DNA of 64,000 nt from Thermoanaerobaculia bacterium (GCA_963816185.1 CAWFJJ010000024.1:512001-576000); one strand, 5' to 3'; counted from the stretch's first letter, positions 1-64,000 are shown. The notes: generated by a model not told the origin, from the letters alone. Numbers and translations are program-made.

Positions 1-2
1 CG

Positions 3-1070
3 GCCCTCACGATCGGATTCGCCCGTCGCTTCGCGACCTACAAGCGTGCCACGCTGATCTTTCACGATCCCGACCGGATCGGGCGGCTCCTGGGCGACGA
101 GCGCCGGCCGGTGCAGATCCTCTTCGCGGGGAAGGCGCACCCGAAGGACGAGCCCGGCAAGGAGTTCCTGAGGCGGGTCGGGGAGTTCGCGACGCTTCCG
201 GAGTTCCGGGATCGCGTCGTCCTCCTCGACGACCACGACATGCGGCTGGCCCGCCTTCTCGTCTCGGGCTCGGACGTCTGGCTGAACAACCCGGTCCGGC
301 CGTTCGAGGCCTCGGGGACGTCGGGCATGAAAGCCGCGATGAACGGAGTCCTGAATCTGTCCGTCCTCGACGGCTGGTGGGACGAGGCTCCGCGCGACGG
401 GACCGGCTTCACGATGGGCGACGACACGGACGGGCGGGCGGACGACGACGTCGCGAGCGAGCTGTACGAGAAGCTCGAAAGCGAGGTCATCCCGCTTTTC
501 TACGATCGGCCCGGGGGGGACCGCTCACAGATGCCGGCAGGCTGGGTCGAGCGCATGGCCGCCGCCGCCTCCCGGCTCGGGCGGATGTTCTCGTCGGACC
601 GCATGCTCGGCGATTACCTCGAGATCTCGTACGCGCCCGCGGCCGAGCGCGTGCGTCGCCTCTCCGAGGACGCTGACAAGGGCGCGAAGGACCTGGCCGC
701 CTGGAAAGCGAGGACGCGCGTCGCCTGGGATGCGGTGGAGTTCGTGTCGGTGACGCTCGATCCGGCGGATCCGGCGCGCGTCTCGCCAGGCAACACATTC
801 CGCGTCGAGATCCACCTCCGTCTCGGGGAGCTCGGGCCCGAGGACCTCGCGGTCGACTGGTTCGAAGGCGAGATGGACCGCAGCGGAGGAGTCGACGCCG
901 GCTACTCGACGCCCCTTGCCTTCGTCGAGCGCCGCGACGGCACGGCGACGTGGGTCGGTACGGTCCAGCGTCCCGCCGACGACCGTCTGGGCTACTCGGT
1001 GCGCGTGCGCCCCCGGCACCCGCTGCTGCTCCACCCGAACGAGACCGGCCTCGTCCTCTGGGCGGAGTAG
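3..1070 (+). CDS. glgP: Alpha-glucan (glycogen/maltodextrin) phosphorylase, C-terminal part, 5'-truncated by the window edge
   Basis: Frame open from base 3: LTIGFARRFATYKRA, FAGKAHPKD, DVWLNNP, PLP-lysine motif EASGTSGMKAAMNG, LSVLDGWW. Confidence 0.95.
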   Translation, partial: ALTIGFARRFATYKRATLIFHDPDRIGRLLGDERRPVQILFAGKAHPKDEPGKEFLRRVGEFATLPEFRDRVVLLDDHDMRLARLLVSGSDVWLNNPVRPFEASGTSGMKAAMNGVLNLSVLDGWWDEAPRDGTGFTMGDDTDGRADDDVASELYEKLESEVIPLFYDRPGGDRSQMPAGWVERMAAAASRLGRMFSSDRMLGDYLEISYAPAAERVRRLSEDADKGAKDLAAWKARTRVAWDAVEFVSVTLDPADPARVSPGNTFRVEIHLRLGELGPEDLAVDWFEGEMDRSGGVDAGYSTPLAFVERRDGTATWVGTVQRPADDRLGYSVRVRPRHPLLLHPNETGLVLWAE

Positions 1071-1257
1071 CGCCTCGGGAGATCCAACGTTGGCTTCGTT
1101 CCATTTGGTAAGTCATCTCGCCTCAGCGGCTGTCACGTAGAGCCGTCGCCGTCGTGCCGAACTTCCGTCAAATGAAGCGGCAGAGCGTCCGCGTGGACGA
1201 ATAGCCGAGCCTTTTTGCTATCTCCTTCAGTGGCAAAGGCGAACCTCGCAGTTACAT

Positions 1258-1325
1258 CGCCAACTTCGAGGTGAAGACCCAAGGCGAGCGCAGCGAGGGT
1301 GCCCCAGCGCGAGGGGTCGGTGGCG
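1258..1325 (-). repeat. Degenerate attC-like palindromic site
   Basis: Minus strand CGCCACC...GTTGGCG with an internal CTCGCTGCGCTCGCC arm, just downstream of the SDR stop. Confidence 0.4.
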
Positions 1326-1341
1326 ATCCGTTTGGAGGGGA

Positions 1342-2286
1342 CTACGTCGCAGTGCGGTACTCGCCTCGGCGGTTTCGCCGGCGTGCCATTTCGCTGGAAT
1401 AGTGGATACCGAGGAGCGAGGCGTGGTCCGCCGCCCAGGATGAAAGGGGCGTTGTGCCCGTGGGCGGTGCGTCGACCACGAGGAGGTCGGCCATGAGACC
1501 TTCGATTTCGGGCTTCGTGATGACCACGTCACCGACGAGATGGCCGAGGGCCCAGCCGACGCCATAACCGAGGGATGGAGGGATGGAAAGGATCGGACGG
1601 ACCCTGCCAATGGCGCGACCAATGGTCTCAACGAGAGACCGGTAAGTGAAGGTTTCTGGCCCGATGGCGTTGATGACGGTGCTGTCGATCCCAGCGCCCT
1701 GCGTTACCGCGAGGGAGGCAAGGTCGTCTACGAAGATGGGCTGGAGCCGGTACTGACCCGTGCCGAAGACACCGAAGACGGGAAAACGGCGTAGAAGCCA
1801 CGCGATGTTGTTGATGAGGATGTCCTGCTCGCCGAAGAGGACCGTGGGGCGCAGGATCGCGTAAGAGAGGCCGCACTCGTACAGGGCGCGCTCCAGGACG
1901 GCCTTGCCGTGAAAGTACTCGAGTTGCGAACTCTCGGATGGATTCGTGATGCTGACGTGCACGACCCGTTGAACACCTGCCTCTTTCGCGGCGCGGAATA
2001 GGGTCAGGGTGTTCTCAACGGCGACGGAATGCTGAAACGCAGGCGAGTTGAAGCGAACCCAATAGGTGTTGTAGAGCACCGTGGCGCCTTTCAGGGAGTC
2101 GACGAGGCGCTCAGGTCGATCGAAGTTGAATGGGTGAGCCTCTACACGGCCTTGTAGAGGACTCGGGCGATTGAGGGAGTTGGTGATGGTTCGGACCCGC
2201 GCGCCTGTCTTGAGTAGGCGCGATGCGATGTAGCTGCCGGAATAGCCGAATGCGCCGGTAACGACGTGAAAAGGTGCATCCGGCAT
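1342..2286 (-). CDS. NAD(P)-dependent epimerase/dehydratase (atypical SDR)
   Basis: VVTGAFGYSG Rossmann motif, YFHGK (YxxxK), ILRPTVLFG; lower GC than neighbours. Confidence 0.9.
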   Translation of the reverse strand: MPDAPFHVVTGAFGYSGSYIASRLLKTGARVRTITNSLNRPSPLQGRVEAHPFNFDRPERLVDSLKGATVLYNTYWVRFNSPAFQHSVAVENTLTLFRAAKEAGVQRVVHVSITNPSESSQLEYFHGKAVLERALYECGLSYAILRPTVLFGEQDILINNIAWLLRRFPVFGVFGTGQYRLQPIFVDDLASLAVTQGAGIDSTVINAIGPETFTYRSLVETIGRAIGRVRPILSIPPSLGYGVGWALGHLVGDVVITKPEIEGLMADLLVVDAPPTGTTPLSSWAADHASLLGIHYSSEMARRRNRRGEYRTAT

Positions 2287-2323
2287 AAATGCCTCCGAAT
2301 TTGATACGGAGAGAGGTGACGCC

Positions 2324-2383
2324 GTCTGACGATATCAGACTCAGCCGCGGGCGTAGCGAATTCGCTGCGGGGAAAGGTTAGCT
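2324..2383 (-). repeat. attC-like integron cassette recombination site (60 nt)
   Basis: R'' AGCTAAC containing the upstream ORF stop TAA, L''/L'-like CCGCAGC...GCTGAG, R' GTCAGAC (one mismatch to GTTRRRY). Confidence 0.6.
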
Positions 2384-2984
2384 GGCGATCGAATCGACGG
2401 CTAGACGATGCCAGTGGTACTTCATGTCGCGGACATAGAAGATTGAGTCGAGGCGCGCCTCGGATCCTGAGAACAGCAGGCCTGAATACATGGCCTCGTA
2501 GACGCCGAGCTGGTCGGTCACAACTTGGCTGTCCCATGGATTGCGAGCGATGCGAACGACCTCGACGCGATTGGGATACCTCCGAGCGCCGATCTGAGCT
2601 TTGCCAGTTGACGTGTGCACGATTGAAGCGAAAGAAGGTGAAGGCATTCCCGGCTGCAACCATGATGGCGTTGTCGGCATCACTCCGCAGGAACGTCACT
2701 CCGCGCTCGCGACCGCATCTGACGACAGCCCGATAGACCACCTGTGTGTAGGTCGTACCGAGCCGTGGAGGCACGAACGATGGCCTCATGTGGTCCATTA
2801 GCGCTATGACAATGGAAACGAAGGCGTATGGACCGTACTGGTCTGGAACGAGGTGATCGGGTAGATGGCGCCGAAGGGCGGAAAAAGCGACCGCGAAGTT
2901 GACCAGAAAGCAATGCCGGAAGCTGGTCTTCATCGGCACTGGATGGAGTGGGAGGAATCGCATTACGGGGCGACTTTGAGCCAT
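2378..2984 (-). pseudogene. DUF2071/YqjF-like protein, frameshifted or internally deleted near 2600
   Basis: N-terminal frame (FRHCFLVNFAV...TYTQVVYRAVV...GVTFLRSDAD) and C-terminal frame (RVEVVRIARNPW...LDSIFYVRDMKYHWHR) are different reading frames. Confidence 0.65.
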
Positions 2985-3025
2985 TCGACGATTTCAAGCT
3001 CAGAGGCGAGCGTAGCGAGGCCCCG
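2983..3025 (-). repeat. 3' half of an attC-like site
   Basis: Minus strand CTCGCTACGCTCGCCTCTGAGCTTGAAATC-GTCGAAT; 2995-3019 matches 27503-27527 at 23/25 nt. Confidence 0.5.
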
Positions 3026-3050
3026 GCGAACAACCTCCTAAGTCTTCATA

Positions 3051-4118
3051 CTAGTTCCCCGTAACAGCTGAAGTGCGAGCAACGTTGATGCGCGTCGAGG
3101 GATCCGAGTAGGTCCACTTGATGGGCGTGGCTGAGCGGTTGTAGGCGCGGATGTAGCGCATCAGCTTCCGAGCGAGATCGCCTTTGGAGGTGAAGACGCC
3201 ACGGGCGATAACGTGACGCTCGATCCTCGAGAACCAGATTTCGACCTGATTCAGCCACGAGGAATAGGTCGGCGTGAAGTGCAGATGGACGTTGGGGTGC
3301 TCCGAAAGGAACAGCTCGACGCGCTTTGTCTTATGCGCCGAGAGGTTGTCGGCAATGATGTGGATCTCCCGGCCTCGGCGCTCGCTGGCGACCACCTGCG
3401 CGAGAAAAGCCACGAACTGCTCGGTGGTGTGCCGCTGGGTCGTTCTTCCCAGAACCTCGCCTGTCTTCGTGTTCAGAGCCGCATAGAGCGAGAGCGTGCC
3501 GTGCCGGTAGTACTCGAATCCGTGGCGCTCGATTCGGCCCGGCGAAAGCGGCAGGACCGGGTCGAGACGATCGAGAGCCTGAATGGCGGTCTTCTCATCG
3601 ACGCAGAACACCGCGGCGTGCTGAGGCGGATTGAGATAGAGGCCAATGACGTCGGCGGCCTTCGACTCGAACTCGGGATCGTCCGACGTCATGTATCGCT
3701 TCATCCGGTGCGGCTTGACCCCGGCTCGCGCCCACGCCCGCGCCACGAGCATGTGGTTGACCCCCATCGCCTCGGCCAAACGCCGCGTGCTCCAGTGGGT
3801 CGATCCGTCCGTCGGCTTCTGCCTGGTTTTCTCGAGAATCTTCGCCTGAAGCCTCGGCGTCAGGACTCTGGCCTTCGAGCCGCAGTGGCGCGAGTAGAGG
3901 CCAGCCAATCTCTCAGCCTCAAAGCGCCTCTTCCACCTGCTGACGTAGCCCGGGTCGCAGCCCAGCGCCGCCTGCACCGCCGCGTAGCTTTCGCCTCGGG
4001 CCAGCATCAGAACCAGCCGAGCCCTACGGGCATCCTCGGCGCGCAGTCGTCTCGAGCGGCATCGGGATTCAAGCTCTTCACGCTCGACCGTCGTCAGAGA
4101 AAGCACGTCTCGAATCAT
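3051..4118 (-). CDS. IS630-family transposase
   Basis: N-terminal HTH, THWSTRRLA, DDE motifs VDEK, IADNLSAHK, PTYSSWLNQVEIWF. Confidence 0.95.
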   Translation of the reverse strand: MIRDVLSLTTVEREELESRCRSRRLRAEDARRARLVLMLARGESYAAVQAALGCDPGYVSRWKRRFEAERLAGLYSRHCGSKARVLTPRLQAKILEKTRQKPTDGSTHWSTRRLAEAMGVNHMLVARAWARAGVKPHRMKRYMTSDDPEFESKAADVIGLYLNPPQHAAVFCVDEKTAIQALDRLDPVLPLSPGRIERHGFEYYRHGTLSLYAALNTKTGEVLGRTTQRHTTEQFVAFLAQVVASERRGREIHIIADNLSAHKTKRVELFLSEHPNVHLHFTPTYSSWLNQVEIWFSRIERHVIARGVFTSKGDLARKLMRYIRAYNRSATPIKWTYSDPSTRINVARTSAVTGN

Positions 4119-4170
4119 GCCTCTCTAACGCAAACACGATCCTATTTGTTCCAGCGTTACAGAACACTAG
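3051..4170 (-). mobile_element. IS630-family insertion sequence
   Basis: CTAG at both ends (3051-3054, 4167-4170); imperfect terminal inverted repeats CTAGTTCCCCGTAACAGCTG / CTAGTGTTCTGTAACGCTGG. Confidence 0.9.
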
Positions 4171-4817
4171 TGCTTCGCGATCGCGAGCTGGAACGACAGG
4201 TTCTCGAGGAAGAACGTGAGGTCGAGGTTCTTCACGAGGACGCCGGGAAGCGCGGGCACCGTCACGGGGGCAAAATTGAGGATGGCGCGAATGCCTGCCG
4301 CAGCCATCCGCTGCGCGAGCGGAATCGCGCCTTCGGCCGGGATCGCGAGAATTCCGATCTCGATCCCCAGCTCCGTCACGAAGGCCTCGAGCGCCTGAAC
4401 GTCGTGGATCGGGACGCCCGTGCGCGAGCGCCCGCCGATCTTCCGGCCGTCCACGTCGAAGAGCGCGGCCACCCGAAAGCCCTCGGCGTTGAAGTTCGGG
4501 GAGTCGGCGAGGGCCTGGCCGAGCTTTCCCGCGCCCGCGATGCCGAGAGCGTGCGTGACGTCGAGGCCCATGAGGACCTTGAGGTGGGTCTTGAGATCGG
4601 CGACGCGGTATCCGACGCCCCTGACGCCGAACTCGCCGAACTGCGCGAGGTCCTTCCGGATCTGGGCGGAGTTGAGCGAAAAACGCTCGGCGATCTCGTA
4701 GGACGAGGCCGTGAGGATCCCGGCCGCCTCGAGACTGCGCAGCGAGCGCAGGAGAAGAGAGAGGCGGTGGCTCGTCGCTTCCGGAACCGGCTCGGTCCTC
4801 GGCTCGGTTCTCTTCAC
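4167..4817 (-). CDS. rex: Redox-sensing transcriptional repressor Rex
   Basis: SAQIRKDLAQFGEFGVRGVGY winged helix, GAGKLG NADH-binding loop, ILNFAP; GTG start 2 nt after the nuoN stop. Confidence 0.95.
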   Translation of the reverse strand: MKRTEPRTEPVPEATSHRLSLLLRSLRSLEAAGILTASSYEIAERFSLNSAQIRKDLAQFGEFGVRGVGYRVADLKTHLKVLMGLDVTHALGIAGAGKLGQALADSPNFNAEGFRVAALFDVDGRKIGGRSRTGVPIHDVQALEAFVTELGIEIGILAIPAEGAIPLAQRMAAAGIRAILNFAPVTVPALPGVLVKNLDLTFFLENLSFQLAIAKH

Positions 4818-4819
4818 GC

Positions 4820-6280
4820 CTATCGTCCCGCGAACGTGGCCGCGGCGCCGCGCGCGACCTCGAGGAGAGCGCGTGGGAAGACGCCCCACGCCAGCATGAG
4901 CGCGGCCGTGATCAGGAATGCGGCGCCCGAGAGGAGATCTTCGGGCACGAGGGAGACCTCTCGGACCGGCTCCTTCATCCAGAGGACGTAGACGACGCGG
5001 AGGTAGTACCCCACGGAGATCAGGCTCCCGAGGACACCGACGAGCGCGAGCCCCACGAGGCCGGCGTCGACGGCCGCGCGGAAGACGAGGAGCTTGCCGA
5101 TGAATCCCACCGTGGGGGGAAGGCCCGCGAGAGAGAGCATCGAAAGGGTCAGGGCCGAGGCCGCAACGGGATGCCGGCGGCCGAGGCCCGCGAGATCGCC
5201 GAGGGGATGGGGCTCCTTTTCGCCGGCCGAAAGCGCCGCGACGGCGAGGAAGGCGGCAGCGTTCGTGACGACGTAGCCCGCAAGGAAAACGAGCACGCCT
5301 TCGAACGCCTCCGGCGTCAGAGTCGCGACGGCGATCGCCGCGTAGCCCATCTGCGCGATGCCGGAGTAGGCGAGCATCCGCTTGAGGTCCCGCTGGGAAA
5401 GAGCCACGACGTTGCCGAACAGAATGGAGAGGACCGCAATGATCGAGAACAGCGGTCGCCACGGTTCTGGCAAGGAGAGAGGGAAGAGCGCGTGGAGAAC
5501 GCGAAAAAGGACGAGAAGCGCGCCCACCTTCGGGGCCGTCGAGAGAAACGTCACGGCCGGCGTCGTCATGCCCTGATAGACGTCCGGCGCCCACCCGTGA
5601 AAAGGCACGAGCGCGATCTTGAACGAGAGCGCCGCGACGATCGCAAGGAGCCCCGCCGCGAGAAGCAGGTCGAAAGGCACCGGTGAATTGCTCGACGCGA
5701 GTCCCTGGAGCCTCGTGAGGCGTGTCGTGCCGAGACGGCCATAGACCGTGGCGACGCCATAGAGCAGGAAAGCAGAGGCGAGCGCGCCCATGAGGAAGTA
5801 TTTCAGCGCCGCTTCCGTCGCGGCGGGAACGTCCCGGTACCACGCGGCGAGAACGTAGAGCGCGAGCGACATCAGCTCGAGGCCGAGAAAGACGACGAGA
5901 AGGTCCACGCCGCGCACCATCAGGATCAAGCCGGTCGCCGAGAAGAGGAGAAGGGCGTAGAACTCTCCCTGGTTGCGGCGGTCGCGCTCGAGCGCGGCCG
6001 CCCCGCCGAGCACCGCGAGGGCCACGGCTCCGAGGGCGACGAGCTCGATGAAGCGCGAGAGGCCGGAGGACTCCACCGCTCCGCCGAAGAACGTCCCGGT
6101 CACATCCCTCCCCGCGAGATTCGCGAGCGCGAGCGCAAGGAGCGTCACGTAGGGGAAAAAGCCCCTCAGGGGCCGTGCGAAGGCGTCGAGGAGAAGAATG
6201 AGAGACGCGAAGAGAGCGAGGACGAGCTCCGGCGCCACGCAGGCGAAGTCCGCGCCTGTGACCTGAAGGAAGCCGGTCAT
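4820..6280 (-). CDS. nuoN: NADH-quinone oxidoreductase subunit N
   Basis: EAALKYFLMG, FKIALVPFHGWAPDVYQG, KRMLAYSGIAQMGY, SLAGLPPTVGFIGK; ATGA overlap with nuoM. Confidence 0.95.
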   Translation of the reverse strand: MTGFLQVTGADFACVAPELVLALFASLILLLDAFARPLRGFFPYVTLLALALANLAGRDVTGTFFGGAVESSGLSRFIELVALGAVALAVLGGAAALERDRRNQGEFYALLLFSATGLILMVRGVDLLVVFLGLELMSLALYVLAAWYRDVPAATEAALKYFLMGALASAFLLYGVATVYGRLGTTRLTRLQGLASSNSPVPFDLLLAAGLLAIVAALSFKIALVPFHGWAPDVYQGMTTPAVTFLSTAPKVGALLVLFRVLHALFPLSLPEPWRPLFSIIAVLSILFGNVVALSQRDLKRMLAYSGIAQMGYAAIAVATLTPEAFEGVLVFLAGYVVTNAAAFLAVAALSAGEKEPHPLGDLAGLGRRHPVAASALTLSMLSLAGLPPTVGFIGKLLVFRAAVDAGLVGLALVGVLGSLISVGYYLRVVYVLWMKEPVREVSLVPEDLLSGAAFLITAALMLAWGVFPRALLEVARGAAATFAGR

Positions 6281-7899
6281 CGGGCGGTTTCCTCTCGCGG
6301 CGCGGGCAGCTCGTGCACCGCGAGGCGCTTGAAAGCTTCGTTCGCGACGGGATGTGAGAGCACCGCCTCCGCGCTCGGCGTGCCCACGCGCTGAAGGGTC
6401 TTCACGCTGCCGTCCACGAGCGTCAGCAGCGGCCTCGGGAAGACGCCGAGCAGGACGATGAGGACGATGAGAGGAAACGCGCCCGCCAGCTCCCAGCCGT
6501 TGATGTCCGTGAGGGAGCGGTTCGCGGGGACGGTCTCGGGCCCCCAGAACACCTTCTGGATGAGCGTCAGGAGATAGATCGCGCCGAGGACCATGCCGGT
6601 CGTCGCGATCGCCGCCCAGGCGACCTTCACCTGGAACACGCCGCCGAGGATCAGGAACTCGCCGACGAATCCGTTCAGACCGGGCAGGCCGATGGAGCCG
6701 AGCGTCGCGATGAGGAAGAGCGTGGTCGTCACGGGAACGCGTGCCGCGATTCCGCCGAAGTCGGCCATCTCGCGCGTGTGGCGGCGGGAGTACAGGACGC
6801 CTACGAGAAGGAACAGGAGGCCGGTCGTGAGCCCGTGGCCCACCATCTGGAAGACGGCGCCGGAGAGCGCGGCGGGAGTGCCCGCGACGATGCCGAGCAC
6901 GACGAGCGCGAGGTGGCTCACGGACGAGTACGCGACGAGCTTCTTCATGTCCTTCTGCGCGGCGGCGACCCAGGCCCCGTAGACGATGCCCACGAGCGCG
7001 AGGACGGCGAGAAGCGGGCCGTACCGGGCCGCGGCGTGCGGGAACAGCGGGTACGCGAAGCGCAGGAGGCCGTACGTCCCGAGCTTGAGAAGGACGCCCG
7101 CGAGGATGATCGAGCCGCCCGTCGGCGCCTCTACGTGCGCGTCCGGAAGCCACGTGTGGAGCGGCCAGAGCGGCACCTTCACGAGAAACGCGAGCGTGAA
7201 CGCGCCGAAGAGAAGCGCCTCGGTGCCCGGCGTCAGGTTCCAGGCGCCCGAGGACGCGGCCCGCGTCCACTCGGCGAGCGAGAACGACTGGAAGCCGGTC
7301 GCCTTGAGGTGGACGTTCGCCGCGAAGAGGATCGCGACGAACATGAGGAGCGAGCCCGCCATCGTGAAGAGAAAGAACTTCATCGTGGCGTAAATGCGGC
7401 GCTTGCCGCCCCAGATGCCGATGATGAAGTACATCGGCACGAGCATCACTTCCCAGAAGACGTAGAAAAGGAGCGTGTCGAGGGCGACGAGGCTTCCCAG
7501 CATCCCCGTCTCGAGGAGGAGGAACGCGGCGACGTAGCCCTTGAGCTTCTCGATCTTCTCCCCGCACGAGAAGAGGAGGACCGAAACCGTGAGCACCGTC
7601 GTGAGGAGCACGAGCGCAAGGGAAAGGCCGTCGACGCCGAGCTGGTAACGGATCCCGAAGCGCGGGATCCACGGGCGGTCGATCGCGAAAGCGGTCGGCG
7701 TCGCGGTGGCCGTGTCGAAGCCCCGATACATGAGGACGCTGACGCCGAAGGTGAGGAGGGACGTCGCGAGGCCGACCGCCTTCGCCCCGGCCTTCGAGGA
7801 GGCCGGGAAGAACGCGAGCACGAGGGCGCCCAACGTCGGGAGGAAGACGAGCGTCGTGAGGAGGTCCGCGCCGAGGGGGTGGAAGGTCGCGAAGCTCAT
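6277..7899 (-). CDS. nuoM: NADH-quinone oxidoreductase subunit M
   Basis: FYVFWEVMLVPMY, PLHTWLPDAHVEAPTGGS, GLPGLNGFVGEF. Confidence 0.97.
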   Translation of the reverse strand: MSFATFHPLGADLLTTLVFLPTLGALVLAFFPASSKAGAKAVGLATSLLTFGVSVLMYRGFDTATATPTAFAIDRPWIPRFGIRYQLGVDGLSLALVLLTTVLTVSVLLFSCGEKIEKLKGYVAAFLLLETGMLGSLVALDTLLFYVFWEVMLVPMYFIIGIWGGKRRIYATMKFFLFTMAGSLLMFVAILFAANVHLKATGFQSFSLAEWTRAASSGAWNLTPGTEALLFGAFTLAFLVKVPLWPLHTWLPDAHVEAPTGGSIILAGVLLKLGTYGLLRFAYPLFPHAAARYGPLLAVLALVGIVYGAWVAAAQKDMKKLVAYSSVSHLALVVLGIVAGTPAALSGAVFQMVGHGLTTGLLFLLVGVLYSRRHTREMADFGGIAARVPVTTTLFLIATLGSIGLPGLNGFVGEFLILGGVFQVKVAWAAIATTGMVLGAIYLLTLIQKVFWGPETVPANRSLTDINGWELAGAFPLIVLIVLLGVFPRPLLTLVDGSVKTLQRVGTPSAEAVLSHPVANEAFKRLAVHELPAPREETAR

Positions 7900-7903
7900 C
7901 GGC

Positions 7904-9895
7904 CTATCTCACCCACACGTAGACGAGGAACGCGGCGACGCCCAGCGTGAACGCGAGAGCGTAGTTGCGGACGTGCCCCGTCGTGAAGAAGCGCAGGAGG
8001 TCGCCTGCAAGCTCCACGAGGAACGCCGAGGCGTTCGCGATGCCGTCGATGAAGAGAGCGTCGAATCCCCGCCAGAGGAACGTCCCGATCTTCCGGAACG
8101 GCGAGAGGACGAGCGCCTCGATGCCCTCGTCCACGTTCCACTTGTTCGCCACGAGGCGGCCGAGGGCGCCGCTCTTCTCGTAGAAGGCGTGTGCCTGCGG
8201 CGAGACGGCCTCCGCCGGTCCGTCGGCCCTGCCGTACCAGCGCCACGCCCAGACGAGGCCGGCCACGGCGACGCCGAGGGAGAGGAGCATGAGGCCGATC
8301 TCGAGAGAGTGCGACATCTCGTGGATCTGGGGATGCGCGACGGACGCCTCGAGGAAACGCCCGATCCGATCGGAGCCGCCGAGGGCCGCCGGGACGCCGA
8401 GGAGGCCGGCGACGACGGAGAGGGCGGCGAGGATCCAGAGGGGCACGGTCATCGTCGCGGGGCTTTCGTGGGCGTGCTCTGCACCGCCGCGCGCCCTTCC
8501 GAGAAACGTCATCGAGACGAGACGGAACATGTAGAACGCCGTGAGGCCCGCCGTGAACAGGCCGACCGTATAGAGAGCCCAGTGGCCCGAGGCCGCGGCC
8601 GAGCCGAGAATCAGGTCTTTCGAGAAGAAGCCCGCGAGCGGAAAGATGCCGGCGATCGCGAGGGTCGCGACGAGCATCGTCCGGAACGTCTGCGGGATCC
8701 GGGCGGCCAGGCCGCCCATCTGCCGCATGTCCTGCTCGTGATGCATGGACATGATGACGGAGCCGGAGCCGAGGAAGAGGCAGGCCTTGAAGAACGAGTG
8801 CGTGAACACGTGGAAGATCCCGGCCGAGAAGGCGCCCACGCCGCACGCGAGGAACATGTAACCGAGCTGCGAGACCGTCGAGTACGCGAGCACCTTCTTG
8901 ATGTCGTTCTGCGCGAGGCCGATCGTCGCCGCGAAGATCGCCGTGCCCGCCCCGATCCACGCCACGAGCGTCAGCGCATCCGGCGCGAGGACGAAGAGCG
9001 CACTGCACCGCGCGACGAGGTAGACGCCCGCCGTCACCATCGTCGCGGCATGGATGAGAGCCGAGACGGGCGTCGGGCCCGCCATCGCGTCCGGAAGCCA
9101 GACGTAGAGCGGGATCTGCGCGCTCTTGCCGCAGGCTCCGAGGAAAAGAAGGACGCAGACGGCGTAGACGCCGAGCGGCGCATTGCCCGCGAGCACCTGG
9201 CGCCTCGCGAGGTCCACGAACGAGAAGTCGGCCGTGCCGAAGAGCGCGAACACGCCGAAGATGCCGAGGACCATTCCGAAATCGCCGACGCGGTTCGCGA
9301 TGAACGCCTTCTTGCCGGCCGCCGCCGCGAAGTCCTTGTCGTAGGAGTAACCGATGAGGAGGTACGAGCACAGGCCCACGCCTTCCCAGCCCACGAAGAG
9401 CAGCGGCAGGTTGTCCGCGAGGACGAGCATGAGCATCGCGAACATGAACAGGTTCAAGAACGAGAAGTACCGCCCGTACCCTTCGTCCTTCTGCATGTAG
9501 CCGACGCTGTAGACGTGGATGAGCGTTCCCACGAACGTGACGAACGACAGCATCAGGGCCGAAAGGGCGTCGAGGCGGAACGCGACGTCCACCGAGTAGG
9601 TGCCCGCCGCCATCCACGTGTAGACGTGCTGGACGACGGGCGGGATCCCCTCGGCGCTCTTCAGCGATTGGAGGACGTAGGGGACGAGCGCCGCGAAAGA
9701 CACCGCGGTGGCGAGACCCACCGAGCCCACGCCCACGACGCCGTGGAAGAGCCGCTGGGCGTAGGGCAGAGGCGCGAGCGGATGATCCGCGCCCGATTCC
9801 TTCTCGGCGCGGCTCGAGCTCGCCACGAGCGCGACGAGGCCGTTCAGGAGGAAGCCCGCGAGCGGAAGAAGGGGGATGAGCCAGAGCTGATTCAT
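7904..9895 (-). CDS. nuoL: NADH-quinone oxidoreductase subunit L
   Basis: GWEGVGLCSYLLIG, GKSAQIPLYVWLPDAMAGPTPVSALIHAATMV. Confidence 0.97.
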   Translation of the reverse strand: MNQLWLIPLLPLAGFLLNGLVALVASSSRAEKESGADHPLAPLPYAQRLFHGVVGVGSVGLATAVSFAALVPYVLQSLKSAEGIPPVVQHVYTWMAAGTYSVDVAFRLDALSALMLSFVTFVGTLIHVYSVGYMQKDEGYGRYFSFLNLFMFAMLMLVLADNLPLLFVGWEGVGLCSYLLIGYSYDKDFAAAAGKKAFIANRVGDFGMVLGIFGVFALFGTADFSFVDLARRQVLAGNAPLGVYAVCVLLFLGACGKSAQIPLYVWLPDAMAGPTPVSALIHAATMVTAGVYLVARCSALFVLAPDALTLVAWIGAGTAIFAATIGLAQNDIKKVLAYSTVSQLGYMFLACGVGAFSAGIFHVFTHSFFKACLFLGSGSVIMSMHHEQDMRQMGGLAARIPQTFRTMLVATLAIAGIFPLAGFFSKDLILGSAAASGHWALYTVGLFTAGLTAFYMFRLVSMTFLGRARGGAEHAHESPATMTVPLWILAALSVVAGLLGVPAALGGSDRIGRFLEASVAHPQIHEMSHSLEIGLMLLSLGVAVAGLVWAWRWYGRADGPAEAVSPQAHAFYEKSGALGRLVANKWNVDEGIEALVLSPFRKIGTFLWRGFDALFIDGIANASAFLVELAGDLLRFFTTGHVRNYALAFTLGVAAFLVYVWVR

Positions 9896-9902
9896 GCGCG
9901 GC

Positions 9903-10238
9903 TCACCACTTCAGGAGCGCGATCTTGTCCACGTCCACCGTCCGGCTGGTGCGGAAGAGCGCCACGAAGATCGCGAGGCCAACGGCCGCCTCCGCGGCGG
10001 CTACGGCGATCACGAAGAAGACGATCATCTGCCCGGCGAGATCGCCGCGCATCCGCGCGTACGTGAGGAAGAGCAGGTTGACGGCGTTCATCATCAGCTC
10101 GATGGAGAGGAAGATCGAGATCGCGTTCCGCTTGAGAAGCGCGCCCGCGAGTCCGATCGCGAACAGGAGCGTCCCGACGACGAGAAACGCGCCGGGAGGC
10201 ACCGCCATCGGGGCGACCCCGTGAAGCGCGGGAGTCAT
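9903..10238 (-). CDS. nuoK: NADH-quinone oxidoreductase subunit K
   Basis: SIELMMNAVNL, VAAAEAAVGLAI. Confidence 0.95.
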   Translation of the reverse strand: MTPALHGVAPMAVPPGAFLVVGTLLFAIGLAGALLKRNAISIFLSIELMMNAVNLLFLTYARMRGDLAGQMIVFFVIAVAAAEAAVGLAIFVALFRTSRTVDVDKIALLKW

Positions 10239-10756
10239 TCGAACTTCCTCTTGGACAGGAGCAGGGCGCCGACCGCGGCGACGAGGAGAAGGAGGGAAAG
10301 CGCCTCGAACGCGAGGAGATAATCGGAGAAGAGAAGCCGGCCGAGGGCAGGGATCTCGTCGGGTGCGGGGATCAATCGCGGGGATGACGCCCCGCCCGGC
10401 GCCGGCGCCCGGAGCGTGGCGCCCGCGAGAAGGCCGCCGAGCGAGAGGGCGACGAGAAGACCGAGCGTGCGCTGGATCGGCCGGTCGTCCTTGTCCGCTG
10501 TTTCCTCCTTCAGGTTGAGCAGCATGATGACGAACAGGAACAGGACGAGAATCGCGCCCGCGTAGACGAAGATCTGCAGCGCCGCGATGAAGGGCGCCGC
10601 GAGCAGGATGGCGAGGACCGAAAGCCCGAAGAACGTCACGACGAGCGACAGGACGCTTCTCACGGGGGTCCGCTGAACGACCATGAGGAGAGCGAAGGCG
10701 AGCGCGAGAAACGACGCGACCGCGAAGACGACGAGCTGACCGGTTGCGGCCGGCAT
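10235..10756 (-). CDS. nuoJ: NADH-quinone oxidoreductase subunit J
   Basis: QIFVYAGAILVLFLFVIMLL, FEALSLLLLVA; start overlaps the nuoH stop. Confidence 0.95.
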   Translation of the reverse strand: MPAATGQLVVFAVASFLALAFALLMVVQRTPVRSVLSLVVTFFGLSVLAILLAAPFIAALQIFVYAGAILVLFLFVIMLLNLKEETADKDDRPIQRTLGLLVALSLGGLLAGATLRAPAPGGASSPRLIPAPDEIPALGRLLFSDYLLAFEALSLLLLVAAVGALLLSKRKFE

Positions 10757-11805
10757 CAGATGACCCTCCAGAGAACCAGCGCGCCCGTCCAAAGGAGGTT
10801 GAGGAGCGAGAGCGGCAGGAAGACCTTCCAGCCGAGGTTCATCAACTGGTCGAAGCGGAAGCGGGGGAGCGTCCAGCGCACCCAGACGAAGAAGAAGATG
10901 AAGAAAGCCGTCTTCGCGGCGAAGACGGCGATCGAGACGAGGCCACCAGCGATACCGGTGAGGTGGACGAAAGGCAGCGACCACCCGCCGAAGTACAGCG
11001 TGGCCATCATCGCCGAGGCCGCGATGAGGTTCAGGTATTCGGCCATGAAGAACATGCCGAACCGGAAGGCCGAGTATTCCGTGTGATAGCCCGCGACGAG
11101 CTCGGCCTCGGCCTCCGGCAGGTCGAACGGCACCCGGTTCGTCTCGGCGAACGCGGACACGACGAAGATCACACACCCGACGACCTGCGGGAAGCAGTTC
11201 CAGAGAGGCAAAAAGCCGAGGAACGTTCCCGAAGCCTGGTACTCGACGACCCTCTGGAGCCTGAGCGAGCCGGCCGCGAGGAACACCGAGATGGCCGCAA
11301 TGCCCATCGCGAGCTCGTAGCTGATGACCTGCGCCGAGGAGCGAAGCCCGCCGAGAAGCGCGTACTTGTTGTTCGACGACCACCCCGCAAGGACGAGGCC
11401 GTAGATGCCGACGGACGTCAGGGCGAAGACGTAGAGGATGCCGATGTTCACGTCCGCGATCACGAGCGAGATGTCGCGCCCGAAGAGGTGAAGCGTCGAG
11501 CCGAACGGGATCACGGCGAACGTGGTCATCGCCGGCACGAGGAGGATGAGCGGCGCGACCGTGTGGAGGAGCCGGTCCGCGTACATCGGGACCACGTCCT
11601 CCTTCATGAGCAGCTTCAGGATGTCGGCGACGGCCTGAAAGAGTCCGAAGGGTCCCACGCGGTTCGGGCCGGGGCGGTCCTGAATGAAGCCCGCCATGCG
11701 CCGTTCCACCCAGATCAAATTCGGCAGGACGGCGCCGAGGACGCAGGCCCAGACGAACGCGATCTTGGCCGCGCCTTCCAGGGCGGCGGCGAGCGTCGGG
11801 CTCAT
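10756..11805 (-). CDS. nuoH: NADH-quinone oxidoreductase subunit H
   Basis: ERRMAGFIQDRPGPNRVG, AETNRVPFDLPEAEAELVAGY, PRFRFDQLM. Confidence 0.97.
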   Translation of the reverse strand: MSPTLAAALEGAAKIAFVWACVLGAVLPNLIWVERRMAGFIQDRPGPNRVGPFGLFQAVADILKLLMKEDVVPMYADRLLHTVAPLILLVPAMTTFAVIPFGSTLHLFGRDISLVIADVNIGILYVFALTSVGIYGLVLAGWSSNNKYALLGGLRSSAQVISYELAMGIAAISVFLAAGSLRLQRVVEYQASGTFLGFLPLWNCFPQVVGCVIFVVSAFAETNRVPFDLPEAEAELVAGYHTEYSAFRFGMFFMAEYLNLIAASAMMATLYFGGWSLPFVHLTGIAGGLVSIAVFAAKTAFFIFFFVWVRWTLPRFRFDQLMNLGWKVFLPLSLLNLLWTGALVLWRVI

Positions 11806-13637
11806 GTGCGGCGATCCGGCGCCGCGACGGACGGGCGCTCGAAGACCTCGACGTCCGGGTCGCGTTCGAGCCCGAGGACGTCGTAAGCGGCCGCGGGAGA
11901 GATGGAGGGAGGGTTCCCGACGAGGGCGTCGGAGTCCCACGCGAGGCCGCCGTAACCGGCGACGGACCCTTGCATCTTCTGGAAGACGTCGCGGGGGGTC
12001 CACTGCGTGTCGAACGCGCCCCATCGCGCGCCGAGGTGCAGCAGGATCTCGAGGTCCGTGCGCACGACGGGCGGCGACACGATCGCCATGTCCACGCGCT
12101 GCACGCGTCCCTTCACGTTCACGAACGTGCCTTCCTTGCCGGAAAGAGGCGCGGTTGGAAGCACGATGTCGGCGGCGTCCGTCAGCGCGTTCCGCTTGCG
12201 GGCATGGACGACGAGGACGCTCGCCTTGCGCAACTCGGCGACGAACGCGGGATCGGAGCATTTCTCGCTGAAGTCGGCATCGGCAATGTAGAGGACGGCG
12301 GGAGAAGAGAAAGAGAAAGAGGAAGAGGAAGATTTCTTAGAAAGAGAAAGATCCGAAGAGGAAGAGGAGGATGAAGAAGAAGATTTCTTAGAAGGGAAGA
12401 GGGAGTAAGCCGATCCGAGGGCGGAGCCATCGCCCGCGCTTGCGCGCTTCAAGCCGGCCGCCTCGCAGCCCCGGGAGTTTGGTGCCGCGTCCGTTCCGTA
12501 CAGCCACCCGTCCACCTTGTTCTTGATCCGCCTTCTTGGCCCTTCGTCGACGAGAAACTCGGGGGTGCCCACCTTCAAAGAATCTTCAAACAGCGTCTTC
12601 AAAAGCCAGTTCTCCTCGGTCGTGAGCCGCGCCGAGCCGAGAGCTAGTACTCTTCCTTTCGAAGCAATATTGTCTTTCTTTTCTTCCTCTTCGAGGTGCT
12701 CGCCGCCTTCCCCCCGCGCCCGGTCGATCGCGACCTTCACGGCGTCGAGCGCCTCGCCCCAGTTCGTCTGCTTGCGCGCGTCGCTGCCGGGGACGCGGAT
12801 CTCGGGCTTCTTGAAATCCTGCCGGTTGAGGTCCTCGGAGCGGAAGCGGCCGTAATCGCACATCCAGAAGTCGTTCACGGCGGGTTGGACGCGCGGAAGG
12901 TACCGGTAGACGACGCGGTCGCGGTGCTCGATGGACATGTTGCAGCCGATCTCGCAGCCGTCGCACACCGAGCGCGTCTTGTCGAGCCACCACACGCGCT
13001 TGCGGAACCGGAACTCCTTCGTCGTGAGGGCGCCGACGGGGCAGACGTCGGCCGCGCAGGCCGAGAGGTCGTTGTCGAGCAGATGGCCCTCGTGCGTCCA
13101 GACGAACGTGTGGCCGGCCCTCTCGACGAACGTGAGCTCGCCCGTCTGGGTGATCTCCGCGCAGAAGCGGATGCAGCGCGTGCACTGGATGCAGCGCGTC
13201 ATGTCCGCGATGACGTGGGGGCCGATCGGCGTGCGGTCGTAGCCTGGGAACTGCCGCCGAGGTTCGGACGTGCGTGAGACCGGCAGGCCCGCGCCCATGG
13301 CGTTGTCCTGCAGCTTGCACTCGCCGGCCTGGTCGCAGATCGGGCAGTCCAGCGGATGGTTGATGAGGAGGAACTCCATCGTCGCGTTGCGCGCGGCGAG
13401 GGCCTTCTCCGTCGAGGCCTTGATGACCATGCCGTCGCGAATGGGCACCGTGCACGAGGCCTGGATCTTCGGCACGCCCTCGACCTCGACCATGCACATG
13501 CGGCACTGGCCGACGATCGACAGGCGCGGGTGATAGCAGAAGTGCGGCACGTCGACGCCCGCCGCCCGGCACGCCTCGAGCGCGTTCGCGTCGTTCGGGA
13601 CTTCGACGACCTTCCCGTCGACGGTTACCTTTGCCAT
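11802..13637 (-). CDS. nuoG: NADH-quinone oxidoreductase subunit G, with low-complexity insertions
   Basis: FCYHPRL..GQCRMC, NHPLDCPICDQAGECKLQD, RCIQCTRC, CPVGAL, CDGCEIGC; Ser-rich insert near 12300-12410. Confidence 0.95.
   Translation of the reverse strand: MAKVTVDGKVVEVPNDANALEACRAAGVDVPHFCYHPRLSIVGQCRMCMVEVEGVPKIQASCTVPIRDGMVIKASTEKALAARNATMEFLLINHPLDCPICDQAGECKLQDNAMGAGLPVSRTSEPRRQFPGYDRTPIGPHVIADMTRCIQCTRCIRFCAEITQTGELTFVERAGHTFVWTHEGHLLDNDLSACAADVCPVGALTTKEFRFRKRVWWLDKTRSVCDGCEIGCNMSIEHRDRVVYRYLPRVQPAVNDFWMCDYGRFRSEDLNRQDFKKPEIRVPGSDARKQTNWGEALDAVKVAIDRARGEGGEHLEEEEKKDNIASKGRVLALGSARLTTEENWLLKTLFEDSLKVGTPEFLVDEGPRRRIKNKVDGWLYGTDAAPNSRGCEAAGLKRASAGDGSALGSAYSLFPSKKSSSSSSSSSSDLSLSKKSSSSSFSFSSPAVLYIADADFSEKCSDPAFVAELRKASVLVVHARKRNALTDAADIVLPTAPLSGKEGTFVNVKGRVQRVDMAIVSPPVVRTDLEILLHLGARWGAFDTQWTPRDVFQKMQGSVAGYGGLAWDSDALVGNPPSISPAAAYDVLGLERDPDVEVFERPSVAAPDRRT
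12331..12395 (+). repeat. Two tandem GATTTCTTAGAARG motifs in a GA-rich tract inside nuoG
   Basis: GATTTCTTAGAAAG at 12331 and GATTTCTTAGAAGG at 12382. Confidence 0.9.
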
Positions 13638-13644
13638 GCCACGT

Positions 13645-13859
13645 CCGAAGAGAACGAAGAGAAGAAGATCTTCTTAGAAAGATAAGAGAGAGAAGAGAAG
13701 AGGGGGATATTTCCCGATTGGCCCGTGTCAAGGGTCTTCGACCGCTGCGCGGCGCGCGTAGCGCGCCCTTGACGCGGGTCAATCGGGAACAGATTGCCTG
13801 ATATCGGCGGCTGCATCAGCAGCCGCCGCATATAAGAAAAAAATCCCCTCCACTCTCTT
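13645..13859. repeat. Structured intergenic element between nuoF and nuoG
   Basis: TTCTTAGAA at 13671; 24-bp inverted repeat 13711-13734 / 13766-13789; 10-bp hairpin 13805-13828. Confidence 0.8.
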
Positions 13860-15232
<1,373 letters not shown>

Positions 15233-15236
<4 letters not shown>

Positions 15237-15790
15237 TTCAGGCCCTTCAGGAAGGTGTCGAGCCTGTCTTTCGTGATCACGAAGTGGTCGTCGTCGTTGA
15301 CCATCACGGCCGGGGCCTTGTCGCATTGCGCCAGGCACTCCACCTCGACGACGGTGAACTTCCCGTCGGGTGACGTCTCGCCGGGTCTCAGGTCGCCGAG
15401 ACGCTTCCGGCACTCGGTGTAGACCTCGCTGGCGCCGTTCAGGTGGCAGGAGATCGACGTGCAGAACTGAATCAGGTGTTTGCCGACCGGCGCCCGGTTG
15501 TACATCGTGTAGAACGTCACGACGCCCCAAACGAACGCCGGCGCCAGGTCGAGAAGCGTGGCGACGTAATCCACGGCCTCGCGCGAAATCCAGCCCCACT
15601 CACGCTGGGCGAGCCAGAGCGTCGGAAGGAGGGCCGCCTGTTTCGTGGGGTAACGCGTCAGCAGGCGCTCGAAGTCGTCGCGCGTTTCGCGCGAGAACGA
15701 GAGGGCGCGGCCGCACGAGAGGGCGCCGTGCTCTCCCACACGCGGGTTCTGGGCCGGGTCGGCCACGGGGAGCTTCTGTGTGCCGCTCAC
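15233..15790 (-). CDS. nuoE: NADH-quinone oxidoreductase subunit E
   Basis: VTFYTMY, CTSISC and ECLAQC 2Fe-2S ligands. Confidence 0.95.
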
Positions 15791-15791
15791 G

Positions 15792-16154
15792 TCAATCCCA
15801 GTCGAACGCGCCTTTCTTCCAGAGGTAGGCGAACCCGAGGAAGAGGACGAGGACGAAGACCAGCATCTCCAGGAAAACCGGCCATCCGCCCTGCCGGAAG
15901 ACCACCGCCCACGGATAGAGGAACGCGGCCTCCACGTCGAACAGGATGAAGACCATCGCGACGATGAAGAATTTGACGCTGATGCGCTTGTGGCTGTCGT
16001 CGAGGAGCGGCATGCCGCTCTCGTAGGGCGAGAGCTTCCGCACCGTGCGCACCTTGCGGCCGACGAGAATATTCAGACCGAGGAGCAGGATGCCGACGCC
16101 GACGGCGCCCATGATCATGAGCAGAATCGGCAAGAAGGCCAGCGGAGTGCCCAT
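15792..16154 (-). CDS. nuoA: NADH-quinone oxidoreductase subunit A
   Basis: PYESG, FILFDVEAAFLYPWA, WKKGAFDW. Confidence 0.95.
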   Translation of the reverse strand: MGTPLAFLPILLMIMGAVGVGILLLGLNILVGRKVRTVRKLSPYESGMPLLDDSHKRISVKFFIVAMVFILFDVEAAFLYPWAVVFRQGGWPVFLEMLVFVLVLFLGFAYLWKKGAFDWD

Positions 16155-16161
16155 GCGTCGC

Positions 16162-16179
16162 TCGTGATACTTTTCACAA
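16162..16179. promoter_or_regulatory. Rex operator upstream of nuoA
   Basis: TCGTGATACTTTTCACAA versus consensus TTGTGAAnnnnTTCACAA; TTGACG -35-like hexamer at 16197-16192 on the minus strand. Confidence 0.85.
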
Positions 16180-16223
16180 AGCAGGCGCGTTCGTCAACCC
16201 CTCATTCGCATGCAGGCGATTCC

Positions 16224-16928
16224 TTGACATCCCCGCACGAATCCCGGGAGCGATTCCGCACAGCCGCCCTCGTCCCCGCCTACCGCTGCGCGGGTACCGT
16301 CGGCAGCGTCGTCCGGGGACTCCTCGCGCACCTTCCGGAGGTTCTCGTGGTGGACGACGGGAGCGGCGACGCGACACCGAGAGAAGCCCTCGCGGACGGG
16401 GCTCGGGTGCTTACGCGCAGGGAAAACGGCGGAAAGGGGCGTGCGATCCGCGACGGGCTCGCCGATCTCCTCGGGCGCGACCTCACACACGTGGCGTTCG
16501 TGGACGCCGACGGGCAGCACGATCCCGGCGACCTTCCGGTGCTGCTTGCGGCCGCGCGCTCGGGCGCGGATTTCGTCGTCGGCTCGCGGCTGAAGGAGGC
16601 GGCCACGATGCCGGCGAAAAACTTCTGGGCGAACTCGATCGGCGACAGGGTGCTGTCGCGCATGACCGGGCTGCCGATCGAGGACGGCCAGTCGGGCTAC
16701 CGCGTGATCGCGTGCCGGCTGCTGCGACGGCTGCGCCTCCGCGCGAACGGCTACTCCATCGAGAACGAGATTCTCATCAAGGCAGCGCCGTACGTGGAGC
16801 GCTTCGCGACCGTGCCCGTGAGGACCATCTACGGCCCCGCGCGCTCGCACTACCGGCCCTTCCGCGACACCTGGGTCACGTCGTGGCTGAGCGTTTATTA
16901 CAAGACGCTCGATTCCGACGCGTCCTGA
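16224..16928 (+). CDS. Glycosyltransferase family 2 (DPM-synthase-like)
   Basis: LVPAY, VVDDGSGD, GKG, DADGQH, DGQSGYR; start uncertain (TTG 16224). Confidence 0.88.
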   Translation: MTSPHESRERFRTAALVPAYRCAGTVGSVVRGLLAHLPEVLVVDDGSGDATPREALADGARVLTRRENGGKGRAIRDGLADLLGRDLTHVAFVDADGQHDPGDLPVLLAAARSGADFVVGSRLKEAATMPAKNFWANSIGDRVLSRMTGLPIEDGQSGYRVIACRLLRRLRLRANGYSIENEILIKAAPYVERFATVPVRTIYGPARSHYRPFRDTWVTSWLSVYYKTLDSDAS

Positions 16929-16943
16929 GGCGATTCATCCGGC

Positions 16944-16959
16944 GGGCACAGTGATTGCG
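16944..16959 (+). promoter_or_regulatory. Sigma54-type promoter
   Basis: GGGCACAGTGATTGCG, GG-N10-GC. Confidence 0.6.
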
Positions 16960-17030
16960 TGTTTCCCGGAAGGTGGCCGTGCCTCGCGACGCGATGCGTG
17001 GTCACGAGGAAAAGTTGCAAGGAGGGATGT

Positions 17031-17405
17031 ATGAAACGAGGGTTGATTGCAGTCCTGTCGGCGGGCCTTCTCTTCGGAGGTCCCCTACTCGCGCAGAATT
17101 CCAAATCGTATGGAAGCGAAAAGAAAGTTTCGACGGCTGATCCGACCGGCCAGATGAAGACGGTGGAGGGCACCGTCAAGGAGTACACGGCCGGCAAGAG
17201 GCTGGTCCTCACCACGATCGACAACAAGACGATGATCTACAGGCTCGACCAGAAAGGCACGACGTTGAACGTCGATCCCTCGATCGCGGTCGGGTCCCAT
17301 GTGAAGCTGATGGAGCAGAAGAGCGGAGACACGAAGTCGTTGACCGTCGAGCCGGTTTCGAAGCCGTTGACTTCGGGGCCTGGTTATTCAGGCGCGAAGT
17401 CGTAA
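17031..17405 (+). CDS. Small secreted hypothetical protein
   Basis: GGAGG RBS, signal peptide MKRGLIAVLSAGLLFGGPLLA, beta-rich body. Confidence 0.8.
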   Translation: MKRGLIAVLSAGLLFGGPLLAQNSKSYGSEKKVSTADPTGQMKTVEGTVKEYTAGKRLVLTTIDNKTMIYRLDQKGTTLNVDPSIAVGSHVKLMEQKSGDTKSLTVEPVSKPLTSGPGYSGAKS

Positions 17406-17419
17406 GCCCACGCGGCAGG

Positions 17420-17460
17420 AAAGACGGGAGGACGTCGATCGGCGTTCACCCGTCTTTTTT
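17420..17460 (+). terminator. Intrinsic terminator
   Basis: AAAGACGGG...CCCGTCTTT hairpin followed by a T run. Confidence 0.7.
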
Positions 17461-18738
17461 GTGACGCGACGAGCGCTCCTCGGAGGTGCCCTCGCCGCGC
17501 TGGCCGGCCCGCTCGGGTCCGGCGGATGTAGACCTCGGGGCGAGGTGAAGAGAGAGATCCCGGACCGGCTCTCTTTCATCGTGCTGGCGAGCGAGCGCGC
17601 ACTCTGGGCGCCCATCGTGGAGCGCTTTGGGAAGGCTCACGGCGTCCGCGTCGAGATGGTCGAGGGCCCGAACGCCACCGATCTCCGGGAGAACATGTAT
17701 ACGACGGCGCTCTTGGCGGGCGACGACTCGCTCGACGTCGTCTACATGGACGTGACGTGGACGCCGAAGTTCGCGGCGGCCGGATGGCTCGTGCCTCTCG
17801 ACGACGTCTTCCGGCCCGAAGAGCTGAGCGCTCTCGTCCCGAAAGCGCTCAACGCGGGCCGGTATCGTGGGCGCCTCTACCGGATTCCCGTCAGGACCGA
17901 CGTCGGCCTGCTGTATTACCGCCGTGACCTGCTCGAATCGGCGGGGATCGCTCCGCCCGAGACGTTCGAGGAACTGGTCGACGCGGCGCGGCGTCTTCAG
18001 AGTCCTCCCGAGCGCTGGGGCTTCGTCTGGCAGGGGAGTCAGTACGAAGGCCTCACGTGCGTCTTCTTGGAGATTCTCCGGGGCGCGGGCGGATTCTGGG
18101 TCGATCCGGAGTCGCTCGAGGTCGGCCTCGACCGTCGCGAGGCTGTGGCGGCGCTGGAATTCCTGAGACGATCGCGTCTCGTGGACGCCATCAGCCCGCC
18201 GGGCGTGACGAGCCTGAAGGAGGACGACAGCCGCCGCATCTTTCAGGACGGCCGTGCCGTCTTCCTTCTCAACTGGCCTTACGTCTGGCGCCTCGCCCAG
18301 GCCGCCGACTCGCCGGTCGCGGGAAAGATCGGCGTGTCGGCGGTGCCGCACGCGCCGGGCCGGCAGGGCGCCGGCACGCTCGGCGGCTGGGGCTTCGGCA
18401 TCTCGCGATTCTGCAGGTCGCCCGAGCTCGCGGCGCAGTTCATGCGCGAGGCCGTCTCGCTCGAGGGGCAGCGCGCCCTCTGCCTCGCGTCCGGTTACGC
18501 GCCCGCGCGCGTCGAGGCCTACCGCGATCCGCAGCTCGTCGCCTCGAACCCACTGCTTCCCGAGATTCTCACTCTCCACGCAGATGCGGTGAGCCGGCCG
18601 GCGATCCCGGGATATGCCCTCGCCTCCGACATCCTGCAACGCCACGTCAGCGCCTCCATCGCCGGTCTCGTGACGGCCGAGAGCGCTCTCGCGAGCGCGG
18701 CGAAGGAGACACGGCTCCTTCTCGGACGCCCGCCATGA
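17461..18738 (+). CDS. Sugar ABC transporter substrate-binding protein (trehalose/maltose-like)
   Basis: Twin-Arg/lipoprotein-like N-terminus, DVVYMDVTW, QYEGL, NWPY, TLGGWG. Confidence 0.9.
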   Translation: MTRRALLGGALAALAGPLGSGGCRPRGEVKREIPDRLSFIVLASERALWAPIVERFGKAHGVRVEMVEGPNATDLRENMYTTALLAGDDSLDVVYMDVTWTPKFAAAGWLVPLDDVFRPEELSALVPKALNAGRYRGRLYRIPVRTDVGLLYYRRDLLESAGIAPPETFEELVDAARRLQSPPERWGFVWQGSQYEGLTCVFLEILRGAGGFWVDPESLEVGLDRREAVAALEFLRRSRLVDAISPPGVTSLKEDDSRRIFQDGRAVFLLNWPYVWRLAQAADSPVAGKIGVSAVPHAPGRQGAGTLGGWGFGISRFCRSPELAAQFMREAVSLEGQRALCLASGYAPARVEAYRDPQLVASNPLLPEILTLHADAVSRPAIPGYALASDILQRHVSASIAGLVTAESALASAAKETRLLLGRPP

Positions 18739-19616
18739 AAGGGCGCTCTCATTTCGCCGAGCACGTCCTGCCGCTCCTTCCGGCGCTCGCGCTCGTGACG
18801 CTCGTCGTCGGACTGCCGATTCTCGACGTCGTCGCGTTGTCCTTCACGCGCTCTGAGCTCGCGGGAGGAATCGTGACGCGATGGGCGGGCCTGCAGCCCG
18901 CCGCCCGTCTCTGGCAGGACACCCGGTTCTTCGACGCACTCCGAAACACGGCGGTCTTCACGGGGGCGTCCGTGTTCTTCGAGACCCTCCTCGGCGTCGG
19001 CTTCGCGCTCGTCCTCGACCGTTCCTTTCGCGGCCGGGGCCTCGTTCGTTCCGTCATGCTCGTTCCATGGGCCCTCCCGACCGCGGTCATGGCGCTCGCG
19101 TTCTCCTGGATCTTCAACGACACCTTCGGCGTGGCGAACGACGTCCTCCGCCGTACGGGTCTCGTGTCGGCCTCCATCCCGTGGCTGAGCGAACCGCGTT
19201 CGGCGATGGCGGCGATCGTCCTCGCGGACGTCTGGAAGACGACTCCCTTCGTCGCGCTCATCGTCCTCGCCGGCTTGCAGGGCATCCCCGAGAGCGTTCT
19301 CGAGGCGGCTCGCGTGGACGGGCTCGGCGCGTGGCAGCGGTTTCGCCACGTGGTCTTCCCGCTGCTTCTGCCCTCGATCGCCGTCGCGTCGCTCTTCCGC
19401 GCGGCCCAGGCCTGGGGCGCTTTCGACATCGTCTACGTCATGACTGGCGGAGGCCCCGGCGGATCGACCGAGACCGTTTCTCTCTACGCGTTCCAGAGCT
19501 TCTTCCGGTACCTCGACTTCGGATACGGCGCCGCGATCGCAACGCACGGCACCCTTCTCGTGGCGGCCCTCGCGCTCGTCGCTGCGTTGTCGCGCCGCCG
19601 CCGAGGCCTGGCTTGA
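18735..19616 (+). CDS. Sugar ABC transporter permease
   Basis: DVWKTTPFVAL, EAARVDG loop, MTGGGPG. Confidence 0.92.
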   Translation: MKGRSHFAEHVLPLLPALALVTLVVGLPILDVVALSFTRSELAGGIVTRWAGLQPAARLWQDTRFFDALRNTAVFTGASVFFETLLGVGFALVLDRSFRGRGLVRSVMLVPWALPTAVMALAFSWIFNDTFGVANDVLRRTGLVSASIPWLSEPRSAMAAIVLADVWKTTPFVALIVLAGLQGIPESVLEAARVDGLGAWQRFRHVVFPLLLPSIAVASLFRAAQAWGAFDIVYVMTGGGPGGSTETVSLYAFQSFFRYLDFGYGAAIATHGTLLVAALALVAALSRRRRGLA

Positions 19617-20443
19617 AAGGGCTCCCGCGCGCCGGCCTCGTAGTCGCCGTCCTGGCGCTCGTCGTCTGGAGCCTGGCTCCGGCCGCCTGGCAAGTTCTGA
19701 CCGCGCTGAAGAGAGATCGCGACGTCGTGCGCGTCCCGACGGTCTACCTCCCGCACCCGGTCACGTGGACGCACGTGGCCGCGCTGTGGGAGAGAAAGCC
19801 CATCGGCACCTATCTCGCGAACAGCGCCGGGATCTCGGGCGCCTCGACGCTCCTGTCGATTCTTCTCGCGGCGCCCGCGGCGAGCGCGCTCGGGCGTGCC
19901 ACGGAGCGCGGGAGGCGGAGTCTCCTCCACTCTCTCTTGGCCCTCACGGTGTTCCCGCCGATCCTGCTGCTCTACCCGCTGTACCAGGGCGTGCGGGTTC
20001 TCGGGTGGCTCAACCAGCCGCTCGCCCTCATCCTGCCGTACACGGCACTTTCCCTTCCGCTCTCGATCTGGATCCTCGAGCGCGGCTTCTCCCAGATCCC
20101 CCGTGCCGTGGAAGAGGCTGCGGTTCTCGACGGCCTCGGCCCGTCGCGCCGCATCCTCCTGATTCAGCTTCCCCTCGCCGCCCCGTCCCTCGTGACGGCG
20201 GCGATTCTCGTCTTCATCTTCTCGTGGAACGAGTTCATGCTCGCCCTCACGTTCATGACGCGTGACGCGCGCAAGACGATCACGGCCGGGATCGCGAGCG
20301 TCAGCGGATCGTCGATGTTCGAGATTCCGTGGGGCCAGCTCTCGGCGGCGATCGTGATCGCGACGCTGCCGCTCGTGCTCCTCGTGCTGCTCTTCGAGAA
20401 GCGGATCGCGAGCGGCCTCACGCGTGGCGCGATCAAAGGATGA
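19613..20443 (+). CDS. Sugar ABC transporter permease
   Basis: EEAAVLDG, FIFSWNEF, ASGLTRGAIKG C-terminus. Confidence 0.92.
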   Translation: MKGLPRAGLVVAVLALVVWSLAPAAWQVLTALKRDRDVVRVPTVYLPHPVTWTHVAALWERKPIGTYLANSAGISGASTLLSILLAAPAASALGRATERGRRSLLHSLLALTVFPPILLLYPLYQGVRVLGWLNQPLALILPYTALSLPLSIWILERGFSQIPRAVEEAAVLDGLGPSRRILLIQLPLAAPSLVTAAILVFIFSWNEFMLALTFMTRDARKTITAGIASVSGSSMFEIPWGQLSAAIVIATLPLVLLVLLFEKRIASGLTRGAIKG

Positions 20444-21519
20444 AGGCGCCAGGCGTGTCCGGAGCGCTTCGCGGCGAAGGAATCACGAAGGACTTCCCCG
20501 GCGGCACGCGTGCGCTCGACGGTGTGACGTTCTCGGCGGACGCCGGTCGCGTTCTGACGCTCCTCGGCCCTTCGGGCTGCGGCAAGTCCACGCTCCTCCG
20601 GATCGTCGCGGGGCTCGAGACGGCGACGTCCGGCTCGCTCATGCTCGACGGCGAATCCCTCGCCGACGTTCCGGCGGGACGGCGCGACGTGGGGTTCGTG
20701 TTCCAGAACTACGCGCTCTATCCGCATTTGAGCGTCGAACGGAATCTGTCTCTCGCGCTCGAGACGCGCAAAGTCCCGCGGTCGGAGATCACGAGCCGTG
20801 TCGGCGAGACGGCGAGGCTCCTCGGACTCGGGAAGCTCCTCGATCGGCGCCCCCGCCAGCTCTCCGGCGGCGAACAGCAGCGCGTCGCGCTGGGCCGCGC
20901 GCTCGTGAGGCGGCCGCGGATCTATCTCATGGACGAGCCGCTCTCGAACCTCGACGCGCTCCTGCGCGAGGGAATGCGGTCCGAGCTTCGGTCCCTCTTC
21001 GGCCGTCTCGGAGCGACGGTCCTCTACGTCACGCACGACCAGGGAGAGGCGCTCGCCCTGTCGGACGAGGTCCTCGTGATGAAGGACGGAAAGGCGCTCC
21101 AGTCCGGCGCGCCGCTCGAGCTCTACCGCCGGCCGGCGGATCTCTTCACGGCGACGTTCGTGGGCAGCCCGCGGATGACGATCTGGCGGGGTCGCGCCGA
21201 GGACGGAGCGTTCGCGGCCCGGGGAGTCCGCCTTCAGCTTCCCGACGGCATCGCCGAGAAAGAGCTGTGTGTCGGGATCCGGCCGGAGGACGTCGAGACC
21301 GTCGCCGACTCGTCGGACGGCAGCTTCGAGGCTTCCGTGACGCTCGTCGAGCATGCGGGAGACCGCGATCTCGTCAGTTTCCGCGCCGGCGAAGAGACCC
21401 TTCGCGCCCTTTCGGCTCCGCGCGACTGGCCGGAAAAGCTCCGCGTTCGCGTCGCGAAGGAAAAGCTCCACGTCTTTTCGGCGGCGACCGAAAAACGGCT
21501 CGATCCGAAGGTCAGGTGA
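20440..21519 (+). CDS. Sugar ABC transporter ATP-binding protein (MalK-like)
   Basis: GPSGCGKST, FQNYALYPH, LSGGEQQR, DEPLSNLD. Confidence 0.95.
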   Translation: MKAPGVSGALRGEGITKDFPGGTRALDGVTFSADAGRVLTLLGPSGCGKSTLLRIVAGLETATSGSLMLDGESLADVPAGRRDVGFVFQNYALYPHLSVERNLSLALETRKVPRSEITSRVGETARLLGLGKLLDRRPRQLSGGEQQRVALGRALVRRPRIYLMDEPLSNLDALLREGMRSELRSLFGRLGATVLYVTHDQGEALALSDEVLVMKDGKALQSGAPLELYRRPADLFTATFVGSPRMTIWRGRAEDGAFAARGVRLQLPDGIAEKELCVGIRPEDVETVADSSDGSFEASVTLVEHAGDRDLVSFRAGEETLRALSAPRDWPEKLRVRVAKEKLHVFSAATEKRLDPKVR

Positions 21520-22567
21520 TTCCCTGATGCTCGGCGACGGCGAGGCTGACCCTCTCGGCGCGTGCCTCGTCGGAGGCGCCGCCGGGCAGCTCGATTCCTT
21601 CGGCCCGGAACCGGCGTAAGAGCCGCTTGATGAACTCGTGCTTGACGATTCCCTGTGAGGCGAAGTCCCGCGCCGTGAGCTCCGCCGTGAACTGGATGGT
21701 CGCCACGCCGAGCTTCTGGAAATGGATCACCGGCTCCGCGCCGGGAACCCCTCCCTCCACGTCGCGCATGACCGCGCGCGCGACGTCGGCGGCTTGCTGC
21801 TCGACGTGATCGAGGTCGGAGTCGTAGCCGACGCTGAGCCCGACCTTGACGGCCAACTTCGTATCGGGGCGCGTGAAGTTCGTCGTGATCGCGGCCGCGA
21901 GCTTCGCGTTCGGCACGACGAGAAGGCCGCTCCCGGGCTGGCGGATGCTGGTGTAGCGCCAGGTGACGTCCTGGACGATGCCCTCCTGGCCCGAGTCCAG
22001 GCGTACGAAGTCGCCGGTGTGGACCTGCCGCGAGAGGAGGATGTGGAGGCCCGCGAAGAGGTTTGCGAGCGTGTCCTGGAGAGCGAGCGCGACCGCGAGG
22101 CCCCCGACGCCGAGGGCGGTGATCAGCGGCGTGATCGAGACGCCGAGCGTCTGGAGGACCACGAGGAAGCCGAGCAGAAGCACGACCCCACGGGTGAGAT
22201 TCGTGATGACCGTGGCGGAGGGCAGGGCGCCGACCGAGGCGTGAGAGCGGACCAAACCGCCCGCGACGCGTGAAAGCATCCACGTGACGGACGCGATCAG
22301 CATCACGAGGAGGGCGTGCCCGACGACGCGCGCGATCCGGGGCGGAAGCTCGGCCGAATCGGCGGCGACGTAGAGGCCGAGCGTCGCGATCCAGAGCACG
22401 GCGGAGCCGCGCGCCACGTTCAGGAGAAGGTGTTTCGCGCCGGGCGCGTCGTCGCGGGCGCGTTCGAGGCGCTTCGTCAGGAGGAGCCGGACCACGAGCC
22501 CGGCGACGACGCCCGCCGCCAGAAGCAGCGCGGGGATGACCAGAGACGCCAGGGTCACGCCATGCAC
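21512..22567 (-). CDS. Small-conductance mechanosensitive channel (MscS family)
   Basis: ALGVGGLAVALALQDTLANLFAG, VVPNAKL, VGYDSDL; GGAGG RBS before GTG. Confidence 0.92.
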   Translation of the reverse strand: MHGVTLASLVIPALLLAAGVVAGLVVRLLLTKRLERARDDAPGAKHLLLNVARGSAVLWIATLGLYVAADSAELPPRIARVVGHALLVMLIASVTWMLSRVAGGLVRSHASVGALPSATVITNLTRGVVLLLGFLVVLQTLGVSITPLITALGVGGLAVALALQDTLANLFAGLHILLSRQVHTGDFVRLDSGQEGIVQDVTWRYTSIRQPGSGLLVVPNAKLAAAITTNFTRPDTKLAVKVGLSVGYDSDLDHVEQQAADVARAVMRDVEGGVPGAEPVIHFQKLGVATIQFTAELTARDFASQGIVKHEFIKRLLRRFRAEGIELPGGASDEARAERVSLAVAEHQGIT

Positions 22568-22591
22568 GAGTAGACCTCCCCGCACGGACCC

Positions 22592-22607
22592 AGCAAGCGA
22601 TGTGCCG
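22592..22607 (-). promoter_or_regulatory. Sigma54-type promoter of the MscS gene
   Basis: CGGCACATCGCTTGCT, near-consensus -24/-12. Confidence 0.75.
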
Positions 22608-22628
22608 GATCGCGCGGAAGTCTTTTCA

Positions 22629-23549
22629 ATGAGCGGCATAATCACCGGGAAGGTGAGCGCGAGAGGGGCCCCGATCCTGACCGTCGACGTGGAGGACTGG
22701 TTCCACCTCTGCGGGTCTCGCGCGTACTCCGATCCGGACTCCTGGGCGGGACGCGAGAAGCGGGTCCACCTCGGTGTCGAGCGCATCCTCGCGCTTCTCG
22801 ACGGATCCGGCTCGACCGCGACGTTTTTCGTCCTCGGCTGGGTCGCGCGACAGAGCCCCGCGCTGGTCAAGAGCATCGCGGACGCAGGCCACGAGATCGC
22901 CTGCCACGGCGACCTCCACCGCCGCGTCTTCGAGATGACTCTCGACGAGTTCCGCGAAGACCTCCGGAGGAGCCGCGACTCGCTGCGGGAGCTCGTCGGG
23001 AAGCCGGTGACGTCCTTCCGCGCGCCGGAGTGGTCGATGAAGAGCGCGAAAAACGCAGCCTTCGCAGTTCTCGCCGAGGAGGGTTTCACGCTGGACTCCT
23101 CGCTCACGACCGCGCCGCCCGTGGGCGAGCCTTCGAATCCGGATCGGCCCACGATGCTCGAGACCTCGTCGGGCCCGATCCTGGAGGTCCCTCCGCTCAT
23201 GGGCACTTTCTTCGGCTTTCGGGCGATGTGGGGCGGCGGCGTGTGCGCGCGAATGACGCGCGAGAGTCGCGTTTCGGCCGCGATCGAGCGGGCGCTCGCA
23301 AACGGCATCCCGCCCGTGCTCTACGGGCATCCCTGGGAGTTCGACGATGCCCATCCCCCGATGCCCGGCCTCTCTCCCGTCGAGCGTCTCGTCCACTTCG
23401 CGGGGCGTAGGCGGACGGAAGGGCGCTGGCGCCGCCTCCTCGCGCGGTATCGGTTCGAGCCGATCTCGTCGATTCGAGCGGAGCTCGAGAGGAAGAAAGA
23501 GAAAGAAGAGATTTCTGCGAATGGGAAGAGGGGAGGCGTCGCGGCGTGA
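22629..23549 (+). CDS. Polysaccharide deacetylase (DUF3473-type)
   Basis: TVDVEDWFH, ATFFVLGW, GHEIACHG, FRAPEWS, YGHPWEFD. Confidence 0.9.
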   Translation: MSGIITGKVSARGAPILTVDVEDWFHLCGSRAYSDPDSWAGREKRVHLGVERILALLDGSGSTATFFVLGWVARQSPALVKSIADAGHEIACHGDLHRRVFEMTLDEFREDLRRSRDSLRELVGKPVTSFRAPEWSMKSAKNAAFAVLAEEGFTLDSSLTTAPPVGEPSNPDRPTMLETSSGPILEVPPLMGTFFGFRAMWGGGVCARMTRESRVSAAIERALANGIPPVLYGHPWEFDDAHPPMPGLSPVERLVHFAGRRRTEGRWRRLLARYRFEPISSIRAELERKKEKEEISANGKRGGVAA

Positions 23550-24613
23550 GCGCGCCTCTCGTGGTCTCCTCTGTATCGTCCTCCACCTTCGTCGCTCTTT
23601 TTCCCGGTCAGCTCTCCGAGAAGGCGGGAATGGGGGAGGCGCTCGCGCGACGCTTCGAGTTCGCCTCTTCCCTATTCGAAGAAATTTCCAGAAGATCAGG
23701 AGTTCGTCTCGCCGACGTCTTCTTTGGCGAGGGTGCTAAGAACCTCCACGACGACCTGCCGGCGCAAGTCGGCGTCTTTTCCGTCTCGCTCGCGGCGCTC
23801 GAGGCGCTGCGCCGCGTTCACCGCCTCGAGCCGGCGGCCGCGGCGGGATACAGCCTCGGCACGTATGCCGCGTTCGTCGCGGCGGGCGCGCTCGAGATAT
23901 GGGCCGCCCTCGACGTTCTCCTCGAAGCCGAGCGGCTCATGTCCGAGGCGTCCAGACGCGGCGAGCTGGACGGTACGATGGCGTACGTCATCGGCCTCCC
24001 GCGCCCGGCCGTCGAGGAAGCGCTCGCGGCGCTCACTCCCGATCGCGCGCGCCTCGCGATCGCGACGGAGAACGCGGCCGCGCAGTTCGTCCTGACGGGC
24101 GAGAGGGCGCTCGTCGCCGCGGCGGTCGAGGCGCTTCGGCCGAAGGCGCTGAAGGCGGATCTGCTTCCGATCAATGTCCCGATGCACTCGAGCAGCCTCT
24201 CGCGTGTGTGTGATCGTCTGCAAAATTTCTTAGAAGGGGGGGTGAGGGTAAAGCGGCCGGAAGCGGCTCTCTTCGCTCCGATGCTGGCACGGAAAATTGA
24301 GACCGCTGAGGAAGCTTCCTATACCCTTTCTAAGCAAATTTGCAGACCGTCGCTCTTCGCGCCGACGCTGCGGGCAATGGGCGAGGCCGGGTTGGCGCGC
24401 TTCGCCGAGGTCGGCCCGGGCGACGTCCTCACGAAGCTGGTTCGCTGGACGCTTCGCGACGCGAAGGTCGCGAATCCCGCGCTGGAGGATCCCGCTTCGA
24501 TCGAAGCGTTCGCGAAGTCCCTCGCGCCTCCTCCCCTCTTCCCCTTCAAAGAAAGATCCACCGTGGCCTTTGCCGAAGCAAAGCAGGACTCGCACGGGTC
24601 CGAAGCAAAATGA
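23546..24613 (+). CDS. ACP acyltransferase (FabD-like, divergent)
   Basis: LFPGQ, GYSLG nucleophile elbow, VPMHS, EVGPG. Confidence 0.88.
   Translation: MSAPLVVSSVSSSTFVALFPGQLSEKAGMGEALARRFEFASSLFEEISRRSGVRLADVFFGEGAKNLHDDLPAQVGVFSVSLAALEALRRVHRLEPAAAAGYSLGTYAAFVAAGALEIWAALDVLLEAERLMSEASRRGELDGTMAYVIGLPRPAVEEALAALTPDRARLAIATENAAAQFVLTGERALVAAAVEALRPKALKADLLPINVPMHSSSLSRVCDRLQNFLEGGVRVKRPEAALFAPMLARKIETAEEASYTLSKQICRPSLFAPTLRAMGEAGLARFAEVGPGDVLTKLVRWTLRDAKVANPALEDPASIEAFAKSLAPPPLFPFKERSTVAFAEAKQDSHGSEAK
24216..24347. repeat. Inverted pair of TTCTTAGAA-type motifs inside the FabD-like gene
   Basis: GTCTGCAAAATTTCTTAGAAGGGG versus the reverse complement of the right arm GTCTGCAAATTTGCTTAGAAAGGG. 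Confidence 0.8.
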
Positions 24614-25377
24614 ATTCTCCGAAGTCCCCGAACTCGCCGGAGAGGACACGCGTCGCGCTCGTCACCGGCGCGTCGCGCGGCATCGGGCGCGCCATCGGCG
24701 AGCGTCTCGCCGCGGACGGGTTTCACGCAGTCCTCACGTACCGCGCGGACGCGGCAGGAGCCGAAGCGGCCGCGACGACGATCCGGGAGGCCGGGGGCAG
24801 CGCAGAGGCCGTCAAGGCCGACGTGACGTCCGCGGACGAGATCGCGGCTCTCGCCGACCGGCTCGACCGCGAGCGCGAGGGCGTGGACGTGCTCGTGAAC
24901 AACGCCGCTGTCCTGAAGAACGGCCTTTTCGCCCTCATGCCCGACGCGAGCTGGAATCTCGTGATCGACACCGCTCTCGGCGGAACCTACCGCGTGACGA
25001 AGGCCGTGATGCGCGGGATGTTGCGGCGCCGCTGGGGCCGGATCGTGAACATCTCGTCCCTCGCGGCTTTCTCGGGCAGCGCCGGGCAGACGAACTACTC
25101 CGCCGCCAAGGGCGCGCTCGTCGCCTTCACGAAGTCGCTCGCGGCCGAGGTCGGTGCGTTCGGCGTGACGGTGAACGCCGTCGCTCCTGGGTTCGTCGAG
25201 ACGGAGATGATCTCGTTCCTCACGAAAGAGGCACGGGAGGACTTCCTGAAGCGGGTTCCCGTGCAACGTTTCGGCCGTCCGGAGGACATCGCGCCCTTCG
25301 TCTCGTTTCTGTGCACCGAGGGAGCGGGTTATCTCACGGGGCAGACGGTCCGCATCGACGGCGGCTTCGTCGGCTGA
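24610..25377 (+). CDS. fabG: 3-oxoacyl-ACP reductase
   Basis: TGASRGIG, VNNA, YSAAK, VAPGFVET. Confidence 0.92.
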   Translation: MNSPKSPNSPERTRVALVTGASRGIGRAIGERLAADGFHAVLTYRADAAGAEAAATTIREAGGSAEAVKADVTSADEIAALADRLDREREGVDVLVNNAAVLKNGLFALMPDASWNLVIDTALGGTYRVTKAVMRGMLRRRWGRIVNISSLAAFSGSAGQTNYSAAKGALVAFTKSLAAEVGAFGVTVNAVAPGFVETEMISFLTKEAREDFLKRVPVQRFGRPEDIAPFVSFLCTEGAGYLTGQTVRIDGGFVG

Positions 25378-25449
25378 AAAGCTCATATCCTGGGGGCCTG
25401 CGCTCGTATACTCTTCGGTTCGAACCAACCACGGAGGGGGAGTACGTTC

Positions 25450-25713
25450 TTGCCAGAAGACCTGAAGAAAAGAGTCAAGGAGCTGATCGTTCGCCAGCTC
25501 AAGCTCGAGATGGACCCCGCGACGATCCGCGACGAGGCGCCGCTTTTCGGAGACGCGGACGGCGGTCTGGGTCTCGATTCGATCGACGCGCTCGAGCTCG
25601 TGCTCGGCGTGGAGAAGGAGTTCGGCATCAAGGTGCAGGACGAGGAAGTGGGCGTGAAGGCGTTCGCTTCCGTCAACGCCCTGTGCGATTTCGTGCGCGA
25701 GAAGGCGGCGTGA
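25450..25713 (+). CDS. Acyl carrier protein
   Basis: LFG..GLGLDSIDALEL phosphopantetheine site. Confidence 0.93.
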   Translation: MPEDLKKRVKELIVRQLKLEMDPATIRDEAPLFGDADGGLGLDSIDALELVLGVEKEFGIKVQDEEVGVKAFASVNALCDFVREKAA

Positions 25714-26114
25714 AACCCATGGATTTCCAGCCTTTGCCGCACGAGTTCCCGTTCCGCTTCGCGGACGGAGTGATCGAGCGGACCGGCCCGGCCGAGGGGC
25801 GCGTGCGGGCGAACGTGACGGCGGACGCCGCGACCGTGAGAGCAGCCGGGTTTCCCACGGCCACGCTGGCCGAGCTCGTGGCGCAGTCGGCCCTCCTTCT
25901 CCAGGGCGGCGACGCCGCGCTCGGGCGGAAGGGGTTCCTCGCCGGCATCTCCGATTTCTCGCTCCAGCGGCTGCCCGTGCCGGGCGACGTTCTGACGGTC
26001 GACGTGAGGATCGCGGGGCGGCTCGGAGACGCCGTCAAGTTCGAAGGGGTCGTGACCGACGGCGAGGGGGAAGCGGTCGCACGCGGCGCGGTGACCGTGA
26101 AGCAGGGGAGCTAG
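25710..26114 (+). CDS. FabA/FabZ-like hotdog-fold protein
   Basis: LPHEFPFRFAD, AELVAQS, PVPGDVL. Confidence 0.85.
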   Translation: MKPMDFQPLPHEFPFRFADGVIERTGPAEGRVRANVTADAATVRAAGFPTATLAELVAQSALLLQGGDAALGRKGFLAGISDFSLQRLPVPGDVLTVDVRIAGRLGDAVKFEGVVTDGEGEAVARGAVTVKQGS

Positions 26115-26115
26115 G

Positions 26116-26856
26116 TTGATCCCGGACTCCGGCACGTTTCCGCGCGGGTCGGGCCTCTTCGCGAAGAAGAAGGTCGCGCTGGCGGGTCCGCCGGCGGGAC
26201 TCCTGCGCGGAGCCGCGGGAGCGCTCGAGGGCGCCGGCTATTCGGTCGTGGCCGCCGAGAAGCTGGAGGATCTCCTTCGTATTCCGGCCGAGAAGGTCCC
26301 GGACCTCGCGATCATGGACGTCGGTTTTCCGCCGGACGGCGGCGTGGCCGCCTGCCGGAGGCTGCGCGAGGAAAAGCACTGGCGGATGGTGTCGATGATG
26401 CTCGTCGTACCGGCAGGGCAGCCGCACCTCGAGGAAGCTCTCGTGCCCGGAGTGAACGACTTCATCCTCGCTCCTTTTCCGCCCGACGAGCTCCTCGACA
26501 AGACGAAACGCCTCACGCTCATCCCGGCGCGGCGCGAGCTGAACACCCTGGCCCGCGTGCGCGAGGGGCGCACCGACGGCTCGGTCCTCCTCGGCAAGCT
26601 GCTGAACGTCTCGGGGAACGGGATGCTGGTCGAGATCGAAAGCGCGATCGCGATCGGGCGCATCGTCGAGATCGAGTTCTTCCTGCCCGACGATCAGGCT
26701 CCCCTGAACGCGAAGGGCCGGATCATGCGGCGCACGACCGAGCTCGACCATTTCCATCCGGCGTTCGGCGTCAGGTTCACCGAGATCTCCGAGAAAGACC
26801 AGATTCGCATTGACGCCTTCGTCGCGGAGCGCGAGCGCGCGGGCTTTCGCCGCTGA
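26116..26856 (+). CDS. Receiver-like plus PilZ domain protein
   Basis: PDLAIMDV, GVNDFILAPF; C-terminal NVSGNG and FGVRF. Confidence 0.8.
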   Translation: MIPDSGTFPRGSGLFAKKKVALAGPPAGLLRGAAGALEGAGYSVVAAEKLEDLLRIPAEKVPDLAIMDVGFPPDGGVAACRRLREEKHWRMVSMMLVVPAGQPHLEEALVPGVNDFILAPFPPDELLDKTKRLTLIPARRELNTLARVREGRTDGSVLLGKLLNVSGNGMLVEIESAIAIGRIVEIEFFLPDDQAPLNAKGRIMRRTTELDHFHPAFGVRFTEISEKDQIRIDAFVAERERAGFRR

Positions 26857-26857
26857 T

Positions 26858-26886
26858 TTGACGAGGGTTAGCCCGGGCTTTATCCT
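26858..26886 (+). promoter_or_regulatory. Sigma70 promoter of tRNA-Leu
   Basis: TTGACG-17 bp-TATCCT. Confidence 0.75.
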
Positions 26887-26896
26887 GCCGCTCCGC

Positions 26897-26985
<89 letters not shown>

Positions 26986-26992
26986 ACCTTAG

Positions 26993-27442
26993 ACCCCCTC
27001 ACTCCTCGCCTACGTTTCCACCGCGGACGCCGAGGGACTCAAGGCCTACATCGGGACGTGGAAGCTGAACGTCGCGAAGTCCAAGACTGAATCATGGACG
27101 GCGAAGAGTCAGACTCAAGTGTACGAGGACTGGGGAGGTGGACTCCTGCACATGCGCTCCGAGGGCACGGACGCGCAAGGCAACCCCTCGTTCTCGGAAT
27201 ATGCTGCGCGCCTTGATGGAAAGGCGTACCCCTACGTCGTCCGCGGTGCCTCTGTCGCCTATACGTTGTCCTTGACGCACGTCGACGATCACGCGATCAC
27301 GTGGACCCAGCTGGGGGACGGTAAGGCCTCATTTGCCGGGACCCATGTGGTCTCGGCCGACGGCAAGAGCTTCACGCAAACGTTCAAGATGAACGGAAAG
27401 GGCGAGCCAAGCAGCGCGGTGCTCGTCTACGAGAAGCAGTAG
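26993..27442 (+). pseudogene. 5'-truncated secreted beta-barrel (lipocalin-like) protein
   Basis: Frame SLLAYVSTADA...YIGTWKLNVAKSK...VSADGKSFT...VYEKQ; in-frame TAG at 26990 and no start codon before the GTW motif. Confidence 0.65.
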
Positions 27443-27492
27443 AGCCGGGTCTTCGCGTCTGCTTGGGACCGTTACACGCAGCACGGACCAAT

Positions 27493-27548
27493 CAAGCGGC
27501 CCCAAGCTCAGCGGCGAGCGCAGCGAGCCCGCTGCAACGCTGGAGGGT
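27493..27548 (-). repeat. Degenerate attC-like palindrome
   Basis: Minus strand GCGTTGCAGCGGGCTCGCTGCGCTCGCCGCTGAGCTTG; near-identical to 2995-3019. Confidence 0.5.
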
Positions 27549-27835
27549 CCTCGGCGGATTCGCCGGCGATGCACCGCATCCTTGACAGAGACGCAACGTG
27601 GGATCAGATTCAGTCCTGAGTCGACGTGCCCGCGGGGGCCGCGCTCGCCGGCCTGGGTAACCCATGAAAGCCAGCGCGATTCGGTTATACGAAGATCGGC
27701 TTGACCTCAGCGTCGAGGCGGCGATCCCGTCGTGTGGCATGTCGGCCCGCCGGAACTTCTACCGGCACGATGGTGCCGGGGCCGCCGTCAAGATCGCGAT
27801 CGTCGAGCGGGTGAAGCGCGCGCGAGGCCCACGAC

Positions 27836-30544
27836 GTGCGGGCTAAACATGGTCGAGCCGAAGAGGCGTTACGAGAAAGCGAGGGCCGCCTTCGTACGCT
27901 GCTCGAACACGTCGACCTCCTGGCGATGATCCTCGACACCTCCGGGCGAATCCTCTACTGCAACGAGGCGCTCCTCCGACTCGCCGGACGCACCGCCGAA
28001 GACACCATCGGAGCCAGCTGGTTCGAGCTGTTCGTACCAGCGGAGATGCAGACCGCTCTCCGTAAGGTATTCGACGACGCGATGCAGACCGGAAACATTC
28101 CCGGCCGCTACGCCAACGAGCTCGTCCTCCGGGACGGTGGCCGCCGGCTTATCCAGTTCTCGAACGTGGTTCTGCGCGACGCGGCTGGGGTCGTGTCCGG
28201 CACCGCAAGCATCGGCATGGACGTCACCGAGCGACAGCGGTCGGAAGACGCGCTGAAGCGATTGAACGAAAGGCTCACCCTCGCCACGCAAGCCGCGTCC
28301 CTCGGGATCTGGGATTGGGACGTCGCCACGAACCTTCTCATTTGGGATGCCGGTATGTGTCAGCTGCACGGCCTCGAAGGGAATCATTTTTCTGGCACCT
28401 ACGACGCCTGGCTTAAGCGTCTCCATATCGAAGATGTCGACCGCTGCAAAAATGAAACAGCTCTGGCATTGCGCGGCGAGAAGGACTATGACACCGAATT
28501 CCGCGTTGTCTGGCCAGATGGAACGATTCGGCACCTCAAGGCCCTCGCACTGGTCGTCAGAGATGCAGACCGGAAGCCACTGCGCATGATCGGAGTCAAC
28601 TACGACGTTACCGAGCGAAAGGTGGCGGAAGACGCGCGCCAGGAAAGCGAGCAACGGGTTCGCCTTCTACTGAATTCGACAGCCGAGGCGATTTACGGAC
28701 TCGACGTCGACGGCAAGTGCACGTTCACGAATCTCAGCTGCCTGAAGATGTTCGGATACGCGAATTCCGACGATCTCCTCGGACGAAACATGCATGCCGT
28801 GGTCCACCACTCGCACGCGGACGGCTCACCACTGCCTGTGGAAGGCTGCAAGATCTTTCAGGCCTTCCGGCGCGGCGAGGACGCACACGTGGACGACGAG
28901 GTGCTGTGGCGAGCCGACGGAACCTGCTTCTCGGCTGAGTATTGGTCCTACCCGATCCGCAAGGACGGACGAGTTGTCGGGGCCGTCGTCACCGTCCTCG
29001 ACATCGCCGCACGCCGCGCGGCCGAACAGGCACTCCGCACAAGTGAGAGCCGCTACCGTGCCCTTTTCGATGAGAACCCAATGCCGATGTGGGCCTACGA
29101 TGCCAAGACGCTGAAGATCGTCACGGCAAACCAAGCCGCCGCCGAGCAGTATGGCTTCACGACTAGCGAGCTCGTATCCATGACGCTGACCGACGTCCGA
29201 GCCCCGGAGGAAGCCGACAAGGTCCGGGAGGCCGTCAACGCGACACCCCTCGGCCGCCAGTACGTCGGCACGTGGAAGCATCGGAGGAAGGACGGCAGGC
29301 TCCTCGACGTGGACGTCCACCTCAACGACGTGGAATTCGAAGGGCACCGGCTGCGGCTCGCCGTCTTACACGATGTCACCGAGCAGCGGCGGCTCGAGGA
29401 GCAGTTTCGCCAGGCACAGAGGATGGAGGCCATCGGGCGCCTCGCCGGGGGCGTGGCCCACGACTTCAACAACCTCCTGACGGTCATCGGAGGGTATGGC
29501 GAACTCCTCTTGGCGGACCTGCCAACGGGCACACCCGCACGCGAAGCTGTCGGAGAAATGGTGGCAGCCGGAGTCCGCGCCGCCGCATTGACCCGCCAGC
29601 TGCTCGCATTCAGCCGCAAGCAGGTCCTCGAGCCTCGGGTACTGGATCTCAACAGCATCGTGGCAAACGTGGACAAGATGCTCCGCCGTCTCATCGGCGA
29701 AGACATCGATTTCAAAACGGTTTCCGGGCCGGACCTCGGGCGCGTTCGGGCCGACCCCGGGCAGATCGAGCAGGTTCTCATGAATCTGGCGGTCAACGCT
29801 CGCGACGCCATGCCAAAGGGCGGGAAGCTGACGATCGAAACGTGCAACGTTGACCTCGACGCTGCCTACGCGCGTCAGCACGTCACCGTCCGCCCGGGAC
29901 CCTACGTCATGCTGGCTGTCAGCGACACTGGGACAGGGATGGACGAGGCCACGATCGCGAGGATATTCGAGCCCTTCTTCACGACGAAGGAGCAGGGCAA
30001 GGGGACCGGCCTGGGCCTGTCGACGGTCTACGGAATCGTTCAGCAGAGTGGCGGGACCATCGCGGTGGACAGCATCCCGGGCCGCGGCACGAGCTTCAAG
30101 ATCTATCTTCCCCGCACCGAATACCAGTCAGAACCGGAACGGATCGGCACGCCATCGGGCCAGTTCATCGTCAGTGGGCGTGAGACGGTGCTGCTCATCG
30201 AGGACGAGCCAGCGGTGCGGCGGCTGGTGCGAGACATCCTGGCCGGGAAGGGCTACACCGTCTTGGAGGGGACGGACACCGAGGAGGCGCTGAGGCTCGC
30301 AAGGGAGCATCCGGGTCCGATCCACCTGATCGTGACGGACGTCGTCATGCCGAGGATGAGCGGACCCGATTTCATCACGCACGCGCGGGCACTCCTCCCT
30401 TCTGTGAAGGTCCTCTTCATGTCTGGGTATTCTGACGAGGCTGTCACCCATCACGGCATTCTGGAACAGGGTGCCGACTTCCTCGCGAAACCCTTCACGG
30501 CTGCCTCGCTCCTGAACAAGGTCATTGAGGTGTTGAACCGGTAA
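27836..30544 (+). CDS. Hybrid sensor histidine kinase (4 PAS-HisKA-HATPase-REC), possibly N-terminally truncated
   Basis: PAS ends DVTER, DVTER, DIAAR, DVTEQ; AHDFNNLL; NLAVNARDAMP; GTGLGL; TDVVMP. Confidence 0.93.
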   Translation: MRAKHGRAEEALRESEGRLRTLLEHVDLLAMILDTSGRILYCNEALLRLAGRTAEDTIGASWFELFVPAEMQTALRKVFDDAMQTGNIPGRYANELVLRDGGRRLIQFSNVVLRDAAGVVSGTASIGMDVTERQRSEDALKRLNERLTLATQAASLGIWDWDVATNLLIWDAGMCQLHGLEGNHFSGTYDAWLKRLHIEDVDRCKNETALALRGEKDYDTEFRVVWPDGTIRHLKALALVVRDADRKPLRMIGVNYDVTERKVAEDARQESEQRVRLLLNSTAEAIYGLDVDGKCTFTNLSCLKMFGYANSDDLLGRNMHAVVHHSHADGSPLPVEGCKIFQAFRRGEDAHVDDEVLWRADGTCFSAEYWSYPIRKDGRVVGAVVTVLDIAARRAAEQALRTSESRYRALFDENPMPMWAYDAKTLKIVTANQAAAEQYGFTTSELVSMTLTDVRAPEEADKVREAVNATPLGRQYVGTWKHRRKDGRLLDVDVHLNDVEFEGHRLRLAVLHDVTEQRRLEEQFRQAQRMEAIGRLAGGVAHDFNNLLTVIGGYGELLLADLPTGTPAREAVGEMVAAGVRAAALTRQLLAFSRKQVLEPRVLDLNSIVANVDKMLRRLIGEDIDFKTVSGPDLGRVRADPGQIEQVLMNLAVNARDAMPKGGKLTIETCNVDLDAAYARQHVTVRPGPYVMLAVSDTGTGMDEATIARIFEPFFTTKEQGKGTGLGLSTVYGIVQQSGGTIAVDSIPGRGTSFKIYLPRTEYQSEPERIGTPSGQFIVSGRETVLLIEDEPAVRRLVRDILAGKGYTVLEGTDTEEALRLAREHPGPIHLIVTDVVMPRMSGPDFITHARALLPSVKVLFMSGYSDEAVTHHGILEQGADFLAKPFTAASLLNKVIEVLNR

Positions 30545-30932
30545 GGATGTGTGGGTCGAAGCGGCGAAGCGCAGCGAGCCCCCTGCGGGGGGGAGGCGTC
30601 TTCGACGAGCGGGCACCATTGCGAGTGGTCGTTGAACGTGGCGACGAGCGACAGGACCACGGCAGGGTCGACCCCTCGCGGCAGGGCTTCTCGAACACGG
30701 CTCAGCGGTAGATCCCGGCGACTCCGTGGTAGCCTTTTGGAGCGGGAACACGGACCGAATACGGACAAATAGCGGGGGAGACGCGAAGGACCCCCGCCAA
30801 TCGGCACCGAAAGCCGGAAAGGTGGGCCTCCAGTCCCCCCCTTCCGCGCCAACCCCCTCTCCAGAATGCAGACTCTCGAAGAGCACCACGGGGGATTTTC
30901 TTAGAAGGTAAAGGGGGACGGCGCCCCGCAAA

Positions 30933-33272
30933 ATGAAGGACCTTGAATTGAACAGGAAGATCCTCGACGCGCTTCATCCGCGCGGCTCGAGAATCCTCGC
31001 ACTTTCGGACCTCGCGAATCGCGTGTTCGGAGCGGGTCCCGATCCCGCCCGCGAGAGCGCTCTCCGCGCCGCCGTGGCCGACCTGGAGCGCCGGGGCGAG
31101 ATCGTGCGCGTCAAGGGCGAGAAGCTGTCGCGCATCGAGTTCACGGACTTCCAGGCCGGCACGCTCGCGATCCGCGGGGAGGGCCGGGCCTTTCTTCTTT
31201 CCGGCGAGCCGGGAGTCCCCGACGTGCCCGTAACCGCCCTCGGCAGCGCGCTCGACGGCGATTTCGTCCTCGTTCGCGTCGAAAAGCCAAGAGCCGCCCC
31301 GAAGGCCCGAGCCAGGGATTCGCGCTCGCGCTTCGAGCCGCGCCCGACGGGCGTCGTCGTGAAAGTCCTCGTGCGACGCCGCGAGACCGTGGTCGGAAAG
31401 ATCGCCCGCTCTCCCGAGGGCACGTTCATCGTGCCTTTCGACCGCAAGATCGACGCGCGCCTGGCGGTGCCCGAGGGCAAGGACCTCGCGGCGCCCGCCG
31501 GCATCTTCGTCGAGGCCCGGCTCATCGCGTATCCCGACGACCGACGGCTCGCCCTCGCCGAGGTTCTCGAGCTGATCGGGTTCGAAGGAGACCCGGGCGT
31601 CGACGTCGAGGTCGTGGCCCGCAAGTGGGGCATCCCGCGGAAATATCCCGAGACGGTCGTCGCCGAGGCCGAAGCCGCAAGCGGCGCCGTGGGAGAGGAC
31701 GAGCGGAAGCTCCGCGCGGACTTCACGGGCCGCACGATCGTGACGATCGACGGCGAGACCGCGCGCGATTTCGACGACGCGATCGAGGCCGAGGAGCTGC
31801 CGGGCGGCGCCTTCCGGATCGGCATTCACATCGCGGACGTTTCGCACTACGTGCCGGTCGGCAGCGCCCTCGACGCCGAGGCCTTCGAGCGCGGGACCTC
31901 GGTCTATTTCCCGGACCGCGCGATCGCCATGCTCCCCGAGCGCCTCTCGAACGACCTCTGTTCCTTGCGCCCGGACGAGGAGCGCCGCACCGTCTCGGCG
32001 GTGCTCACGCTCGACAAGCACGGAGAGACGGTCAAGGCAGAATTCTTTCGCTCGTTGATTCGGAGTCGCGCAAGACTGACGTACACGCAGGTAGGAGGGT
32101 TGATCGAGGATTTCTTAGAAAGTGAAGAAGGAAACGCCTCTCGCAGCGCGGCGGCCGAGCCCTTGCCGCATTCACCTTCTAAGAAATCCCCGTTCTCTTC
32201 GGACGTTGCTTCCATGCTCCGCGTCGCGCAGAAGGCGTCGGGTCTTCTCCGAGCAAAAAGATCCCGCCGCGGCTCCCTCGACTTCGACCTGCCGGACGCG
32301 GACGTCATCCTCGGCGAAGGGGGAGACGTCGTCGAGATCATCCGGGCCGTGCGCAACGAGGCGCACCGCCTCATCGAGGAGTTCATGCTGGCCGCGAACG
32401 AGGCAGTCGCCAAGCACCTCGAGTTCGTCCCGACGCCGGCTCTCTACCGCGTGCATGACAGGCCGGACGAGAGCCGCCTCGCGGACCTGAGGGTCGTGCT
32501 CGGGCCGCTCGGCTACGACCTTCCCGAAGACGAGGAAGAGGTCACGCCCGCCACGTTCCAGACCATCCTCGACCAGGCGGCGGGAAAGCCCGAAGAGCGG
32601 TTCGTCTCGGATCTCGTCCTGCGCGCCCAGAAGAAAGCCATCTACTCCGAGGAGTGCCGCGGGCACTACGCGCTCGCGGCGAAGCACTACTGCCACTTCA
32701 CGTCGCCGATCAGGCGCTACCCGGACCTCCTCGTCCACCGGGCGCTCGTGGAGTGGCTCGCCATCCGCCGCCCGCCCGCCGCCGAGGAGGCGGAAGGGCG
32801 CACGCGCTGGTTCCACGAGGCGGCGGCGCACTGTTCGTCGCGCGAGAGGCGCGCCGAGTCGGCCGAGCGCGAGGCCGTGGCGTGGAAGAAGTTCGTCTTC
32901 CTGTCGTCGCGCGTGGGCGAGGAATTCTGGGCGTACGTCTCGGCGGTCGTGGGCTTCGGCCTCTTCGTCACGCTCGAGGACATCTACGTGGACGGCCTCG
33001 TGCCGATCTCGTCGCTCGAGGACGACTTCTATCGCTTCGAGGACGTCGAGCACCGTCTCGTGGGCTCCTCTTCGGGGCGCGTCTACCGGCTCGGGGACCG
33101 CCTCCGGGTGAAGCTCGTCAAGGCGGACGCGGAAAAGCGCGGCCTGGACTTCGTGCCTGTGGGCGACAGCGCCGGGCCGCGGCGAAAGAGCCGCGTCGAA
33201 GCCATCGAGCGGCAGCGACAGCAGCGCGGACGACGCCGGTCCCCCGCCCCACACGGCCGGGCGCGGCGATAG
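30933..33272 (+). CDS. rnr: Ribonuclease R
   Basis: TIDGETARDFDDA, HIADVSHYV, IEEFMLAANE, HFTSPIRRYPDL, S1 domain, basic tail. Confidence 0.96.
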   Translation: MKDLELNRKILDALHPRGSRILALSDLANRVFGAGPDPARESALRAAVADLERRGEIVRVKGEKLSRIEFTDFQAGTLAIRGEGRAFLLSGEPGVPDVPVTALGSALDGDFVLVRVEKPRAAPKARARDSRSRFEPRPTGVVVKVLVRRRETVVGKIARSPEGTFIVPFDRKIDARLAVPEGKDLAAPAGIFVEARLIAYPDDRRLALAEVLELIGFEGDPGVDVEVVARKWGIPRKYPETVVAEAEAASGAVGEDERKLRADFTGRTIVTIDGETARDFDDAIEAEELPGGAFRIGIHIADVSHYVPVGSALDAEAFERGTSVYFPDRAIAMLPERLSNDLCSLRPDEERRTVSAVLTLDKHGETVKAEFFRSLIRSRARLTYTQVGGLIEDFLESEEGNASRSAAAEPLPHSPSKKSPFSSDVASMLRVAQKASGLLRAKRSRRGSLDFDLPDADVILGEGGDVVEIIRAVRNEAHRLIEEFMLAANEAVAKHLEFVPTPALYRVHDRPDESRLADLRVVLGPLGYDLPEDEEEVTPATFQTILDQAAGKPEERFVSDLVLRAQKKAIYSEECRGHYALAAKHYCHFTSPIRRYPDLLVHRALVEWLAIRRPPAAEEAEGRTRWFHEAAAHCSSRERRAESAEREAVAWKKFVFLSSRVGEEFWAYVSAVVGFGLFVTLEDIYVDGLVPISSLEDDFYRFEDVEHRLVGSSSGRVYRLGDRLRVKLVKADAEKRGLDFVPVGDSAGPRRKSRVEAIERQRQQRGRRRSPAPHGRARR
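32108..32189. repeat. 19-bp inverted repeat forming an in-frame insert in rnr
   Basis: GGATTTCTTAGAAAGTGAA ... TTCACCTTCTAAGAAATCC (18/19). Confidence 0.9.
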
Positions 33273-34589
33273 GTGAGCGCCTTCAGGGTCGTCCTCGTCG
33301 GCCGCCCGAACGTCGGGAAATCGGCCCTCTTCAACCGGCTGGCGCGCGAGCGGCGGGCGCTCGTGCACGACCGACCGGGGATGACGCGCGACGCGCTCGA
33401 GATGACGGCGAAAACGCCGTCGGGCCGCCCGTACACGCTCGTGGACACGGGGGGGCTCGATCTGGACGCCGCGGGCGGCTTCGCCGCGTGGACGAGCGAC
33501 CGCGCGCTCGCGGCGGTGGCGGATGCCGACCTCATTCTCTTCGTCCTCGACGGGGTGGCCGGACGCCTTCCCGAGGACGAGCGCCTCGCCCGGCGGCTTC
33601 ATGCGCTCGGCAAGAAGGTCGTCGTGGCGTGGAACAAGTGCGACACGAAGACCGCGGCCGAGGCGCTTGCCGACGGCTTCGCGCTCGGCTTCCCGAAAGT
33701 CATCGGGGTCTCGGCGCTTCACGGCACGGGCGCGGACGAGCTTCTCGAGGCGATCGAAGAAGCCCTCCCGGCCGACCTCGACCCTGAGACGCGCAAGGCG
33801 CCTCTCCCGATCGCGATCGTGGGCCGGCCGAACGTCGGAAAGTCCTCTCTCGTGAACGCGCTCGTCGAAAAGGACCGTGTCATGGTGTCGGAGATCCCCG
33901 GCACGACGCGCGACTCCATCGACGTGCGCCTCTCGCGGGGCGGCCGCGAATACGTCTTTCTGGACACCGCGGGCATTCGCCGAAAAGGGAAGACGACCGA
34001 CTCTGCGGAGCTTCTCTCGATCGTCGCCGCCCGGAAGGCCATCGACCGGGCGCGCCTCGTCGTCATCGTGTTCGACGCCTCCGCCGGCATCACGTCGCAG
34101 GACGCCACGATCGCGGGTTATGCGGAAGAGGCGGGCCGCGGCGTCCTCCTCGTCGCGAACAAGTGGGATCTCGTCGAGAAGGACCGCGAGAGGACGGCGG
34201 AGCTCAAGCGCGACGCGGAGCGCCGGTTCATCTTCCTGCGCCGCGCCCCGTTCCTGCCGCTTTCGGCCACGACGGGAAAGGGCGTTCCGCGTCTCCTTCC
34301 CGAGGCCGACGCGCTCGCGAAACGGTTCGCGACGCGCATGTCGACGGGCGAGCTGAATCGCCTGCTGCAGAAATCGTTCGAGCGCGAGTCGCCCCGCTCG
34401 CGCTCGGGCCGGGACCTGAAGATCCGCTATGCCGTGCAGGTCGCCACCGAGCCTCCTCTCGTCCGGATCTTCGCCGACCGGACCGAGGCGCTTCACTTCT
34501 CGTTCGAGCGGTTCCTCCAGAACCGCATCCGGGAGAAGTGGAACCTGAACGGCGTGCCTCTCAAATTCGTGGTCAAAAAGGACGACTGA
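33273..34589 (+). CDS. der: Ribosome biogenesis GTPase Der
   Basis: Two G domains (GRPNVGKS twice, DTGG/DTAG, NKCD/NKWD) and a KH-like tail. Confidence 0.96.
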   Translation: MSAFRVVLVGRPNVGKSALFNRLARERRALVHDRPGMTRDALEMTAKTPSGRPYTLVDTGGLDLDAAGGFAAWTSDRALAAVADADLILFVLDGVAGRLPEDERLARRLHALGKKVVVAWNKCDTKTAAEALADGFALGFPKVIGVSALHGTGADELLEAIEEALPADLDPETRKAPLPIAIVGRPNVGKSSLVNALVEKDRVMVSEIPGTTRDSIDVRLSRGGREYVFLDTAGIRRKGKTTDSAELLSIVAARKAIDRARLVVIVFDASAGITSQDATIAGYAEEAGRGVLLVANKWDLVEKDRERTAELKRDAERRFIFLRRAPFLPLSATTGKGVPRLLPEADALAKRFATRMSTGELNRLLQKSFERESPRSRSGRDLKIRYAVQVATEPPLVRIFADRTEALHFSFERFLQNRIREKWNLNGVPLKFVVKKDD

Positions 34590-34644
34590 CCCTTCGGATC
34601 GGCCGATCGATGTGTTAAAAAGAGTGGGACGAAACACTGACGAA

Positions 34645-35193
34645 ATGGCCGAAACGACGAGCGAAAACGCCGAGGTCCGCTACAAGATCGGGGATGTCTG
34701 CCGCATCGCGGACGTGCAGCCGTACGTTCTCAGGTATTGGGAGTCCGAGTTTCCCGTCCTCGCGCCCGACCGCTCTGTTCCCGGCCCGCGCACGTACACC
34801 GCGCGCGAGCTGGATCTCATCGGGCAGATCAAGAGGCTTCTCTACGACGAGGGCTACACGATCGCGGGCGCCAAGAAGCGCCTCGAGAGCGATACCTCGG
34901 GGGCGAAGTCGCACGACACGAATCCGGCGATCATTCCGCTCGAGGACGTGAAGGACGAGAAGTCCGAGAAAGCGAAGCCGGGCCGGCCTTCCGAGAAGGT
35001 GCCGGTGCGTACGCGGCCTTCCTCGAAGCCTGCCATGCCGTTGTTCGTCGAAACCGCTCCCATGGCCGGCCCGGGCGCGCCTCCGGCGCCTTCCGGTGTC
35101 GGACCCGCGGAGGTCGAGGCCGCCCAAGCGCCGGACCCCCGGCTCGCGCAGGTCGTCGCGGAGCTCAAGGAGATCCTGAAGCTGGTTTCCTAG
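34645..35193 (+). CDS. MerR-family HTH regulator
   Basis: YKIGDV...VLRYWESEF...LLYDEGYTIAGAK; Pro-rich linker. Confidence 0.9.
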   Translation: MAETTSENAEVRYKIGDVCRIADVQPYVLRYWESEFPVLAPDRSVPGPRTYTARELDLIGQIKRLLYDEGYTIAGAKKRLESDTSGAKSHDTNPAIIPLEDVKDEKSEKAKPGRPSEKVPVRTRPSSKPAMPLFVETAPMAGPGAPPAPSGVGPAEVEAAQAPDPRLAQVVAELKEILKLVS

Positions 35194-35226
35194 TCGCGCG
35201 CCGATGAATACCGTGGCGATCGCTTC

Positions 35227-36015
35227 GTGATCGAGCCGCCCGATTCGGCCGGGACGCGGCGGGACCGCCCCGATACGTACGTGGCCCGCGCCCTGCTCGG
35301 AGCGGCCTTCGCTCTCGGAGGCTTCGGGCTCCTGCTCTTCGCCGGCTTCCTCTTCGCGGGCCACCTCCACCTCACCGACCTCGGCCTCGGCAGGACGGCG
35401 GCGCTCGGCTGGGACGCCTTGCTGAGTCTGGCCTTCTTCGCCCAGCACAGCGGCATGGTCAGACGAAGCTTCCAGCGCCGGCTCGCGACGGCGGTGGCCC
35501 CTCACCTCCATGCGGCTCTCTACGCCCTCGTGTCGGGCCTCGTTCTGATCGCCCTCGTCGCTTTCTGGCAGGTCTCGGGTGAGTCCTTGATCAGCCCGCC
35601 GGCTTCGCTTCACTGGCTGCTCCGCGCCCTCTTCGCCGCGGGCGTGGCGGGAATGGTCTGGGGGCTTCGAGCGGTGCCGTCATTCGACCCCTTCGGCCGG
35701 GGACCGATCCTCGCGGATCTCCGCGGCCGTGCAGCGCCGCGTGCCCCCTTCGTCGTCGAAGGGCCCTACCGCCTGGTCCGCCATCCGCTCTACGCCTCGA
35801 CTCTCGTCCTGATCTGGTCGTGTCCCGAGTTTTCCGCCGACCGTTTGCTGTTCGACGTTCTCTGGACCGCGTGGATCGTCGCCGGCACCCGACTCGAGGA
35901 GAGGGATCTGGTGGCCGAGTTCGGCGATGCCTATCGCGGCTATCAGAGACGCGTGCCCATGCTGCTGCCGAGATGGCCCAGACACGCGCAGCCGGCTCGG
36001 ACGGAACGACAGTGA
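35227..36015 (+). CDS. Isoprenylcysteine carboxyl-methyltransferase / MddA-like membrane methyltransferase
   Basis: FFAQHSGM, GPYRLVRHPLY, EERDLVAEFGDAYRGYQRRVPML. Confidence 0.85.
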   Translation: MIEPPDSAGTRRDRPDTYVARALLGAAFALGGFGLLLFAGFLFAGHLHLTDLGLGRTAALGWDALLSLAFFAQHSGMVRRSFQRRLATAVAPHLHAALYALVSGLVLIALVAFWQVSGESLISPPASLHWLLRALFAAGVAGMVWGLRAVPSFDPFGRGPILADLRGRAAPRAPFVVEGPYRLVRHPLYASTLVLIWSCPEFSADRLLFDVLWTAWIVAGTRLEERDLVAEFGDAYRGYQRRVPMLLPRWPRHAQPARTERQ

Positions 36016-36093
36016 CGGTCACACCTCGTGCTTCACGGCATGGTATAAACCACTACCCCCGAAGGGCTTCTGCTCTTCGATGTTGTCCTCGGT

Positions 36094-36170
36094 CGGGACG
36101 TGGCGCAGCCTGGTAGCGTACTTGAATGGGGTTCAAGGGGTCGCGGGTTCGAATCCCGCCGTCCCGACCA
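36094..36170 (+). tRNA. tRNA-Pro(GGG)
   Basis: CGGGACG/CGTCCCG+ACCA, anticodon arm CTTGA-ATGGGGT-TCAAG, GTTCGAATC. Confidence 0.97.
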
Positions 36171-36189
36171 TTTCGGAGAACGGACCGCG

Positions 36190-36420
36190 ATGAAGGGAAC
36201 ACTCTCTAGTTCCACGGATTCCGCTTGGATCTATCGCCTCGACGACGGCAGCGTCCGCTCTTGGGCCCCGGCCTACATCTGCGACAAGGTACTCGGGAGA
36301 TTGCAGGGGTTGACGGCGAAGGTAACGATCGACTTCAGCGGCGTGTTCGTCCAGTCGGGGCCGCCGCGTGAACTGTATTTCCTCCCTGAAGATCTAGCGG
36401 TCGGCGTGCCGGTCGGATAA
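36190..36420 (+). CDS. Small hypothetical protein (76 aa)
   Basis: ATG 20 nt after the tRNA with GGAG upstream; no recognisable motif. Confidence 0.45.
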
Positions 36421-36508
36421 CAGGCCTTTGAGCGCTTTGAAATGGAAGCCGGGGAGGCGATTCATACCCCTCTAGACTAAAGGAAAACGGCCGCGGACGG
36501 AGGCGACC

Positions 36509-36985
36509 ATGTGGAACGTCGAGGTCCTTACGCAGAGTACGGCGGCGATTTGCTGGGAGGCGTGCGCACGGATGATGTGGTACTGGAGGCACGCCTCCGA
36601 GTCTGCCGACGACCGGCGCGCTTCGTACCTCAGGAAGGCGGGCCAGTTCGCGACGCTGAACCGAGGAATGCAGGAGCCGGAGATGAACATCTTTTACACG
36701 CAGCTCGAAATGCGCTCGAACCGGAGCGCCGGCGCGTCGGCTCTTCGCACCGCTTTGACGACCAGCCCGGTCGTTCTCGTCCTCGGGCGCCACGAAACAC
36801 GGCACGCCTGCCTCTGCGCGGGGTTCACGCCGGGGCGCCGGCCCACGTACCGGATCGTCAATCCCTGCTCCTCCCTGGCGATCGACTTCGTGACGGACAG
36901 CGAGGTCTGCACGGCGAGCGGGACGTCGGACATCGGGGCGCGAAATGTCGAGTCGCGAATGGGCAGCTGGATCTGGTTCTGGTGA
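36509..36985 (+). CDS. Papain-fold cysteine protease-like protein (C39/C70-like)
   Basis: GGAGG RBS; QSTAAICW (QxxxxxCW), HACLCAG, IVNP. Confidence 0.7.
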   Translation: MWNVEVLTQSTAAICWEACARMMWYWRHASESADDRRASYLRKAGQFATLNRGMQEPEMNIFYTQLEMRSNRSAGASALRTALTTSPVVLVLGRHETRHACLCAGFTPGRRPTYRIVNPCSSLAIDFVTDSEVCTASGTSDIGARNVESRMGSWIWFW

Positions 36986-37022
36986 TGCTCGCCGAGCGCA
37001 GATATCGCCCGGAGGGCGGGCC

Positions 37023-39524
37023 TCAGCCCTCGAACCTCACGGGCACGGGCGCCACCCGCCAGATCTCCTCGGCGTACTCGCGCACGGCTCGGTCGGATGA
37101 GAACGGGCCCATGGCGGCGACGTTCAGGATCGACATCCGCGTCCAGAGATCCGTTCCGAAGACCTTCGCCGCGCGATCCTGCGTCGAGACGTAGGACGCG
37201 AAGTCGGCGCAGTTGAAAAAGCGGTCCCGCCCGAGCAGCTCGTCCACGATCGGAAGGAAGACCCCTTCCTCCGGCCCGGAGAGGCCCGGAATCTCGGCGA
37301 TCGCGCGCTCGAGCTCGGCGCTCGCGGCCACGTGGCGCTTCGGATCGTCGCGCGCCCTCCGGAGCGCCGCGATCTCGTCGGCCTTCTTCCCAAAGATGAA
37401 GATGTTCTCCGGCCCGACGGCTTCGAGGATTTCGATGTTCGCGCCGTCGAGAGTCCCGATCGTGACGCCGCCGTTCAGCGCCGCCTTCATGTTGCCGGTG
37501 CCCGAAGCCTCGTATCCGGCCGTCGAGATCTGCTCGGAGAGATCCCCGGCAGGGAAGATCTTCTCGGCGCACGAGACCCCGTAGTTCGGGAAGAAGAAGA
37601 CCGAGAGCTTCCGCCTCATGGCGGGGTCGCTGTTGACGGCCTCGGCCACGGCGCTGAGGAAGCGGATCACGAGCTTGGCCATCGCGTAGCCCGGCGCCGC
37701 CTTGCCCGCGAAGAGGACGGTTCGCGGGGGCCCGGCGTCCACGCCGTCCCGGATCCTCCGGCGGAGGGCGAGCACGTGGAGGGCGTTCAGAACCTGGCGC
37801 TTGTATTCGTGGATTCTCTTGACCTGCACATCGAGCATCGCGTCCGGGTCGAAGACGAACCCGTGGAGGCGGCTGCAGATGCCGGACAGCTGCGCCTTGT
37901 TCGCGCGCTTGACCGCCGTCCAGCGCTCCCGGAAGGACGAGTCCTCCGAAACGGTCCGGAGCCTCGCGAGCTCGTCGAGGTTCGTGATCCATTTCTCGCC
38001 GATCGCCTCCGTGATCAGGGAGGCGAGGCCGGGGTTGCACTTCAGGAGCCACCGGCGCGGCGTGACGCCGTTCGTCTTGTTCTGGAAGCGACCCGGGAAG
38101 AGCTCGTGGAAGTCGCGGAAGGTGTCGGTCTTGAGGATCTCCGTGTGGATCTTCGACACGCCGTTGACGGCGTGGCTCCCGACGATCGCGAGGTGGGACA
38201 TGCGGACGACGCCGCCGTTCTCGCCGCCGAGGATGGCCGTTCGCTCGACTCTCTCCTCGTCGCCGGGGAAGCGGTCGCGGGCGCGCGCGCGGAACCGGCG
38301 GTCGATCTCCTCGATGATCTGGAGGTGCCGAGGGAGGAGCTTGCGGAAGATCGCCACGGGCCACGCCTCGAGAGCCTCCGGCAGGACGGTGTGGTTCGTG
38401 AAGGCGAACACGGCCTGGGTGATTTCCCACGCGCGTTCCCAGTCGAGCTTCTCCCGGTCGACGAGCAGGCGCATGAGGCCCGGGATCGCGACGGCCGGGT
38501 GCGTGTCGTTGAGCTGGATCGCGACCTTGTCTGGAAGCTCCTCCCAGCGGCGGTCCTGCTTCTTGAATCGCCGGAGCACATCCTGGAGCGTCGCCGACAC
38601 GAAGAAGTACTGCTGCTTGAGGCGCAGCTCCTTGCCCGCAAGCTGGTCGTCCGGCGGGTAGAGAACCTTCGAGATGTTCTCGCTCCGCGTCTTGTTCTCG
38701 ACGGCGTGGACGTAGTCGCCGGCGTTGAACGTCGCGAGGTCGAACTCGCGCGTCGAGCGTGCGGACCACAGGCGCAAGGAGTTCACGGTGTCGTTCCGGT
38801 AACCCGGCACGGGCACGTCGTAAGCCATCGCGTAGACGTCCTCGGTGTCCACCCAGTCCGCCCGGACGTCGCCCGCCTCGTCCCGGAACGTGATCGTGCG
38901 CCCGTAGAGCTGGATCGGGATCAGGGAGTCGGGCCGAGGGATCTCCCAGGGATTCCCGTACCGGAGCCAGTTGTCCGGCGCCTCGACCTGCTGCCCGTCT
39001 CGGATGCGCTGGCGGAAGATTCCGTACTCGTAGCGGATGCCGTAGCCGAAGAACGGAAGGGCGAGCGCCGAAGCCGAGTCGATGAAGCAGGCGGCGAGGC
39101 GGCCGAGGCCGCCGTTCCCGAGAGCGGGGTCGACCTCCCGCTCCGCGATGTTGGCGAGGTCGTAGCCGAGTTTCTCGATCGCCCGGGCGTACGCGGGATG
39201 AGCGCCGAGGCTGAGGATGTTGTTCAGGAGGAGCCGGCCCGGCAGGAACTCCATCGAGAGGTAGTACACGCGCTTGGCGTCCGAGCGGTAGTAGGCGTCC
39301 TGGGTCAGGAACCAGCGTTCCATGAGGCGGTCCCGGACCGCGTGGGCGAGCGCATGGTAGATGTCGAGCTCGGCGGCCGTGAACTCGTCCTTGGCCACCG
39401 CGTACATCATGTTCTCCGCGAAGGACTCCACGATCCCGGGCACGTCGAGATGTCCGGACACGGGCTTCGGAATTCGCCGTGGCGACGGGCTCCCGGGGTC
39501 GCTGGGGTCGGCTTCGTGGTCCAT
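37023..39524 (-). CDS. glgP: Glycogen/starch phosphorylase
   Basis: [38 protein letters not shown]. Confidence 0.97.
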
Positions 39525-39635
39525 GCCCGGGATTCTAGGAGCGCGGGTTCACCCGCGCTCGGACAGGATCGTCCCGCTCAACAGGCGTTCGCCGCGCGTA
39601 AGATGTCGGGTTGCCTACGAACGGAGAGGACGAAC

Positions 39636-40781
39636 ATGATCGATTTTTCGCTGACCGAAGAGCAGGTTCAGCTCCAGGAGCTGGCCCGAAAATTCGCCAA
39701 GGAAGAGATCAGCCCGAAGGCGGCCTACCACGATCAGACAGGCGAGTTCCCGCGCGAGATCGTGCGGAAAGCCTGGGAGATCGGGCTGATGAACACGCAC
39801 GTCCCCGCCGAGTACGGCGGTCTGGGGCTCGGCGTCCTGGACGGCTGCCTCATCACCGAGGAGCTCGCCTACGGCTGCACGGGGATCGCGACCGCGATGG
39901 AGGCGAACGGCCTCGCCGCGGCGCCCGTCATCGTGGCCGGCAACGAGGATCAGAAGAAAGAGTTCCTCGGCGGGCTGACGAGGGAATTCCTCCTCGCCGC
40001 CTACTGCGTGACCGAGCCGGGAGCCGGCTCCGACGTGGCCGGCATCAGGACCATTGCGAAGCGGGTCGGCGACGACTACGTGATCAACGGCGAGAAGATG
40101 TGGATCACGAATGCCAGCGTCGCGAGCTGGTACTTCCTTCTCGCGTACACGGACCCCGCCGCCAAGCACCGGGGAATGTCGGGCTTCATCGTCCCGAGAG
40201 AGACACCGGGCATCACCGTGGGAAAGAAGGAGAAGAACCTCGGGCAGCGCGCCAGCGACACGCGGGCGATCACGTTCGAGGACGTGAAGATCCCGGCGAA
40301 GTACCTCCTCGGCAAGGAAGGCGACGGCTTCAAGATCGCGATGAGCGCCTTCGACCACACGCGCCCGACCGTCTCGTCGGGGGCCGTGGGCCTGGCCCGC
40401 CGCGCCATGGACGAAGCCGTCAAGTACGCGACGGAGCGGTCGACGTTCGGCCAGCCGATCGCGAAGTACCAGGCCGTGAGCTTCATGATCGCGGACATGG
40501 CCAAGGACGTGGAGGCGGCGCGGCTGCTCGTCTGGCAGGCGGCCTGGACGATCGACAACGGCCGCCGCAACACGAAGCTGGCCGCCATCGGCAAGGCGTT
40601 CGCGGCCGACGTCGCGATGCGCGTCACGACGGACGCCGTCCAGGTCTTCGGCGGATACGGTTACTCGCAGGAATACCCGGTCGAGAAGCTGATGCGCGAC
40701 GCCAAGATCTACCAGATCTACGAAGGGACGAGCCAGATCCAGCGCCTCATCATCGCCAAGGAGATCTTCGATCGGCGGTGA
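39636..40781 (+). CDS. Acyl-CoA dehydrogenase (medium-chain-like)
   Basis: [37 protein letters not shown]. Confidence 0.95.
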
Positions 40782-40793
40782 GAGCCGTCGTCT

Positions 40794-41264
40794 TCAGCGT
40801 TCCCGAAAGACTCGGGCCGTCGTGCGGCGCATCCGAAGCATCGGAGACGCGAAGGGGCGAACGGAGGGGCGAACGGCGGGCCGCGCCATGGGCCTCGGTG
40901 CGGCGGGATGCCCGGCCGAGTGCCTGTGGTGGCGGCCGAACGTCGGTTGGCCCCCGGACCACCCCGGGAGGTAGCTCGGAACGTAGACCGGAGCCTCGGC
41001 GACGACTTCAGGCTCGGGCTCTGTCGTCTCAGGCTCTGGCTCGTAAATCGGGACGAAGACGTCGAGTCTCTGCGGCACCGTGCTTTCGAACGCCGAGAAG
41101 CCTCCGACCGCCTTCCTGCCTTTGCGGAGCTCACGCGCGACGTCCGACAGGCTGCGCGGTGCGGCGCTGACGGGCGGTCTGTCGTTGTCGCCCGAGAGGA
41201 TCAGCGAGACCGTGGGTGGCGGAGCGGCTTCGATCGCTGCAAGAAGGGCGAGGGCCATCAGCAT
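40794..41264 (-). CDS. Hypothetical secreted Pro-rich protein
   Basis: AGGAGG RBS, hydrophobic N-terminus. Confidence 0.6.
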   Translation of the reverse strand: MLMALALLAAIEAAPPPTVSLILSGDNDRPPVSAAPRSLSDVARELRKGRKAVGGFSAFESTVPQRLDVFVPIYEPEPETTEPEPEVVAEAPVYVPSYLPGWSGGQPTFGRHHRHSAGHPAAPRPMARPAVRPSVRPFASPMLRMRRTTARVFRER

Positions 41265-41366
41265 GAGAGGCCCCTCCTACCCATGAGCATAGAGCGCCGA
41301 GATCTCCGCCGCCAGAGAGAATCAGGTCAGGTCTGTGTTCGCCGACCCGTCAAAGGTGCTCGCGGC

Positions 41367-44300
41367 TCACCGCGTCGGGGCGGTCCCCGCCGGCACCGCT
41401 GTCAGCCCCGGTCCGGACACCACCTTCGGCGCTCCTCCCAGGACGATCCGCACCCGGTGTACGTTGCCGTCGTCCACGAGCGGTATCGCGGCGGGATCGG
41501 CGGGCGCTCCGTCGAGCTCGGCGCTCGACACGCCGCCGCCGCGACGGTTCGGATTCTCGACCGCGATCGTGTAACGGGTCTTTCCGAACCGCCATTCGAT
41601 GGAGTAGCCCGGCCACGACGAGGGGATGCACGGGTTCAGCGTGAAGAAGGCGCCCCGGCGCGTGAGCCCGAGGATCCCCTCCAGCCCCACGCGATACATC
41701 CAGGCGGCCGAGCCCGTGTACCAGGTCCATCCTCCGCGTCCGCGGTGTGATGGGTGGTCGTAGACGTCTCCCGCGACGGCGTAGGGCTCGGTCTTGTATT
41801 GCTCGGCCTCGGCGGCGGTTCGCGAGTGGTTGATCGGGTTGAGCATGTGGAAGAGCTCGACCGCCTCGTCGCCGTACCCGAGGCGCGCAAGGGCGAGGAC
41901 GACCCACTGGGCCGCGTGCGTGTACTGTCCGCCGTTCTCGCGGACTCCCGGGAGATAGCCCTTGATGTAGCCCGGGTCGAGGGCGGTGCGGTCGAAGGGG
42001 GGCGAGAGGAGAAGGATGACCTGCGAGGTGCGCCTGACGAGCTGCGCGCGCACCGCATCCATCGCACGCTCGGCGCGCTTCTTCGGCGCGGCGCCGGAGA
42101 GGACGGCCCAGGTCTGCGCCACCGAGTCGAGCCTGCCCTCGTCGTTCTGGGAGGACCCGAGCGGCGTACCGTCGTCGAAGTAGGCGCGCCGGTACCACTC
42201 GCCGTCCCAGCTCTGTTCGAGCATCGCTCCCAGGCGCGCGCGCTCGGCGCGATAGCGCGCGGCGCGCGGCGCGTCGCCCCGTTCGTCGCACAGCGGCGCG
42301 AAGGCGCCCAGGACCGAGTGAAGGAACCATCCGACGAAGACGCTCTCCCCGCGCCCCTCGGGTCCGACCCTGTTGTAGCCGTCGTTCCAGTCGCAGCTCC
42401 CGATCAGCGGCAGGCCGTGGGAGCCGGCGGTGAGTGCGCGCTCGATGGCCCGAACGCCGTGGTCGAAGAGTGCGCCCTCCTCCGCCGAGACGGTCGGCAG
42501 ACCGTACGCCTCCGCCTCTCCCGGTGGAACGGGGGGCGCTTCCAGGAAGCGAATCCGTTCGTCGAGGACCGCGGCGTCTCCGGTCGCGTTCACGTATTCG
42601 GCGAGGGCGTACGGGAGCCAGAGGAGGTCGTCCGAGCAGCGCGTGCGGATGCCGCGGCCGCTCGAGGCGTCCCACCAGTGCTGTACGTCGCCCTCGATGA
42701 ACTGGTGCGCCGCCGCCCGGAGGAGATGCTCGCGGGTCAGATCGGGCCGCGTGAACATGAGCGCCAGGACGTCCTGGAGCTGGTCGCGGAAGCCGTACGC
42801 CCCGCTCGGCTGGTAGTAACCGGAGCGCGCCCAGAGGCGGCAGGCGAGGTCCTGGTAGAGGAGCCACCGGTTCACGAGCAGGTCGAAGGAGTCGTCGGGG
42901 GTCGACACGTGAACGGAGCCGAGCATCTCTTCCCAGAACGCCTCCACGGCGGCGAGCTCGGCGTCGGCCGCGGCGAGGCCGCCGGCTCCGGCGAACCTCT
43001 TGAGGAGCGCGCGGGCCTCGTCGAGGTCGCGCCCCTGGCCGAGGAGGAAGACGACGCGCCGCGTCTCGCCCGGCAGAAGGTCCACGGACACCTGCAACGC
43101 CGCGCACGGGTCGAGGCCGGCGCCGAAGCGGCCAGAGAGCTTCCTTCGGGTGAGCGCGGCCGCGCGTTGGAGCGAGCCGTTGCGGCCCAGGAACTCCTGG
43201 CGGTCGCCGGTGGCCGAGAGAAGCGCCTCGCCGGCGCCCGCGAAAGCGACGCGGCCGCTGAAGACCTCGTTGTAGGGATTGCGCGCCAGGACCGCGCCCG
43301 TCTCGCCGTCGCGTTCCGTCAGGACGAAGCGCGAAACGCCCGGCTTCGGGGGCCCGAGAGACCACTCGTTGTACGCGAAGAGGTCGAGTCGGCGAGGCCG
43401 ATTCGAGCGGTTCGTCAACGTCAGGAGCGACACCTTGACCGGCTTCTCCCGCGCCACGAAGACGGCCAGCTCCTGCGCGATGCCGCGCGTGGCGCTCTCC
43501 CAGCGCGTCACGCCCGGCGCGTGGCGCACCACCCAGCGCGGTGAGCGCGACGTCCGCCTGAGAGGCGCCGGCGTGGCGCCCCAGCAGGCGCCGCTCTCCG
43601 CGTCGCGCAGGAAGATGGCTTCCGCGGTCGGGTCGGTGACCGGGTCGTTCGCGAAAGGCGTGAGGCGGTTCTCGCGGCTGTTCTCGCACCACGTGTGGGC
43701 CGCGCCCGAGCTGGTGACGATGCTTCCGAAGGTCGGGTTCGCGAGGACGTTGACCCAGGGCAGCGGAGTCTCCCGATCGCCCTCGAGAACGACGACGTAC
43801 TCGCGGCCGTCGCGCGTGAAGCCACCGAGCCCGTTCTCCATGACGAGAGCCGGCGGCTCGACCGGCGGCTCCGGCGGCTCGTCGGGTCGAGGCTCGTAAG
43901 GCACGGCGGTGACACCGAGCGGAGGCTCCGGCTCCGGGCGGTCCAGCTGCTCCGCGAGCTCGCCGCGTTCGCCGGAGAGGACCGCACGGGCGACCGTATT
44001 GAGGAGAAACCGCTCGGCGTCGGGCATCGCGTCGCCCCGGAGAAGGAAGACCCCGCCGGATTTCCCCTTCCATGCGCCCCAGGCGCCGCCCTCGACGAGC
44101 TCGACGAGCTGCTGGTGCATCTCGTCGCGGTAGCTCGCGGGGTGCTCGTTCAGGATCACGGCGTCCGCTTTCAGCCCCTTGAGGCGCCAGAGCTCCTGCG
44201 CCATGAGGACGTGCCGCACGAGCGGCAGGTCGTCCGGCTCGGTCACGCGGACCAGGACGATCGGGAGGTCGCCGGAGATGCCGTTCCCCCAGAGGCCGGC

Positions 44301-47300
44301 CTGGCCCAGCGTGCTCTTCTCCAAAAGCTCCTTTTCGGCGCGCAGCGAGGCGTCGGAGAAGAAGACGCGGGAGCCAAGCCGCTCGAAGAGCTGGGCCTCC
44401 TCGACCGAGATCCCCAGGTGCCGGAGCGACACCTGCGCGTGCGTGTAGGCCAGCGCGAACGTGCGGGCGGCGACGCCGGGGTCGTGATACTTCTGCGCCA
44501 GATCGCGCGCGGCGGTCTCGTCCGCCGCGACGCCCGTCGCGAGGGAAAGGCGCGCGAAGGCGCCGGGCGCGAGCCGCAGCCGCGTCCTCAGGCTGAGGAT
44601 CGGGTCCAGCACGGCGCCCGTGGTGCCGGAGAGCGCGCGCCCATCGAGGGCGACGGGATCGTCGGGACCGCGCCCGCGTCCCAGGAATCGCATCCGGTCC
44701 GTCTCCCACTCGACCGGCGCCTGCATCCGCCCGTCGATGGACAGGACGTGAAAAGCGTAGACCGCCGGGTCGTCCGCGCTGCGCGGGCGGCGCCGAGCGA
44801 GAAGGGCCGTGCTCTCTTGCACCCACTCGGTCTCGATGAAGAGCTTCCCGAAGGCGGGATGCGCGACGTCTTCGGCGATGGTCCCCAAAGCGATCTCGAC
44901 GTAGCTCGTCAGCTCGATCTCGCGCGGCCGGTCGCTCTGATTCGTGACGGAGAGCCGCCGCACCTCGGCGTCGTCCTCCGGCGAGACGGCGATCTCGAGG
45001 CGAGTCTCGATGCCGTGATCGCGTCGCTGGATGACGGCCTTCTCGGGCAGGAGCTCCACGAGATAGTCCTCCGGCTCGACGCCGACGGGTTGATAGGCCG
45101 TGGACCAGACCGCGCCGCCGTGGACGTCGCGCAGGTAGACGAACTGACTGCCCGGGTCGCGCGTGGGGTCCTCGCGCCATCGCGTGACGGCGCGCCCCCG
45201 GCAGAAGCTCGCTCCGCCGCCGGCGTTCGTCACGATCGCGACATAGGCGCCGTTCGACAGGATCTGCGCGCGTGGGTACGGCGTGTGCGGCGAGCGGAGG
45301 CGGCGCGGGGCGCGAGCGAGCGGGGGAGCCGCGTGGGTCAGCTCGGCGGGGCGCGGCTGGATGACGGGAGCCTCGCGTGGCATCCGCTCCTGCAGGAGGA
45401 GCTCGGTCGCCTGAATCCTCGGGTCCGCGTGGAACCGGTCGACCATGATGTCGCGAAGAAGGACGTTCGCGAGGGCGACGAGCGTCATCCCCTGGTGGAG
45501 CGCAAGGTACGTCTTGACGACCACGCCCGCGTTTTCATCGGCGCCGCGCGGCACCTCGGGCCCCGCGCTTACACCAGCTCCGCCGTCGTCCGGCCGCCGG
45601 GGCGTGTAGTCGACGGCATCGTAATAGCCGAACCGTCCCTCGGCCCCCTCACCCGCCAGGCGCCTCAGGTTCCGCGCGGCCTCGGCCGGATTCACCATCG
45701 CGGCGAGGGCGGTCGCGTATGGCGCGACCACGAGCTCATCGGCCAGCCCGCGCTTCAGCCCGAGGCCCGGAACACCGAAGGCCTTGTACTGGTAGTTCCC
45801 GAGCCGGTCGACGAGGTTGAACGCCGATTCGGAGATGCCCCAGGGAACGCCGCGGTCGCGGGCGTACTGGCGCTGCCGCCGTACCGCCATGCGACACGTC
45901 TGGTCGAGGAGCGTCCCGGGATACGTCCTCATCAGAAGGAGCGGCATCAGGTACTCGAACATCGACGCGCTCCACGAGACGAGCGTCGGGACGCCGTCCA
46001 CGCTCACGACGAGCCGCCCGAGGTGGAACCAGTGGCTCTGCCGCACGTCCCCCTTGGCGATCGCGAAGAAGCTCGCCAGGCGCGCCTCGGAGGCGAGGAG
46101 GTCGTAATAGGAGCTGTCCAACCGGCCTGGCCCCAATGCATCGGCCAGCCGGTAGCCGATCGAGAAGAGCTGGCGTTCGCGGTCGTAGAGAAACCCGAAG
46201 CTCATTCCATCGGCGAAGGTCATGGCGCGCCGGGCAAGGTCGAAGAGGCGGGTTGCAAGCTGCGGTTGCGACGCAGCGAGCCGCCGGCACCCCTCGGCCA
46301 GCGCGAGCAGCGCCCCCGCGAGGTTGCCGCTGTCCACCGTGGAGACGTAGCGCGGAAAGAGCGGCGAGAGGTTCTGCGTGTCGTACCAGTTCAGGAGATG
46401 CCCCTCGTGCCGCTCCAGCCCTTCGACGGTCGTCAGCGTGCGCTCCAGCCTCTCGAGCATGGCGTCTGCCGGCAAGAACCCCAGATCGTGCGCCGCGAGG
46501 GTGGAAAGAAGGCCCATCCCGATGTTGGTCGGCGAGGTCCGGTGCGTCACGACGGGGGTGGCCTCTTCCTGGACGTTGTCGGGAGGCAGCCCGTGATCCT
46601 CGGGGCCTGCCAGCGTCTCGAAGTAGCGCCAGGTCTTTCGCGCCAGGGCGAGGAGGAGCTCGCGATCCGCAGGCGACAGTTCGCGCCGCCGCGGCGCGGC
46701 CGGTTGGCTCAGCCAGTAGGCCAGGAAGGGCGCGATCGCCCAGAGGGCGCCGAACAGCAGGGCAAGGGGGAACGCACGGGGACGGGCCGCTGCGGTGAGA
46801 GCCACGAGAACGGCGGCGGCGATCGGGCTCGCGGCCATTTCCACCAGGAACGAGCGGACCCCGTCGCGCAGGAGGCCTGCGGCCCGAGCGGCCTGCGCGG
46901 CGGCGGTCTCCCAGTCCAGCAGGCGGCGCTGCGTGATGACGAGCCTCACGAGAGTCAGGGCGATGGCATGCACCATCTCCCAGGCGTGATACGGGAGAAA
47001 CACGAGCGTCAGGAATGCCTGCGCGGAAGCCGTGCTCAGATCCTCGAGAAGGCCCCGCAGGTGGACGCGGGCGGGCTCGAACGCAGGCGGCCGCTTCAGC
47101 AGGTGGAAAAGAGAGGTGAGGAGCGGAAACGAAACGACTGAAAGTCCCGCCAGCGTCCATGCGAGCGGGTTTCCGGGCAGGATGGTCCAGGCTGCCGCAA
47201 AGAGAGCGAGGAGAGACGGCGCCACCAGACTTCTTCGCAGGTTGTCCAGGATCTTCCACTGGCTGATGAGCGGCAGGCGATTCTTCGCGAAGCCCTTCGA

Positions 47301-49637
47301 AGTCGGGACCATGGGCAGAAGCCAGGCGAGGATCTGCCAGTCGCCGCGCACCCAGCGCTCCTGCCGCCGCGCGTGCGCGAGGAGGTTCGCGGGATAGTCG
47401 TCCACCACCTCCACGTCGGAGACGAGCGCGGTCCGCGCGTGCAGACCCTCGAAGAGGTCGTGCGAGAGGAGCGCGTTCTCGGGGACGCGCCCGTCCACGG
47501 CCGCGCGAAAGGCGTCCACGTCGTAGAGTCCCTTGCCGGTGAAGACGCCCTCGCCGAACAGGTCCTGGTACGTGTCGGAGACGGCCGTCGTGTATGGGTC
47601 GACGCCCGTGTGCCCGGCGTACACCCGCGCAAAGAGCGATCCGGCGGCGCTCGCGAGCGTGATGCTGACGCGCGGCTGGAGGATGCCGTATCCCTCCGTC
47701 ACCCGTCCGACGGACGGGTCGAAGACGGGTTTGTTCAGCGGGTGAGAGAGGATTCCGATCAGCGTCTGCGCGGCGCCCCTCGGAAGCCGCGAGTCCGCGT
47801 CGAGCGTGAGGACGTAGCGCACCGACGGCAGGATCGACAGCTCTCCCTGCCGCACCTTGAAGCCGGTGTCGCTCGCGTCGCGGAGGAGCCTGTTCAGCTC
47901 CTCGAGCTTGCCCCGCTTCCTCTCCCAGCCCATGAACACGCCCTCTTTCGGGTTCCAGAGGCGTTCGCGGTGGAAGAGGAAGAAGCGGTCTTTCGCGTCG
48001 GGCGCGTGGCGGCGGTTGAGGTCCTCGATTCCAGCGGTGGCGGCGGCCAGGATCTCCTCGTCGCCCTCCATCGTCTCCGCGGGCGCGTCCTTGAAATCGC
48101 CGAGGATCGCGAAGTGGATGTGCGGGTCGAGGTTGCCGAGCGCCTGCACCTCGAGGTGCTCCAGAAGAGCCTCGACGCCCTTCACGCTTCCGAGCAGCGC
48201 CGGCACGACCACCATCGTGCGGGCGCTCTCGGGGACGCCCTCGATGAGATCGAGGCGGGACAGCCGCCGCGGCGGCACGAGCGCGGCGACGAGGCGCTGG
48301 ACGATGAGCACCGCGAGCTCGCTCGCGGGGATCGTCGCGAGAAGCGCCGCGACTGTCGCCATCTCGGGAGCGCCGGAGGCGCCGTCGTACTTGATCGCCG
48401 CGTAGACGACGAGGCCGGTGAGGAGGCCGATACCGCCCAGGTACGCCGCCGTCGCGTGGGAGAAGGCGAACCGGCGGAGCCTTTGGCCGAGCCGCGGGGT
48501 GTACGCGACGTCGATCTCCAGGCCCGGCCGGCCCGGGCCGATCAGGTGATGGCCGACGTGGGCGGTTCTCTCGCCGATCCCGTTCTGCTCCGCCGCCTGG
48601 CGCGCGCTTTCGACGGCGCGCAGGGCGACGCGTACCTGCGCCTCACCGGTGGGCTCGGCGAGCTCCTCCACGGCCTGGCGGTAGCGATCGCGGCTCTGGA
48701 AATCCATGCGCGTGTAGACCGCCGCCGGATCGCGCCGCAGGATCTGCTCCACCAGGCTGACCCGCTCCACGTAGCGGCTCCAGTCGAGCGTGGCGCAGAG
48801 CCGCAGGCTCGTGATCGTATTGCCGGTCGAGGCCTGGTCGGTGGCCTGGCGCTGGTACTCGGCGCGCACGGCGTCCTCGGACGTCGGACCTCCCGCGGGG
48901 AACGCCTTCTCCATCTGGGCATGGAGCGAGGAGACCCGCGGGTCGGACTCGCGCATCCGTTGCCGGAGCTGCGCGACGAAGGCGCTGTGAAGCGGCTCGG
49001 GGAGCGGCTCGGGAGGGCCGCCGCCAGCCACCCGCTCGAGCGCGGCGTCCGCCTCCCGCCTGGCGGCTCTTCCGGACAGGATCCCCGCCGCCAGGATCCG
49101 CAGGTTTTCCAGGAGCGCGAGCTTGAGCATGCTGGGCCACGCCCAGAGCTCGCCGATCGTCAGCGGAGCCACGGTCTGATAGGCGAGGACGAAGCGCGTG
49201 AGCCTCTCCGCGTCGAGCCGCCCGTCGCCGTGCCGGATCAGCTCCAGCGCCATCGCGTGGATGCGGGCCTTGCCCGAGAGCTCGCGCGCCGCGAGCTTGG
49301 GGAGCTTCTGGTAGTACCGGGAGGGGAGGTCGTGGCGCACGGCGCGCGCTTCCGACTCGACGAGGTGAAAGTTGTCGAGGAGCCACTCCGCCGCCGGATC
49401 GACGGCGTCGCCCCGGCGGACGTCGCCGGCCAGGAGCCGGTAGGCCTCGCGAAGGACCCGGAGGTTCGCGTCCAGCCGCGTCCGGATGTCGTGCCCGCCC
49501 GCCCGCGAGTCTCGCGCCAACGTGAAGACGCCGGCCAGGGTCTTCGCGCGCTCCTCGAGGCTCTCGAGGCCCAGGATCTCGCCCCTGAGCGGCGCTTCTT
49601 CCTCGGGGCGGCGCCGCCCGAACAGGGATCGCATCAT
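41367..49637 (-). CDS. ndvB: Cyclic beta-1,2-glucan synthase (Cgs/NdvB: GT84 plus GH94)
   Basis: [69 protein letters not shown]. Confidence 0.95.
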
Positions 49638-49660
49638 GGGTAATCGTAAACCCGCCAGGA

Positions 49661-50302
49661 TCAGTGCGGCTCCTCAAGGACAGAGAGCTGAGCTCGCACG
49701 ATGAACCGGTTCGGTGCGTGCCCGATCCACCCGAAGGGATAGCACGTCACGAGCGTGAGAACGGCGTCGCGGGTCGGGTCGAGAGGCCGCGTCTCCTCCG
49801 GCGCGACCACCTCGGTCGAGTTCACGAGGTACTCGTAGCTGCGGCCGGGTGTGCGGATCCGGATCGAGTCGTGGAGCCGTATATTCCGGAGCGCCCGGAA
49901 GAACGAGTCCCGATGCCCCGCGAGCGCCATGTTACCGACCTCGCCGGGTCGCGCCGTCCCGGGGATGTGCCCCACAGCGAGGCCGAGAGTCGTGTCGTCG
50001 TCCCCCTCCCGCACGATCGCCGAAATGCCGATCCGCGGAATCTCGATCCTGCCGAGGACGAGCGGATCCGCCTCGAGCGACGGCGGGGACTGCTCGCTGG
50101 CTGCCGACGCCGGAGAAGACTCGAGGCTGAACGTCGGCGCGGCGGCCCTTCTCTCCATATCGGAAAAGGCGCGCCCCTGGCGCGCCTGGTAGACGTGAGT
50201 GTTGACGATCGTCGCGAGGGCTCCGCCGAGGAGCGAGAGGCCGATGACGCAGAGGGCGATCGCGGCCCGGCGGAGCCATTGCACGACGCTGGACCTCGTC
50301 AA
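49661..50302 (-). CDS. Class D-type sortase
   Basis: N-terminal anchor, [14 protein letters not shown], downstream Arg. Confidence 0.93.
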
Positions 50303-51000
50303 GCCGCCCGGTTTGCGAACGTGCGGAGCGCGAAGGCCCCGCCAAGCGACAGCAGCCCGAGCGCGGCGAAGAGCGGAACATGGCTTGCCGTCTTCGGCAG
50401 CTGCTTCTCGGGACTAGCCTCAGCCACGGCGACTGGAGCCGGCCCCGGCGCCTTCTGAACCGCGACCGCGGGCGCCTCGTACGGCTTCACTTCCTGCTCC
50501 GGAGTCACGACGACGAGGGGCACGGTCTTGTATTCCGTTTCCTTCACCTCGTCCGGGATCGCGATCACGGGCTCCTTGGCCACGGCCGCGAGCTCCAGGG
50601 CACGCCGCTTCGGATAGATGATGTCCTGACCGTACGGTGTGTCGTGAGCGAACCAGGTCCGAAGCGCCTTCGGCTGGCCGGCGATGGCTGAGTAATAGAT
50701 GAAACGGCTCTCCGGAATCGCCTCGTCCGTTTTGATCACGTGCGGGGTGGCAAGGACGGTGGCGAAGACCTTCGATCCCATCTCATTCGTCACTTGCACG
50801 ACGTTCCGGTTGGACGAGAGCTCGACGACCTTGATTCGGTAGGTGCCGGGCTCTAGGACGGTACCGCCGACGTCCATCGGCTCCGTCAGGGTGAAGAGGC
50901 TCTTCTCCGTGTTGATTTGCGCGGTGGCGGCGGGCGTGTATGCGACCCCCAGGAATGCCGCAAAGGTGCCTAGCGCCAACCCTCTCACCAGGTTCTTCAT
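50299..51000 (-). CDS. Secreted protein with an LPXTG-like (LPKTA) sorting signal
   Basis: Signal peptide; C-terminal LPKTAS, TM helix and basic tail; overlaps the sortase start. Confidence 0.9.
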   Translation of the reverse strand: MKNLVRGLALGTFAAFLGVAYTPAATAQINTEKSLFTLTEPMDVGGTVLEPGTYRIKVVELSSNRNVVQVTNEMGSKVFATVLATPHVIKTDEAIPESRFIYYSAIAGQPKALRTWFAHDTPYGQDIIYPKRRALELAAVAKEPVIAIPDEVKETEYKTVPLVVVTPEQEVKPYEAPAVAVQKAPGPAPVAVAEASPEKQLPKTASHVPLFAALGLLSLGGAFALRTFANRAA

Positions 51001-51155
51001 CTCGATACCTCATCTTTCTCAAATTGTTGTTGCCGTAAGTCAGGTCGAGCTGCCGGAGACGGTCCGGCGACCGGTAGGCTCGAGCGGAGAGAGAGCCGAA
51101 GTCCCCTGGCGGAGGCCACAGGGCCACGTCGCAACCGATGCTTCCGCGGAGGTCG

Positions 51156-51305
51156 TCAGACCACTCTTCGTCCCTGGATGAGCTGGATCAGGATGACCAC
51201 GACGGCGACGACGAGCAGGACGTGAATGAGGCCGCCCATCGTCGTGGAGGTCACCATTCCAAGAACCCAGAGAACCAGAAGGATCAGGCAGATTGTCCAA
51301 AGCAT
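51156..51305 (-). CDS. lmo0937-family small membrane protein (49 aa; not in the ORF track)
   Basis: MLWTICLILLVLWVLGMVTSTTMGGLIHVLLVVAVVVILIQLIQGRRVV; AAGGA RBS. Confidence 0.9.
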   Translation of the reverse strand: MLWTICLILLVLWVLGMVTSTTMGGLIHVLLVVAVVVILIQLIQGRRVV

Positions 51306-51398
51306 GGTATTTCCTTTCTTCCGTCTTTCGTCCTTTCGGGTTCAGGCGAGGAGCGGCGGGGACGGACTCCCGCCGCGCCAGAAGATGAGTCGTGGATC

Positions 51399-51953
51399 TC
51401 AGTTGAGGAGGTTGATGACCTTCTTGACGCCCTTGATCGAACGGGTCTTTTCGATCGCCGCCTTCGCGGACTCGGGGTTGTCGAGCTTGCCGCGCAGGCT
51501 GACGACGCCGTCGACGACCTCGACCTCGATCTTGAGCGCGTTCTTGCCGATCTCGGTCAGAAGGATGCTCTTCACTTTCATCTCGAGCGCCACGTTCTTC
51601 ACCGAGGCCTCGCTGGCGGCCAACGGCCCAGCGGCGTCCTTCACGGTCACCTTGTTGTCGACTTTCTTGATCCCCTCGACCGAAAGGGCGACCTCCTCGG
51701 CGAGCGCCTGGCTGGGCGACTTGGCCACCTCACCGGTGAGGGTGGCCGTCTCTCCGGAGACAGAGACCGTGATCCGAAGGGCGTCGGCGCCTAGCTTGTC
51801 GATCAGCTTGGCCTTGACGTGGGTGGCACTGAGCGCCTCGGAGACCTCCGTCGAAATCGTCTCGGGCTTGTCCGCGGCGTTCATGGGCGACGCCGGAAGG
51901 AGCCATGCGAGGGAGAGGGCCGCCGCGAGGATCGGGACTGGGTTCTTTCTCAT
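51399..51953 (-). CDS. Dual-BON domain protein (OsmY-like)
   Basis: Signal peptide; two BON repeats (TLTGEV..SVEGIKKVDNKV; VSLRGKL..SIKGVKKVINLL). Confidence 0.9.
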   Translation of the reverse strand: MRKNPVPILAAALSLAWLLPASPMNAADKPETISTEVSEALSATHVKAKLIDKLGADALRITVSVSGETATLTGEVAKSPSQALAEEVALSVEGIKKVDNKVTVKDAAGPLAASEASVKNVALEMKVKSILLTEIGKNALKIEVEVVDGVVSLRGKLDNPESAKAAIEKTRSIKGVKKVINLLN

Positions 51954-51981
51954 TGTCTGAGTCTCCTGTCGAGCATCACAG

Positions 51982-51997
51982 TGCAATTCCACTGCCA
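51982..51997 (-). promoter_or_regulatory. Sigma54-type promoter
   Basis: TGGCAGTGGAATTGCA. Confidence 0.75.
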
Positions 51998-52043
51998 GAG
52001 AGCACGACCACACCGGCGCGATGGGGCCGAATCGTCCTTCCAT

Positions 52044-53267
52044 TCATTCCTCAACTGCGGCTTCGTCCTTCCTCCGGTCTGCCGAGATCTCGACGGCGAT
52101 GGCGGCGGCCTCCTCCGCGCCCACACCCTCCGTCCTGCGTTCGTACTCTTCCTCGCCGCGGTCGTCGGCTTCGCGCAGATCGGTGTCCATGGGCTGCTCC
52201 TGCTCACCGGGCAGCTCCACCCGCAGCTCCTCGATGAGCATCATCACCGCGGCCGCGACGGGCAGGGCGAGGAGCGCGCCGAGGATCCCCATCAGCGTTC
52301 CGCCCGCCAGGAGCGCGAACAGGACGACGGACGAGGGAAGGCGCAGCGCCCGGCCATAGATCCGGGGAACGAGCACGCGGCTCTCGAACTCCTCGTACGC
52401 CAGCATGAGGACGAGAACGACGACGGCAACGACCGGCCCACGCGCAAGAGCCGCGAGGACCGCCGGCGCCACCGAGAGAAGAGCCCCGATGTAGGGCAGC
52501 ACGTCCGCGAGGCCGGCGAACACCGCGAGCGCCAGGGCGTTCTCCACGCCGCACGCCGTCAGAAGCGCGAACGTGAAGATCGACATCAGCAGGGAGGTGA
52601 CCATCTGCCCACGGATGTACGAGCCGACGATCGTCTCGAGATTCATCATGATGCGGGAGAGCCGGACGTGGTGCGAGCGGGGGACGACGGCGAAGAGCCC
52701 CCCTCGGAGTCGGTCGCGGTCGATCATGATGTAGAGCCCGAGGAACAGGGCGCTCAACCCGTACGCGGCGGCGCCGAAGACGCGTATGGAGTAGGCGAAC
52801 ACAGTTGCACCGATAGTGCCCGTCGTCACGTCGTACTTGAGGCCGCGAAGCCAATTCGCGAGCGGGGCGCTCAGATGCGAGCCGGCGAGATGGTCCGCAA
52901 GGCGCGCGCGCAGCGCGGGCTCGTTCTCGAGAAGCGCCGTCGCCTGCGACACAAGAGTCGGGATCGTGAGGACGACGACGAGAAGCGCGAGGAGGAAGAA
53001 GACCGTGAACACGATCGCGATTCCGGCCCCGCGTCTCACGCGCTTTCCCTCGAGCCAGCGGACGACCGGGCTCAAGGTGCCGGCGACGAGGAGAGCGACG
53101 ACGAGCACGAGGAGGACGGGCCAGAGACGGATCAGCAGCCACACGGAGGCGCTGACGAGGACGAGCGCCACGATGGTCGCGGGGGATAGCTCGAAGCGCA
53201 CGTGACGCACTCGATCTCCGCCGACGGCGGGGAGTACCGGGGGCGCCGGCCGGGTGGCGTAAAGCAC
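52044..53267 (-). CDS. AI-2E family transporter
   Basis: Multi-TM, YIRGQ, LPYIG, VLVPRIYG, GILGALLALP. Confidence 0.9.
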   Translation of the reverse strand: MLYATRPAPPVLPAVGGDRVRHVRFELSPATIVALVLVSASVWLLIRLWPVLLVLVVALLVAGTLSPVVRWLEGKRVRRGAGIAIVFTVFFLLALLVVVLTIPTLVSQATALLENEPALRARLADHLAGSHLSAPLANWLRGLKYDVTTGTIGATVFAYSIRVFGAAAYGLSALFLGLYIMIDRDRLRGGLFAVVPRSHHVRLSRIMMNLETIVGSYIRGQMVTSLLMSIFTFALLTACGVENALALAVFAGLADVLPYIGALLSVAPAVLAALARGPVVAVVVLVLMLAYEEFESRVLVPRIYGRALRLPSSVVLFALLAGGTLMGILGALLALPVAAAVMMLIEELRVELPGEQEQPMDTDLREADDRGEEEYERRTEGVGAEEAAAIAVEISADRRKDEAAVEE

Positions 53268-53278
53268 GTAGTTCTCAG

Positions 53279-53294
53279 CGCAATCCTCTTGCCA
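53279..53294 (-). promoter_or_regulatory. Sigma54-type promoter
   Basis: TGGCAAGAGGATTGCG. Confidence 0.7.
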
Positions 53295-53409
53295 GCGCTG
53301 GACTGCGCAACCGGGCGAATTTGCTCCGCCTCAGGTCGGGGAGAATCCCATTGGTCGGCACGCTTTGCCGATCTCCTCGGAAAAACGTGCCGCTCTGGGT
53401 CGTGCTCGC

Positions 53410-54681
53410 TTACTCGCCCTTTTCGGGGCCGTGCTCCTTCTTCGGCACTTGAGCCTGGCCTCCCTGCGGGGCTGCGTCGGGCTGATGACTCTGCGCGTGC
53501 TGGGGAGGGGCCGCTTTCGGGGGTGGCGCCGGGTGCGCGGACGACGTGACCACGGGCCCCTGACCGCGGGGCGGAGGGGCAGTCTGGACTCGAGAAGCGG
53601 ACGCGACGTGCCGCTCGCGCGCGGGCGTGGCCGGCTTGGCGATCACGACCGCCGGGTCTGCCGTCCGGGCGTGCACCTTCTGGGATTTCGCGGGCTCCAC
53701 GCGAACACGAGCCGGTGCGGTCTGCACGTGAGATACGGTCTTCTTCTGCGCAGGCGAAGAAGTGCTCTCATGCGCCCGGATCGTCTTCTCGTGTTGCGCC
53801 GGCTTCTCGGGGGCCACCCGCGCCGTCTTCTGCACCGCCTGGGATCCTTCGTGCTTCACCGTTGCACTGTGCCGCGGCGCGGGCGAGACCTCGTGTGCGA
53901 CCTTCGCGGCCTGCGGCGACGCGATGAACTTTGCTCTCTCAGCGGCCGGCGAGATCACGTTTCCCCGCTGGCCCCGGAGACCGGCGGCGAGCGGCACGGC
54001 CTTCGTGCGCGCGTCTCCGACGCTGACTCTCGCGATCTTCCTCTGCGTGGCGTGCTCCACCTGTACGACGGTCGGTCCGCCGCTCGTCAGCACGCCGCCC
54101 GAGGCGGCGAACCGTGTGATGGGCCGCGTACGAGAGAGGAGTGTGGCGTTCTGGGTTACGGGCACGCGCACCGTCCCCGCGTTCACGCCGACGAACCGGG
54201 TCGCGGGCACGAAGACGTAGGACGAGCGCGAGACGGTCACGGGAGGTCCGAGGTAGCCGGAGGCCCCGACGCTGAACGACGGCGGGACCGGCGCCCATCC
54301 GATGTCGTTGTCGCCGACGTACCACGTCACCCATGCCGGAGCCCAGATGATGCCCGGGATCCAGACCCATCCGTAGGAGTCCGACCGGCTCCACGTGCCG
54401 TAGTGGTACGGGTCGCCACCCCACGGGTCGTACGACACCCAGGTCCAGCCGTCCTCGGTGTAGAGCCACTCCCCGTTCAGATAAGGTTGCCAGTCTCGAT
54501 CGATTCCGCGGGGTCGCCAACAATGACCGTAGCTTTCCACCGTGACCCAGTCACCGTGAGGGCTCAGCTCGTCGTAGAAGAAGGAGATGCTGACGCCTCC
54601 GCTGGCGTCCGCACGGCTCAGTGGCGCCGCGACCGAAACGGCCAGGGCGAGGAGGAGGACGGGACGAAGACATTTTCTCAT
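53410..54681 (-). CDS. DUF6600-like secreted Trp-rich protein with a Pro/Lys-rich tail
   Basis: FYDELSPHGDW, WQPYLNGEW, PYHYGTW, WAPAWV. Confidence 0.85.
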   Translation of the reverse strand: MRKCLRPVLLLALAVSVAAPLSRADASGGVSISFFYDELSPHGDWVTVESYGHCWRPRGIDRDWQPYLNGEWLYTEDGWTWVSYDPWGGDPYHYGTWSRSDSYGWVWIPGIIWAPAWVTWYVGDNDIGWAPVPPSFSVGASGYLGPPVTVSRSSYVFVPATRFVGVNAGTVRVPVTQNATLLSRTRPITRFAASGGVLTSGGPTVVQVEHATQRKIARVSVGDARTKAVPLAAGLRGQRGNVISPAAERAKFIASPQAAKVAHEVSPAPRHSATVKHEGSQAVQKTARVAPEKPAQHEKTIRAHESTSSPAQKKTVSHVQTAPARVRVEPAKSQKVHARTADPAVVIAKPATPARERHVASASRVQTAPPPRGQGPVVTSSAHPAPPPKAAPPQHAQSHQPDAAPQGGQAQVPKKEHGPEKGE

Positions 54682-54717
54682 CTATCGATCTCTCCTTGGA
54701 GATCCAAACCAGGGAGA

Positions 54718-54769
54718 AGCAAACCGCGCGCCGGTGCTCGAGGGGGAATTCGCTGGCTCCGCGTTTGCT
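54718..54769. promoter_or_regulatory. Back-to-back divergent sigma54-type promoters
   Basis: Minus CGGCGCGCGGTTTGCT (54733-54718); plus TGGCTCCGCGTTTGCT (54754-54769). Confidence 0.65.
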
Positions 54770-54801
54770 GCTCTTTCGACGAGAAGGAGCCAGCAGGCGC
54801 C

Positions 54802-56377
54802 ATGCGCCGGATCGCGCTTTACCTCATTGCCGTCCTGTGCGTGCTCGCCACCCCGCGTGCGGGGGCGGAGGAGGTGGCTCCCGGCACTCCCATCGTGGCG
54901 GTGCTGATCGACCGGCACGACGTCTACGATCTCGGCGACCCGTCCACCTCGTCGTGGCCCTATCGATGGGTCGACGCCCTGCACATCCTCACCCGCGAGA
55001 ACTTCATTCGCTCCCTGCTGCTCTTCCAGGTCGGCGACCGGCTCGACCCTCTGCAGCTGGCCGAGAGCGAGCTCATTCTGCGAGGCACGGGCTTCCTCAA
55101 CCCAGTGAACATCTCGGCGCACGCAGCCCCCGGCGGGGCCGAGGTGGTGGTCGAGACCCACGACCAGTGGACGACCGGCGTCAACGTCAGGTTCGGCATG
55201 TCCGGGGATCGCCGTACGGTCGGCTTCGGTCTCTCGGAAGACAACGTCCTGGGGCTCGGCAAGAGCCTCCTTTTCGACGTCACGTCGGACCCCGAACGGA
55301 CCTCCACGACGTTCCGGTACAGGGACATCACGTTCTTCGGCAGCCGCTGGCAGCTCGAGGTGGAGCACCAGTCGTCCTCCGACGGGTCGACGGATCACCT
55401 GCGGGTCGAATACCCGTTCTTCTCCCTGACGACGCCGCGGGCGGGGGCTGTCGACTGGAGCCGCGACGAGTCCCTGAAGTACCTCTGGTCGGAAGGGGTG
55501 CGGCGTGTCACGGGCGAGGCGAACACGCGAGACTGGGAGGTCTGGGGCGGGCTCCGGCTGCTTGGCAGCGGCATTCGCACCGACCGCCTCCTCGCGGGAG
55601 CGTTCGGCGAGCACGCCACGTTCAGCGACTGGCACAGCCTCACCGGTCCCTCGTATCCGCAGCCGCAGGATCGCAACCTGGTGGGTCCGGAAGTAGGTTG
55701 GGACCACCGGACGTTCCGCTGGAAGCTCGTGCAAGGGTTCCGGGCGTGGCTTCGACAGGAGGACCTGCCGCTCGGGCCCAACTGGACGGTCGTGACCGGG
55801 CTCTCGCTGCCGTTCTTCGGCGGCGACGGCGTGCGGCTTCGGTACCACGTGAGCATTCGAGTCGGGCGAGTTCGCGGGGCGGACCTACACCTGGCAGCGC
55901 GCGGACCTCTCGGGCCGATTCGAGGGCCGCAGCCTGGGCAACGTCGTCACTCATCTCGAGGTCGGGGGCGCCATCACGGGGTCAGCGGGCCTGCGGGTGC
56001 GAGTCGCCGCCGACCTCGGCCACAACCTCGACGGGGAGAGGCAGCTCACCCTCGGAGCCGACACCGGTCTGCGCGGCTACGATCCCAACACCTTCGACGG
56101 GACTTCCCGGGTGGTGACCAACCTGGAGTGGCGCCGTCGCATCACGGGCGAGCTCTTGCACGTGGCGGCGCTGGGCCTCACGGGGTTTGCCGACGCCGGA
56201 AAGACATGGGGAGCGCGAGTCGGGCCGTCCACGGAAGGGTGGCGCGGCGACGTCGGCGCGGGCGTCCTCGTAGAGCTCACCCGCGCGTCCCTCGTGCGCA
56301 TCGTCCGCTTCGAGGTGGCAGTTCCCGATCGCGGCGGAAAGCCCGTCTACCTCGTCACGACCGATTCTCTGTTCTGA
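54802..56377 (+). pseudogene. Omp85/BamA-TamA-like outer-membrane protein, frameshifted near 55850
   Basis: Signal peptide, POTRA-like TRENFIRSLLLF, NVLGLG; C-terminal frame has LRGY, FADAG and a terminal F; one extra base near 55850. Confidence 0.75.
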
Positions 56378-56384
56378 ACGGCGG

Positions 56385-57902
56385 CTATTCGAGCGTTTGT
56401 TGGAGCCGCTCCGGCTCCAGCATGATCTCCGTCATCTTGAAGAAATGGTGCCCCTTCACCGCCATCGTCACGGTCTCGGCCAGCATCCGGGGCCTGGCCA
56501 GCAGCCCCTTCACGAGGAACTTCCAGTAGGCCCCGGAATAGGACGAGAACGTCTGCCGAACGAGGGAGAAGAGAAGAGCCCTCACCTCGGTGGTGGTGAT
56601 CCTCCGGGCCGACGTCCGGTGGCGCTTCACGGACTTCAGCAAATCGAGGCAGCGAGCGAAGTACCGACCCGGGTCGTAGATCTCGGAGAGGACTCGCTTG
56701 TAGCCTTCGAGCAGCTCCCTCACGTCCATCCGGGGGACGAAGTTGAGCCTCAGGTCGTGCGTGTTGTTTCCGCCGCCGGACTCTCCCGCGAGGCGTCCTT
56801 CCTCCTGAAGACGCCGGTGCAGCCGGGTGCCCGGAAGCGCAGTCAGGAGGCTCACCATGGCCGACGGGATGCCGGACTCCTGGATGAAGCGGATCTGGCG
56901 ATCGAAGATGTCGCGGGGATCCGTGTCGAAGCCGAGGATGAAGCCCGCCGAGACCTCCATCCCCTTCCGCTGGATCGTCCGAACGCCGGCCAGCATGTCC
57001 GATCTCAGGTTCTGCCTCTTTCCAGCGGACTCGAGCGTGGCGCGGTCCGGGGTCTCCAGCCCCAGGAAGACCATGTTGAAGCCGGCGGAGACCATCTGGT
57101 CCATCAGCTCGCCGTCCTCCGCGAGGCCGAGCGTCGCCTCGGTGAAGAGGCCGAAGGGATAGCCCCTCTCCCGCTGCCACGACGCCACGCGCGGCAGGAG
57201 CGCCTTGACCTCTCTCACGTTGCCGATGAAGTTGTCGTCGACAACGAAGACCGACCCTCGCCACCCCGCGTCGTAGAGGAGCGTCAGCTCCTTCAGGAGC
57301 TGGTCGGCGCCTTTCGTGCGGGGCCGGCGTCCAAAGAGCTCGACGATGTCGCAGAACTCGCAGGAGTGTGGACAGCCCCGGGAGTACTGGACGGCCATCG
57401 TCGAGTACTTCCGCTGCTTGACGAGGTCGAATCGCGGCGGGGGCGTGAGAGTGATGTCGGGGCGAGCGGTGTCATCGTAGACGCGGCCGGCCCGGCCCTC
57501 GGCGAAGTCGGCGAGAAAGCGCGGGAGCGTGACCTCCGCCTCGTTCAGGACGAAGTGGTCGACGCCCTGGATCTGCTCGTGGCAGCTCGACGGGTACGGC
57601 CCACCCGCCACGACCGGCGTTCCCAGTTCGTTGCAGAGCCGGACGACTCTCTCGTGCGACTCCCTCTGGACGATCATCGACGACGTGAAGACGACGTCCG
57701 CGCGGGAGACGGCCGACGCACGAAGCCGCTCCACATTCATGTCCACGAGATTCACCTCCCAGTCCGCGGGGAGGAGGGAGGCGACAGTGAGAAGGCCGAG
57801 CGGCGGGATGGAAGCCTTCTTGCCGATGAACGGGAGCGCATACGTCATGCTCCAGTACGTCGGCGGAAGCTCGGGATACACCAGCAAGGCCCTGACGGAC
57901 AA
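56385..57902 (-). CDS. B12-binding radical SAM protein (DUF4070-type)
   Basis: PPLGLLTVA, SRGCPHSCEFC, VVDDNFIGN, GFILGFD; start uncertain. Confidence 0.92.
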   Translation of the reverse strand: MSVRALLVYPELPPTYWSMTYALPFIGKKASIPPLGLLTVASLLPADWEVNLVDMNVERLRASAVSRADVVFTSSMIVQRESHERVVRLCNELGTPVVAGGPYPSSCHEQIQGVDHFVLNEAEVTLPRFLADFAEGRAGRVYDDTARPDITLTPPPRFDLVKQRKYSTMAVQYSRGCPHSCEFCDIVELFGRRPRTKGADQLLKELTLLYDAGWRGSVFVVDDNFIGNVREVKALLPRVASWQRERGYPFGLFTEATLGLAEDGELMDQMVSAGFNMVFLGLETPDRATLESAGKRQNLRSDMLAGVRTIQRKGMEVSAGFILGFDTDPRDIFDRQIRFIQESGIPSAMVSLLTALPGTRLHRRLQEEGRLAGESGGGNNTHDLRLNFVPRMDVRELLEGYKRVLSEIYDPGRYFARCLDLLKSVKRHRTSARRITTTEVRALLFSLVRQTFSSYSGAYWKFLVKGLLARPRMLAETVTMAVKGHHFFKMTEIMLEPERLQQTLE

Positions 57903-58007
57903 CGGACCTACTCCCCTCGTGCCCCGCGGCGATTCGTCTTGCCGTGGATTTCCCGCTCGTTCATGGCGCCTCCTCAATCTTAGACCCCCGAGAGTCCGGC
58001 CGTGCTA

Positions 58008-58023
58008 CGCAGGTGGTATGCCA
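58008..58023 (-). promoter_or_regulatory. Sigma54-type promoter
   Basis: TGGCATACCACCTGCG. Confidence 0.55.
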
Positions 58024-58088
58024 TGCGGAGCGCGAGAGAGAGAGCCGAAACGTTGGTGCTAGCATCGTTTTAGTGAAGAGAGAAGGCG

Positions 58089-59129
58089 GTGGAGCCGCCT
58101 CGCATTCAGCGGATCGGAGGCGACTTGAGCTCCGGAGCGGTCTTCGTCACGGGCGGCACCGGCTTCGTCGGTGGCAGGCTCGTGGCGGCCCTCCTGGCTC
58201 GGGGGCGATCCGTTCGGGGTTTGGCACGTCCGACGAGCGAACGACCCCCCGCTGCCGAGCGGCTCGAGTGGGTGACCGGTGACATCCTCGACCGCGATTC
58301 GCTCCGGCGCGGGTTGGCCGGGTGTACCGAGGTGTTTCACCTGGCCGCGTACGCCAAGAACTGGGCGAAGGACCCGTTGTTGTTCTTCCGGCTCAACGTA
58401 GAGGGTGCCCGGAACGTCTTCGAGGTGGCGGCGGAGGCCGGCGTCCGGCGCATCGTCTACACGTCGACGGTGGTGGTCTTCGGGCCGACGCCTCGGGGAG
58501 TCGTGGGGAACGAGGAGATGCCGAGGGCGACTCTCCGCTTCTTCACGGAGTACGAGGAGAGCAAATATGTCGCCGAGAAGCAGGCCCTCGAGCTGACCTC
58601 GCGGGGCTTCCCGATCGTGGCGGTCCACCCGACGCGCGTTTACGGGCCGGGGAAGCTGACGGAAGGCAACTCGGTCTCCCAGATGATCGACTTGTACGAC
58701 CGGGGGAGGTTCCCCGTCGTGCCCGGCCGGGGCGAGAGCGTCGGGAACTATGCATTCGTGGACGACCTCATCGAGGGGCACGTCCTGGCGATGGAGAAGG
58801 GGCGGGTGGGGGAGCGGTACATCCTCGGCGGCGAGAACTCTTCGCTGAGGGGCCTCTTCCACCTCGTGGACGAGTTGACCCAAAAGAAACATGCCCAAAT
58901 CGGCCTGCCTCGCTCGGTCTCGATGTCCTACGCCGCCCTCGAGAAGCGCAAGGCCGAGTGGCTCGGTGTCTACCCCCGAATCACGCCCGGGTGGGTGGAG
59001 ACGTTTCTCGAGGATTGGGCCTACACCAGCGCGAAGGCCGAGCGCGAGCTCGGCTACCGCATCACTCCCCTCAAGGAGGGCGTTCGCCGGACCCTCGACT
59101 GGCTGCACCAGCGGAGAGGCTCTCGATGA
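58089..59129 (+). CDS. NAD-dependent epimerase/dehydratase (HpnA/dihydroflavonol-reductase-like)
   Basis: VTGGTGFVG, HLAA, YEESK, PTRVYGPG. Confidence 0.9.
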   Translation: MEPPRIQRIGGDLSSGAVFVTGGTGFVGGRLVAALLARGRSVRGLARPTSERPPAAERLEWVTGDILDRDSLRRGLAGCTEVFHLAAYAKNWAKDPLLFFRLNVEGARNVFEVAAEAGVRRIVYTSTVVVFGPTPRGVVGNEEMPRATLRFFTEYEESKYVAEKQALELTSRGFPIVAVHPTRVYGPGKLTEGNSVSQMIDLYDRGRFPVVPGRGESVGNYAFVDDLIEGHVLAMEKGRVGERYILGGENSSLRGLFHLVDELTQKKHAQIGLPRSVSMSYAALEKRKAEWLGVYPRITPGWVETFLEDWAYTSAKAERELGYRITPLKEGVRRTLDWLHQRRGSR

Positions 59130-59848
59130 TTTCGCGCCAGCCGCCGCCCTCGACCGGAGGCCTCATCCGTTCCGCCGACCGCAGGGCGACGATCGTACTC
59201 ATCAGCGCGCCGGTGCTCGGGATCCTCTTCGTGTACCTCGGAAGCAAGCCGTTCTACTTCCAGCATCTGGCGTCGTCGTTCGTCCTCGGGGGAAACAAGG
59301 AGCTGACCGCCGGGCTTTTTACCTTTGCGTCGGCGTTCACCCTCCTGGGCCTGGTCCCGGCCCTGATCGTGAAGTTCGTGTTTCGGGAGCCGCTCTCGGC
59401 CTACGGGGTGCGGGCGGGCGACCTGTCCTTCGGCGCGAAGGCCTTCGCCGTCGTCGCACCGGTCATGGTGCTCCTCAGCTTCTCGGCTTCGAGGACACCG
59501 GAGTTCCTCGCCCAGTACCCGCTGAACCGGGCCGCGGGCGACAGTCCGCTCTCCTTCGCGGGCCATGCGATCGCCTACCTCTTCTTCTACGCGGGCTGGG
59601 AGTTTGGCTTCCGGGGATTCGTGCAGTGCGGATTGCGCGACGAGCTGGGGGACTGGAACGCCATCCTCGTCCAGACGCTCGCCTCGTCCATCCTCCACAT
59701 TGGCAAACCCCTCGGGGAGACGCTCGGCGCGGTCCTGGGCGGGCTCGTGTGGGGCGTCATCGCCTTCCGCTCGCGCTCGCTGCTCGTCCCTCTTCTGACC
59801 CACTGGGTGCTGGGCGTCTCTCTCGACCTCTTCATCGTCTGTCGGTAG
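59126..59848 (+). CDS. CPBP-family intramembrane metalloprotease
   Basis: WEFGFRG, LHIGKP, H in PLLTHW; multi-TM. Confidence 0.85.
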   Translation: MISRQPPPSTGGLIRSADRRATIVLISAPVLGILFVYLGSKPFYFQHLASSFVLGGNKELTAGLFTFASAFTLLGLVPALIVKFVFREPLSAYGVRAGDLSFGAKAFAVVAPVMVLLSFSASRTPEFLAQYPLNRAAGDSPLSFAGHAIAYLFFYAGWEFGFRGFVQCGLRDELGDWNAILVQTLASSILHIGKPLGETLGAVLGGLVWGVIAFRSRSLLVPLLTHWVLGVSLDLFIVCR

Positions 59849-59858
59849 CGGTGCCTCG

Positions 59859-60770
59859 ATGACCGAGAGGCGGGCGAAAGACGACACGGCGCGACTGGTC
59901 TTCGGGCGGCTGGAGCTGCGGACGGCCGACGCCGTCATCCTCGCTTCGCTCGCGGCGTTCAGCCTCCTGGCGGTGGGCGGGAGGGCGGCCGTCGAAGGCT
60001 GGCCTCTTCTGGTCGCCCGGAACGCCTGTGTCTGCGCGGCCGTCCTGATCTCGGCGGCCGTCACGCCGCGGATCCGGCGTCCCGCCCTTGCGTTCTTCCT
60101 CCGCACGGCCACGGTCACGCTCTCGTACGCCTACCTGTTCAGTGCCGTCGCTGGACTTCAGCTGATCCTCCACGGACGCTTCAGGGACGACCTCGTTCTC
60201 GCTTTCGAAGCGCGGCTCTTCGGCGTCCAGCCCACCTTGTGGATGGAGCGATTCATCGCGCCCTCTCTCACCGAGTGGATGATGTTCTGCTACGTGATCT
60301 ACGTACCGCTCTACCCGGTCCTGTGTGCAATCCTCTGGGTGAAGCGGGGATGGGCGGCTGCGGAGGAGTCGTTCTTCACGCTGGGCCTCGTGAACGTCCT
60401 GTGCGACGCCGGCTTCATCCTCTTCCCCGTTGCCGGCCCGATGTACTGGATGCCGGACCAGTACCGCGTGCCGCTTCACGGATGGGTTTTCACCTGGGCG
60501 GGGGAGCTCATCCGGACACGAGCTCATTTCGTGGGCGGCTCTCTCCCGAGCCCTCATGCCGCCGCCGCAACGGTCATGTGGTTCATGGCCTGGAAGCATT
60601 ACCGTCCGGCGTTCTGGGTCCTCGCGCCGGTGATCCTCTCCCTCTATGTCTCCACGTTTTACGGCCGGTACCACTACGTGTCGGACACGATCCTCGGCAT
60701 CGCGACGGCCGGGCTGGCGTTGATCGTCGCGCCGCCGCTCCAGCGGGCGTGGGACCGGCTCGCTGGCTGA
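59859..60770 (+). CDS. PAP2-superfamily membrane protein (AUR1/IPC-synthase-like)
   Basis: FPVAGP, LPSPHAA, RYHYVSD. Confidence 0.85.
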   Translation: MTERRAKDDTARLVFGRLELRTADAVILASLAAFSLLAVGGRAAVEGWPLLVARNACVCAAVLISAAVTPRIRRPALAFFLRTATVTLSYAYLFSAVAGLQLILHGRFRDDLVLAFEARLFGVQPTLWMERFIAPSLTEWMMFCYVIYVPLYPVLCAILWVKRGWAAAEESFFTLGLVNVLCDAGFILFPVAGPMYWMPDQYRVPLHGWVFTWAGELIRTRAHFVGGSLPSPHAAAATVMWFMAWKHYRPAFWVLAPVILSLYVSTFYGRYHYVSDTILGIATAGLALIVAPPLQRAWDRLAG

Positions 60771-60780
60771 GCAGATACAC

Positions 60781-63326
60781 CTAGAGCAGTGCGTGGCGGC
60801 GGTAGAACCACGTTTTCACGGCCTGCACCAGCAGGAGGTACGTCAGAGCGAGGCCCGCGATTGCGGCGAGCAACGTGACGGGTAGCGGAACGAAACGCAG
60901 CAGGCTCCCGAGCGGCGTGTAGGGCAGCACCGCAGCGATCGCGACGACGGCCAGCACGCTGATCAGGAGGGACCGGCTGGGACGGCTCTTGAGCGGGTTG
61001 CCCGCCGTCCGGATCACGAACACGACTAGCGTCTGCGTGGCCAGGGATTCCACGAACCAGCCGGTGTGGAACAGCGGGGCGTTGGTGGACGCGTGAAACA
61101 CCCAGAGCAGGATCCCGAACGTGAGGAAGTCGTAGATCGAGCTGATCGGGCCGATGATCGTCATGAAGCGGAGGATGAAGCCGATCTGCCATCGCTTGGG
61201 CCGGCGCAGCAGGGCGGAATCGACGTTGTCGCCGGGAATGCTGATCTGCGAGCTGTCGTAGAGAAAGTTGTTCAGAAGGATCTGGGTCGGCAGCATCGGC
61301 AGGAAGGGGAGGAAGAGCGAGGCCGCGGCCATGCTGAACATGTTTCCGAAGTTCGAGCTCGTCCCCATGATGATGTACTTCATGATGTTGGCGAAGCAGC
61401 GGCGCCCCTCGACGACTCCGTCGTTCAGCACTCCGAGGTCCTTCTCCAGGAGGATGATCTTGGCCGCGTCCTTCGCCACCTCCACGCCATTCATCACCGA
61501 AATGCCGACATCCGCGGTGTGCAGCGACGGAGCGTCGTTGATGCCGTCACCCATGTACCCGACGACGTGTCCCCGGGCCTTGAGAGCCAGGATGACCCGG
61601 TTCTTCTGCTCCGGAGACACGCGCGCGAAGATGGCGGCGTTCTCGGCCTGGTAGGCAAGGGCGGCGTCGTCCATGGTGTCGACGTCGCCCCCGGTGACGA
61701 CGTGGTCGGCCGCCAGTCCGACGTCGTGCGCGACCTTCCGGGTGACGTACTCGTTGTCGCCGGTCATGACGACCACCGAGACGCCGTTCTGTTTCAGCGC
61801 CTCGAGCACCGGGAGGATTCCCTCCTTGGGCGGGTCCAGGAAGGCCGCGAACCCGACCAGCGTCATGCCGCGTTCGGCCGCGATCGTGTAGGCATCCTGC
61901 TTGTCCACCTTCAGCACGGCGACCCCGAGCGTGCGATAACCGTCGGCGCTCAGCTTCTGGAAGGTTGCGGCTGCCTGGGCCCGCCGGCCCTCGTCGAACG
62001 GCTGGGGCGAGCCTTCGACGTTCACGGTCTGGCAGACGGAAAAGACGCTCTCGACATCGCCCTTCGTGATGAGGAGGTGCGCATCCCCGTGCCGCACCAC
62101 CACCGAGAGGCGCTTGCGCGTGAAATCGAACGGGATTTCGTCCACCTTCTCGTACTCCGCGATGGGCGGCGGCTCGTGTTTGAGGACCGCGTCGTCCAGC
62201 GGGCTCTTGATGCCGGCCTCGAAGTGGCTGTTCAGGTAGATGAGCTGGAGGACGCTCTCGTCGTCCACGCCCTGGACGTTGACGTGGCGGTCGAGCACGA
62301 TCTCGCCTTCCGTGAGCGTGCCCGTCTTGTCGCTGCAGAGGATCTCGATGCTGCCGAAGTCCTCGATGGCCGCGAGCTGCTTGACGAGAACCTTCTTCTT
62401 GGTCATCCGCCGCGCACCCCGCGCCAGCGTGACCGTGATGATCATCGGCATCATCTCCGGCGTCATCCCGACGGCCAGCGCGACGGAGAAGAGGAACGAC
62501 TCCATGCAGGGGTCGATGAAGCACGATGTTGACCAGCAGGACGAAGAGGACGAGGAGGATGATGACCCGCGTGATCATCAGACCGAAGTGGCGTATGCCG
62601 CGGCCGAACTCGGTCTCCGGCGGCCGCGCGGCCAGGCGCTCGGCGATCGCGCCGAAAGCGGTATCTCTCCCCGTGCACACGATGACCGCACTGGCCATTC
62701 CGGTCTGAACGGCGGTGCCCAAAAAGACGCTGTTGATCGCGTCGCCGATCGGGTGCTTTCCCGCCGGGAGATCCTTCGCGGATTTCTCGACGGGCACGGA
62801 CTCGCCGGTGAGCGCGGACTCGCGCACATGCAGGTCCTTCGCGTCCAGCAAGCGGGCGTCGGCCGGCACCAGGTCTCCGGCGTTCAGCCGGACGACGTCG
62901 CCGGGAACCAGCTCGGCGATCGGCAGGTCGCTGCTCCCGTCCATCGCGCAGAACGGCGGCCATCGTCGCGACCTGCTTCTGAATCTCCTCCACCGCATGG
63001 CGCGCCTGGAACTCCATGAAGAAGTTCAGCAGGACGCTGAGCAAGACCATCGCGATGATGATCAGTCCGCCCACCCGGTCTCCCAGCGAGAGAGAAACCG
63101 TGCTCGCGACCAGAAGGATGATGACGAGCGGGTTGGCGAAGAAGCGAAGAAAGCCGAGGAGCGCGGCGAAGCGCTGCTTGCGGACGAAGCTGTTCGGGCC
63201 GTGGAGACGAAGCCGCCGCTTCGCCTCGTCGGACGTCAGGCCGGCCGGAGTGGTCCGCAGCAGTCCGAGCAACTCCGCCTGCGGCCGGTCCCAGAAGCCC
63301 AGCAGAGGCGTCTCGCGTGGTTCCAT
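60781..63326 (-). pseudogene. mgtA: Mg2+-translocating P-type ATPase split by two +1 frameshifts
   Basis: LTGES, AVGMTPEMMP, DKTGTLT, TGD, GDGINDAP, SSNFGN across three frames; shifts near 62930 and 62507. Confidence 0.88.
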
Positions 63327-63443
63327 GCGCCTTTCGAACCGTCGCGGCTGAATTTATCAGAGTCCTGGCCGATCCCTCCTACACGTCGGCGTTAGCGACC
63401 GCGAAGCCCGCGGCCGCCGCGAGCCCGCCAATCGGCGGTGCCG

Positions 63444-63725
63444 TCACCACCTCCGCCGGGAAAAGAGGTGAATGATCGCCACGAAAAGGGCGGCGCCGAT
63501 GATGGACCACAGGACCGGGAACGGATGCCCGCCGATCGTGACCATCAGAGGCTCCGGGAGCTTGAGGTGCCGGGCGACCCAGGGCCCGAGAAGCGCCCCG
63601 ATGAAGCCCAGGACGGTCGAGACGATCAGCCCGCCACGGGCGCTACCCGCGATGGCCTTCCCGATGGCGCCGCACACAGCCGCGATCACGATGAGAAGCA
63701 GGAGTGCCGGCAGGGATATTGTCAT
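63444..63725 (-). CDS. GlsB/YeaQ/YmgE-family stress membrane protein
   Basis: GFIGALLG..., WSIIGAALFV. Confidence 0.85.
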   Translation of the reverse strand: MTISLPALLLLIVIAAVCGAIGKAIAGSARGGLIVSTVLGFIGALLGPWVARHLKLPEPLMVTIGGHPFPVLWSIIGAALFVAIIHLFSRRRW

Positions 63726-63744
63726 AGGCAAGTTCCTTTCAGGC

Positions 63745-63999
63745 TCAGGCGTGTAACTTCTCGGCCGCTTCCGCCTCGGCCTTGGTCTTGTGCACCGTTC
63801 TGTCCGCGTGGTTCGGTGGAGAGTAGATCGTGTAGAGCTTCAAAGGTGCCGTCTTCGATGCGTTGACGACGTTGTGATAGGTCCCTGCCGGCACAATGAC
63901 TCCGTCGCCGTCGCGCACCAGGCGTTCCTCCTTCTCGTCGAAAACGAACCTGGCTTCGCCACGCTCGATGCGGAAGAACTGATCGACGTCGGGGTGAAC
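63745..63999 (-). CDS. Cupin domain protein, C-terminal part, truncated by the window edge
   Basis: VHPDVDQFFRIERG...VPAGTYHNVVN...LYTIYSPPNH. Confidence 0.88.
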   Translation of the reverse strand, partial: VHPDVDQFFRIERGEARFVFDEKEERLVRDGDGVIVPAGTYHNVVNASKTAPLKLYTIYSPPNHADRTVHKTKAEAEAAEKLHA

Positions 64000-64000
64000 C

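Follow-up and report, generated by a model that had tools for sequence, protein, structure and literature searches.

The genus to which this genome belongs, an uncultured soil lineage of Acidobacteriota, carries hundreds of copies of an AT-rich word of 12-22 letters. We consider these copies to be lineage-specific paired recognition sites that are distributed genome-wide, kept by selection or molecular drive and likely read as stem-loops by a putative factor; the probability of this reading is roughly 45%. The first-pass annotation of the window (the whole stretch of 64,000 nucleotides that was analysed) had suspected an undescribed sequence-specific system rather than chance, and this core inference holds.

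The word and its excess over chance

All seven exact TTCTWAGAA sites listed by that annotation (12334, 12385, 13671, 24227, 30898, 32112 and 32177) were confirmed. The expected number in the window is 0.05, in agreement with its estimate of well below one, and none of 100 shuffles gave seven. Its near-variants fared less evenly: those at 12572, 24326 and 24543 were among the 13 window matches (1.48 expected) to the 12-mer TTTCTTAGAAGG when at most 2 mismatches are allowed, and those at 12658 and 23513 were found by a weight matrix, but the one near 13831 failed both scans. The weight-matrix scan also contributed 23675, and the window holds 13 arms in total.

The 5.09-Mb genome contains 337 exact 9-mers, and the weight matrix gave 976 hits in it compared with 34 in a third-order Markov genome. 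Within predicted genes, which come from a simple purpose-made caller, TTCTTAGAA was observed 94 times (1.3 expected from 20 synonymous shuffles) and TTCTAAGAA 84 times (1.5 expected, same shuffles). The enrichment that had been proposed as a check is therefore present genome-wide against a codon-aware null, at about 60-70 fold in predicted genes. The purine context, the halo of AT-ending codons, the facing pairs and the DFLE and SKKS readings described earlier were likewise all observed. The quasi-palindrome, which had been taken as the unit, is incidental, because the conserved unit is asymmetric and about 22 nt long, and because a CG-centred variant of the word has a displaced centre of symmetry. 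An arm consists of a codon-periodic purine tract followed by GATTTCTTAGAAGGTGAAGAGGG, with the consensus GATTTCTT(A/C)GAAGGTGAAGAGGG. Inspected by eye, the tracts of the outer part resemble (GAR)n, and their length differs between species; the non-repetitive core is the most conserved part.

Genome-wide there are 921 arms at about 490 loci, or about one arm per 5.5 kb. Strand use is even (462 against 459 arms), and all four open reading frames occur at the in-gene cases (51, 43, 26 and 58), which indicates that the word acts at the DNA level and not at the protein level. About 60% of the arms (551/921) lie inside predicted genes, essential genes included, and 37 of 40 sampled host genes contained a Pfam family.

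Arms in the window

In nuoG, a purine tract with a forward arm (12296..12345, plus strand; core 12334-12342; exact match, weight-matrix score 43.6) is followed by a tandem second forward arm (12346..12405, plus; core 12385-12393; exact match and weight matrix), which is present only in genomes G000 and G003, four other relatives having a single arm here. The minus-strand nuoG translates the arm at 12334 as ...SKKSSSS. A degenerate reverse arm at 12572-12583 (12560..12590, minus; 12-mer with mismatches) faces these forward arms across native NuoG codons. Another degenerate reverse arm has a TTCGAA-type core at 12658-12666 and a pyrimidine tract (12645..12700, minus; score 25.5). The nuoF-nuoG spacer carries a purine tract and forward arm (13641..13703, plus; core 13671-13679; exact match and weight matrix).

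A forward variant with the core TTCTGCGAA at 23513-23521 (23485..23540, plus; score 31.6) lies directly 5' of the FabD-like gene, and a reverse variant at 23675-23683 (23660..23700, minus; score 21.3) on native FabD ...SLFEEIS.... Further on in native FabD codons, the forward arm with core 24227-24235 (24215..24250, plus; LQNFLEGG; exact match and weight matrix) forms a facing pair with the reverse variant at 24326-24337 (24315..24350, minus; LSKQI; 12-mer and weight matrix). The reverse variant at 24543-24554 (24530..24560, minus; 12-mer and weight matrix) is in a C-terminal extension of FabD found only in close, genus-level relatives.

At RNase R, one forward arm stands 26 nt 5' of the start codon (30880..30920, plus; core 30898-30906; exact match, score 37.1). 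Within the RNB domain, a forward arm reading EDFLESEEG (32095..32135, plus; core 32112-32120) and a reverse arm reading HSPSKKSP (32165..32205, minus; core 32177-32185), both identified by exact match and ortholog comparison, flank an in-frame segment that is missing from 12/12 outgroup orthologues.

Pairing, spacing and flanks

Neighbouring arms less than 400 nt apart follow a strict orientation rule (+- 285, ++ 71, -- 63, -+ 16), which was also seen with exact cores only (61, 8, 4 and 4, respectively). The order + then - can also be recognised among the listed positions in other genomes, those of the sister genus g11 among them. Spacing within pairs is about 50-260 nt, mostly 60-200. Of the 257 pairs, 211 have a unique centre; the centres of the other 46 match another centre and belong mostly to paralogous kinases and to one cargo element of about 135 nt. 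This hairpin element, separate from the word, lies between arms at 7 aligned copies (the centre grouping gave 8, of which two lie on a stretch of contig duplicating another one). Of 879 arms, 806 had flanks whose best non-self match was under 0.6 identity, and the two arms of a pair resembled each other no more closely (0.767) than arms taken from separate pairs (0.762). Because centres and flanks are unique and same-pair arms are no more similar than others, the arms are not copy-and-paste products. No covariation was seen within pairs, so that selection on the pairing as such is only conjectural. Whole units fold more stably than shuffled sequences (median z of -2.4 between genes and -2.1 in genes) but the centres alone do not (z of about 0), which favours a stem-loop.

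The arms might instead be duplex-DNA sites of a nucleoid-associated or regulatory protein, with two bound sites bridged or looped. A strong and specific word that uses both strands equally, occurs in genes and spacers alike and forms an AT-rich patch in a genome of 67% GC would suit such a protein, as would the absence of any tie to transcription-unit layout (loci occur in 5.3% of the spacers between tandem genes, in 5.9% of those between divergent genes and in 3.2% of those between convergent genes). However, the pair spacing is broadly spread and has no helical phasing at 10.5 bp (Rayleigh R 0.019), so that a loop of any length suits the data better than protein-bridged duplex DNA. Moreover, a roadblock would be costly inside essential genes, and the loci are clustered and irregular (CV 1.39), with stretches of 65-131 kb that hold none. 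The clustering and the empty stretches weigh against our own reading as well. Clustering and the missing phase also leave the earlier suggestion of a matS/parS-like organising site unsupported. We judge a duplex-bound protein to be distinctly unlikely.

Known invertons have inverted sites that bracket a segment, a geometry like that of the facing pairs. The single consensus of the inverted arms around 60-200 bp would therefore be compatible with a global recombinase that flips the segment between them, in-gene segments included. Yet after inversion in silico the frame stayed open for only 48 of the 144 pairs inside genes, and the frame that would be used is open in 68/144, against 113/288 for the other antisense frames. 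No inverted centre was found among 18 RNase R orthologues, and the small serine recombinase of G000, the invertase candidate, occurs in only 3/26 genomes of the genus. There is very little chance that the pairs are invertons.

Taxonomic range

The 12-mer is present in 26/26 other genomes of the genus, with a ten-fold variation in copies among species (21 to 210). In the sister genus it occurs in 6/7 genomes at low copy, where the CG-centred dialect is dominant, so that A-centred and CG-centred dialects are seen at the genus level; in eight other genera it was found in 0/26 genomes. An assembly or sequencing artefact has a negligible probability, since the word recurs at matching gene positions in the independent assemblies of all 26 other genomes of the genus and is in frame in 17/18 RNase R genes.

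Origin at individual loci

Arms have arisen in two ways, within inserted segments and by point changes on native sequence. To the first belong the 25 extra residues in the RNB domain of RNase R, the 34 extra residues in a DUF2400 protein, the sequence that splits the MraW domain and the extra in-frame residues of AccC. The nuoG arms were also counted among those in inserted segments. A 225-nt block of the nuoF-G spacer, which includes the arm at 13671, is missing from G017, G009 and G013; at this locus, the only presence/absence site examined, a target-site duplication was not clearly seen. Such presence/absence blocks and the range in copy number are also compatible with a mobile element. The second mode is clearest in FabD, where 76 codons separate the anchors compared with 77 in three outgroups, and where TTCGTCGAC has become TTCTTAGAA and CTGGGGAAGCAGATC has become CTTTCTAAGCAAATT. 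In PlsC, XseA, IspE, an ABC ATPase, LysA and a GDSL lipase, the Pfam span across the pair is little or no longer. The forward core of RNase R itself occupies the place of the outgroup CTCCTCGAG, its source sequence.

It is conceivable that the word is what is left of an ancient foldback MITE that is no longer active, or of a family like the Rickettsia palindromic elements (RPEs), inserted in the genus ancestor in frame and between genes and now decaying. The facing orientation is that of terminal inverted repeats, the intergenic arm density is about five times the genic one, and the extra non-native sequence between some pairs, the absent nuoF-G block, the hairpin element and the species-dependent copy number are all in line with this history. 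On the other hand, most centres and flanks are unique, the single clean insertion shows no clear target-site duplication, and arms on native codons without a change in length cannot be insertions. Neutral decay would also not be expected to leave near-consensus arms beside unrecognisable centres. We therefore regard this explanation as unlikely. The earlier proposal of RPE-like in-frame colonisation fits RNase R, DUF2400 and the nuoF-G spacer, which look like insertions, but not the pairs of unchanged length, and the unique centres and flanks and the failure to find a mobilising enzyme speak against it.

The word appears to be held against codon bias. TTA, which makes up 0.3% of leucine codons in long open reading frames, is the Leu codon at the RNase R site in 10/18 genus orthologues, and the FabD forward core is exact in 8/9 genus-level sequences. 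The FabD arm codons have a GC3 of 0.47 compared with 0.78 in the remainder of the gene. A formal test of synonymous conservation at the FabD arms was not significant (same-codon fraction 0.733 over 8 columns vs 0.681 over 184 columns, p = 0.29). The RNase R forward core is exact in only 7/18 genus orthologues, and at one C28 locus the core differs between species (TTCTTTGAA, TTCCTCGAG or TTCTGCGAA). This drift at several orthologous sites indicates that the constraint is weak or the turnover high.

Origin by point change in situ, substitution turnover at orthologous sites, equal use of the strands, genus dialects and long word-free stretches are also what would be expected of a molecular drive of the DNA-uptake-signal type, in which word-bearing fragments are preferentially taken up or recombined and the word builds up wherever it is tolerated. 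The host genes include UvrD, RecG, XseA, endonuclease III and ComEA, which may reflect chance. The first-pass annotation had named such a drive, which fits the origin, strands and dialects but leaves the 285:16 facing bias and the loops of 60-200 nt unexplained. Known uptake sequences are several times denser than one per 5.5 kb, and competence is not known from the class of the host. A drive of this uptake type is a very unlikely explanation.

Search for a partner enzyme

Family searches in G000 (95% complete) gave no match to the RAYT family (Y1 transposase, PF01797) or to DUF559 (PF04480), and the sole GIY-YIG match was a 616-aa open frame rather than a small single-domain gene such as Ssn. 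The C5 methylase family is present in only 3/26 genomes of the genus. The co-distributed transposase or reverse transcriptase suggested earlier was searched for, and none accompanies the word. Nor did an autonomous partner of a MITE come to light: the ends of the 11 repeat segments examined (most IS-like copies) and of the IS630-like element of the window (3051-4118) are unrelated to the arms. Known repeat systems and enzymes do not account for the word.

Proposed mechanism

Beyond the word, its excess, its pairing rule, its two modes of origin and its range, we infer a trans-acting factor, the form in which it would read the pairs and a purpose for them. The functional arm would be the asymmetric word behind its codon-periodic purine tract, with two such arms facing each other across 60-200 nt of arbitrary sequence. 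Rather than spreading as transposon copies, arms would be installed locally, either through small insertions or expansions in purine tracts or through point substitutions in sequence that was already there, essential genes included. They may then be held near a single consensus by selection or molecular drive, acting through a putative sequence-specific factor to which the two arms would present themselves as a single unit of two-fold symmetry. Most likely they would be read as a stem-loop folded from single-stranded DNA or RNA, in which the purine arm is the 5' one and the stem opens toward the purine tract.

Comparison with known systems

RPEs are palindromic units of 100-150 nt that lie in frame in housekeeping genes and are translated as tolerated loops, and their copies share the full-length sequence. 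By contrast, only the arms are common between loci of the word, and some pairs enclose native codons without any insertion. RPE-like extra residues were seen in RNase R, DUF2400, MraW and AccC, but not in FabD, PlsC, XseA, IspE or the ABC ATPase. A MITE or foldback element is disfavoured because the internal sequence is not common to the copies (46/257 centres match; flanks below 0.6 in 806/879).

The GGGAATC heptamer repeats of Xanthomonas, in the portions of the account by Rehm et al. (2015, PMC4692102) considered here, are dispersed and genus-typical, vary in unit number by species, form 70-75 convergent pairs per genome, are 7-11% intragenic and have no known function. As in those pairs, either strand read 5' to 3' shows its purine- or G-rich stretch first; the outer part of the arm also resembles, by eye, a purine array of short period ((GAR)n). 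Unlike the repeats so described, the arm is defined by a non-repetitive core of 12-22 nt, is written also on native codons and lies in predicted genes in about 60% of cases.

REP/REPIN-RAYT and NTS/dRS3 (SRM)-Ssn systems comprise hundreds of hairpin-type repeats in a genome, which frequently form inverted doublets, persist in their lineages and are read as single-stranded DNA by a dedicated enzyme, according to the sections of Chenal et al. (2025, PMC11893778) used here. The word resembles them in its hundreds of sequence-specific copies and inverted pairs. Relative to that description, it differs in that a single arm is not itself a hairpin, that G000 has no Y1 transposase or small GIY-YIG gene and that genes framed by arms are no more frequent than by chance (20 observed, 13.3 expected). 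It is also common within genes (551/921 arms), unlike the extragenic REP/REPIN.

HIP1 of cyanobacteria and the uptake sequences USS and DUS, in the partial descriptions available to us, share with the word over-representation of a short motif, in-situ origin in genes in any frame, conservation at orthologous sites and lineage dialects; with USS/DUS it also has equal strands in common. Measured against the same descriptions, the word is longer, asymmetric, linked to purine tracts and subject to a strict facing-pair rule, and it has no genus-wide C5 methylase to compare with the methyltransferase associated with HIP1.

The word is a new variant within the dispersed hairpin-repeat or iterated-word kind. 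A bolder proposal, which we hold to be possible though rather doubtful, is a third kind of self word beside uptake sequences and HIP1, in which a putative factor for hairpin single-stranded DNA (a nuclease, recombinase or repair-linked protein) would bring about, by drive or by selection, the replacement of native sequence, also in essential genes, with facing pairs of the 22-nt arm, marking about 490 short segments per genome. If so, the marked segments might bound recombination or transformation tracts, in the manner of NTS-Ssn in Neisseria.

Results

The seven exact TTCTWAGAA sites reported in the first-pass annotation are all present in the window (12334, 12385, 13671, 24227, 30898, 32112 and 32177). 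Their excess over chance, which had been estimated only roughly, was upheld by dinucleotide shuffles, in which 0.05 copies were expected and none of 100 reached seven. The near-variants that had been added to these sites were sustained in part: those at 12572, 24326 and 24543 match the extended 12-mer with at most two mismatches, but the one near 13831 failed both the 12-mer and the weight-matrix scans. The 12-mer at this tolerance has 13 matches in the window against 1.48 expected, and the weight matrix also places 13 arms there, all within 12.3–32.2 kb.

The window corresponds to positions 512001–576000 of contig C24 in an assembly of 5,088,052 bases (30 contigs, 67.2% GC), in which the exact 9-mer occurs 337 times (165 and 172 copies on the two strands). 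When oriented, the word is asymmetric, with a purine tract, about 25 nt long, that precedes GATTTCTTAGAAGGTGAAGAGGG. A softened weight matrix gave 976 hits at a score of at least 16 and 580 at a score of at least 24, compared with 34 and 0, respectively, in a 3rd-order Markov genome. Merging of overlaps left 921 arms (462 forward and 459 reverse) over 486 loci, with core variants that include TTCTTAGAA (329), TTCTTCGAA (183) and TTCTTTGAA (48). A stretch of 16–20 kb is present twice in the genome at 85% identity or more (C14:29773-45538 and C24:140572-160651) and doubles the counts of some arm loci; either a true duplication or redundancy in the assembly could account for it. The sequencing runs listed were all Logan contig runs, and none contained more than 0.34 of the words sampled.

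Among neighbouring arms no more than 400 nt apart, 285 pairs face each other (forward then reverse), 71 are both forward, 63 are both reverse and 16 face away. The exact cores alone gave 61, 8, 4 and 4 in the same order. The spacing of the facing pairs peaks at 60–100 nt with a tail to about 250. The orientation of neighbours and this spacing therefore define the unit as a facing pair, in which a purine-rich arm and then a pyrimidine-rich arm enclose a centre of arbitrary sequence. Folding of whole units was stronger than that of their shuffles (median z of -2.4 between genes and -2.1 within them), and the centres alone showed no such gain. Neither helical phasing of the pair spacing nor regular spacing of the loci along the genome was found. 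Arm-free stretches of 65–131 kb were seen on contigs C29, C25 and C5 (e.g., C29:240389-371386), and some whole contigs have a 3–6 times lower arm density (53 per Mb on C29 vs 301 per Mb on C28). Acquisition, a second replicon or mis-binning could possibly account for these contigs and stretches.

Gene positions were taken from our own 3-periodic Markov caller, which predicted 4,025 genes and assigned 84% of the genome to them. By these calls, the arms comprise 551 within genes, 338 in spacers and 32 at gene edges, compared with 4,138, 814 and 48, respectively, of 5,000 random positions. The enrichment also stood against a codon-aware background: the in-gene 9-mers number 94 and 84, while synonymous-codon shuffling gave 1.3 and 1.5. 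A protein-level motif was ruled out, as all four stop-free frames are in use (FLE 51, (F/L)LR 43, LLRN 26 and SKK 58). Pfam families were found in 37 of 40 sampled host genes, and the matched hosts include RNase R, UvrD, RecG, XseA, MraW, a class I tRNA synthetase, AccC, HisA/F, IspE, PlsC, LysA and ComEA. A large family of Ser/Thr kinase paralogues with PD40 repeats carries the same arm pair at 15 loci (C24:602.8-622.9k and contigs C23, C4, C5, C6, C8 and C28); the arms are 93 nt apart and bracket RFEREAKLLA..NHPNIA, and a poly-Ser run follows the pair. Another locus (C28:31503-34766) is a single open frame of 1,087 codons with Asd, amino-acid-kinase and DapB domains, and represents either a gene fusion or three genes joined by our caller.

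Outside genes, loci occupy 5.9% of divergent, 5.3% of tandem and 3.2% of convergent spacers. A role as terminator was ruled out because convergent spacers are the poorest in loci and the centres are unstructured. A start or ribosome-binding site as the main function was likewise rejected, since of 187 starts that face inward no more than 10 are within 10 nt of a core. Arms flank a gene on both sides in 20 cases, and 13.3 were expected. Recoding by inversion was not supported, as inversion in silico produced no enrichment of open frames.

Arms arise in two ways, either insertion-like or written in situ. In RNase R, the stretch between conserved anchors is 135–138 nt in 12 of 12 outgroup orthologues, which holds in 10 when two unpublished genomes (G019 and G024) are left out, and 126–308 nt in the genus (n = 18), in frame in 17 of 18. 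Its variable GC-rich centre is common to several species. Two of the RNase R loci (L023 of genome G006 and L014 of G007) shift frame in or just past the arm region, the length in G006 leaving a remainder of 2 modulo 3; long-read indel error in low-complexity sequence is the most likely cause. The RNB domain exceeds its Pfam profile by 25 residues and DUF2400 by 34, and the MraW domain is split. At the nuoF-nuoG junction the source genome has a 225-nt block that three relatives (G017, G009 and G013) do not have, and a fourth (G003) appears from its match ranges to have only a shorter part. Within NuoG, one arm is kept in five relatives and is duplicated in tandem in the source genome and G003.

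FabD measures 76 codons from PMH to EVGPG in 13 of the 14 sequences that bear arms, compared with 77 in three outgroups. The residues of this segment align one to one (FLEGGVR with FVDGHVR, LSKQI with LGKQI), and the centre between the arms contains the conserved ALFAPML. Pfam spans leave little or no room for an insertion in PlsC (+9 for a pair spanning 52 residues), XseA (+3) or an ABC ATPase (+12 over 68), nor across the pairs in LysA and a GDSL lipase. IspE, which also carries a pair, retains its conserved motifs. The forward core of RNase R stands where the outgroups have CTCCTCGAG.

In long ORFs, 0.3% of Leu codons are TTA; at the RNase R site, 10 of the 18 genus orthologues use this codon for Leu. 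The cores of RNase R are exact in 7 (forward) and 10 (reverse) of these 18, an exact forward core is present in 8 of the 9 genus-level sequences of FabD, and drift of the core between species was seen at other orthologous sites. Same-codon conservation at the arms of FabD was tested formally and did not reach significance (0.733 vs 0.681, p = 0.29).

The 12-mer was present at 45–210 copies in all 18 genus genomes of a first sample and absent from 12 genomes of two other families. Across the family, it was found in 26 of 26 genomes of the genus (21–210 copies), in six of the seven sister-genus genomes (1–16 copies) and in none of 26 genomes from eight other genera. CG-centred variants, mostly TTTCTTCGAAGG among the sites listed, exceed the A-centred form in all seven genomes of the sister genus (5–32 copies, with controls at 0–3) and also in some members of the host's own genus.

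The arm family is not a classical mobile element. Only 46 of 257 centres match another centre, mainly those of a paralogous kinase family and of a cargo element of about 135 nt, and 806 of 879 arms have flanks outside the core that resemble no other arm at 60% identity or more. A transposition model failed on these unmatched centres and unique flanks. Transposon ends were unrelated to the arms in the 11 repeat segments examined, most of which are IS-like copies, and in the IS630-like element of the window. This element lies in a low-GC patch, has ends near 3050-3075 and 4140-4170 with terminal repeats CTAGT..GTAAC.GCTG.AA, and carries a single-copy IS630/Tc1-mariner-type transposase gene on the minus strand (3051-4118; DDE_3, 355 aa).

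The source genome has no match to Y1 transposase (Y1_Tnp) or DUF559, and its sole GIY-YIG match lies within an open frame of 616 aa. Three candidate partners were profiled across the 26 other genus genomes: the C5 methylase family and the source genome's small serine recombinase were each found in 3 of them, and its reverse transcriptase in none. Among viral contigs, the 19-mer occurred at one locus on one contig. No Rfam family matched the arms; a mir-786 hit on a spacer hairpin was sub-threshold and judged to be noise.

The repeat of about 135 nt is distinct from the arms and consists of two hairpins, one long (TCCCGAATGNCCGATGTCAAGGG...CCCTTGACATCGGTCATTCGGGA) and then a GC one, with ATATGAGAAA after them. 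It adjoins arms or lies between them at seven places in the source genome (window 13704-13832; C25 at ~104.9k, ~315.2k and ~499.8k; C30 at ~540.0k; C24 at ~143.2k and ~152.0k), also matches other places in G003 and G017, and has no family in Rfam.

Discussion

The two arms of a pair resemble each other no more than arms of different pairs do. Template-switch correction between arms is ruled out by this lack of excess within-pair identity. Our observations agree with recognition of the word arm by arm, its consensus being kept independently at each site. The word would function, or be driven, as a two-fold-symmetric pair. We favour the reading that the pair would be recognised as a stem-loop in single-stranded nucleic acid, because loop length is free, helical phasing is absent and the polarity rule fixes the open end of the arm duplex.

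The geometry is strict, with facing pairs around loops of whatever sequence, and there are clear cases in which conserved codons of essential enzymes were overwritten by the word in spite of a very strong codon bias. The combination of a specific word, a geometric rule and overwritten codons makes this family unusually informative. Whether it reflects selection, drive or a parasite is therefore directly testable in one genus of 27 genomes, across which the copy number of the 12-mer varies ten-fold. Since the word is long and specific, a putative reader protein can be fished out. For annotation, the purine- or Ser-rich inserts and rare-codon patches of these metagenome-assembled genomes should be regarded as real and not as errors.

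The word is undescribed among the matches listed in full-text literature searches by the 9-mer, and in those for palindromic repeats of Thermoanaerobaculia. REP sequences, heptamer pairs, HIP1 and uptake sequences are dispersed hairpin repeats or hyper-abundant words that have long been known and are mostly unexplained. The Rickettsia RPEs and uptake sequences are among the closest described systems. Others among the closest are HIP1, the heptamer pairs that converge in Xanthomonas (PMC4692102) and the REP/REPIN and NTS/dRS3-Ssn hairpin repeats (PMC11893778).
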